Shown: one piece after another, positions 1 through 29,974 of the stretch
How positions within the stretch are numbered: the first letter of the stretch is position 1
Layout: every line of letters starts with the position of its first letter
Source of the DNA: Gammaproteobacteria bacterium
GTDB taxonomy: Bacteria; Pseudomonadota; Gammaproteobacteria; SURF-13
Assembly: GCA_035561915.1 (NCBI GenBank)
Contig: DATMXC010000066.1
Span: 1 to 29,974, forward strand
Length of the DNA stretch: 29,974 nucleotides
Direction of reading: 5' to 3'
The notes under the pieces: model-generated
What the model was told of the DNA's origin: nothing
The model's database searches: none
The model's input: only the letters and a program-made list of their open reading frames with translations
Made by a program: the position numbers and the translations under genes

Positions 1-47
1 GTGCACAGGGCTACCGTAATCAGCATAGGGGCCTCGCTTGCGGTCAT
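1..47 (-). CDS. Glycosyltransferase family 2, N-terminal 15 codons only (runs off the left window edge)
   Basis: Not in the ORF track. Reverse complement of 47..1 reads ATG ACC GCA AGC GAG GCC CCT ATG CTG ATT ACG GTA GCC CTG TGC AC = MTASEAPMLITVALC(T), resembling the GT2 first strand (xSVxxCTxN). Starts 8 nt after the stop of the deacetylase gene. Confidence 0.55.
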   Translation of the reverse strand, partial: MTASEAPMLITVALC

Positions 48-55
48 GAGCGTGC

Positions 56-850
56 TCAACTTCCCAATCGAAGCCGCTGCGCCACACGACCACCGTAATA
101 GCGCACGGTCTGCCGCAAACTGCCGTCGTTCGCGCCGAAGAAGATTTTGCGCGCCAGCATGGTCGGCGTGTCGGTGCCGAACACATCCAGGCGGCGAATG
201 CGGAATGGGTCCACGCCCCGGCGGTTGAAGCCTGGTTGAACGGAGAAGGCAGCCCGGTAGCCGGCCGCCCGCGCTGCGTCTGCCACTCGCTCGTCGTAGC
301 GCCCAAAAGGATAGGCTAGATAGAGAGTGGGTTCACCCAGCACACTCTCCAACTCGGCTCGTGAGCCGGCCAATTGATCCGCCAACGCATCGTCGTCGAG
401 AGTGGTGAGGTCGGGATGGCTGCGGGTGTGAGACTGGAAAGCGAAGCCCATGTGCCGCATGGCATCAATGTCTTCGCGGCCGAGCAGGGGATAGGTTGCG
501 CCGCTTGGGTTCTGGCTGCGGCACCATTCGTCCTGCTTGCCGATCAGACTGCTGACCAGGAATACGGTGGCCGGCCAGTTCATTTTGATGAGAATGGGGG
601 CAGCGTGCTCCAACACCCCTAGGAAACCGTCGTCGAAGGTAAGCAGAAAGCTGCCCTCGGGCAAGTTCTGCTTGCCTTCCAACCAGGCGAAAAAGTCCGC
701 GAGGGAACAGGCGCGCATGCCCTTCTCCGCAAGGCGGTACATGTGAGCGGCAAAACGCTCCGGTGACACGCAGTAACGCCGCTCCCCATCGTTATGCGCA
801 GGCCCTACGCGGTGATACATAAGTACCGGCACCCGCTGTGTTGTGTTCAT
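56..850 (-). CDS. Polysaccharide deacetylase (CE4/NodB fold), 264 aa
   Basis: Motifs LMYHRV, LLTFDDG, QSHTRSH and LAYPFG. Start moved from 1246 to the ATG at 850 (MNTTQ), which overlaps the upstream GT2 stop (ATGA). Confidence 0.9.
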   Translation of the reverse strand: MNTTQRVPVLMYHRVGPAHNDGERRYCVSPERFAAHMYRLAEKGMRACSLADFFAWLEGKQNLPEGSFLLTFDDGFLGVLEHAAPILIKMNWPATVFLVSSLIGKQDEWCRSQNPSGATYPLLGREDIDAMRHMGFAFQSHTRSHPDLTTLDDDALADQLAGSRAELESVLGEPTLYLAYPFGRYDERVADAARAAGYRAAFSVQPGFNRRGVDPFRIRRLDVFGTDTPTMLARKIFFGANDGSLRQTVRYYGGRVAQRLRLGS

Positions 851-1821
851 TCTTTTCCTCCCGAACGGTCGGCGAAGCCGACCAGTCCCCGAAACAGCCC
901 TGCCGGCAGCGTCGCGGGGAGCAGGTATTTTAGGTCCGCCGGCCGCCAAGCACGGCATGCGATGGCCTCTCGAAAGAGCTTCTGGGCATTGCCGAGGTCG
1001 CGCCTCCAGTATGCCCGGTAGGCCTCGCCCATAATCTGACCGTCCACCAGCTCGTACAGGGCATTCTTGGAAAGATGGGCCACCAGATCGCGGTGGTGAC
1101 TGACGAAATCCCGCCGCACCTGCACGGCATCCAGCACCTGCCGCCACTTGCTGGCGGAAACTTGACCGCTGCCGTGCCAGCGGTAGAAAGCCAGCACCTC
1201 GGAAACCCGGACAATCTTGCGGGTGTGTGCAAGGATGCGCAACCACAGATCGTAGTCCATGGAAGAATAGCGTCGCTCGGAGAAGCCATTAACGGCATCG
1301 ATAACAGAGCGCCGGGTGAGCGCGGCATGGATGGGCCAGGGACAGCCCCGCAGAAAGGCCGCCACCGTATCCTCCTGCTCATAGGCGGGCGGCACGTAGG
1401 GCTCGGAATTGAGGGCGTGCACCCCGACATTCTGCCAGCCGCAGTAAGCGACATCGGCCTGAGTTTCCCGCATGGCGCCCAGCAGCTTCTCCAGGCAGTC
1501 CTCCCGCCACCAGTCGTCGGCGTCGAGGAATGCGATGAATTCGCCGCGCGCGTGTTTCAAGGCCAGGTTGCGGGCCGGGTAAGGCCCCACCCGACGGGTA
1601 TGGAGCAGATGGATACGGCCGGGGTGCTGCTCGGCCAAACCTGCCAGGATGTCCGGCGAACCGTCCGAGGAACCGTCATCGACAATGATGAGCTCGATAT
1701 TGCCGTGGCTCTGCCCGAATGCCGATCTTACCGCTTCTTCCACATAGGGGGCGGCGTTGAAGCACGGCATGATCACCGATATAAGTTCGGGAGCGGAATG
1801 CTCGGCAGTCAAGGCGATCAT
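847..1821 (-). CDS. Glycosyltransferase family 2, 324 aa
   Basis: ISVIMPCFN, IIVDDGSSDGS, ARNLALKHARGEFIAFLDADD (DxD) and MDYDLWLR. Confidence 0.92.
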   Translation of the reverse strand: MIALTAEHSAPELISVIMPCFNAAPYVEEAVRSAFGQSHGNIELIIVDDGSSDGSPDILAGLAEQHPGRIHLLHTRRVGPYPARNLALKHARGEFIAFLDADDWWREDCLEKLLGAMRETQADVAYCGWQNVGVHALNSEPYVPPAYEQEDTVAAFLRGCPWPIHAALTRRSVIDAVNGFSERRYSSMDYDLWLRILAHTRKIVRVSEVLAFYRWHGSGQVSASKWRQVLDAVQVRRDFVSHHRDLVAHLSKNALYELVDGQIMGEAYRAYWRRDLGNAQKLFREAIACRAWRPADLKYLLPATLPAGLFRGLVGFADRSGGKE

Positions 1822-1825
1822 GTTC

Positions 1826-1852
1826 TTATATGGTCTGGTGTGAAATGGCCAT
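1826..1852 (-). other. 8-codon mini-ORF MAISHQTI*, homologous to the first 8 codons of the 2053-4155 gene
   Basis: 1857..1829 versus 4160..4132 on the minus strand are 24/29 nt identical. The peptides are MAISHQTI and MATTHQTI. Confidence 0.35.
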
Positions 1853-1865
1853 GGTTACTATTGCA

Positions 1866-2056
1866 TTAGGTTCTACCCATAATTTCGTCCCTGAAGCGGT
1901 GGATCCACTCACCTTCTCATTCCTGCTGAATTCATGGTCGCCTAGCGGGGTGACAACATCACCACCACTGCAATATTCGGATAGGGCCGCCTCAATACTG
2001 GTGCCTGCCGTTTTTAATGACTTGATAAAGAATTTGCGACCGGATGAGAACATCAT
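1866..2056 (-). pseudogene. Degraded sulfotransferase family 2 gene, paralogue of 12376-13065
   Basis: MMFSSGRKFFIKSLKTAGTSIEAALSEYCSGGDVVTPLGDHEFSRNEK aligns to MIISHTHKFIFIKSWKTAGTSIEAALSAHCSGDDIVTPLGDYGFNRDEK, with one codon missing. A 1-nt deletion near 1912 shifts frame; the shifted frame continues EWIHRFRDEIMGRT* (stop 1866-1868) against GEWVHK in the intact copy. The ATG overlaps the upstream stop (ATGA). Confidence 0.8.
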
Positions 2057-4155
2057 TGCATCTTCTGGCTGGGGTCATGAACCCCATGAAACAAAGTGCG
2101 GCTATTATTTGATGCACGCTCCAACCTGAGCATCGCATCACCGCTCACGTCGGATAGCTCCTGCACAGGACCGTCAGGCCACCGTATGGTCACGGACTTA
2201 GCCTTAGAATGCGGCCCCAGGCCAAAATAAAGTCGATAGTGCCCTTGAGATAAATAAGCCCCCTCGCTGGCGCCAACTTCCTGTGTCTGTCGACCTTCAG
2301 GGGTGACCACCGTAACCTGCGCACCGATCGCCTGTCGGTTGCCTGCCGCCCCGACCAAATTCAATTCAAGCCAGTGATTTTTCGCACCGACATTGCGGTA
2401 GGCAAGGAGCTTCCACTTGGGCCTGTCGTCCTTCCCCTTAACGTCTTTCGATTTGAACGGCTTCTCCCACCATCGCCATAGGGAAGGGTTATCCTCCAGC
2501 GCTATCAGCGCATGGAGGGAGCCATCATTGTACCGATCGAACCAGTTGATTATTGCAGCCTGGTACTTATTCTGTGGAAGTGACAAGAATCCCGTGGCTT
2601 CGAATTTGTGGCCCTTGTTCTGATGGAACAAGCCTTCAGGCACAGTGTGCAGGTCTGGATGGCCGTCGTTATCGTAATCGACCCATGCGGCCGCTACGCT
2701 CGCCGCGGGAAAGCCCAGTGACGACGGATCAACCGCTCTGAACCTGCCACCATCGTTGATCAGTACAGCGTTCCCCTTCTTCGAGGCGACAAACACGTCC
2801 AAATCGCCATCTCTATCAAAGTCGGCAAGAGACATCTTACCATCGAATTGCCAGTAGTCATACGTGTTGCCCTTTAAGCCGGGTTCGTCGGCTCTTTCGA
2901 ATTTCCCTCTATAAATGAATTCGCGCGAAAATTCCCCCGCCTGATTGCGATAGAGGAAATATCCTTCGTCCTCATGGGTCAGTAGATCCATGTCTCCATC
3001 CCCGTCTGCATCGAGCCAGGCGAAATCGATGAGCTGATGCTGAGGGATGTCGAGTCCGACTTTGGCCGCGACATCATCGAAGTGTCCATTGCCGTCCTGA
3101 CGGTATAGCTGTTTTGGGTAGTTGCCCGAGACATTCCCCCGGTCTTGGCAATTGATGTAAAGATCCAGCCGACCGTCTTGGTTAAAATCCACCCATTTGA
3201 CATGCCGGCCCGAGCAATCCTTCTTCTCAATGCCTACTTCGCTCGAGACTTCTCGAAACCGGTGTTTCCCCGTAGTTATCAGCAACTCGTCCTTGATTGT
3301 GCGCCTTACGCTTTCCGGAAACTCCCTGAGCGTACCGCCAAAAGCACCTCTGGAGATGAAGACATCCAACTGGCCGTCGTTGTTGTAATCAGTCCAAGCC
3401 ACGCCATGGCGATCCTGCAAGGAGAGAGAAAAAGCCTGAGTGTGGGGGGATACCTTTCGCGGACCCAGGTACACATAGGCCGACGGCAAAGCATCATCAA
3501 TATTGAAGGTAAGGGGGCCTCCTCTCGATGGGACATAGAGCGCAAGGTGTGCATCACTCAAGGCTGCAAAATCGGTGATGGTTTCGCTGACCGTACCGGA
3601 CTGGGGAGGCAGTATTTGGGTTTTGACTTGGAATCCGTTATTTCTCACGACCTCCACTCTGCTGAGAATCTTGAGATCCCCTTTTAAGGCTCCCACTTTG
3701 TTCAAGTTATGGGTACGCAGATTAAGGGTGTCACCTACCCAGTAGATGTAAAGCCCCGCCTTGTCCATATCGGGGGCTTGCATGGACTGCGCCCAGCCAG
3801 GGAAATCGCGGCTCTGATCCAGTCCCCACTCCGAAAGCACATCCCGATAGCCCCCGCGTCCATCTGCGAGCCAAAGGAACTGTTGGTAGTTATGGTTGGA
3901 TGTGTAGATGTCCAGTAGGTCATCTCCATTCGCATCCACGATGCCCAGATCGAAAATCTGATCAACCTCTTGCGAGGGCGGAGGATCTTTGACAAACCAG
4001 TTGCTCTCCGAAGCAATGAATCGAGTGACGGATGGTTTGATGTCGTCCCTGGCCGAATATGCCATGGCCAGAACAGACAACAACAGGGCGAGCAAAGTCA
4101 TCTTTTTGATGAACATGATAGATATCTTCCAGATCGTCTGGTGTGTAGTGGCCAT
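2053..4155 (-). CDS. Secreted FG-GAP/VCBS-repeat protein with C-terminal ASPIC/UnbV domain (CRTAC1-like), up to 700 aa
   Basis: Hydrophobic signal-like segment LLALLLSVLAMA. Repeats DANGDDLLDIY, DYNNDGQLDVF, DFNQDGRLDLY, DADGDGDMDLL, DFDRDGDLDVF and DYDNDGHPDL. The C-terminus NHWLELNLVG..NRQAIGAQV..LSQG..LYFGLG..RWPDG is ASPIC/UnbV-like. The start could also be the ATG at 4116. Confidence 0.9.
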   Translation of the reverse strand: MATTHQTIWKISIMFIKKMTLLALLLSVLAMAYSARDDIKPSVTRFIASESNWFVKDPPPSQEVDQIFDLGIVDANGDDLLDIYTSNHNYQQFLWLADGRGGYRDVLSEWGLDQSRDFPGWAQSMQAPDMDKAGLYIYWVGDTLNLRTHNLNKVGALKGDLKILSRVEVVRNNGFQVKTQILPPQSGTVSETITDFAALSDAHLALYVPSRGGPLTFNIDDALPSAYVYLGPRKVSPHTQAFSLSLQDRHGVAWTDYNNDGQLDVFISRGAFGGTLREFPESVRRTIKDELLITTGKHRFREVSSEVGIEKKDCSGRHVKWVDFNQDGRLDLYINCQDRGNVSGNYPKQLYRQDGNGHFDDVAAKVGLDIPQHQLIDFAWLDADGDGDMDLLTHEDEGYFLYRNQAGEFSREFIYRGKFERADEPGLKGNTYDYWQFDGKMSLADFDRDGDLDVFVASKKGNAVLINDGGRFRAVDPSSLGFPAASVAAAWVDYDNDGHPDLHTVPEGLFHQNKGHKFEATGFLSLPQNKYQAAIINWFDRYNDGSLHALIALEDNPSLWRWWEKPFKSKDVKGKDDRPKWKLLAYRNVGAKNHWLELNLVGAAGNRQAIGAQVTVVTPEGRQTQEVGASEGAYLSQGHYRLYFGLGPHSKAKSVTIRWPDGPVQELSDVSGDAMLRLERASNNSRTLFHGVHDPSQKMQ

Positions 4156-4170
4156 TGTTATTGTTGCAGC

Positions 4171-5250
4171 CTACGCTGCGCCCACAATTTCGTCGCGGAT
4201 GGCCTCCAGATAGCCGCGTCCGAAGCGCAGGTCGGGCTCGACATAGTTACCTTCCGCCCATTCGTTCCAGGCCTTGAGGAACAGAATCTTGTGCTCCGGT
4301 TGATGGTCGGCCACCTTGTCTAAGGCGTCGCGCAGGTGACGGCGGAACAGTTCGGGCGTGGATTCATGGAAAACCAGCCCGCTCATCCCGGTGCGAGGGG
4401 TATTGTCCCAGTTGGGCAGCACGCAGGGATAGTCCATGAAATCGGTTTTCTCGGCGCGCAGCAGGAACGGGATCATTTCCTCGTAGGTGTAGATGGAAAG
4501 CTGGTAACGGCCCCGCCCCAGCATGACTTTGAGCTTGGCGTCCCAGAACCGCCTGGGTATGCGCCCGTTGCGGGGTGGCAGCTTCTGCATCATGCAAGCG
4601 TCGAAACCCCGTGTGCGCGGATCCCAGCTTGGATTGAAGTGGGACACGCCGACGAGATAGAGTCCGTTCAGTCCCGCCTGATGCGCCCGCTCACGCCAAT
4701 AGTCCGTCACTCGCTGTACGTCCGGGATGTCATCGGGTTTGTACACGAGAAAGAGCGGCTTGCCATCCACGGTGATGTAACGCGGATCGCTGAAGGCCTT
4801 GAGCAGAAAATCGAAATGGGCCGCGTGATCAGCCATGCCCGAGTACACCTGCTCGATCAATACCCTGTCCGGCGTGCCCTGCCAGATGCTGTTCCAACTA
4901 TGGTTGGCCCAGCACAGGCAGAATGGGAAATCGGGCTCGCCCGAGGCCAGCACCTCATTGAATGGACGCTCCAGGATGCGCCGTCCGCCGAACCAGTAGT
5001 GGTAATAGCAGAAGCCCTCCACGCCGTATTCCCGCGCCAGCTCTGCCTGGGCCGCGCGCGCCTCGGGCAGCCGCAGATCGTAGAACCCCAGGTCTGCGGG
5101 AATGCGTGGCTGATCGTGGCCGCGGTAGAGCGGCTTGGCCTTGGCCACGTTGGTCCACTCGGTGAAGCCCTTGCCCCACCAAGCGTCGTTTTCCGGCGTG
5201 GGGTGAAATTGAGGCAAGTAGTAGGCGATGACGCGCGCTTGCTTATTCAT
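4171..5250 (-). CDS. WbsX-family / glycoside hydrolase family 99-like domain protein, 359 aa
   Basis: YYLPQFH..ENDAWWGKGFTEW, DLGFYDLR, GFCYYHYWF, FCLCWANHSW, PNWDNTPR and AWNEWAEG. Confidence 0.9.
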   Translation of the reverse strand: MNKQARVIAYYLPQFHPTPENDAWWGKGFTEWTNVAKAKPLYRGHDQPRIPADLGFYDLRLPEARAAQAELAREYGVEGFCYYHYWFGGRRILERPFNEVLASGEPDFPFCLCWANHSWNSIWQGTPDRVLIEQVYSGMADHAAHFDFLLKAFSDPRYITVDGKPLFLVYKPDDIPDVQRVTDYWRERAHQAGLNGLYLVGVSHFNPSWDPRTRGFDACMMQKLPPRNGRIPRRFWDAKLKVMLGRGRYQLSIYTYEEMIPFLLRAEKTDFMDYPCVLPNWDNTPRTGMSGLVFHESTPELFRRHLRDALDKVADHQPEHKILFLKAWNEWAEGNYVEPDLRFGRGYLEAIRDEIVGAA

Positions 5251-5347
5251 TTTGTGTGCAGAACCTGACAGGTCATTCTCGTTAATCTTGCAAGCATTGT
5301 GCCTACGCCCAGAGTCGCCTTAATGACATCGGGAGGCGCGGCTCAAG

Positions 5348-6466
5348 CTACGATTCCCGCGGAAACAGGCATTCCGATACCCGGCCGACCCAGCCCTTAT
5401 CGCCCGACGGGATCGTGCCGCGCATGAGTATCGAACGCTTGTTGAGCTTTGCCCAATTGCGAGCCACATTGCCCTCCGTATAAATAAGAACAATGATTCT
5501 CCTGTCCGGGTGCAACTCGAGTCCACGCGTGAATGCGCTGGCTCTTAAATGGGTTTCATAATGGCCGAGCGCATTCGCCTGCATCCTGGCGATCTGATCC
5601 GCGCCCATCTCCAGAACGGAGCGGATCTTATTGATCAGATCGTCCTTATCGTCGAAAGCTATGCAGTTTTCCATGTGGGTGAGTTTCGGATCGAACCATT
5701 CCGGGTAGTTGGTGATCGGGACGGTTCCCACGGCCATGGCCTCAACGATGTTATGGCACATCGGCATCACGATCCCGGGCGGACCCAGGAAAAAATCGGC
5801 CTTTGCCAGGTTGCGCAACCATTCGCGATCGTCGATCCACATCCTGCTGGTGTCCACAATCACGCACTTGTTGGTATAGGCGGAGTCATGCAGTTCACTG
5901 AGCGTGGACAGGTCTTTTACCAGGATCGCATCGTCGCCCATGCGCTCCAGAACGGTATTGATGACCTCCAGGCGCGGGAGCTTTGCTTTCGGGTAGCGGA
6001 TGCGATTTCGCCCATAGTTCTTAGTGTCGCCCGAAAAGAAAACCCGAACCTTTTTTTCGCTGCCCCTGCATTGCTGCAGGCGCTGCTCAAGATCGGGCCC
6101 ACTGTGTACCGGATGCACCGGGAACGGCATGATGACCGGGTTCTTGAAGCAGTAAGACGAAAACAAGTCATCCCGCACCTCGATCTTCTTGCGCCATTCG
6201 TATTTACCAAGCGCCTTGTCTTCCTTGTCGTAGAGATAGATCCAGTCTTCCGGATTAGTGGGAGGGCTATCTATCAGTGTCAGGCCTTCCAGCGAGAAAA
6301 CCAACTTCCCGTATTTTTCCAGACTGTCCGGCGCCAGGTTGTTGAACAGGCTTATGCGATAGCCCGTGGAGGAAAAGGCATTCAGCAAGGAATACAACAG
6401 ACGTCCCTGTTCCAGCAGGATTTCCTTTCCCGAGAACTTGGCGAATAAAAATTTCGGATTCGTCAT
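5348..6466 (-). CDS. Hypothetical glycosyltransferase, exostosin/GT47-like GT-B C-terminus, 372 aa
   Basis: Long ORF in operon orientation. VFFSG...RLEVI...ADFFLGPPG..PMCHNIVEAMAVGTVPI resembles the exostosin F.L.P.G.....R..EA...G.IP pattern. The CDS is secure; the function is tentative. Confidence 0.6.
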   Translation of the reverse strand: MTNPKFLFAKFSGKEILLEQGRLLYSLLNAFSSTGYRISLFNNLAPDSLEKYGKLVFSLEGLTLIDSPPTNPEDWIYLYDKEDKALGKYEWRKKIEVRDDLFSSYCFKNPVIMPFPVHPVHSGPDLEQRLQQCRGSEKKVRVFFSGDTKNYGRNRIRYPKAKLPRLEVINTVLERMGDDAILVKDLSTLSELHDSAYTNKCVIVDTSRMWIDDREWLRNLAKADFFLGPPGIVMPMCHNIVEAMAVGTVPITNYPEWFDPKLTHMENCIAFDDKDDLINKIRSVLEMGADQIARMQANALGHYETHLRASAFTRGLELHPDRRIIVLIYTEGNVARNWAKLNKRSILMRGTIPSGDKGWVGRVSECLFPRES

Positions 6467-6566
6467 CTTGGGTTCTTGATGGTTAGTAACAATGGCACGG
6501 CCGACCGGTCAGGCCCGTACTCATTCGCGACGCAGGGTCATCGGCACCGGGAGGTGCGCTCGACGC

Positions 6567-7862
6567 TCACTCCACAATGAAGCACTCACTGACCAAGTCC
6601 TCTTCGTTGTAAGTCAGCCCCTGCTTGGACTTGCAGTCATATACCCGCTTCCCGACAGTGGTGGCGATGAGCTGAGCCGCCGCAGTTTCCCATTCCGGGC
6701 TGGGATCATCACAAGCATAAGCGTCGGCTTGGCCTTCCGCCACTAGACACATTGCCAGCGCGCGGCTGGCCGGCGTCGGCCCCTGTTTTTTTTGCGCCGA
6801 GATGGCGGTTGTTTTCGGCCCGAGGTTTTCGCGCACATCCAGTCGTCGTGGCTCCGCGGCGCCTTCCATCTTGAAGGCGCCTTTGCCTATTCTCGCGTAG
6901 TAGACAGTGTCCATGACGGGCGCATAGACCACCCCATAGATTGGGGCGCCGTCCTGAACGAGAGCGATATTGATGGTAAATGCCCCATCCGCTCCGAGAA
7001 ATGCCCCTGCCCCGTCGAGCGGGTCAACCAGCCATAGGTGATTCCACTTCGCTCGCTCGGAATAAGGAACAGCACTGCTCTCGCGAGAGAGTACGGGTAT
7101 TTGGGCATTCAATTTTTTCAGGCCGTCCACGAGCACTTTGTGGGCAGCCCGGGTGGCTCTTTGCAACGCGCCTGCGTCCCCACCGCGCAGCGCATACAGC
7201 GCCTTCCCCACCACACCCGTCGCCTGCCCCTGTTGGTAGGCCCGCAAGGTCGCCTGTCCCGCCCGCTTGGCCACCGCAACAATGTCATCGATATTCATCC
7301 AAGTGATCTGGGTGACGTTGGCTTTCGGGAAAGGAATCTCGGGCACGGGCTGGCCGAGGAAGGGGCACAGCTTTTCCCAGCCTTCGCCGCCGATCACGTT
7401 GATCACGAGCAAGTCCTGCGGCCGGCCCTTGAAATACTCCAAGGCGCCGCTGACGAACTTTTCATAGCCGCTCAGGAATTTCTGCTCGTCATACACGGTG
7501 CATCCGTACAAGTCTATGAAGAGCTGGTTATGGGCCTCGGTCTGTTTTTCCGCGAGGCGCTCCGTGAACTGCTTCTTGCAGGACTTCAGCCAACCATCCC
7601 TATCTCTGATCGTCAGGATGAACTTTGAGTTTGGATACCGTGCATCGAGCTCGCGATAGAAACTGGGGATGGGCGTGTCGGTGAGCGCATCGTACGCGTC
7701 TACCACCTCCAGATCGACAGAGGACAGGTCTCCGGCGCGGTAGTTTTCGATCCCCGGATAGTCCTTGGTCTTGTAGCCCAAAATTCCGAGGGCTTGAGCC
7801 AGGCTGGTCGTGCCGGTCTTGGAAAGGCCGATGCCGAAGATTTTGTGGTTAGCGGTTCCCAT
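6567..7862 (-). CDS. Fusion: sulfotransferase (Sulfotransfer_4-like, about aa 1-188) + CysQ/inositol monophosphatase-like domain with degenerate active site, 431 aa
   Basis: N-domain: GIGLSKTGTTSL (5'-PSB loop) and IRDRDGWLKS (3'-PB). C-domain from 7298: AGQA..AY, WLVDPLDG, FTINIALVQDGAPIYGVVYAP, CLVAEGQAD and WETAAA. Confidence 0.85.
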   Translation of the reverse strand: MGTANHKIFGIGLSKTGTTSLAQALGILGYKTKDYPGIENYRAGDLSSVDLEVVDAYDALTDTPIPSFYRELDARYPNSKFILTIRDRDGWLKSCKKQFTERLAEKQTEAHNQLFIDLYGCTVYDEQKFLSGYEKFVSGALEYFKGRPQDLLVINVIGGEGWEKLCPFLGQPVPEIPFPKANVTQITWMNIDDIVAVAKRAGQATLRAYQQGQATGVVGKALYALRGGDAGALQRATRAAHKVLVDGLKKLNAQIPVLSRESSAVPYSERAKWNHLWLVDPLDGAGAFLGADGAFTINIALVQDGAPIYGVVYAPVMDTVYYARIGKGAFKMEGAAEPRRLDVRENLGPKTTAISAQKKQGPTPASRALAMCLVAEGQADAYACDDPSPEWETAAAQLIATTVGKRVYDCKSKQGLTYNEEDLVSECFIVE

Positions 7863-8002
7863 CGGACCTGTTCCAGGTATGTGTGAGACAGTTGCAATTG
7901 TAATGTCTCTGATTCTCTGTCGGGTTGCCCCTGACCTTGACTACGAAACGTTTATTTACTGAGCTTTCAGTATTTGGATGACAGTTTGTCGTCAAAATCG
8001 AA

Positions 8003-8090
8003 ATCCCCTGTCCCCCTTCGCTGAAGGGGGAACCAGCTATCCGGCGCTGGTTAGAAGCCCCCCCCTTTGCAAAAGGGGGAACGGGGGGAT
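8003..8090. repeat. 88-bp multi-hairpin (cloverleaf) palindromic element
   Basis: Outer stem ATCCCC 8003-8008 / GGGGAT 8085-8090 encloses three hairpins: CCCCCTTC-gct-GAAGGGGG (8012-8030), AACCAGC-8nt-GCTGGTT (8031-8052) and CCCCCTTT-gca-AAAGGGGG (8061-8079). Confidence 0.7.
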
Positions 8091-8184
8091 CTGCCATGGC
8101 ATCAACCATTTGCTGAATTCCCAATAGGAAGTTAGGTGTCACGGCCATTTGCCCCTACCGCGAACCCGATGTTGTCAACGGATG

Positions 8185-9306
8185 TCATGCGGGCGGTTCC
8201 TTAGTATCTTCGGTCTGAAGTGCTTTCCGAGTTGCTTCCAGATAGGCTCTTCCCCAATACAGATCTGGCTCCAGATGATTCCCTTCAGCCCACTCATTCC
8301 ACGCGTTTATGAAGATGATTCGCTCATCGCCTTCGTGCTTCCTAACGGTTCTTGTGAAAACCTCTCTCGACCAAGACTCATACGCCTGGGGAGTTGATCC
8401 CTGGAGGATCGTGGCGCCCTCCTTTCTGCGTGCAGTGTTATCCCAGCCCGGCGTAACACAAGGGAACCGAACCCAGTCTGCTTCCGGTCGGTCTAGCATG
8501 CCTCGGACCATTGCATCGTATGGGATTATCTTGTTCTTCAGAAAAACCTTAGGCAGGAAACCCAGGCTAGCGAGCAAGCGAGCAATCCTCCCCCTATGCC
8601 TTACACTTCCTATGTTCCAACTGAATGGCGCAAATTCAACGTCGGCGTCGAAGCCAAGATCAGGCGCTTTGACGCCTCTTATTACACTGTTATAGCTCTC
8701 CACCCGCGCCAGATAGAGGTCACCCACACCTGCTTTTCGCGCGACATCCCGCCAGATTTCGGCGGTGCGTGCTGGCTCAGGTAGCAGCTCGGCTCGGTAC
8801 ACGAGAAAAAGTGGCTTGCCATTTATCCGGACGTACCGTTCATCATGGAGTGCGGGGAGCAGGCTTCGAATGTGCGCCAAGTCGTCCTCGTGACTATAGT
8901 TCTGTCGCAATAGGACGTCCCGTTCTCCCCCCGTCCAACGCCGTGTCCAATTTTCGTTTGCCCAGCACAGGCAGAAGGGCAAATCAGGTTTACCGCTTGC
9001 CAGCACTTCGTTGAAAGGCCGCTCCAGGATGCGCCGACCATTAAACCAGTAGTGGTAGTAGCAAAAACCGTGGATGCCGTATTCCCGCGCCAGTTCCGCC
9101 TGCGCCTCGCGCGCCTCCGGCAGGCGCAAATCGTAGAAGCCCAGGTCGGCAGGAATGTGGGGCTGATAGTGGCCGGGGAACTGGGGCTTCGCCTTGGCGA
9201 CGTTTCTCCACTCAGTAAAGCCTTTGCCCCACCATTCGTCATTTTCGGGGATGGGATGAAACTGCGGCAGATAAAAACAAATGGCTTTAACACGAGTGTC
9301 TGGCAT
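8185..9306 (-). CDS. WbsX-family / glycoside hydrolase family 99-like domain protein, 373 aa (second paralogue)
   Basis: FYLPQFH..ENDEWWGKGFTEW, DLGFYDLR, GFCYYHYWF, FCLCWANENW, PGWDNTAR and AWNEWAEG. Confidence 0.9.
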   Translation of the reverse strand: MPDTRVKAICFYLPQFHPIPENDEWWGKGFTEWRNVAKAKPQFPGHYQPHIPADLGFYDLRLPEAREAQAELAREYGIHGFCYYHYWFNGRRILERPFNEVLASGKPDLPFCLCWANENWTRRWTGGERDVLLRQNYSHEDDLAHIRSLLPALHDERYVRINGKPLFLVYRAELLPEPARTAEIWRDVARKAGVGDLYLARVESYNSVIRGVKAPDLGFDADVEFAPFSWNIGSVRHRGRIARLLASLGFLPKVFLKNKIIPYDAMVRGMLDRPEADWVRFPCVTPGWDNTARRKEGATILQGSTPQAYESWSREVFTRTVRKHEGDERIIFINAWNEWAEGNHLEPDLYWGRAYLEATRKALQTEDTKEPPA

Positions 9307-9315
9307 GGTTCAGGT

Positions 9316-10191
9316 TCAGTTTCTGTTTTTGTTGCGTAGCCAGTTAATCAGGCCGCTAAATGCGCCGAAGCGGTGGTTTTCCAGCCAGCTGATTTGTGAT
9401 TTCAGCCCCATGTTCTGCCGGGTTAGCTCGCCGACTTTCCCTTCAAGCTTGTTGATGGTGTCGAGGGCGTCGAGCTGCCGGTAGTCGGAAATCTGCGCGT
9501 CAACAGTGATCGGGTGGGCCTTAACGATGAATTGAAAGGTGAGTGCTTCCGGGTTGTTTTCGCCAACCCAGTCGAGAAAAGCCTGGTCCTGTGCAGAGCC
9601 GCAGTGCACGCTGAACTCAGTTTCCTGCGGGGTCATGGTCACCCGATCCCAGGATACGATTCGGTAGCCTGCTTCTTCGAATAACCTCGCCACATTTTTC
9701 TTCGTAAAAAAACGAATGTGGGTGTTATCGAGCAGACCGTATTTCTGATAATCAAATCGCCCATGCGCGAGTTCCCAGCAGATGGCTGCATGGGCGATAT
9801 TGGGGATGGAAGCAATCAGGTGGCCACCCTCCTTGAGGAAGGGGGCGCACTTTTTTAGAGCGCCAGCCGGATCGTAAAGATGTTCCAGAACATCGGCAAA
9901 GGTAATGACATCAAAGCGCTTGTCCCCGAGCTTCTGAGCCAAATCAAGGTCTTCAATACTTCCGATGATGAGGCTGTCACAATAAGGGCGGGCATCCTCA
10001 GCAGCCAGCGGATCGATCTCGATTCCCGTCACCTGGCAACCGAGACGTTCCTTGAGTTGACGGGTCTGTATGCCGCTTGCGCAACCGACCTCAAGCACCT
10101 CCTGGCCACTGCCTATCCATGCGATAACTTTGGAGGCCGAGTGATTCTGGTCATCTGGGATGTTATAGAGATACTTTTTAGGGGCCGACAT
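9316..10191 (-). CDS. Class I SAM-dependent methyltransferase with short C-terminal coiled coil, 291 aa
   Basis: VLEVGCASG (motif I), VTGIEID, FDVITFADVLEHL, SIPNIAH and HIRFFT. The tail LDTINKLEGKVGELTRQNMGLKSQISWLE has heptad character. Start reassigned to MSAPK at 10191, overlapping the wzt end. Confidence 0.88.
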   Translation of the reverse strand: MSAPKKYLYNIPDDQNHSASKVIAWIGSGQEVLEVGCASGIQTRQLKERLGCQVTGIEIDPLAAEDARPYCDSLIIGSIEDLDLAQKLGDKRFDVITFADVLEHLYDPAGALKKCAPFLKEGGHLIASIPNIAHAAICWELAHGRFDYQKYGLLDNTHIRFFTKKNVARLFEEAGYRIVSWDRVTMTPQETEFSVHCGSAQDQAFLDWVGENNPEALTFQFIVKAHPITVDAQISDYRQLDALDTINKLEGKVGELTRQNMGLKSQISWLENHRFGAFSGLINWLRNKNRN

Positions 10192-11449
10192 GTGTCTTCT
10201 CATTGAAATCCAATAAAGGCGGTGTGCATGACCAGATACCGGAAAGGGATACCAAACCCTCATTCCAGGTTCTGTCTTCTGCGTTGTCTGAGACAACTTG
10301 CAGATGCAACAGATTTTCAGCATAAAAGATCGTCCTGGCACCACTGCCTTCCGCCACACCGGCACGGAGGGAGTAAACCCCAGGCATGAACGGAAATGAT
10401 GGAATATCGAAAGTCAGCACATGATGCCCGGCTTCGAGGTGATCCAATTTCAGTTGATTGATGCTGTGTTGCGTCGCCAGATATATGAAGTCAGTCGTAT
10501 GAATACCGATCCCGAAAATGGGCACACGAATTTCTTTTGTTACCTCGAAATTGAGCTGAATCTTAACGGCTTGCTCATGCCTGAGTTTGCTGATGGGGTT
10601 TCCTTCAGCATCCAGAATTTCAATGCCGCGCAACAGAATTTCACCCGTTGCCCATTCATTGCTGTTTGCTGAATTCAGGTTGGTGGAGTTGCCAGTGCTT
10701 ATTTGTGTATCGCTGGCCTCGTAAAATTGGGTGCATACAGCGTTGGCGTTGCCATCACTGATGGCCTGTCCCTTATTGAATAAGATAACCCGGCTACACA
10801 AGCGCTCAACTTGGCGGATATTGTGGCTGACCAGTAGTACGGTCCTGCCCTGTCGCTTGATCAAGTCCTCCATCCGGTCAAAACACTTCCTCTGAAACGC
10901 TAGATCCCCCACAGCAAGCACTTCGTCCACGATCAGAATGTCCGATTTCACGCTGGTGGCAATGGCGAACCCAAGCCGCACCGACATGCCGGAGCTGTAG
11001 CGCTTGATCGGGGTATCGATGAACTCTTCCAGCTCGGAGAATGCGACAATTTCGTCGAATTTCTTTTTAATCTCGGCCTTGGGGATGCCGAGGATCGCGC
11101 CGTTGAGAAAGATATTTTCTCGCCCGGTGAGGTCGCCCACCAGTCCTGCACCGACCTCGATCAATGGTGCGACCTTGCCGTGTACTTTCACGCTGCCGCG
11201 GGTGGGTACACTGATGTTGGCAAGCATCTTGAGCAAGGTACTTTTGCCTGCGCCGTTGTGGCCGATGATGCCCAGCACTTCGCCTTCTTCGACCTTGAAG
11301 TCCACGTCATCCAGCGCCTTGAACAGCGGCCGTTCCCGCACGGGTTCGCCGCGCAGGCGGGCGAGGGTGTCGTGCAGGGTCTGCTTTAAGCCATGCAGGG
11401 CGCCGAGGCGGTATTCCTTGGTGACGTGGTTGACTTCGATGATGGCCAT
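10178..11449 (-). CDS. wzt: ABC transporter ATP-binding protein Wzt with C-terminal Wzt_C-like domain, 423 aa
   Basis: Walker A GHNGAGKST, signature YSSGM, Walker B ILIVDE, DLAFQRKC and H-loop VSHN, followed by a beta-rich C-terminal extension. Start MAIIEV at 11449, 2 nt after the wzm stop. Confidence 0.93.
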   Translation of the reverse strand: MAIIEVNHVTKEYRLGALHGLKQTLHDTLARLRGEPVRERPLFKALDDVDFKVEEGEVLGIIGHNGAGKSTLLKMLANISVPTRGSVKVHGKVAPLIEVGAGLVGDLTGRENIFLNGAILGIPKAEIKKKFDEIVAFSELEEFIDTPIKRYSSGMSVRLGFAIATSVKSDILIVDEVLAVGDLAFQRKCFDRMEDLIKRQGRTVLLVSHNIRQVERLCSRVILFNKGQAISDGNANAVCTQFYEASDTQISTGNSTNLNSANSNEWATGEILLRGIEILDAEGNPISKLRHEQAVKIQLNFEVTKEIRVPIFGIGIHTTDFIYLATQHSINQLKLDHLEAGHHVLTFDIPSFPFMPGVYSLRAGVAEGSGARTIFYAENLLHLQVVSDNAEDRTWNEGLVSLSGIWSCTPPLLDFNEKTHVGP

Positions 11450-11451
11450 GG

Positions 11452-12270
11452 CTAGATGACGTCCGCGAAATACGATTCGGCGCGTTTGAAGATCACGTAG
11501 CTGATGGGGAGCAGGATAATGACGAGGACCATGCCAGGCCACATGGACGATATGTCGGGGGGGATGCCGCGCAGCACTACGTGTTGGAATGCGTCGATGA
11601 TGCCCGCGAGCGGGTTGAGCGTGTATACGGTGTAAAGAAAATTCGACCATTCCCCGGCGGCCTGATTGACCAGCAGCTTTTCCTTGACCAGTGTCAGCGG
11701 GTAGATCACCGGCGAGGCATACATGAGCAACGAGAATGCCACCGGCAGCGCCGTAGCGACGTCCCGGTAATAGACGTTCATGGCGGCACCGACCATGGAA
11801 ATGCAAAGCACTGCCAGGATCGTATAGGCGATGATCAGGGGCACCCACAGCAGATAAATCGTGGGGGACATGTGATAGTAAACCATCAACCCGGCGAGAA
11901 TCAGGAAGTTGATGCCCAATTCCACTAATTTGGTGACGACGCTCGTCAGCGGGAGTATCTCGCGCGGGAAGTAGATCTTGCGGATGAGATTCGCATTACC
12001 GACTACGCTGGAGACGCCTTCGGAGGCGGCTTCCTGGAAGAATATCCAGGGCATGAGCGCGGCAAAGGTGAGAATGGGATACGGAATATCGCCGCTATCG
12101 ATTCCCACGAAGCTCTTTACCAAGGAAAAAATGAGCACCAGCATGAGGGGTTTAAGGACCGTCCAGGCCAGCCCCAGATAGGCTTGTTTATAGCGCACGG
12201 CCATGTTTTTCCAGGCGAGCGCCGCCATTAGTTCGCGGTAGTCGTAGAGGTCTTTTATTGCGGCCAGCAT
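11452..12270 (-). CDS. wzm: ABC-2 type polysaccharide transporter permease Wzm, 272 aa
   Basis: RYKQAYLGLAWTVLKPL, NLIRKIYFPREILP, YYRDV, YASPVIYP and LNPLAGII; multiple TM segments; directly upstream of wzt. Confidence 0.93.
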   Translation of the reverse strand: MLAAIKDLYDYRELMAALAWKNMAVRYKQAYLGLAWTVLKPLMLVLIFSLVKSFVGIDSGDIPYPILTFAALMPWIFFQEAASEGVSSVVGNANLIRKIYFPREILPLTSVVTKLVELGINFLILAGLMVYYHMSPTIYLLWVPLIIAYTILAVLCISMVGAAMNVYYRDVATALPVAFSLLMYASPVIYPLTLVKEKLLVNQAAGEWSNFLYTVYTLNPLAGIIDAFQHVVLRGIPPDISSMWPGMVLVIILLPISYVIFKRAESYFADVI

Positions 12271-12320
12271 TGATGCGTGCTCACTTTTTGCATTGATTGA
12301 GTGCCGCGCGAGCGGTTTTG

Positions 12321-12343
12321 TTCGCGGCTGAAGCCGCTCCTAC
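12321..12343 (-). repeat. GTAG-type REP sequence
   Basis: GTAGGAGCGGCTTCAGCCGCGAA: a GTAG foot plus a GCGGCT/AGCCGC palindrome, with two further copies at 13132-13192. Confidence 0.75.
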
Positions 12344-12375
12344 GCAAGGGCTGTGGTGGGGGCGCATGGCTCTGT

Positions 12376-13065
12376 CTAAGCTCCTTCAAACTGATAGCCC
12401 AGCAGCCGGATATCATTGTTGTGCCGTTCGGCGACGATGTTTTTGGTCTCTTCGTCGTAGTACTCGGAATAGTGGTGCCCCTTCTCCCTCATCCCCGATT
12501 TCAGTTGGGGGAGGCCGGTGATTGGAATATCCACGGTCTTGCACACTTCGCTGAGGCCGTCCGCGAGGTTTTCGTAACGAATCACAAAGTCGGCGCACAG
12601 CTGGTTGTCGACGACGTAGAAGCGATCGTTGGTTTCCCACTCACCCGCCCTGACGAACTGGGAGAACATTTTCCTGGTGTCGCGCAGCGCGTCGAACGGC
12701 ACACCCAAGTGGTGGTAGAAGCGTTTCTTCGCCAGAGGCGGCGCGTTCCGCCGGTTCTCCCAATAGAACAGGGAAATCATGCGGTCCCAGGGGTTCCTGG
12801 CGATGCTGAACTTGAAATAGTTTTCCCACACCTCTGCTGGAATCTGACTCTTGATGGTGAGGGCATCGTCGTGCTGATGAAAATCGCCGGCATTCATCGG
12901 CTTGTGAACCCATTCGCCCTTTTCGTCGCGGTTGAAACCGTAGTCGCCCAGCGGCGTCACGATGTCGTCTCCGCTGCAGTGTGCCGACAGTGCAGCCTCG
13001 ATGCTCGTCCCCGCCGTCTTCCATGACTTGATGAAGATGAATTTGTGTGTGTGGGAGATGATCAT
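12376..13065 (-). CDS. Sulfotransferase family 2 domain protein, 229 aa
   Basis: KFIFIKSWKTAGTSI (5'-PSB), FSIARNPWDRMIS (3'-PB), DFVIRYENL and HYSEYYDEET. Confidence 0.88.
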   Translation of the reverse strand: MIISHTHKFIFIKSWKTAGTSIEAALSAHCSGDDIVTPLGDYGFNRDEKGEWVHKPMNAGDFHQHDDALTIKSQIPAEVWENYFKFSIARNPWDRMISLFYWENRRNAPPLAKKRFYHHLGVPFDALRDTRKMFSQFVRAGEWETNDRFYVVDNQLCADFVIRYENLADGLSEVCKTVDIPITGLPQLKSGMREKGHHYSEYYDEETKNIVAERHNNDIRLLGYQFEGA

Positions 13066-13131
13066 ACCATGCCTTTCATGCCAGGCTTTGGAGCCCTGTT
13101 ATCCTGTTGCTGCGGCCTCAAGTATTTGAAC

Positions 13132-13192
13132 ATAGCAGCGGCTTTAGCCGCGAACTTTGGCTGCGGGTGTTCGCGCCTGAAGGCGCTCCTAC
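13132..13192. repeat. Inverted REP pair (REPIN-like)
   Basis: Plus-strand ATAGCAGCGGCTTTAGCCGCGAA (13132-13154) and minus-strand GTAGGAGCGCCTTCAGGCGCGAA (13170-13192), with a 15-nt spacer. Confidence 0.78.
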
Positions 13193-13214
13193 GGCATTCA
13201 AGTTCGCGCATACC

Positions 13215-13583
13215 CTACGCCCCACCCGTCCGCTCTATGGTAAGCAGCCTGTCCGCCGTGACGTCCTTGATCTCTTGCACATATCCGTCATGGTTCTGAT
13301 CGAGACCCCATGCGGACACAACGTCCCGATAGCCGCCACGCCCGTCGGCTATCAGCACTACTTGCCGGTAGTTGTGGTTGGAGGTGTAGATGTCCAACAG
13401 GTCGTCGCCGTTCACATCTGCGACGCCCATGTCAAACACTTCGAGGCTGTCCTTCAAGGGCAATGCATGTTCGATGAACTTTCCGTCGGCGGGGGAAAAG
13501 AAAGGAATGCGGTCTGTCACGGGGAAGGCGAGCACGAGTAGTGGCAGCACGATGACTGTGCCCCCCCATTTTCTCCTGGTCAT
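13215..13583 (-). pseudogene. Internally deleted FG-GAP/ASPIC-UnbV paralogue, 122-aa in-frame remnant
   Basis: FDMGVADVNGDDLLDIYTSNHNY..DGRGGYRDV...WGLDQ matches the N-terminal part of the 700-aa protein. It is followed immediately by DGYVQEIKDVTADRLLTIER, matching that protein's C-terminal DGPVQELSDVSGDAMLRLER. Junction near 13290-13293. Confidence 0.8.
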
Positions 13584-13720
13584 GACGCGCCCCTGATAAA
13601 TGGTTTCTTGGCAACTGGCTGCAGCATCATAGAGAGCTAACCTGGATCAAGCGGCATTGTTGCTTATTCGTGAGCCGTATCCGCACTGTCGGCGGCCCGA
13701 TATTCTATCATAAAACTTAT

Positions 13721-13736
13721 AGCAAGAATCGTGCCT
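13721..13736 (-). promoter_or_regulatory. Putative sigma54 (-24/-12) promoter
   Basis: Minus strand AGGCACGATTCTTGCT versus consensus TGGCACGNNNNTTGCW, with GG and GC exactly 10 nt apart. It sits in a 330-bp intergenic gap and points into the wzm/wzt block. Confidence 0.65.
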
Positions 13737-13912
13737 GCCGGTTACATCTGTGTGTACGAGCCTGCCGCGGTGCGCCGGCAAATTCGAGCACTCGGCCCCT
13801 CTGAGGACGGAGTCCTGGAACGCTGCCTCCTCGCTTTACCTTAATGAATCATTTCAGAATATTGGAGGACAGGCTCAACCAGTCGATGGTCATTACCACC
13901 ATCCTTAACTTC

Positions 13913-14926
13913 CTACGGCTCTACGAGCGCCCGCAGCCGCTCAAAGCAATATCCCGCCAACATTTCATGCACCCCCTGAAATATTGTGAGCGACCCATTG
14001 GCAGTACTGCGATTGAACAAGACGGCCCGATCTGCGATTTTCCTTGTGTCTGGCGCATTCTCTCCCCCACGGCTCAACAACAACGCCATTTCTTCTTCTG
14101 TAACACGTTGACTCGCATCTCCATATGCTTCGGCCAGCCGATTGTAAAATTGGATGGAATGGGAAATCGGCACCGTGCCTTTGTAACCGTCATCGATGCC
14201 GGCGTACAGCTCGATTCTGGATCGGGGGGGCTGCGGAAATTCCCAATAAAGCGGCGATCGCGCCCATGCCGCTTGCTTGTCCAACCGCTTGCCATCGGAT
14301 GTGCACTGGAGGATGTGCTGGGTAAAAGGGTTCCCGCGCGCGGCGGATTGCCAATACCAGGCATGCAGATCCGTGATCGGCGCCCAGGCCAAGAATGCCC
14401 GTACCGGATGCTTTGATTTGAGATACATGCCGGCCGTGGCGTAGCCCCCACCGGAAAATCCGACTACGAAAATATTGCGTATATCAACATTGCCTTCGCG
14501 CAGCGCGTAGACAATCGCATCATCGATATCCGATACGACTTTCGGGCTCAAGCAGGAATCGGGCGTCTCATTTGCCCCCCTGAAATCCGGATGGATATAA
14601 TTCCAGTCGTGTTGCTTCGCATAGGCCGCCAGCGCATCCTTTGAAGCGTAACTGCCGGACCAGACATGCAGGCTAACCAAGAGCGGCTTCTGCGTGCTGG
14701 ATGACGAGCGAGAAAAATAAGCCTTTTGTTTTGCCCCATCCGCCGAACTATCAATTTCCACGACCTTGAATCCATCCGGCCAGCGGAAGGGCTCGGCATC
14801 ATGCCCGGCTATGAACGTTAAACCCGCATACCGTTTGAACTCCGGATAGAACTTGCCCGCCAACGCGCCTAGCGCAAAACATAGACAAGCCAAGGCGCCG
14901 ATAAGCAGTTTGGTTTTTCTTGTCAT
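13913..14926 (-). CDS. Exported alpha/beta hydrolase (esterase/S9-like), 337 aa
   Basis: N-terminal basic plus hydrophobic segment, nucleophile elbow GFSGGG, and candidate Asp (GIDDG) and His (GVHE). Confidence 0.83.
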   Translation of the reverse strand: MTRKTKLLIGALACLCFALGALAGKFYPEFKRYAGLTFIAGHDAEPFRWPDGFKVVEIDSSADGAKQKAYFSRSSSSTQKPLLVSLHVWSGSYASKDALAAYAKQHDWNYIHPDFRGANETPDSCLSPKVVSDIDDAIVYALREGNVDIRNIFVVGFSGGGYATAGMYLKSKHPVRAFLAWAPITDLHAWYWQSAARGNPFTQHILQCTSDGKRLDKQAAWARSPLYWEFPQPPRSRIELYAGIDDGYKGTVPISHSIQFYNRLAEAYGDASQRVTEEEMALLLSRGGENAPDTRKIADRAVLFNRSTANGSLTIFQGVHEMLAGYCFERLRALVEP

Positions 14927-14949
14927 TACCTATCACCGGGCCAGAGGAG

Positions 14950-16179
14950 TCATTGCATACCCTTGCGAGTTTGGTTTTTTGGCATAAGCTCCCGGATGTG
15001 CGCCACGTCCTCGGGGTGGGCTTGCGCATACTGCTTCTGCAGGGTGCGCAAGCGACGCAAATGTTCTTCCAAATTGGCCGGGGTGATTTTGGTGCCGAAC
15101 CCGGCGAGCACGGGAAATGCCGGCGCTTGGTCGGTAAGCACCCGGCTAAGCACTGCATCGCCAAGCGCGCGCTTGTAATGGACCGGCTCCCAGTACCAAC
15201 GCATTGCCTTTTGTTTACCGCCTGCCGGCAGAGGCTCCAGGCTGGGGTCAACCGCGCCGCTGAAGTCCCATACTTGATATTCTGCTTTCTCCACGCGGGT
15301 GGCCTCTTCATGGTTAATGCTGACGATCATCCGTTTCATTTCCTCAAACCGCGGCCATAGCCCGGATTGGTGCAGTGTCTCCCAATGCCAGGCGTGCGAG
15401 GGCGATATCAGCACGCTAACCTTGACGGTAGACTGATAAGCGGCGCGCAACAACGCCCGCAGGTCATCGGCGTTTTGACTGAAGGTTGGGTCATTGTGCG
15501 CAATATCTTCGAATCGCCGAAAGCTGTTCCGCGTATAGGCGTTGAAGGCCGCCGCATGGTCATAAGTGTCTGTCAAGGATTGCCAGTAGCCGTTTGTCGC
15601 CAGCGTGATATTGGCCCAGCGCTGCTGGCGCACGGTCTTTACACTCGATAACAATGCCTTCGTAGATAACAGGGCGGCCGCCAGATCGGGCATGTGCGCG
15701 GAAAACAGATTGAACTGCGCGATTCCCTCGCGATCGACCGCGAGACGCGTCTCGGAGAAAGCGCCGCTGCGATCCGGCGTGGTGTTGAACACTCGGAAAT
15801 CCAGCGCCAGGATGGCATGGTCCAAGGGCTGGATTGCTTGGGCATGCTGAAAGTATCTGCGCATTTCATACAGGCCGATCGCGGGCAGCGCCATGTTGTA
15901 GCACGGTGTGACGGCCAGCGCCGGATGGTCGGGAGACAGGCCGCGGCCGGCGCGCGACGTGCCGAGGATGATGCACTTGGGTTTGATGCGTTTGACTGCA
16001 TAGACGTTGGTCATGCGCAGGTGTTCGAGAAAGTCGACTTTGTTTGCATTGAAGCCGGCGATGCGAGGCGCGCCAAACACGCTGAACGGATCAACTGCGT
16101 AATTCAACCCCGCCACCACCGCCACGCTGGCGAGGCAGGCGATGACAAGGATCCGGATATAATTTTTCGCTTCGATCAT
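14950..16179 (-). CDS. Membrane-anchored MBOAT partner, probable SGNH-like O-acyltransferase, 409 aa
   Basis: N-terminal TM then DPF, ILGTSRA (block I-like) and WEPVHY (DxxH-like with Glu). The ATG at 16179 overlaps the MBOAT stop (TGATG). Confidence 0.7.
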   Translation of the reverse strand: MIEAKNYIRILVIACLASVAVVAGLNYAVDPFSVFGAPRIAGFNANKVDFLEHLRMTNVYAVKRIKPKCIILGTSRAGRGLSPDHPALAVTPCYNMALPAIGLYEMRRYFQHAQAIQPLDHAILALDFRVFNTTPDRSGAFSETRLAVDREGIAQFNLFSAHMPDLAAALLSTKALLSSVKTVRQQRWANITLATNGYWQSLTDTYDHAAAFNAYTRNSFRRFEDIAHNDPTFSQNADDLRALLRAAYQSTVKVSVLISPSHAWHWETLHQSGLWPRFEEMKRMIVSINHEEATRVEKAEYQVWDFSGAVDPSLEPLPAGGKQKAMRWYWEPVHYKRALGDAVLSRVLTDQAPAFPVLAGFGTKITPANLEEHLRRLRTLQKQYAQAHPEDVAHIRELMPKNQTRKGMQ

Positions 16180-17729
16180 CAGAATTGGAAATACAGAAAT
16201 TCGCTGACCTCGGTCAACCCAAGCAAGGCCCATACGCCCGCTACGGCGATCCCCAGCGCCCATATCCGGCTGGGCGCCCAGCGCCCGGTTACTACGCCCA
16301 GCGGCGCGGTTTCCGCCGACTTATGCGGCGCCCAATAGTAACGGCCCATGATCTGCTGAGTGTTCGGCATGAAGAACGTGATCGCCGTCAGCACGCTCAG
16401 CGCGGTAGCGAGCAGCAACTCCGGCGCGGGTTTCACACCGAGCAAGCCCAGCCATTTGGCCAGTTGCGAAGCTTGGATAATATCGGCATAAAACGGCGTC
16501 GCCCCGGATAGCGGGAAGGTGAACATGGCCCTCAACATACGCTCGGCGGTTGAAAAACTGTCGGCGCGGAAAAAGACCCAACCAACCACGACCGCCAAGA
16601 AGGTGACCAGTATCGCCAAGCCGCGGCCCCACCAAGTGCTGCGCTTCAGGTCATGGCCAAGCTTGCGGCGCACGCAATGCCAAGCGTGATTGATCACCAG
16701 GTAACCCCCATGCAGCGCCCCCCATGCGATGAAACTCCAACCAGCGCCGTGCCATAAGCCGCCGAGCAACATGGTCACCATTAAATTGGCGTAGCGCCGC
16801 CCATTGCCGTGGCGGCTGCCGCCAAGCGGTATGTAGAGGTAGTCTCGGAGAAAACGCGATAGGGTCATATGCCAGCGCCGCCAGAAATCGATGATGTTTA
16901 CCGCCTTGTAGGGGGAGTCGAAGTTGAGCGGCAGCCTGACCCCCATCATCAGCGCCAACCCAATCGCCATGTCCGAGTAGCCTGAAAAATCAAAATAAAG
17001 CTGGAAGGTATAGGCAAGCGCGCCGCCCCAGGCATCCAGCATGGATAAGGAGGCTCCCGTCGCGGCCGCGGCGAATACCGGCGTGGCGAACCCGGCAATG
17101 CTGTCGGCGATAACGACCTTCTTGAACAGCCCCAGCACGAAATAGGTCAGCCCGGCAGAAAAATTGAGTGTATCGAAACGATAGATAGACGAATGCCCAA
17201 ACTGCGGCATAATCTCTTTGTGATGCAGCACCGGGCCCGCGATTAAGTGGGGAAAGTAAGTAACGAACAAAGCGTAATGCAAGAACTTGTATTCGCGCGC
17301 TTCGCCCCGATAGGCGTCGACGAGAAAGGCGATTTGCGTGAAGGTAAAAAACGAGATGCCGAGCGGAAGAATGATCTCCCCGACAGTATATACTGACCCC
17401 AGTGCGGCATTCAGGTTGGACAGAAAAAATCCCGCGTATTTGTAATACGCCAAGACCGACAAGTTGGCGGCGATGCCGAAGGTCAACGCGGCTTTTTTCA
17501 CCGCCAACCTGCGCCGACCACCGACGACGGTCCCAATGGTGAAGTTGAACAGAATCGAGGCAATAATCAGGCCGAGGTAGACGGGGTTCCACCAGCCATA
17601 AAAGAACAGCGATGCCGCCACCAGCCAGGCGATGGCCGCACGTTGCTCTCTACCCCTACCCAGGGTGAAAAAGACGATCAGCGTGACCGGTAGGAAAACG
17701 AAAATGAAGAAATATGAATTGAAGAGCAT
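16179..17729 (-). CDS. MBOAT family O-acyltransferase (AlgI/DltB-like), 516 aa
   Basis: MLFNSYFF, LPLGISFFTFTQI, FPHLIAGP, YFDFSGYSDMAIG, FWRRWHMTLS and GLWHG (catalytic His). Confidence 0.93.
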   Translation of the reverse strand: MLFNSYFFIFVFLPVTLIVFFTLGRGREQRAAIAWLVAASLFFYGWWNPVYLGLIIASILFNFTIGTVVGGRRRLAVKKAALTFGIAANLSVLAYYKYAGFFLSNLNAALGSVYTVGEIILPLGISFFTFTQIAFLVDAYRGEAREYKFLHYALFVTYFPHLIAGPVLHHKEIMPQFGHSSIYRFDTLNFSAGLTYFVLGLFKKVVIADSIAGFATPVFAAAATGASLSMLDAWGGALAYTFQLYFDFSGYSDMAIGLALMMGVRLPLNFDSPYKAVNIIDFWRRWHMTLSRFLRDYLYIPLGGSRHGNGRRYANLMVTMLLGGLWHGAGWSFIAWGALHGGYLVINHAWHCVRRKLGHDLKRSTWWGRGLAILVTFLAVVVGWVFFRADSFSTAERMLRAMFTFPLSGATPFYADIIQASQLAKWLGLLGVKPAPELLLATALSVLTAITFFMPNTQQIMGRYYWAPHKSAETAPLGVVTGRWAPSRIWALGIAVAGVWALLGLTEVSEFLYFQF

Positions 17730-17898
17730 TTGCCTACAATCCGCTACCGGGCGTTCAGGCGAGAAAGTGCCGCATCAACCATTTTTCTTTTCGCGGCGAT
17801 GCATAAAAAACGGCATACAATCTCAATTTTCGGGATTCATTGGCGCAGTATAATTGATTAAAATGTGTCATCCAACAAAGCTGAAGATCAGCAATACA

Positions 17899-18464
17899 AC
17901 TCCCAATGATGACTGGTCCGTCGATCTGCTCGCGGCCGCGAGCGCCTGCAGTGAAGGCACCCATAAGCTGCTGGAGGACTACCAGCAGCGACAAACGGAG
18001 GCCGGCGCCATCCCCATGGAATGGTTTCCGGAACCCACGCCAGGTAAGTCTTACTCCTTGAACAGCGCCATTCCCAGGTTGAATGGCGATGTGGTGGCCT
18101 TCGTGGACGATGACCATCGGGTCGATGCGAACTTCCTCGTCAACATCTGCCGGGCGGCCGATTGCCACCCCGATGCCACCCTCTTCTGCGGCCGCATCCT
18201 GCCGGACTGGCGCTTTTCCTACCTGCTGCGCAAGGCCTATCAACGCTCCCGCTCTATTTCCTGGGCATCCCTATGTGGGACGGTCCAGTATACCGGCTCT
18301 ACGACATAATAAACGCCCCGACATGCAAGCAGAACGTCGCGGCGCAACCCGGGCATGGCCATAAAGCTCCGTGCTACCATGTCCGCTTGGCTGGCCCAAG
18401 ACTCGATGTTGCGAGAGGTTGCAGCGAAGAAACCCGCATAGCCGACACGTCCGCGCTTATGTAA
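17899..18464 (+). pseudogene. GT2 glycosyltransferase relic, 5'-truncated and apparently internally deleted, then degenerate; boundaries approximate
   Basis: ASACSEGT, EPTPGKSYSLNSAI, VVAFVDDDH and FCGRILPDW are GT2-like. The first-strand motif is missing, and after LPDW (18210) the sequence jumps to RFSYLLRKAYQRSRS, then stops at 18309. It is GC-rich but oriented opposite to the cluster. Confidence 0.68.
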
Positions 18465-18504
18465 CATACCGTGGAACCACCGCGCCTAGGTGCTGCGTTG
18501 TTTT

Positions 18505-18532
18505 TTGCTACGTTTATAAGCCCCGTTAAATT
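18505..18532 (+). promoter_or_regulatory. Possible sigma70 promoter for the FkbM gene
   Basis: TTGCTA (18505-18510), 16 nt, then TAAATT (18527-18532). Weak match in AT-rich DNA. Confidence 0.25.
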
Positions 18533-18580
18533 CGTTATATGAAGACCTTCACGAATTAAAAATACATAAGGGAGATGGTT

Positions 18581-19444
18581 ATGGGACGTTTATTTACTAC
18601 ACTTGCAAAAGCCTATTTTACGAATTTCCCCATTGAGCGTGGCAAATGGCGGGCTTGGACTATTCTGAATCCGCGCATGAGTCGCACGTATTATAAAAGT
18701 GGCGAACACGTCACCAAGCATGGGTTCAAAATGTATCTGGACCCTCAGCAGTATATAGACAGATTTATCTACATATGGGGACTCTGGGAGCCAGACGAAT
18801 CATACGTGATAAAAAAATTCTTAAGGCCGGGCGATACGTTTGTGGACGTTGGCGCCAATGCTGGATACTTCACATTGCTGGCGTCAGGTCTTGTTGGAAA
18901 CACAGGAAAAGTCTACGCCTTTGAACCCGTGCCACCGACAGTGGACAAACTGAAACGAAACATAAACTTGAATAATGCGACGAACATAATAGTCCATAAT
19001 TATGCTGCCTGTAATTGCAAAGGTACTGTAAAAATAGCAAAAAGAGGTGTAGGAAACGTCTCTGGCCAAAACTCAATGCGATTTGATGAAAGAAGCAGTG
19101 AGCACTGGGAGGCTCCTGCGGTGCGGCTGGACACAGTAATTCCGCCACAGGAACATATACGACTCATAAAAATCGATGTAGAAGGTGCAGAATTACTTGC
19201 ACTGAAAGGCCTCAAGCAGCTCCTTGATTCTGATAACGGGCCCATGGTGTTGTGTGAGGTTACTGACTCTTACCTGAAGGAACTTGGCGCCACCGCCCAG
19301 GAACTCTATCAGTTTATGGAGGCATCAGGGTATCGCTATATATATGATTGCCATAATCGACGATTTTCACCAATGACGGCAAAGACGCTTAGTGACAATC
19401 ATTTTCAACTTAATCTCCTATTCTCCAAAAATCCAATCAATTAA
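18581..19444 (+). CDS. FkbM family methyltransferase, 287 aa
   Basis: FVDVGANAGYF, YAFEPVP and LIKIDVEGAE. The RBS AGGGAG is correctly spaced for the ATG at 18581. Confidence 0.9.
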   Translation: MGRLFTTLAKAYFTNFPIERGKWRAWTILNPRMSRTYYKSGEHVTKHGFKMYLDPQQYIDRFIYIWGLWEPDESYVIKKFLRPGDTFVDVGANAGYFTLLASGLVGNTGKVYAFEPVPPTVDKLKRNINLNNATNIIVHNYAACNCKGTVKIAKRGVGNVSGQNSMRFDERSSEHWEAPAVRLDTVIPPQEHIRLIKIDVEGAELLALKGLKQLLDSDNGPMVLCEVTDSYLKELGATAQELYQFMEASGYRYIYDCHNRRFSPMTAKTLSDNHFQLNLLFSKNPIN

Positions 19445-19512
19445 GGCGAACCTCTTGCCTAACCCCGATGAAAGGGAAGAAGACAGCTCCATAGCTATTT
19501 CTTTCGGTTAAG

Positions 19513-20586
19513 CTAGTTTCTCGAATTCTGGTAGGTTTTCAGAATAATACTTGCCAGTCGCTTGTTATAGGTTTCATTGCGAAATTTATCAATCACATGG
19601 CGTCTGGCATTACTCCCGAGCCTAATCGCCTCATCTGGATTGGCCAATAAGTAGCGCATTGCACGATGAAGCTGATCTACGTTTCCAGGCTCAACCACTA
19701 ACGCGGTTTCACTATCCGAAATATAGTCTTTAATTCCTTGTGACCGGCTAATAATTGAGGCCTTGCCCATGGCCATTGACTCAAGAACGCTATTGACCCC
19801 TCCCGCATGCGGAAGATCCTTCAGCGGCACCACGACAAAACGTGCCTTGGCATACAAGGCCTTTAGTTCATCGAAAGAAACACGTTCTTTCATGATATGA
19901 ACATTATCCGGAAGAGCGAGTTCTGCCAATGATTGTTCGTTTGTCTTTATTAGGACTTCCGCATCAATATTTCTGGACGCTTCAATCAGGGTCTTGAAAT
20001 CTCGACCCACATCATTTCCAATACTAAATATATAGTTTTCTTGCCTCACATCTTGAGGTTTATAATAATCAGTATTTATTGCATGATAAATTATTTCCGG
20101 CTTACACCGTTCGCCATAAATCTGCTTTAGAAGATCCGCCTGATTATTTCCACGCAACAAAACCGCCTGTGCACGTGGCAAAACAAAGTCCAACACCCTC
20201 TTTCTCGCCTGCCAATCAAAGCTGATTGCCGGATCCAAGATTAAAATAGGCGTTTTAAACCGAAAAATCTGTTTAAAAAAAAGCAAAACCAGGGCAGATG
20301 ATTCGCCAACTGCCAGGATAGCATCATATTTTTTTAACGACACTAACACCCTTATTGCCCTAAATATATCGACTCCTGCATAGAGCGAATGCATGTTCCT
20401 GAAAGGATTTATCGGAAATGGGAATGGATCAATGATGGTAATTTTAAATGACACTCCATCGACAGTGCTGTTCATCAAGCCTGAAAATCTGTTATCAGTT
20501 TCGCCTCTGGCATAACCTTTCTTTAAACTCTTTTTTGATATTGTATTGTCCAGAATGGCCAAACGCAGTGAATTTTCTATACTCAT
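19513..20586 (-). CDS. Glycosyltransferase family 4 (AT-rich), 357 aa
   Basis: FSIGNDVGRDF, YAKARFVVVP and GVNSVLESMAMGKASI (E-X7-E-like region), plus ETALVV. Confidence 0.88.
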   Translation of the reverse strand: MSIENSLRLAILDNTISKKSLKKGYARGETDNRFSGLMNSTVDGVSFKITIIDPFPFPINPFRNMHSLYAGVDIFRAIRVLVSLKKYDAILAVGESSALVLLFFKQIFRFKTPILILDPAISFDWQARKRVLDFVLPRAQAVLLRGNNQADLLKQIYGERCKPEIIYHAINTDYYKPQDVRQENYIFSIGNDVGRDFKTLIEASRNIDAEVLIKTNEQSLAELALPDNVHIMKERVSFDELKALYAKARFVVVPLKDLPHAGGVNSVLESMAMGKASIISRSQGIKDYISDSETALVVEPGNVDQLHRAMRYLLANPDEAIRLGSNARRHVIDKFRNETYNKRLASIILKTYQNSRN

Positions 20587-20834
20587 GATGCTTCACCCAT
20601 GCCACGTCCTCGACGGATAAACCGTCCACCCTCAGCCCAGTGACATCGTCCACCACCGAAGCGGCGGTAGGCCTCGTCGTACCACACCGGCGTGCCGCCC
20701 TTGCTCGGCCGGAACAGCTCGGTGATGAGGGGGTAGTTATACGGACTCACGCCTTGCCCTGCCATGTTCGCATCAATCCTCTAATGCAGATCTTCTTCGG
20801 CTCCCGTCACCGCTACACGCCGGAGTTCGTTCAC
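20583..20834 (-). pseudogene. Relic of an unidentified gene between GT2 and GT4
   Basis: The GTG at 20834 overlaps the GT2 stop (GTGA). The frame reads MNELRRVAVTGAEEDLH*RIDANMAGQGVSPYNYPLITELFRPSKGGTPVWYDEAYRRF, with an in-frame TAG at 20781-20783, and ends with TGA overlapping the GT4 ATG. A shifted frame near 20650 gives protein-like VVDDVTGLRVDGLSVEDVAWVKHHE. Confidence 0.45.
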
Positions 20835-21763
20835 AACCCTCGCAGCACCGAGGCGATATCCCTCAGCCCATCCACAATCCGGCCCGAGGCGAGGGTGGGC
20901 AACACTGCCCGTATCGCTTTACTCCGGTGTCCGCGGCGCAGGAGTACATATGCCAGATTGAGCCGGGACCGGCGCAAGGCTCGGCGCCAGCCCAGCTTCA
21001 CCGCACGGCGCGCATCTGCAAGCGGTTGGCGCAAGGCAAGCAACGCCTCCACCGTGAGTTCCTGGGACTGCAACGGGTCGCGTCGCGTCGCGCTGTGCTC
21101 GTAGATGTAGTAGATCGCCATAGGCCGGCACATCACCCCGATGCGCCGGCTCGCAGCACACAGCCTGATGAGCAGGTTGACATCCTCGCACACCCGAAAT
21201 CCGAGGGGATAGCCGCCCATCCCGAGAAAGGCCGCACGCGGCACGCTCAGGGTGTGGGTGTCGCCGAAGTGCTCGTCAACAAATGCCGCAATCTCCTCGT
21301 CCCGCTCCATCACCACCCTGCCATCCGGGCCGGCCCGCCCGAGCAGCATCCGTCCGGCCTGGGTGTTTTCCATGGAGCGGCGCAGCAGCGCGCCCTCAGG
21401 AGACCGGTACTCCTGGTCGCCGGTGAGGAAATCCAGGTGGGGGTCCTCGGCGATCCACTCTGCATGCCAGCGCAGCCGGTCGGGATAGTAAAGGTCATCG
21501 GCGTCGAGAAACGCCAGCCACTCTCCCGTGGCAAGCCGCGCCCCCGCGTTGCGCGCCGCTGCGACACCCGCGTTGGTCTGGTATACGTAGCGAACGCGCT
21601 CGCCGTAGCCGCCCACGACCTCCGCCGTGTCGTCGGTGGAGCCGTCGTCCACCACGATGATCTCGTGCGCCGGGTAGCTCTGTGCCAGGACCGATTCGAT
21701 GGCCCGGCCAATCGTGACCGCCCCATTGCAGACGGCAATAGTGACCGAGAAACGCGGGAGCAC
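20831..21763 (-). CDS. Glycosyltransferase family 2, 310 aa
   Basis: FSVTIAVCN, IIVVDDGSTDDT, NAGVAAARN, FLDADD and CEDVNL; GTG start 1 nt after the upstream stop. Confidence 0.92.
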   Translation of the reverse strand: MLPRFSVTIAVCNGAVTIGRAIESVLAQSYPAHEIIVVDDGSTDDTAEVVGGYGERVRYVYQTNAGVAAARNAGARLATGEWLAFLDADDLYYPDRLRWHAEWIAEDPHLDFLTGDQEYRSPEGALLRRSMENTQAGRMLLGRAGPDGRVVMERDEEIAAFVDEHFGDTHTLSVPRAAFLGMGGYPLGFRVCEDVNLLIRLCAASRRIGVMCRPMAIYYIYEHSATRRDPLQSQELTVEALLALRQPLADARRAVKLGWRRALRRSRLNLAYVLLRRGHRSKAIRAVLPTLASGRIVDGLRDIASVLRGL

Positions 21764-21764
21764 G

Positions 21765-23018
21765 CTATCGCGCCTCCATCACGCCGCTGCGAAAGCGCGG
21801 CGCCGTGAGCATCAACAGCGGCAGCACGAGTAGCGCCAAGCCGGTGAACCAGGCGAGCTGGCGCAGGCGCGGGATCTCCGCCAGACGCGCCAGCCAGAAA
21901 TGCAACCGGACGGGCCAGGCCGATGCGATCAAGTCCGGCACGCGCCGATGCATGGCCTCTGCCAGCTCCTCTGTCGACATGAATGCAAGGCCTGGGAAGC
22001 GTGCCAACGCGCCTTCCAGGAGCCGCGCCAGTTCCTTGAGGGCAGCTTCGCAGGAAGCTGCGTCGCCGACAAAATTGAAGCGGTGCGTCTCCAACAGCGC
22101 CGGACGGCCCAGCCGGCTCTTGGCCGCGAGGGCAGCGAGGGCCTGCTCCGCAGTGTGGCCCCAGGTGGGCTCGAAGTAGGCATCCCGCACCACGTACACG
22201 AGACCCCCGCCACCCATCTGTCCGTTGTAAATCGGCGGACCCGCACGATCCGGCGCGCCGTTAAGCCCCCGGCCCTCGTAGCGTCGCCCCGGCGTCACGA
22301 TCACGGTCACGCCGGCGCGGGCCCATGCATCCTCCACCGCGGCAGTCCACACAAAAGTTGGTGGGACAGCTACGCTCGGAGGAACACCCAGGATAGCCTT
22401 GAAGGCCTCCGTTTCCTCCTGGACTGCTTTCTCGACCTCCGCTTCGGACAGGGGCTGCGAGGGTAGCATGCTGGCATCGGTCCAGCGGCTCTGTAAATGG
22501 GACGGCAGACACGCACTATCCGCAATCCCCTCTGAGAGGAACCAAGCCCTAATCGTCGCATCCGACGCTGCTAGCGACATCAGCGTCGGCGGCCAATAGT
22601 GCTCCATGCCGTGCAACTGGGGGACAAACACGCCTGTTCGTCGCCCTTCCTCTATGGCTTGTAGCAGCGCGGCGAACCTCCTGTCCGCGAGTGTGACGCG
22701 CCGATAACTGAACGATTGCTCTCGCGCCATGCCCTGTGTGTCGGCGACGGCGAGAACCATGCCGAGTGTCATGACAGGCGGCCGTCCCCGGCTGTCCCGG
22801 AACGGCCTGAGCACCCCCGCAAGCGCCCGCAGGCGATCGGCGTGAAGTTCCGGCCCCGGGCCCCAATCATCGCTCTCCAGGACCAGCACCGGCCGATTGA
22901 GCACGGGCTCTGCCCAAGCGGCGTGCGCCTGCCCCCGGTACCGCCAGACGATCGCCGCCCACCCGGCCAACCACAACACGGCGAGCAATGCCAAGCCCAT
23001 CGCCACCCTAGAAAGCAT
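21765..23018 (-). CDS. Membrane-anchored polysaccharide deacetylase-like protein (ESDDWG type), about 417 aa
   Basis: N-terminal TM, LESDDWG (motif 1-like), QLHGMEH (HxxxH metal motif), VPPTF and a C-terminal hydrophobic helix. The start overlaps the sulfotransferase end. Confidence 0.7.
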   Translation of the reverse strand: MLSRVAMGLALLAVLWLAGWAAIVWRYRGQAHAAWAEPVLNRPVLVLESDDWGPGPELHADRLRALAGVLRPFRDSRGRPPVMTLGMVLAVADTQGMAREQSFSYRRVTLADRRFAALLQAIEEGRRTGVFVPQLHGMEHYWPPTLMSLAASDATIRAWFLSEGIADSACLPSHLQSRWTDASMLPSQPLSEAEVEKAVQEETEAFKAILGVPPSVAVPPTFVWTAAVEDAWARAGVTVIVTPGRRYEGRGLNGAPDRAGPPIYNGQMGGGGLVYVVRDAYFEPTWGHTAEQALAALAAKSRLGRPALLETHRFNFVGDAASCEAALKELARLLEGALARFPGLAFMSTEELAEAMHRRVPDLIASAWPVRLHFWLARLAEIPRLRQLAWFTGLALLVLPLLMLTAPRFRSGVMEAR

Positions 23019-23931
23019 ACCCCATGTCGCGGGCCGCATCCAGGACCGACGGCAGCACCCGTTCAATGCGCTCCCGGTTTCGCCCAGCCTTCCACTTATC
23101 AAGGCGGATCTCGGAGAATGCATTGTAGGGACGCGAGATGACCGTCGCGCAGTGCCGTTCGAGCTCCGGGGTAAACGACAGCCCGCAGGCGTCGAACGCT
23201 CGGCGGAATCCGGCAACCGGGTCGCGCACCAGGTCCTCGTATACGATCTCGATCCACTGGCGCGCAGGAACCGCCTTGCGGGCATCAAGAATCGCCCGAT
23301 TCATCGCGGTATACTGGAACGCACAAACCTCCTCGATGGACGCGTTCAGGTATTGGCGCCATCCCTCTGCCAGGAAGAAGCACCAGCGCCGGTATTTCCC
23401 ACCGTCAATGGCCACCTCTGCCGGAAGTCCCGCCGACCAAGTGGCGAACTGGTCCGGTCTATCCCAACCCTCGATAAGCGAATTGATGTTGTCGCCGGGG
23501 CTGCGCTTCACGTATACGAAGTAGGCATCCGGGAACAATGCCTGCAAGTAGCGCACGCACAGGCCGTTCTGGTTGTTCTTGTCCACGAATCTGGTACGGC
23601 CGCTCCAGACGTAGAAGTAGCGGGCCACAAAGTCCCTGTCGCGCTCGCTCGCATCTGCCGCGGAGAGCGCGTGGCTGCTCCAGCCTTTCTCCGCAAGGGG
23701 ATGCAGCCCAGCCCAGAAGTCATGGGTCTCGCGCTGGATGGTGCCCAACTCCGGTGATTCGGAAAAGGTCTTGTACACCAGGGTAGTGCCGGCGCGGCTG
23801 CAACCCACGACAAATATCGGTTTCAACGCAGGGATGGGGCGCAGATCCCAATATACGCCCCGGAAAGCCCTGAGCGTGGCCAGCCCGTGGTGGCGTAACG
23901 TCTTTTCCACCTTTGTCCAGAAATCGTTCAT
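23008..23931 (-). CDS. Sulfotransferase (Sulfotransfer_3-like), about 307 aa
   Basis: PIFVVGCSRAGTT (5'-PSB), FVDKN, YVKRSPGDNINS (3'-PB) and IVYEDLVRDP. The start could be 23964. Confidence 0.85.
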   Translation of the reverse strand: MNDFWTKVEKTLRHHGLATLRAFRGVYWDLRPIPALKPIFVVGCSRAGTTLVYKTFSESPELGTIQRETHDFWAGLHPLAEKGWSSHALSAADASERDRDFVARYFYVWSGRTRFVDKNNQNGLCVRYLQALFPDAYFVYVKRSPGDNINSLIEGWDRPDQFATWSAGLPAEVAIDGGKYRRWCFFLAEGWRQYLNASIEEVCAFQYTAMNRAILDARKAVPARQWIEIVYEDLVRDPVAGFRRAFDACGLSFTPELERHCATVISRPYNAFSEIRLDKWKAGRNRERIERVLPSVLDAARDMGYAF

Positions 23932-24003
23932 ACCTGCATTCCGCTGGGAAGGCTCAGAAGACATTCGGCGCGGGGACGTCGGTGCTGCGTATGCAACCGG
24001 CCA

Positions 24004-25281
24004 TCAGACGCCCTTCCCTAATCTTGATGTGCGCGTGAGCGCGCTCCCCCACTCCACTGGCTTCTCCTGCTCTTTTCCGGCAAGCCGCTGAAGCACCAGC
24101 ACCTTGAGAATCACCACAGCTGCAATCAGGTGGTAGAACAGATCGAAGTAGGCCTGGCTGATAAATGCCCCGCCCACGGCATAGCCCACGAGGGCCACTT
24201 GGATCATGGCGGCAAGGTCCCCCATCCATCTGGCATCCAGGTCCTTATTGACCTTGCGACGTATCCACGAGGCGGTCATCCAGGTGGTTATTCCAAGCAG
24301 CAGGAACAAGCCGAGGCCCACGTAACCGTGCTCGCCTAGCATCTGGAAATAGATGCTGTGCGCTGCCCTGTGGCGGCCGGCGGTGATCTCAAACCCGCCG
24401 CCTACGATGGGGCGCTCATTGGCGATCTCTATCGCGAACTTCCAAGCCTCTACGCGACCCATCGCGGAGGCATCCTCCTCGTAGGTCTCGATGGTGTGCA
24501 TGCGCGCCTTCCACTCCTCCGGCATGAAGCTGATGGCAGAGTAAACGGTCAGTCCGAGAACAATCGAGAGCATCACCTTTTTCCGGGTCTTGAGGAAGAG
24601 CATGAGAAGCACGGCCGCGAGACCGAGAAACGCCCCCCGCGAGTGCGTGCCCACCACCGCAAACGGGGTAAGAATCATGGCCGCCATCAGACCGTAACGG
24701 AGCCATCGGCTCTCGGTCTTGAGCTGCAGGTAGCGCATGAGGGGAATGGTCATGTTCAGGGCAGTGCCTATCTCCCCGTTCGTCCCGATGAGCGTGCCCT
24801 GGGGCCCAAGCACATTATGGGCACCGCCGGTAGTAATCGTAAAAATCCCACCTTTGACGCCATAAAAACCGAGCGACAGTACAATAACCCAAATGAGGAG
24901 GTCCAGACGCTTGGGATCATTGATAAGCACCAACGTGACAAAGACGAACAGTTGCACCTTCCAGACCTTGTCCCACTTGAACCAGGCCGCCTCCGGAATC
25001 ACTGCAAAGAATGTCGTAAAGAACATCCACATGACGAAAATCAGCAGCAGAACGCTCTCGCGTGTCCATGGGATGCGCTTTGACTCCTTGGACGCAAACA
25101 GCGCCACCAAGGTGGTGACTGCCACAATTTCGGCGAAGGGAAAATCGTAGGCGAAGCCCCATGCCAGCCGGTGCGGGTTCATGTACCCCAGCCAGGACCA
25201 CACCAGTACCCCGATGTAGGGTTCCCGAAGAATAAAGAACAGGCTTGCAAACACGACGCCTGTGACGAAGATATCACGCAA
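24004..25281 (-). CDS. Putative O-glycosylation ligase (Wzy_C/O-antigen ligase-like), exosortase A system-associated type, about 425 aa
   Basis: N-terminus (M)RDI...PYIGVLVWSWLGYMNPHRLAWGFA, THSRGAFLG, SAMGRVEAW, GGGF and AHSIYFQMLGEHGYVGL. The TTG start is 8 nt from GGAGG. Confidence 0.87.
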   Translation of the reverse strand: MRDIFVTGVVFASLFFILREPYIGVLVWSWLGYMNPHRLAWGFAYDFPFAEIVAVTTLVALFASKESKRIPWTRESVLLLIFVMWMFFTTFFAVIPEAAWFKWDKVWKVQLFVFVTLVLINDPKRLDLLIWVIVLSLGFYGVKGGIFTITTGGAHNVLGPQGTLIGTNGEIGTALNMTIPLMRYLQLKTESRWLRYGLMAAMILTPFAVVGTHSRGAFLGLAAVLLMLFLKTRKKVMLSIVLGLTVYSAISFMPEEWKARMHTIETYEEDASAMGRVEAWKFAIEIANERPIVGGGFEITAGRHRAAHSIYFQMLGEHGYVGLGLFLLLGITTWMTASWIRRKVNKDLDARWMGDLAAMIQVALVGYAVGGAFISQAYFDLFYHLIAAVVILKVLVLQRLAGKEQEKPVEWGSALTRTSRLGKGV

Positions 25282-25313
25282 ACTCAAACCCTCCGCTTAC
25301 CACCCGATATGAC

Positions 25314-26174
25314 TCATGCGCGAGTCTCAGTACCGGCGGCCCGCTCCGGATTCACCCCAACGGGCTCCGGTCTTGGAAACCATCGAATGCGATGCGGCAA
25401 GCGAAGACCGCATAGCAGGCCATTTCTGATCCGCCACGCAAGTCGCCGCTCATGTCTCCAGCCTCGGTCCTTGACTTGATAAAGACGTCCTTTGCCCGGC
25501 TGCTTCTGACCAAAGCGCTCACCGCGCGCGAGGCGCTCCATCAGTTCGGCGTATCCCAACGCGCTATCCCTTATGGCGCGCCAGAACAAGGTAAGCTCCT
25601 CGTCGCCCTCCCGAACCTCCGGACATATATGCGCAATCAGGTCACCCGAGTCGATGCCTTGGTCGATGAAATGCAGGGTGCAGCCAACCTTCTCCGGCTC
25701 GCCATTGTGAAGCGCCCAGAACGTGCAGTCCGCCCCGCGGTACTCTGGGGAGAGCCCTCCGTGCAGATTGACGATCCCGAGCCGTCCCTTAGTAAGCAAG
25801 TCACCGCGGATGAGGGAGGTGCCAAACACCGCAATCACATCCGGTTGCAGGTTCTGTGCCAGCCTTACTACATCGGGGTGATTGATATGCGGCACCTCCA
25901 CCAGCAAGTCCGGCCGGGCAAGAAACGGAGTCCGGCTGCCGAAGAAGAATTTGGCTTCGCCGCCTCCGGTATAACGCCTGCGATCCCTCAACCAGCGCCA
26001 GCCTTTGCGCCAGAGCTTGACAGGATTGAGCAGACGCCGTAATTTTTTACCGTTCCACTGACTACCGGTTTCCTGCACGATCGCAACCGCGCGGGCGCTT
26101 TCGCAGAGCATGTTGGCGACATAGAGATGCCGGGGTGAGCGGCCGCACAGTATCAGTACCGATAAGTCAGACAT
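25314..26174 (-). CDS. N10-formyl-THF-dependent formyltransferase (Formyl_trans_N), 286 aa
   Basis: IVNLHGGLSPEYRG (catalytic N and H) and TLHFIDQGIDSGD (catalytic D). Confidence 0.87.
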   Translation of the reverse strand: MSDLSVLILCGRSPRHLYVANMLCESARAVAIVQETGSQWNGKKLRRLLNPVKLWRKGWRWLRDRRRYTGGGEAKFFFGSRTPFLARPDLLVEVPHINHPDVVRLAQNLQPDVIAVFGTSLIRGDLLTKGRLGIVNLHGGLSPEYRGADCTFWALHNGEPEKVGCTLHFIDQGIDSGDLIAHICPEVREGDEELTLFWRAIRDSALGYAELMERLARGERFGQKQPGKGRLYQVKDRGWRHERRLAWRIRNGLLCGLRLPHRIRWFPRPEPVGVNPERAAGTETRA

Positions 26175-27396
26175 GTGACATCACCTCCGGCGCGGCGTGG
26201 CCGACCTTGGCAACCGGCGGCACGGTCATGTCGGCCATATCCATCATCAGGGCATCGGCAAAAAATTTCGCCGCCCAATTGGGGAATTCAAACATGGAGT
26301 ACCGTCCCCAGATTGGCGCAGAACCGGCCACTGCACCGCGAAATGTAGGATCCGAGTCGGTCAGCCTGTGGTTGCGCTTGAGATAGCTCAATCCGTTGCG
26401 AGCGTGCGCGCGCAAGTCTTCCGCCCCGCACTCGCGGGCGAGCCGTAGCCAGTTCAATCCCATTTGAGCCACACCGGTCAAACAACAGTAGCTTGCACCG
26501 GCCTGCCAATTCTCGTCATAGGTGCCGGCCAGCCAGCCGTCGGGCCGCTGCACCCGCGCCACGGCGCGGGCCGCTTTCTCCGCCGCCGCAAGATAGCGTT
26601 CTTCGCCAAGCAGTACCCCGCTCTCCAGGAAGCCGCGGATGGCATAAGCGATAGTATGAGTGAAAGGCAGCCGCCCCGGGGTGAAGGCGTTGTTGGCGAA
26701 CCAGCCAGTGGCTGTTTGTTGCGCCAACGCCCAATCGAGATTACGCAGTGCGGCGGCTTTGAGTTTTGCCTCATCTGCGATCAGGGCGGTGGCGAGCAAC
26801 GCCCAGGTGCCACGGGTGTTGTAGGTGTGAGGTACGCCATTATGCTCGAAGCGCCGCCAGCAACCGTCTTCATCCTGCTGCCGGGCCAGCCAGTGACCTG
26901 CCTTGACTGCGGCGTCGAGACATTCCTGCCGCCCCAATTGCGTGTATCCGGCGATCATGCCATGCATGATTTGGCCGGTATTGAAAATCACCGGATGACT
27001 ATCAGACTCGCCGAAATGTCCGGGAAAGGCGCCGTCTTCCTGCTGAAGCGACAACTCCCAATCGATGATTCGGTGGGCGCGGCCGATCAGATCAGGCCGA
27101 TCCAACAGTTTAGCGGCTGCCAGAAATGTTTCGATGATATAGCCGCTGGTTTCCGGATAACTGGGCAGCCAGCCGTCCTCAAAGCTCCAGCCGGCGGATA
27201 CGCCGCCTGCATCCGCCTTGTCCGCCCGCACATCCTGCGCGCGGCACAGCCAATCTATAGCAGCCCGGAGATGTTCCAGGTGATCTTGTTCCGGCTGATT
27301 ACCCGGCGCCATCAGGTCCTGCATGATCAGGCGGAGATGACGCGGGCGCCACGGTTTATAGCGGAAGGGTAATGCGGCAATTTTTACAATATCCAT
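26167..27396 (-). CDS. QW-repeat alpha/alpha toroid protein (prenyltransferase/squalene-cyclase-like repeats), function unknown, 409 aa
   Basis: Repeated QxxDGxW/F motifs: QQEDGAF, QQDEDGCW, QQTATGWF and QRPDGWL. Also SYPETSGY and FPNWAAKFF. Confidence 0.72.
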   Translation of the reverse strand: MDIVKIAALPFRYKPWRPRHLRLIMQDLMAPGNQPEQDHLEHLRAAIDWLCRAQDVRADKADAGGVSAGWSFEDGWLPSYPETSGYIIETFLAAAKLLDRPDLIGRAHRIIDWELSLQQEDGAFPGHFGESDSHPVIFNTGQIMHGMIAGYTQLGRQECLDAAVKAGHWLARQQDEDGCWRRFEHNGVPHTYNTRGTWALLATALIADEAKLKAAALRNLDWALAQQTATGWFANNAFTPGRLPFTHTIAYAIRGFLESGVLLGEERYLAAAEKAARAVARVQRPDGWLAGTYDENWQAGASYCCLTGVAQMGLNWLRLARECGAEDLRAHARNGLSYLKRNHRLTDSDPTFRGAVAGSAPIWGRYSMFEFPNWAAKFFADALMMDMADMTVPPVAKVGHAAPEVMSHV

Positions 27397-27416
27397 AGGC
27401 GAGATGCTTGTCCGAT

Positions 27417-28829
27417 TTAATTGTATCCGAAAGCCGCCTGCGCGGATTCCAGGCCGGCCGGCAAGGGGACATGGCTCACCACATAACGGTATTTTCCGGA
27501 CACCTCCACGGGGATGCGTTCCATGAGCCGTATGGTCACACGCACAGAGTCTCCCATGCGCGCCCTGATTCCGCTTTCAATTTGGCCCTGCCGATCCGGG
27601 CCGAAGCCCCGGCCCGGCACCACCAGAACTTCCATGTCCTCAGGCGTATGCTGGATCAGTTTGAATTCCGCCACCCCTTCCACCGCGCGCAGCACGTAGA
27701 TGAGGGCAAGCGCGTGCATGATGGTGCCGTCCGCGCGCACCACGAAATCCGTGCTGCGCCCGGCCACTTCGGCGATCACGTGCAGCCCGCGTTCGCCGGC
27801 GCAGGCACCGTCTGCCATTCGTACCATGTCGCCGGTGCGGTAGCGGATGAAAGGCTGGGCCTCCGAGCACAAGCCGGTGATGACGGCTTCGCCCATCTCA
27901 CCCGGGCGGACCGGGCTTCCGCTTGCATCCAGTACCTCCAAAAGGATGCTTTCACTCATGAGCAGTAGTTGGCCCCCAGGGGCTTCGTGGGCGGTGAAAC
28001 CGATATCGCGGCTGCCGAATTCGTTGGCGGCGGGCACACCGAATACTTCCTGGATAAGCTCCCGTTGATAGGGATAGAGCGGTTCGCCGGTGGTGCATAC
28101 CACCTTCAAGCCGGGCAGCTTGAGTCGCACGCCGCGATCGCGGGCGTGCGCCGCCAGTAGCGCGATGCTGCTCGCGTAACCGTAGATGCACTTGGGCTGA
28201 TAGGCTTGTATGGCCTGTATATAAGCGTCCATGTTGGCCGGAGACATCTCGAAGGCATTCAGCACCAACTGGTTCAGCAGCCGATCGCGCAGGGTTTTGA
28301 TCCGGTCGGTTTTGTTAAGCTCCACCGGCGCGCCCCACAGATACACTTCCCGGTCGCCCACGTCCACGCCCCACCAGCGCCGCGCACGGATGCGGCCCGC
28401 GGCGTCGGAGGCCTGGCGGCTCCGGCCGTAGTAAAAAATCAGCGGTTGTCCGCTGGAGCCGCCGGTGTTGTATTTGAACGCGCCGCCGGGTACGCCCGCC
28501 CAGCGGATCGCCTCGCCATGTTCTTGCGCGTCCTGTTTGGTCATGGTGGGCAGGTGGCGCAAATCGGCCAGGGTCAACGGCGCCGAATCGGGCGACACAT
28601 CCAATCCGGCGGCGCGGATCCGTTCTGCGTGCCAGGGGCTGTGCGCCAACGCGGTCTGTAGCAATATTTTCAGCTTTTTAAGTTGCAGTTGTTCGATGGC
28701 TACACGAGACCACCATTGGGTTTGCTCCAGTTCAGCGAGGTAGCGAAACGTGGGCCGTTTGAGCAGCCTCTCGTGCAGGGGGTAAATAACGCGGCGGGCG
28801 AACAAGGAACTGACCATAGTCGTTTGCAT
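27417..28829 (-). CDS. Phenylacetate-CoA ligase / CapK-like adenylate-forming enzyme, 470 aa
   Basis: YNTGGSSGQP (P-loop), NEFGSRD, FIRYRTGD and GRSTD. Start reassigned to the ATG at 28829, overlapping the GT4 stop (TAATG). Confidence 0.88.
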   Translation of the reverse strand: MQTTMVSSLFARRVIYPLHERLLKRPTFRYLAELEQTQWWSRVAIEQLQLKKLKILLQTALAHSPWHAERIRAAGLDVSPDSAPLTLADLRHLPTMTKQDAQEHGEAIRWAGVPGGAFKYNTGGSSGQPLIFYYGRSRQASDAAGRIRARRWWGVDVGDREVYLWGAPVELNKTDRIKTLRDRLLNQLVLNAFEMSPANMDAYIQAIQAYQPKCIYGYASSIALLAAHARDRGVRLKLPGLKVVCTTGEPLYPYQRELIQEVFGVPAANEFGSRDIGFTAHEAPGGQLLLMSESILLEVLDASGSPVRPGEMGEAVITGLCSEAQPFIRYRTGDMVRMADGACAGERGLHVIAEVAGRSTDFVVRADGTIMHALALIYVLRAVEGVAEFKLIQHTPEDMEVLVVPGRGFGPDRQGQIESGIRARMGDSVRVTIRLMERIPVEVSGKYRYVVSHVPLPAGLESAQAAFGYN

Positions 28830-29974
28830 TAGGCAAACCGGCCCCGTGGCGCCGGTTGCTTGTCCTTCGGTGCGTTTCCGGTAAGCGCGAAAAATTCTTC
28901 CACCAGCACGTTGACCCGACTGTCCCAGGAATTGGCCCTGGCATAGTCCACGATGGCGCTGCGATCCCAACTCTTGCGCAAGGCATCGGCAAGGGCGTGC
29001 TCCAGCGCCGGGCCATCGCCAAATTCGACTATCGTGCCTAACTCGGGGCTTGTCACCACTTCGCGGTTGCCGCCCACATCGGTGGTGACCACGGGTAACC
29101 CGCAGGCCATGGCTTCGAGAAACACGTTGGCCCAACCCTCGTTGCGCGTGGCAAGCACAAAGACATCCGCTGCGGACAGGGGCAGCTTCAACTCCTCGGG
29201 GGGTAATGCCCCAAGAAAGATGACATGGTCCGCGAGGCCCAATTGTGCGACCTGCGCCCGCAGCTTTTCGCCCCAGTCCCCTTCCGGGCTGGCGCCTCCT
29301 ACAATCAGGTAAATCAGATTGGGGAATTTTTTCACCAGTACCGGCAGCCGCTCGATGACCCGATGAAATCCTTTGCGTTCCGCCAGCGCGCCCACCGAAA
29401 CCAGTATCGGGGCATCCGGTGCCAGGTTGAGGCTGCGTCGTGCCTCGCCCCGGTCGATCGGGCTGAACTTGACGGTATCTACCCCGTTGCCCACCACGCG
29501 AATTTTGTCGGCATCGGCACCTAAACTTACTACGTGACGCTTGAGCGATTCAGACACCGAGAACACCCGCGCCGCTCCGGAAAGCGCGGCGACGATACCC
29601 CTGCGCCGGCCCGGTTCCCTCGACAGGGGGACTTCGGTGCCACGCAGGGTAATCGTTACAGGCACTTTGAGCCATTTACCGAGCAGCGTGGCGGCATAAC
29701 CGTCGGGGTAGGCAAAATGCGCGTCAATCAAGTCAAATGCAAAACGCCGCTTCAGGCGCAGCAACGTCGTCAGGCTCCCCACTGCCATGAACAGGCCGTC
29801 CAGGGATTTGAACAGCCCCGGCACGGAAAAAAAGCGTGGATGCAGGACTTCGATGCCGTCCTGAATTTCATGCCGGGGGGCGTCGGGACGAAAGTGAGGG
29901 CGCCATCTGCGGATCAGCCTTTGCAGCGGAAACCATGGCACGGGCACCACCACGGTAAGGGGCAATACCTTACC
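28829..29974 (-). CDS. Glycosyltransferase family 4 (5' end outside the window)
   Basis: IDAHFAYPDG, TLRG, VGNGVD, ERKGFH and NEGWANVFLEAMACGLPVV (E-X7-E). The frame is open to the window edge. Confidence 0.9.
   Translation of the reverse strand, partial: GKVLPLTVVVPVPWFPLQRLIRRWRPHFRPDAPRHEIQDGIEVLHPRFFSVPGLFKSLDGLFMAVGSLTTLLRLKRRFAFDLIDAHFAYPDGYAATLLGKWLKVPVTITLRGTEVPLSREPGRRRGIVAALSGAARVFSVSESLKRHVVSLGADADKIRVVGNGVDTVKFSPIDRGEARRSLNLAPDAPILVSVGALAERKGFHRVIERLPVLVKKFPNLIYLIVGGASPEGDWGEKLRAQVAQLGLADHVIFLGALPPEELKLPLSAADVFVLATRNEGWANVFLEAMACGLPVVTTDVGGNREVVTSPELGTIVEFGDGPALEHALADALRKSWDRSAIVDYARANSWDSRVNVLVEEFFALTGNAPKDKQPAPRGRFA

Follow-up and report, generated by a model that had tools for sequence, protein, structure and literature searches.

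The question raised by this locus is whether sulfotransferase genes that lie among glycosyltransferase and exporter genes specify a sulfated surface glycan, and how such a glycan would relate to the exosortase-A (XrtA/PEP-CTERM) system. The window, by which is meant the whole stretch of 29,974 nucleotides that was analysed, is a contig (C66) from an uncultured small-genome proteobacterium of freshwater sediment. The best reading, which we hold to be likely, is that the locus makes a sulfated glycan; its left-hand cassette most likely makes a sulfate-decorated surface polymer exported by an ABC transporter, and the glycan would be methylated and probably O-acylated. This reading is built on gene content, motifs, synteny, mosaicism and a route to PAPS, from which each chemical step, and the product itself, is predicted.

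Setting in an exosortase-A locus

The window probably represents the variable, distal, glycan-specifying end of an XrtA exopolysaccharide (slime) locus. The XrtA gene of this genome is found on another contig (C99), in the order polyde-FemAB-stp1-XrtA/EpsI-amidotransferase-stp3, and the joining of the two contigs is proposed from synteny in relatives. In a same-genus genome (G007) the genes XrtA-AsnB-stp3-GT4-CapK-toroid-Fmt-ligase-ST3 are contiguous, with protein identities of 80-97% between its XrtA end and the window plus C99, a synteny that makes the window a continuation of the XrtA operon. The terminal GT4 protein is 90% identical to the G007 homologue, which comes right after stp3, and the CapK-like protein is 92% identical to its own (the Nitrosococcus homologue has PF27533, CapK_C). 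This layout is shared by a Thiobacillus MAG and a further betaproteobacterial MAG, and the XrtA locus of the cultured Nitrosococcus wardiae contains ST3, a DUF2334-like gene, GT2, CapK, toroid, Fmt and Wzm/Wzt; in distantly related taxa too, the toroid, CapK-like and Fmt genes go together. Genome-wide searches for cysDNC, exosortase, prsK/prsR and PEP-CTERM proteins were positive throughout (CysD, Sat/APS-kinase, XrtA, PrsK/PrsR, proteins with PEP-CTERM tails), and TIGR03109, TIGR03097, TIGR03006, TIGR03019, TIGR03087, TIGR03108, TIGR04063 and TIGR02915/6 all score above cut-off. The placement of the window inside a PEP-CTERM-type locus, made earlier in a sequence-only reading, is thus borne out by the G007 gene order and the genome-wide XrtA gene set.

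DNA identity to G007 is 91.6% to the right of position 25429, within the formyltransferase-like gene, and collapses to 63-74% on its left, so that everything from the ligase leftwards constitutes a hypervariable glycan region. The TIGR03097 protein, the only copy in the genome, is 55% identical to its G007 counterpart, against 80-97% for its neighbours. The Sulfotransfer_3/DUF2334-like/GT2 trio, conserved in relatives, appears typical of XrtA loci: its first two genes overlap by 11 nt and remain paired both in G007 and in the XrtA locus of N. wardiae, and the DUF2334-like gene is confined to exosortase-positive genomes (10/10). Its product, with ESDDWG and HGxEH motifs at least 95% conserved, is a candidate metal-dependent deacetylase or hydrolase. 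In the curated set of XrtA families there is no model for the sulfotransferase, DUF2334-like, CapK-like, toroid or Fmt-like proteins present here, and no paper linking exosortase systems to sulfation was found in the searchable literature.

Searches of the window proteins with Pfam and NCBIfam models confirmed the gene families of the sequence-only reading, the exostosin excepted (Table 1). They include the exosortase-A-associated ligase, well above cut-off, wzm and wzt, the formyltransferase, the two methyltransferases, the sulfotransferase relic and the two deacetylase-fold proteins; of the proposed O-acetylation unit the MBOAT/DltB-like member holds, and its DltD/DUF1574-like partner is a lead only. 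Neither a priming transferase nor a nucleotide-sugar gene was found in the window. The left contig end truncates the cluster, which in relatives carries on with two GT2 genes and one of the Sulfatase family; beyond the equivalent point the Thiobacillus MAG additionally has a Sulfotransfer_3 gene.

Table 1. Layers and features of the window, with the evidence for each feature
Feature	Position	Strand	Evidence and remarks
Layer 1, genus-conserved	25.4-30 kb		GT4, CapK-like ligase, toroid protein, formyltransferase-like protein
Layer 2, hypervariable, begins at TIGR03097	13.3-25.4 kb		ST3/DUF2334-like/GT2 trio, low-GC islet, MBOAT unit
Layer 3, horizontally exchanged mosaic cassette	1-13.3 kb		Sulfotransfer_2, Wzm/Wzt, methyltransferase, WbsX and GT2, ST4/pseudo-CysQ fusion, GT-B, CE4, FG-GAP
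CE4 polysaccharide deacetylase, cytoplasmic	56-850	-	PF01522, 88 bits; no signal peptide
GT2 glycosyltransferase	847-1821	-	PF00535, 131 bits
Relic of second Sulfotransfer_2 gene	1913-2056	-	N-terminal 49 residues; 69% identical to 12376-13065
FG-GAP/ASPIC-UnbV beta-propeller, secreted or anchored	2053-4155	-	Pfam; signal-like N-terminus
WbsX-family protein, copy 1	4171-5250	-	PF14307, 479 bits
Divergent GT-B glycosyltransferase	5348-6466	-	Conserved partner of fusion
Sulfotransfer_4 and catalytically degenerate CysQ-like fusion	6567-7862	-	Sulfotransfer_4, 120 bits, N-terminal half
WbsX-family glycosyltransferase-like, copy 2	8185-9306	-	PF14307, 482 bits; 50% identical to copy 1
Class I SAM methyltransferase	9316-10365	-	PF13489, 83 bits; directly after wzt
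Wzt ATPase with C-terminal carbohydrate-binding Wzt_C domain	10178-11449	-	PF00005; PF14524, 67 bits
Wzm permease	11452-12270	-	PF01061
Sulfotransfer_2 sulfotransferase, soluble	12376-13065	-	PF03567, 42 bits; KTAGTS and RNPWDRMIS motifs
Relic of FG-GAP/ASPIC gene	13248-13619	-	N-terminal 131 residues; 40% identical to 2053-4155
O-acylation unit	13913-17729	-	MBOAT/DltB-like, DltD/DUF1574-like, alpha/beta hydrolase
Alpha/beta hydrolase, anchored	13913-14926	-	Topology prediction
DltD/DUF1574-like protein, anchored (candidate)	14950-16179	-	Atlas lead only
MBOAT/DltB-like	16179-17729	-	PF03062, 109 bits; TIGR04091, 187 bits, under cut-off
Low-GC islet	18575-20586	mixed	Two genes, below
FkbM methyltransferase	18575-19444	+	Islet
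GT4 glycosyltransferase	19513-20586	-	Islet
GT2 glycosyltransferase	20831-21763	-	PF00535, 112 bits; third of trio
DUF2334/GH57/CE4-clan membrane protein	21765-23018	-	Weak Pfam match, structural look-alikes; N- and C-terminal TM helix
Sulfotransfer_3 sulfotransferase, soluble	23008-23964	-	PF13469, 86 bits; SRAGTT loop
Exosortase-A-associated O-antigen-ligase/Wzy_C-type membrane protein	24004-25287	-	TIGR03097, 517 bits (cut-off 188)
Formyltransferase-like protein (Formyl_trans_N)	25314-26174	-	PF00551, 60.7 bits
Alpha/alpha-toroid protein, SQHop_cyclase_C/GH127-like	26167-27396	-	Pfam; 95% identical in G007
CapK/PaaK-like adenylate-forming enzyme	27417-28829	-	NCBIfam PaaK/F390-type matches
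GT4 glycosyltransferase	28829-29974	-	PF00534, 131 bits; 5' end cut by contig end

The exchanged cassette and the number of glycans

Judged by sequence comparison, the part of the locus that combines Wzm/Wzt with sulfation is a recently exchanged mosaic cassette that is not native to the locus of this lineage, a feature overlooked in the sequence-only reading. To the left of 13.3 kb the DNA matches Thiobacillus-type contigs from another order at 88-93% identity, and by comparison the proteins of the XrtA core are 58-70% identical; the GT2/CE4 end (56-1821) is 89.8% identical in DNA to the Thiobacillus MAG, and the Sulfotransfer_2 gene 88% identical. L097-like DNA stops at 13290, inside the FG-GAP/ASPIC relic, and a second sediment population that has the 13.3-27 kb stretch in common diverges at 13292 and lacks the cassette. 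None of the 19 genomes of the window's own order yielded the fusion, and the cassette is absent from them, the same genus included. A further breakpoint near 10790 lies at the junction of the Wzt ATPase and its C-domain, which was swapped together with the methyltransferase as one recombination unit; this methyltransferase, which follows wzt in relatives also, is a candidate chain-end capping enzyme. In the islet of layer 2 the GC contents are 0.44 and 0.41, compared with 0.58 for the genome.

Thirty-six related loci of Beta- and Gammaproteobacteria and Desulfobacterota share the sulfation module, with either Wzm/Wzt or, alternatively, a Wzx flippase as the exporter. In this comparison, centred on the fusion, the GT-B partner adjoins the fusion in 28 loci, a Sulfotransfer_2 gene is present in 20 and the propeller, which repeatedly adjoins Sulfotransfer_2, in 17. 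Cultured carriers include Nitrosococcus wardiae, Methylotuvimicrobium sp. KM1 and Desulfacinum infernum DSM 9756.

This mosaicism bears on an alternative that we regard as unlikely but of appreciable weight, namely that two unrelated glycans are made: an XrtA polymer (ligase, ST3, DUF2334-like protein, GT2 and CapK-toroid-Fmt) and a separate sulfated O-antigen-like chain from the Wzm/Wzt cassette, joined to lipid A-core by a WaaL encoded elsewhere, the adjacency of the two reflecting a hot spot for the exchange of glycan genes. The abrupt changes in identity at 25.4 and 13.3 kb, and the lack of the cassette in same-genus and same-order genomes, are consistent with it; so is the C-terminal binding domain of Wzt, by which the exporter belongs to the ABC transporters of O-polysaccharide type, as established for E. 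coli O9a. Another contig (C91) carries a second Wzy_C-like gene, and about 21 kb separate the cassette from the ligase in the Thiobacillus MAG. Against this, CapK-toroid-Fmt and/or a TIGR03097 paralogue are found no more than 10 kb from the fusion module in lineages unrelated to one another (Betaproteobacteria, methanotrophs and Desulfacinum), in one genome the module has a TIGR03097 copy of its own, the second there, Wzm/Wzt lie within the XrtA locus of N. wardiae, and the ligase changes together with the variable region.

Sulfotransferases, PAPS supply and the predicted pathway

The three intact sulfotransferases fall into three Pfam families (Sulfotransfer_2, Sulfotransfer_3 and Sulfotransfer_4), in agreement with the sequence-only reading, and all retain the 5'-phosphosulfate loop (GLSKTGTTS in the Sulfotransfer_4 fusion, KTAGTS in Sulfotransfer_2, SRAGTT in Sulfotransfer_3) and the R...S 3'-phosphate motif. 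The fusion has at least 755 homologues, the best 120 of which all have both domains, with K15, T16, G17, T18, S20, R86 and S94 invariant.

The second domain of the fusion (residues 192-430) has the fold of, and clear homology to, CysQ 3'(2'),5'-bisphosphate nucleotidase (e.g. PDB 3b8b, E 1.5e-38), matches TIGR01331 at 165 bits, below the 229-bit cut-off, and retains the DPLDG core and the W-x-TAA segment. In nearly all of the best 120 fusion members, however, SEE is changed to SR-x, DPLDGT to DPLDG[E/A] and WD to W[Q/E/H]. The PAP-phosphatase-like domain of the sequence-only reading is not a working phosphatase: substitutions at the catalytic Glu, Thr and Asp run through the whole family. On this evidence the domain is a family-wide pseudo-phosphatase, which would not hydrolyse PAP and more likely binds nucleotide or scaffolds its sulfotransferase. 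It always stands behind a Sulfotransfer_4 domain, and the genome keeps a separate canonical CysQ (324 bits) with SEE, DPLDGT and WDTAAA intact. The genome also encodes a PAPS-making Sat/APS-kinase fusion of 599 aa, CysD (434 bits) and a fragment of an Fe-S-type APS reductase with CC...CxxC and ECGLH motifs, so that assimilation need not use PAPS.

The sulfotransferases, glycosyltransferases and CE4 enzyme have neither TM helix nor signal peptide, and the propeller, hydrolase, DltD-like and DUF2334-like proteins are predicted to be anchored. In the pathway that we propose, a heteroglycan would be assembled on undecaprenyl phosphate at the cytoplasmic face, N-deacetylated in the cytoplasm and sulfated there by the soluble sulfotransferases at up to three kinds of position, with PAPS from the Sat/APS-kinase fusion; the chain would then be methyl-capped and exported by Wzm/Wzt through recognition of the cap. 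Outside the cell the MBOAT unit may O-acylate the exported glycan, and the TIGR03097 protein, in the role of a ligase or a polymerase, would pass it to an acceptor, for which the sequence-only reading put forward PEP-CTERM proteins as possible candidates.

The export step resembles that of the E. coli O8/O9a-type ABC-transporter O-polysaccharides, in which Wzt has a cap-binding C-domain and WbdD is the terminator: the window has Wzm, a Wzt with PF14524 and a methyltransferase adjoining wzt. It differs in that a kinase or coiled-coil WbdD homologue was not shown, that the chain is predicted to be sulfated and that the acceptor may differ from lipid A-core. Close in content among the known systems is the sulfated capsule of Vibrio sp. 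KMM 8419, a proteobacterial cluster with glycosyltransferases, several sulfotransferases, an acyltransferase, an ABC exporter, PAPS supply, strain-variable regions and signs of horizontal transfer (PMC11641403); a similar case is reported for Cobetia marina KMM 1449 (PMC11766843). The Vibrio cluster has KpsMT-type export, cysDNC within the locus and a product of solved structure, whereas the present one has Wzm/Wzt with Wzt_C, unlinked PAPS genes, an XrtA setting and the pseudo-CysQ fusion. The xss cluster for synechan in Synechocystis sp. PCC 6803, which specifies a genetically defined sulfated exopolysaccharide, likewise places sulfotransferases of different subfamilies (two in xss) among glycosyltransferases, but is Wzx/Wzy-dependent, cyanobacterial and plasmid-borne, with neither an exosortase link nor a CysQ-like fusion; such clusters were there stated to be unknown outside cyanobacteria (PMC8205485).

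Acceptors, backbone type and continuity of the contig

The claim of a sulfated, multiply modified polymer is supported by the occurrence of soluble, intact sulfotransferases in a glycosyltransferase-rich cluster with an exporter, by the recurrence of the module and by the PAPS route. It is improbable that some or all of these enzymes instead act on non-glycan acceptors, such as PEP-CTERM proteins (through tyrosine sulfation by Sulfotransfer_3), lipids or small molecules. The protein tyrosine sulfotransferases (TPST/RaxST) also belong to Sulfotransfer_3, and the solved relatives of Sulfotransfer_4, SgdX2 and a Schistosoma enzyme, use small molecules; no usable solved relatives of Sulfotransfer_2 and Sulfotransfer_3 were found. 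The three genes are, however, embedded in and co-oriented with glycosyltransferase and exporter genes, the ST3-DUF2334-GT2 and fusion-GT-B pairings are conserved, and the window has no PEP-CTERM gene.

The sequence-only reading had called the polymer glycosaminoglycan-like and the GT-B protein exostosin-like, and neither description survives. The exostosin match (E 4e-3) scores 16.8 bits, short of the 33.4-bit cut-off, and the AlphaFold model (pLDDT 91.7) has a generic GT-B fold for which GT4/GT5 enzymes are the top matches and EXTL3 ranks 40th. A true analogue would have a backbone of hexosamine and uronic acid produced by an exostosin-like enzyme, with N-deacetylation and N-/O-sulfation on the pattern of heparan sulfate; it is a distinctly remote prospect, and resemblance to animal glycosaminoglycans is not supported by the gene content. 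Two deacetylase-fold enzymes do lie beside the sulfotransferases, one in a gene overlapping ST3, two NDP-sugar dehydrogenases are encoded elsewhere in the genome, and N- and O-sulfated "GAG-like" material, its genes not known, has been reported chemically in granular-sludge EPS (PMC10483923). Weak GT47 matches were obtained for 18 of 26 GT-B family members, but RXYLT1_C and GT1 models matched equally often; Pfam/NCBIfam profiles detected in the window no GT64/GT45, hyaluronan, chondroitin or heparosan synthase, C5-epimerase, dehydrogenase or other uronic-acid gene, and the WbsX and GT2/GT4 content resembles that of an ordinary heteropolysaccharide.

A chimera of two organisms, produced in assembly or binning, is highly improbable: the Thiobacillus-like identity of the cassette, the fragmentation of the MAG (283 contigs, 2.6% estimated contamination) and the variation in depth would be consistent with one, but independent Logan contigs assembled from the source run span 13290, the low-GC islet (17-22 kb) and 25.4 kb with zero mismatches, the right-hand end is 92% identical to the same-genus genome, and GC and depth are otherwise continuous. 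The joins at these three places are real. Over 22-27 kb the depth in the source sample declines from roughly 12 to roughly 8, probably through GC bias, although a strain mixture could also account for it. Several gene starts in the window lie later than the start of the longest open reading frame.

Sulfation genes within an exosortase A locus

The product of the locus is probably a sulfated glycan made within an exosortase A (XrtA) locus, a reading which draws on synteny, on intact sulfotransferases and on a route to PAPS. This part of the sequence-only reading stood, while its glycosaminoglycan-like polymer did not, and its PAP-phosphatase-like domain is no working phosphatase. Its gene list was correct when compared with scans of 26 ORFs against Pfam and NCBIfam and, for the relics, with a self-comparison of the window, the one weak item being an “exostosin-like” protein. 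With few exceptions the genes are on the minus strand, transcription order running from 29974 to 1, and probable true starts were assigned from gene overlaps and ribosome-binding sites. Two further ORFs (17755-18243, and 1075-1869 on the plus strand) look spurious and have zero family matches, and no Und-P priming transferase of the WecA/WbaP type was found within the window by the same scans.

Features of the window, listed in transcription order
Feature	Position	Details
GT4	28829-29974	truncated at contig end
CapK/PaaK-like adenylating enzyme	27417-28829	
Alpha/alpha-toroid protein	26167-27396	
Formyltransferase-like protein (Fmt)	25314-26174	
TIGR03097 exosortase-A-associated ligase-type protein	24004-25287	517 bits, cut-off 188 bits
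Sulfotransfer_3 (ST3)	23008-23964	
DUF2334/GH57-like membrane protein	21765-23018	417 aa
GT2	20831-21763	
GT4	19513-20586	low-GC pair with FkbM gene
FkbM methyltransferase	18575-19444	plus strand; low-GC pair with GT4 gene
MBOAT	16179-17729	
Anchored protein	14950-16179	409 aa
Alpha/beta hydrolase	13913-14926	anchored
FG-GAP gene relic	13248-13619	
Sulfotransfer_2	12376-13065	
Wzm	11452-12270	ABC-2 permease, PF01061 48 bits
Wzt with Wzt_C domain	10178-11449	PF00005 80 bits; PF14524 (carbohydrate-binding) 67 bits
Methyltransferase	9316-10365	
WbsX (WbsX2)	8185-9306	
Sulfotransfer_4 fused to CysQ-like domain	6567-7862	minus strand
“Exostosin-like” GT-B protein	5348-6466	372 aa
WbsX	4171-5250	
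FG-GAP/ASPIC propeller	2053-4155	
Sulfotransfer_2 relic	1913-2056	
GT2	847-1821	
CE4 deacetylase	56-850	

The Sulfotransfer_2 relic corresponds to residues 1-49 of the intact protein (69% identity) and the FG-GAP relic to residues 2-132 of the propeller (40% identity); the propeller and Sulfotransfer_2 pair is seen in duplicate (1890-4139 and 13248-13619), with the opposite gene lost from each copy, and the adjacency of the two is kept across many related loci. The low-GC islet at 18575-20586 (GC 0.41-0.44 against 0.58 for the genome) carries its methyltransferase on the strand opposite to the GT4 gene, and is preceded by an 845-bp stretch (17730-18574) without a convincing gene.

The exosortase, PrsK/PrsR and PEP-CTERM proteins for which the sequence-only reading had called for a search are all present in the MAG (1.79 Mb, 283 contigs, 91% complete), of which the window is the longest contig. 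An EpsI-fused XrtA (TIGR03109, 358 bits against a cut-off of 208 bits) lies on contig C99 in a canonical block of XrtA-system deacetylase, FemAB, stp1, XrtA/EpsI, amidotransferase and stp3, each scoring above its cut-off. C272 carries the PrsK and PrsR genes side by side (917 and 759 bits), and at least two PEP-CTERM proteins with VPEPATL...RR tails score above cut-off, a count that is a floor since the MAG is incomplete. The TIGR03097 gene is single-copy in the assembly.

The placement inside a PEP-CTERM-type locus is upheld by a same-genus genome (G007, 99% complete), in which the order XrtA-AsnB-stp3-GT4-CapK-toroid-Fmt-ligase is contiguous on one contig, followed farther on by ST3, the DUF2334-like gene and GT2; the XrtA-to-ligase order recurs in a Thiobacillus MAG. 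It is by synteny only that the window is read as continuing the XrtA operon, C99 and the window contig being unjoined in the assembly. Protein identities between G007 and the window or C99 are high on one side (AsnB 97%, stp3 92%, GT4 90%, CapK-like 92%, toroid 95%, Fmt 80%) and low on the other (ligase 55%, ST3 63%, DUF2334-like 55%, GT2 67%). DNA identity drops from 91.6% over 25429-29974 to 63-74% leftward of 25429, which places the start of the glycan-specific variable region inside fmt and the ligase gene; to judge from these values, the ligase co-varies with the genes downstream of it. In another MAG the sulfation module immediately follows the ligase, and the XrtA locus of the cultured Nitrosococcus wardiae contains ST3, the DUF2334-like gene, GT2, GT4, CapK, toroid, Fmt, Wzm and Wzt. 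The trio of CapK-like, toroid and Fmt-like genes (25314-28829 here; 13459-16911 in the related locus L099) co-travels in XrtA loci of Beta- and Gammaproteobacteria and Desulfacinum.

All three sulfotransferases retain the phosphosulfate-binding (5'-PSB) loop and the Arg...Ser 3'-phosphate (3'-PB) motif, and in the Sulfotransfer_4 domain of the fusion K15, T16, G17, T18, S20, R86, W91 and S94 are invariant among 120 homologues. Topology prediction gives neither signal peptide nor TM helix for these three proteins, the glycosyltransferases or the CE4 deacetylase, and gives the propeller, the alpha/beta hydrolase, the 409-aa protein and the DUF2334-like protein as anchored or secreted. The soluble nature of the sulfotransferases fits sulfation before export on the cytoplasmic face of the membrane, the side on which PAPS occurs. 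The PAPS pathway that had been asked for is also found in the genome, as a single 599-aa ATP-sulfurylase/APS-kinase (Sat) fusion (C10, 6224-8020; APS kinase part 200 bits) together with CysD on C8 (434 bits). CysD adjoins a fragment of the assimilatory reductase CysH (1854-2237) with the CC...CxxC Fe-S cluster cysteines typical of APS reductases, so that sulfate assimilation need not use up PAPS, which would thereby be left free for sulfuryl transfer. The gene context of related loci suggests that the acceptor is a glycan.

The DUF2334-like protein has a TM helix at both its N- and C-terminus, and its structural look-alikes belong to the DUF2334/Polysacc_deac_1/GH57 group (TM 0.55-0.74). Among 120 homologues, conservation is 95% or higher for ESDDWG, HGxEH and a number of Arg, His and Glu residues, and these motifs match a predicted Asp-His-His metal site. 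The gene overlaps that of ST3, and the two are co-conserved across relatives with the Asp/His motifs kept. Of 300 evenly sampled genomes of the class (78 exosortase-positive, 222 others), 10 have the family, all of them exosortase-positive, and in 3 of the 10 the gene lies 9-14 kb downstream of XrtA. Sulfotransfer_3 is a common family, present by hand count in about 62 of the 78 and 99 of the 222, genomes which are not independent; this modest enrichment is weak evidence, and the DUF2334-like profile is sharper. No NCBIfam model exists for the latter family, which could become a new marker of XrtA systems.

The sulfotransferase fusion and its GT-B partner

The second domain of the fusion is homologous to CysQ (3b8b, E 1.5e-38), with a TIGR01331 score of 165 bits under the 229-bit cut-off. 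The CysQ motifs SEE, DPLDGT and WDTAAG are replaced by SRE, DPLDGA and WETAAA, so that the catalytic and metal positions (Glu of SEE, Thr of DPLDGT, Asp of WD) are occupied by R260, A285 and E392. Among 120 homologues the first of these positions is most often R (91), the second E (66) or A (34) and the third Q (64), E (27) or H (18), and the flanking residues W277, D280, D283, G284, C372, E390 and A394-396 are nearly invariant. A separate CysQ on C237 (324 bits) keeps all of the canonical residues. The combination of family-wide replacement, near-invariant flanks and a separate canonical CysQ argues for a conserved pseudo-phosphatase, whose role may be nucleotide-binding or scaffolding; the alignment to 3b8b, the substitutions and the genome's own CysQ rule out a working PAP phosphatase, the domain's metal-binding and catalytic residues being lost. 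At least 755 database proteins are homologues of the fusion, and both domains are present in all of the best 120. The hosts include Thiobacillus, Hydrogenophilales, Burkholderiales, Chromatiaceae, Ectothiorhodospiraceae, Methylotuvimicrobium/Methylomicrobium isolates, Desulfacinum infernum and Desulfobacula. Among cultured strains, Methylotuvimicrobium sp. KM1, Methylomicrobium sp. wino1 and Desulfacinum infernum DSM 9756 have the fusion module. No sulfotransferase-CysQ fusion turned up in a literature search. Upstream of the fusion lies a 99-aa ORF (7849-8148), and relatives have an unannotated ORF of 100-110 aa in the same position.

No gene accompanies the fusion more consistently than that of the GT-B protein, which is found with it in 28 of 36 loci, several of the remaining loci being cut by contig ends. 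Its “exostosin” match (E 4e-3) is below threshold, and 26 members of its family have only weak Pfam matches (RXYLT1_C 21, Glyco_trans_1_2 19, Exostosin_GT47 18, Glycos_transf_1 16). An AlphaFold model (pLDDT 91.7, pTM 0.90) has a two-Rossmann GT-B fold, for which the top Foldseek matches in the PDB and Swiss-Prot models are glycogen synthase, PglA, WaaG, MshA and PimB, with exostosin-like 3 ranking 40th. On these grounds the exostosin reading is rejected; as modelled, the protein is a divergent generic GT-B glycosyltransferase nearest GT4/GT5, with no evidence of heparan-type chemistry. A glycosaminoglycan-like product loses its sole synthase candidate in this way. No glycosaminoglycan synthase (EXT GT47+GT64, KfiA/KfiC, PmHS, KfoC, HAS) was recognized, there being no GT64 or GT45 match, and Pfam and NCBIfam found neither a UDP-glucuronate supply gene nor a C5-epimerase within the window; two NDP-sugar dehydrogenases lie on other contigs of the genome.

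Horizontal exchange and assembly integrity

The left half of the window reads as an exchanged mosaic cassette. Positions 1-1889 and 4140-7844 have 88-90% DNA identity to the Thiobacillus MAG, the XrtA-core proteins of which are only 58-70% identical, and 1890-4139 (propeller and relic) is an insertion relative to it. Positions 10788-13290 are 93.5% identical to a JGI metagenome contig, and the intervening 7850-10788 (Wzt C-domain, methyltransferase, WbsX2) is without a close match between flanks 88-93% identical to other contigs, with a breakpoint at the ATPase/C-domain junction of wzt. A second freshwater-sediment population has 13.3-27 kb at 95-99% identity and diverges exactly at 13292. Mis-binning or a chimera had to be weighed because the fusion is absent from all 19 other genomes of the order, where the matches are ordinary CysQ only. 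This explanation is rejected: the right-hand part is 92% identical to the same-genus genome, and independent contigs from the source run span 13290, the low-GC islet and 25.4 kb with zero mismatches, so the joins are no assembler artefact.

Over 22000-27000, word depth drops from about 12 to 7.5-9 in the source run, probably through GC bias and possibly through strain mixture, and a 186-bp depth hole (22057-22241) lies within a stretch of 0.67 GC.

In relatives the sulfation genes found here occur alongside Wzm/Wzt in some cases and a Wzx flippase in others, so that the sulfation module does not depend on the export route. Related cassettes contain inserted toxin-antitoxin pairs (MNT/HepT, PIN/Phd; L004 1814-2466, L098 1086-5210), one of them between wzm and wzt. 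Related cassettes end in a large Sulfatase-family (PF00884) protein (L004 19502-21296, L097 17047-19182, L100 13717-16113), GT2-fused in one case, which is expected past the left end of the window contig.

Proposed pathway and relation to known systems

In the proposed pathway, the GT2, GT4, WbsX and GT-B enzymes would assemble a heteroglycan on undecaprenyl phosphate, which would be de-N-acetylated by the cytoplasmic CE4 enzyme and sulfated by the three soluble PAPS enzymes, probably at different positions since these belong to three different families. The glycan would then be methylated and exported through Wzm/Wzt. The methyltransferase directly follows wzt here and in relatives and is exchanged jointly with the Wzt C-domain; such a single recombination unit fits the cap-recognition logic established for O8/O9a-type systems. 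Once outside the membrane, the glycan would receive acyl esters from the MBOAT unit, and the TIGR03097 protein would act as ligase or polymerase. For the 409-aa protein after MBOAT, the nearest named neighbours are DltD- and DUF1574-like clusters (0.88-0.89), a lead only.

Two published systems come closest: the sulfated capsule cluster of Vibrio sp. KMM 8419, with an ABC exporter, sulfotransferases and PAPS genes (PMC11641403), and the sulfated-polysaccharide system synechan (PMC8205485). Sulfated polysaccharide clusters have been held to be confined to cyanobacteria (PMC8205485). Chemical measurements have shown sulfated extracellular polymers in sludge granules and in natural biofilms, with the genes behind them stated to be unknown (PMC10483923). 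A literature search combining exosortase or PEP-CTERM with sulfotransferase found no relevant study, and a sequence search for solved structures of Sulfotransfer_2 and Sulfotransfer_3 gave nothing usable.

Together with its 36 relatives, the locus defines a sulfation module that is concrete, portable and tied to exosortase systems, and that holds two unstudied families, the fusion with its dead CysQ-like domain and the DUF2334-like enzyme. It is a long shot that sulfation is a widespread, unrecognised trait of exosortase-type biofilm and floc polysaccharides, conferred by an exchangeable module, with TIGR03097 linking the chains to PEP-CTERM proteins. The hosts would be sediment, soil and wastewater Proteobacteria, and three pairs would make up the module: the fusion and its GT-B partner, Sulfotransfer_2 and the FG-GAP propeller, and Sulfotransfer_3 and the DUF2334-like enzyme. 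If this were true, the TIGR03097-linked sulfated chains would be a bacterial counterpart of proteoglycans, and the missing genes would be supplied for the “sulfated GAG-like” polymers of granular sludge. Biotechnological value attaches to polysaccharide sulfotransferases. The carriers of the module are sulfur-, ammonia- and methane-oxidisers, some of which are culturable, so the question of sulfation is directly testable.

Follow-up and report, generated by a model that had tools for sequence, protein, structure and literature searches.

The window analysed here, a stretch of 29,974 nucleotides, carries on its minus strand a single open frame without a break, whose 431-aa product (P0001) joins two domains end to end (Table 1). 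A Pfam search of P0001 places Sulfotransfer_4 at residues 7-184 (E 1.8e-34) and, directly after it, Inositol_P at residues 195-423 (E 1.4e-28), which bears out the preliminary description of a sulfotransferase and a CysQ fold in one frame. The PF17784 match reaches 119.9 bits against a cutoff of 22.8 and covers profile positions 1-212 of 215, and by this score and its PAPS-binding motifs the N-domain can be assigned to Sulfotransfer_4. With 100.6 bits for PF00459 against a gathering threshold of 27, the C-domain belongs to the inositol monophosphatase (IMPase) fold superfamily. The top NCBIfam match of P0001 is CysQ (TIGR01331), where the score of 165.1 bits lies below the cutoff of 228.8. Sequence searching returns Bacteroides thetaiotaomicron CysQ (3b8b) as the closest solved relative, and the same structure is the best Foldseek match of the C-domain (E 9e-19, TMt 0.71), with all of the top 50 matches being IMPase-family structures.

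The AlphaFold model of P0001 has a pLDDT of 87.9 but a pTM of 0.62, where the orientation of the two domains relative to one another is uncertain. At the junction, N182, V183, T184 and W188 do not vary among 91 homologues, which suggests a fixed contact between the domains.

Table 1 Features of the fusion gene and its neighbour, with positions in the window.
Feature	Positions	Strand	Evidence
Whole gene, sulfotransferase/dead-CysQ fusion (P0001)	6567..7862	-	ORF list and translation (431 aa), two Pfam domains
Sulfotransfer_4 domain, N-terminal, residues 7-184, probably active	7311..7844	-	PF17784, solved-homologue alignment, invariant columns, dN/dS
CysQ-derived pseudo-phosphatase domain, C-terminal, residues 190-431	6570..7295	-	PF00459, TIGR01331, Foldseek, dN/dS
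GIGLSKTGTTS, P-loop-like motif, 5'-phosphosulfate-binding	7803..7835	-	Invariance, solved-homologue alignment
TIRDRDGWLKS, 3'-phosphate-binding motif region	7581..7613	-	Invariance, solved-homologue alignment
LQRAT for xTxAD; family-invariant Asp replaced by Thr237	7152..7166	-	Alignment to own CysQ, translation
SRE for SEE; first metal-ligand Glu replaced by Arg260	7080..7088	-	Alignment to 3b8b and own CysQ
DPLDGAGAF for DPLDGTKEF; catalytic Thr replaced by Ala285, both Asp retained	6999..7025	-	Alignments
SRSH strand and following helix replaced by a shorter, probably disordered segment	6768..6863	-	Alignment, AlphaFold
SRALA for GSSLK, CysQ-specific motif	6753..6767	-	Alignment, translation
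WETAAA for WDTAAx; metal-ligand Asp replaced by Glu392	6675..6692	-	Alignments
372-aa protein without Pfam domain, GT-B glycosyltransferase fold, probably co-transcribed	5348..6466	-	Structure prediction, Foldseek

The neighbouring 372-aa protein has no Pfam or NCBIfam match; its AlphaFold model has a pTM of 0.85, and its top Foldseek matches are all GT-B glycosyltransferases. Of 16 fusion loci, 15 have a homologue of this protein, which is directly adjacent to the fusion in 14. These loci are Wzm/Wzt or flippase-type polysaccharide clusters with many sulfotransferases. A scan of the 100-nt gap between the two genes revealed no minus-strand terminator-like site, and across 5200-8400 neither sigma-70-like sites nor a minus-strand terminator were found. 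The 322-nt gap upstream of the fusion (7863-8184) has no Rfam match and is not conserved in close relatives. A 99-aa ORF at 7849-8148 looks spurious. Complex prediction with the full fusion and its GT-B neighbour gave a score of 0.00, which speaks neither for nor against binding.

The sulfotransferase half

Solved Sulfotransfer_4 structures (SgdX2 8y9p; the oxamniquine-activating sulfotransferases of schistosomes, 4mua and 5tiz; 9kf1) match the N-domain over its full length and share the P-loop and the RD...W..S motif. Alignment of the N-domain to 8y9p, 5tiz and 4mua and inspection of 91 homologues reveal many invariant columns, including G10, G12-T18 and S20 of the P-loop-like motif, a loop also present in the solved homologues, and R86, W91 and S94 of the second motif, which aligns with ILTiRD..W..S of those enzymes. 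In sulfotransferases generally, the P-loop binds the 5'-phosphosulfate and RD..W..S the 3'-phosphate; our literature search gave no match for the catalytic base of Sulfotransfer_4. The N-domain evolves under a dN/dS of 0.04-0.12 (NG86; 15 pairs of 6 genes) and is probably an active sulfotransferase. In contrast to the solved enzymes, which are single-domain proteins of ~200-260 aa acting on small-molecule acceptors, P0001 has an extra 240-aa domain and lies in a glycan cluster, and this cluster context alone suggests a carbohydrate acceptor.

Loss of catalytic and CysQ-specific motifs

The strictly conserved active-site residues of IMPase-like proteins include two Glu, those of D-x-I-D-x-T and the Asp of motif 6; the motif-1 Asp is likewise strictly conserved in all members (PMC5516325). 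Motif coordinates in P0001 were checked by translation of the exact positions. Translation and alignment confirm all substitutions listed in the preliminary description (LQRAT, SRE, DPLDGAGAF, SRALA and WETAAA) as well as the shortened SRSH segment. For WETAAA, only the change from Asp to Glu carries weight; the final Gly to Ala does not, as the genuine CysQ of the same genome itself reads WDTAAA.

To place these changes in the family, 67 positions with a conservation of 90% or more among 19 canonical CysQs were scored in 204 degenerate fusions. Catalytic residues are retained in only 1-5% of them. The motif-1 Asp persists in 1%, the Glu at position 260 in 2% and the Thr of the DPLDGT column in 2%, where Asp280 (93%) and Asp283 (84%) remain. 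Position 260 holds Arg in 120 of the 204 (59%), the Thr position (the 285 column) holds Glu in 87, and position 392 is occupied by Gln (89), Glu (44), His (39) or Asp (10). DPLDG is itself absent from the most divergent degenerate fusions. The Glu/Thr/Asp triad is present in 0 of 120 close homologues, and the catalytic positions are non-canonical in all ~200 degenerate fusions.

The changes were originally described as concentrated in catalytic motifs, but they extend well beyond these. The motifs specific to CysQ (K-x-D loop, SRSH, GSSLK and ADxYPR) are retained in only 1-10% of the family. The SRSH segment of P0001 is ~15-17 residues shorter than in the CysQ of the same genome, residues 345-360 have a pLDDT below 50, and 138-150 of the 204 fusions have gaps at the S/S/H columns. 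GSSLK keeps its Gly in 5%, Ser in 4% and Lys in 1% of these, and in P0001 the YPR of ADxYPR reads YAC and the equivalent of LSEE reads VLSRES. The C-domain of P0001 falls outside CysQ (TIGR01331) by score, and it lacks LSEE, DP(I/L)DGT, the Asp of WD, the motif-1 Asp and SRSH/GSSLK/ADxYPR. We infer from this sequence record that its phosphatase is dead.

Several retained or substituted residues are noteworthy as counterpoints to a dead scaffold. D280, D283 and E392 could suffice to coordinate one metal ion, and Arg260, with its 59% frequency, could bind phosphate or sulfate directly. E390-W391 and Y418-N419 are conserved also in canonical CysQs and might contact a nucleoside.

That the C-domain retains phosphatase activity, through a rearranged metal site or on another substrate, is highly improbable. 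Two Asp ligands do remain, Glu, Gln and His at position 392 can all bind metals, and the Glu found at the Thr position in 87 of the 204 sits close to the missing Glu in the folded domain and might take its place. P0001 itself, however, has Ala at that Thr position, Arg for the first Glu and Thr for the motif-1 Asp. Residues at the lost positions vary by lineage, unlike those of a conserved new active site, the CysQ HMM score is below cutoff, and the domain evolves several times as fast as active CysQs.

Selection on the degenerate domain

The homologous fusions were collected and their conservation and C-domain dN/dS examined, a course that the preliminary description had proposed; degenerate motifs are common to the close homologues, and neutral decay is not observed. 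The fold core is retained across the 204 degenerate fusions, with W277 at 100%, E390 and N419 at 99% each and C372 at 98%. The C-domain is under purifying selection, where dN/dS is 0.12-0.25 with upper bootstrap bounds of at most 0.41 (NG86; the same 15 pairs of 6 genes). Identity to P0001 is 29-41% for the C-domain versus 54-70% for the N-domain, and end branches of the tree measure 0.3-3.0 for degenerate C-domains versus 0.04-0.6 for canonical CysQs. No stops or frameshifts occur in ~200 homologues from several classes.

The dead CysQ domain was found only in fused form. Two apparent stand-alone genes, P0186 and P0201, which would have hinted at a non-covalent partnership, each turn out to be a truncated piece at the edge of a 1-kb contig, where the C-terminus of a sulfotransferase lies open upstream; such contig-edge fusion fragments account for the apparent lone copies, and no genuine one was found.

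Because the residue loss is common to ~200 fusions and dN/dS is 0.12-0.25, decay of a single allele is ruled out. A functionless remnant in neutral decay, which the missing catalytic residues and the fast sequence evolution might bring to mind, is scarcely credible given these dN/dS values and their upper bounds, the intact frames and the invariant fold core; the domain was also never deleted, although N-domains have diverged to ~55% identity. Family-wide loss of catalytic residues together with purifying selection is the signature of a pseudoenzyme, and on this sequence evidence the C-domain is probably one.

The same genome encodes a separate canonical CysQ (TIGR01331, 323.7 bits against the cutoff of 228.8), to which the C-domain of P0001 is 35% identical. 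The notion that the fusion takes the place of CysQ where it occurs is thereby rejected for this genome. A CysQ above cutoff is present in four of eight fusion-bearing genomes, all of them MAGs, the rest being incomplete bins, where a missing CysQ carries no weight. Taken with the family-wide loss and the dN/dS, this second CysQ upholds the earlier reading of a retained pseudo-phosphatase.

Canonical fusions and the probable origin of the family

Two metagenomic proteins, P0125 and P0270 (loci L089 and L090), are sulfotransferase-CysQ fusions with all canonical CysQ motifs, the same two domains as P0001 and a junction identical to that of the degenerate fusions. Like P0001, they lie in polysaccharide clusters with a GT-B homologue, theirs together with an FG-GAP/UnbV_ASPIC and Sulfotransfer_2 pair. 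In contrast to P0001, their CysQ half is canonical (Inositol_P 171.9 bits versus 100.6), and the GT-B homologue lies 6.5 kb off rather than adjacent. They are presumably bifunctional. The degenerate-fusion family is widespread in bacteria, and this canonical sister lineage is rare.

Phylogenetic analysis places 49 fusion N-domains in one clade (SH-aLRT 97), within which the 47 N-domains of degenerate fusions form a clade without P0125 and P0270 at a support of 91, a value short of what the tool requires for trusting a branch. For the C-domains, a topology that unites all fused copies in one clade survives an AU test (p 0.30). The unconstrained C-domain tree places P0125 and P0270 among stand-alone CysQs, and their CysQ half may stem from a later domain replacement; the joint N-domain clade, the shared junction and the AU result speak for an ancestral active form. 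A 473-aa paralogue represents an intermediate form, in which the segment is full-length and the catalytic residues are gone.

The family likely goes back to one bifunctional sulfotransferase/PAP-phosphatase, in which the phosphatase was inactivated a single time and the domain persisted as a non-catalytic module. Such an ancestor would have sulfated its acceptor while breaking down the PAP that it produced and that inhibits it, a form that would persist in P0125 and P0270. Metal-binding and catalytic residues would have been lost at the base of the large clade containing P0001, followed by later loss of the CysQ-specific motifs and, in most members, of the SRSH strand and helix.

A probable role for the retained domain

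The C-domain has never been shed and is under purifying selection, and it is therefore now a non-catalytic part of the sulfotransferase, with a present role that we infer to be structural. The account that we find probable is that P0001 is a PAPS-dependent glycan sulfotransferase carrying the dead descendant of a CysQ, derived from a bifunctional ancestor and kept as a structural or scaffolding module. As a rigidly attached module, the C-domain could stabilize the enzyme, or shape or position its acceptor side in the apparatus that assembles the polysaccharide. Clearance of PAP would occur in trans and, in this genome, fall to the separate canonical CysQ.

The preliminary description left binding, regulatory and scaffolding roles side by side. 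The data favor scaffolding and weaken nucleotide binding, as the former pocket positions show middling to high variability (40th-91st entropy percentiles), which a structural role fits better than conserved nucleotide binding. A C-domain that binds PAP or PAPS without hydrolysis, serving as a sink for the product, as a site for loading the donor or as an allosteric sensor tying sulfation to PAP level, is unlikely. It would accord with the domain's origin in a PAP-binding enzyme and its fusion to a PAP-producing one. Pocket-near positions conserved in CysQ also persist, namely W391 (95%) and Y418 (92%) along with D280, D283, E390 and N419 at the frequencies given above, and Arg260, which occupies the position of the metal-ligand Glu, could hold phosphate without metal. 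Set against this, the motifs that separate CysQ from other IMPases are gone in 90-99% of members, the SRSH strand and helix are deleted in most, DPLDG is gone in divergent ones, and the pocket is variable. Loss of the K-x-D loop, SRSH, GSSLK and YPR thus weakens the PAP-binding idea and the PAP/PAPS-binding domain originally proposed, an argument built on CysQ-specific conserved motifs rather than on mapped PAP contacts. A usable list of PAP-contact residues was not found in the literature on pApase, SAL1 and others.

A nucleotide sensor or trap is unlikely as well. Here PAP or PAPS would be held by the Asp pair, Glu-Trp and Tyr-Asn together with Arg260, relieving or gating product inhibition of the sulfotransferase. 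If true, it would couple sulfation of surface glycans to the sulfur-nucleotide state of the cell, and a pseudo-phosphatase would have turned into an allosteric module, with the living, ancestor-like P0125 and P0270 available for comparison.

The remodelled pocket might instead recognize the acceptor, such as a phosphorylated or sulfated sugar or a lipid-pyrophosphate-linked glycan, making the C-domain a substrate-binding module. We regard this as distinctly unlikely. Stand-alone Sulfotransfer_4 enzymes of ~200 aa have no such module, the fusion always occurs in glycan clusters with a GT-B enzyme, and H275 (97%), N274 (86%) and D304 (90%) are conserved specifically in the degenerate fusions. 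These three residues could equally be interdomain contacts, however, and the pocket residues vary across the family, although acceptors may vary too.

Relation to known systems and significance

Sulfotransferases are inhibited by their product PAP, and a natural fusion of a sulfotransferase with a PAP phosphatase is therefore an elegant solution. Full-text literature searches returned no paper on a sulfotransferase-PAP-phosphatase fusion family. Many members carry the database names 3'(2'),5'-bisphosphate nucleotidase or PAPS 3'-phosphatase (JGI), or inositol monophosphatase family protein (NCBI), and such annotation would assign PAP recycling to genomes in error. The presumably active form beside a large clade with a dead yet retained phosphatase offers a natural experiment on the origin of pseudoenzymes and the persistence of dead domains. 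To date, family members have been identified in uncultured bacteria of the sulfur cycle (Thiobacillus, Hydrogenophilales, Ectothiorhodospiraceae, Desulfobulbaceae and Desulfacinum), so that the family would mark undescribed sulfated surface polysaccharides. Removal of PAP is a known bottleneck in PAPS-dependent biocatalysis, which an active fusion of the P0125/P0270 type could serve.

The C-domain shares its fold and clear homology with CysQ (TIGR01331; 3b8b, and 5djj/5djk from Mycobacterium tuberculosis), as well as the pathway context, PAP being the by-product of sulfotransferases. It differs from CysQ in being fused to a sulfotransferase, in evolving several times faster and in scoring below the family cutoff. 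Fusions within the PAPS cycle, including CysN/CysC, metazoan PAPS synthase, metagenomic CysC::CysQ and RmlD::CysQ (P0199, with canonical motifs), likewise join consecutive PAPS/PAP steps. In contrast to P0001, where one half is dead yet kept, these fusions keep catalytic motifs in both halves.

A precedent of the same fold for a protein-binding role is SuhB, an IMPase-family Nus factor of rRNA antitermination complexes, whose PDB entries (6tqn, 8wdq) are among the sequence-search matches of P0001. The protein-binding role of SuhB is separate from its phosphatase chemistry. Unlike the C-domain, SuhB has its catalytic residues intact and exists as a separate protein.

Domain architecture of the fusion

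Among NCBIfam models, CysQ TIGR01331 is by far the top match to the fusion, where its score of 165.1 bits lies below the curated cutoff of 228.8. The nearest solved protein is the B. thetaiotaomicron CysQ 3b8b, which also ranks first in a Foldseek search (E 9e-19, TMt 0.71) with the AlphaFold model of the fusion (pLDDT 87.9, pTM 0.62), followed by IMPase-family structures only. The sulfotransferase half looks functional, a prediction drawn from a P-loop (GLSKTGTTS) and an RD..W..S motif that are invariant across 91 homologues and align to solved Sulfotransfer_4 enzymes, together with the lowest dN/dS of the protein.

Coordinates of the fusion, its domains, neighbouring genes and recurrent modules
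Feature	Location	Strand	Description
Fusion gene	window 6567-7862	minus	single open frame, 431 codons
Sulfotransfer_4 domain	fusion residues 7-184		Pfam, E 1.8e-34
Inositol_P domain	fusion residues 195-423		Pfam, E 1.4e-28
Conserved neighbour of fusion	window 5348-6466	minus	372 aa here, 350-380 aa across loci
Polysaccharide-locus genes	window		two WbsX-type glycosyltransferases, coiled-coil methyltransferase, GT2 and GT4 enzymes
Polysaccharide-locus genes	window		Wzt (with Wzt_C domain), Wzm, Wzy_C/DUF5935 protein
Polysaccharide-locus genes	window		Sulfotransfer_2, Sulfotransfer_3, MBOAT
FG-GAP/UnbV_ASPIC and Sulfotransfer_2 sites	window 2053-4155 and 12376-13065; L087 5155-7921; L091 2989-5703; L089 11218-13859
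Paralogous fusions	L095 980-2401 (G006:C12) and G006:C252		MAG with two or three fusions and a genuine CysQ

Loss of catalytic motifs across the family

The preliminary description had listed the substitutions LQRAT, SRE, DPLDGAGAF, SRALA and WETAAA in the CysQ half, and all were recovered at their exact coordinates. The final G-to-A of WDTAAG to WETAAA is nevertheless irrelevant, since the genuine CysQ of the same genome reads EWDTAAAQ. Relative to that CysQ the SRSH segment is indeed shortened, by ~15-17 residues, and the segment replacing it (residues 345-360) is disordered in the AlphaFold model.

Inspection of the best 120 fusions (50-92% identity) reveals that the degenerate motifs are common to close homologues rather than marking a decaying allele, with the canonical triad present in 0 of 120. 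The first metal-ligand Glu position holds Arg in 91 and Glu in none, the catalytic Thr position holds Glu in 66, Ala in 34 and Thr in 4, and the WD Asp position holds Gln in 64, Glu in 27, His in 18 and Asp in 5. In established IMPase chemistry, the multi-metal mechanism relies on Glu and Thr to place metal 1 and the water that attacks. Because both are gone and Arg occupies the former metal-ligand site, the CysQ half, judged from its sequence, cannot perform the canonical mechanism, and the same losses make residual phosphatase activity of the C-domain very improbable.

The comparison was extended to 19 canonical CysQs and 204 degenerate fusions, those whose CysQ half lacks the canonical catalytic residues, at the 67 columns where conservation among the canonical CysQs reaches 90% or more. 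The fold core persists in the degenerate fusions (W277 100%; E390, N419 and G310 99%; C372 and P315 98%; A300 and R270 97%). Catalytic retention is 1% for the motif-1 Asp, 2% for the first Glu, 15% for the second Glu, 2% for Thr and 5% for the WD Asp; PMC5516325 describes both Glu, the D-x-I-D-x-T residues and the Asp of motifs 1 and 6 as strictly conserved in IMPase-like proteins. CysQ-specific features are retained at 2-3% (K-x-D loop), 1-5% (SRSH, mostly deleted), 5%, 4% and 1% (GSSLK Gly, Ser and Lys) and 4-17% (ADxYPR). DPLDG itself is gone in the most divergent cluster representatives (P0134, P0138, P0142 and P0147).

The ex-catalytic positions are not fixed on new residues and have entropies at the 40th-91st percentile of the domain, so the former catalytic site gives the impression of a relaxed pocket, not of a newly conserved one. 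The idea of a retained PAP-binding domain consequently ranks below a structural role: CysQ-specific motifs are lost and the pocket varies by lineage, which leaves PAP/PAPS sensing by the C-domain unlikely.

Constraint on the C-domain

Nei-Gojobori dN/dS was calculated for all 15 pairs of the window gene and the DNA of five close relatives, a check previously proposed for the C-domain. Values of 0.12-0.25 for the C-domain (upper bootstrap bounds ≤0.41) and 0.04-0.12 for the N-domain speak for constraint and make a neutral remnant scarcely credible. Distant fusions share 29-41% identity with the window protein (P0001) in the C-domain versus 54-70% in the N-domain, and C-domain end branches span 0.3-3.0 substitutions per site versus 0.04-0.6 for active CysQs. 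Taken with dN/dS, these estimates indicate that the C-domain is constrained, though less than an enzyme. The dead CysQ domain was never found alone; apparent stand-alone copies were contig-edge fragments of fusions.

In most pairs with relatives' loci L084, L085, L087, L091 and L092, the C-domain (6570-7295) shows clearly less synonymous divergence than the N-domain (7296-7862), for example 0.22 versus 0.45 and 0.82 versus 1.94. Codon-usage constraint, recombination or saturation are possible causes.

Distribution and origin

Hundreds of full-length fusions were found among 5.8 billion proteins, and 1.84 billion cluster representatives yielded ~30 clusters of fusions at 50%. Within species-representative genomes, full-length fusions occur only in MAGs, with carriers in Thiobacillus, Hydrogenophilales, Casimicrobiaceae, Ectothiorhodospiraceae, an unclassified gammaproteobacterium, Desulfobulbaceae and Desulfacinum.

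Two metagenomic fusions, P0125 (one of the ~30 clusters) and its relative P0270 (85% identical), possess a fully canonical CysQ half (LTEAD, LSEE, DPLDGTKEF, GSSLK, EWD; Inositol_P score 171.9 bits). Canonical and degenerate fusions share an identical junction, in which PFPxxNV leads directly to the first CysQ helix. In the sulfotransferase-domain tree, the N-domains of all 49 fusions group together, apart from 30 stand-alone enzymes (SH-aLRT 97); inside this clade, the 47 degenerate fusions in turn group to the exclusion of P0125/P0270 (support 91). The C-domain tree places P0125/P0270 among stand-alone CysQs, as expected of slow-evolving sequences, and a single clade uniting every fused C-domain is not rejected by an AU test (p 0.30). 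One gammaproteobacterial MAG holds a 473-aa paralogue that keeps a full-length SRSH region while its catalytic residues are already lost, and that would thus fit an intermediate of stepwise decay. The simplest history would start from a single event that joined a sulfotransferase to an active CysQ, followed by one loss of catalysis and then further erosion of the CysQ half; alternatively, the P0125 lineage may have had its C-domain replaced later.

Genomic context

The source genome, a 1.79-Mb MAG of 283 contigs, encodes a separate CysQ in which all canonical motifs are present (323.7 bits), so PAP clearance is independent of the fusion. A CysQ above cutoff occurs in four of eight fusion-bearing genomes; the remaining four are incomplete bins. 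The window itself is a large polysaccharide locus, and across 16 loci the fusion's surroundings alternate between ABC-transporter and Wzx-type flippase systems.

The conserved neighbour has no match in Pfam or NCBIfam. With its AlphaFold model (pTM 0.85), the highest-ranking Foldseek matches in the PDB were all GT-B glycosyltransferases, and homologues adjoin the fusion in 14 of these 16 loci. One lies 6.5 kb from the canonical fusion in L089 (the P0125 locus), the L090 sequence (P0270) ends short of that distance, and locus L005 has none within its flank. The neighbour appears to represent a glycosyltransferase family that has no name yet and to make up a two-gene module together with the fusion. 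Several clusters that differ in other respects, a canonical-fusion locus among them, have an FG-GAP/UnbV_ASPIC gene and, after it, a Sulfotransfer_2 gene close to the fusion; this pair looks like a second module travelling with it.

The Wzt ORF as listed (10178-11848, minus; 556 aa) has an Arg/His/Pro-rich N-terminal extension of ~140 residues, which overlaps wzm. Because its ABC domain starts near MAIIEVNHVTKEY and the L084 homologue is 412 aa, the true start is probably internal. The 322-nt gap 5' of the fusion (7863-8184) contains G and C runs, has no Rfam match and is unconserved among close relatives. Its 99-aa ORF (7849-8148) looks spurious; relatives carry a called 100-110-aa gene there.

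Proposed role and related proteins

We favour, with moderate confidence, the reading that the protein is an active glycan sulfotransferase and that its CysQ-derived module is dead but structurally required, with PAP removed in trans. The module would stabilise the sulfotransferase or shape or position its acceptor side; acceptor binding by the C-domain itself is a decidedly doubtful alternative. Junction residues N182, V183, T184 and W188 are invariant (91 homologues), and H275, N274 and D304 are family-specific conserved residues of the C-domain, a pattern compatible with the two halves being in fixed contact.

The protein combines two known types, the pseudoenzyme domain and the PAPS-cycle fusion; a full-text literature search returned no paper describing either a sulfotransferase-CysQ fusion in nature or a pseudoenzyme derived from CysQ. 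Among P0008, P0010, P0013 and other members, JGI names many "3'(2'),5'-bisphosphate nucleotidase" or "PAPS 3'-phosphatase", and NCBI uses "inositol monophosphatase family protein". The sulfotransferase half is missed by both, and the names from JGI suggest a PAP phosphatase activity that, to go by the residues, is probably absent.

Other architectures around the same domains occur in the metagenomic proteins P0199, P0157, P0163/P0172/P0202, P0159 and P0029. They comprise a 548-aa fusion of an RmlD-type reductase to a canonical CysQ, a protein of 552 aa in which Inositol_P matches two stretches, Sulfotransfer_4 tandem duplications and a TPR, GT41 and Sulfotransfer_4 protein (1108 aa). A 708-aa Desulfobacula protein carries ~280 additional N-terminal residues ahead of the fusion.
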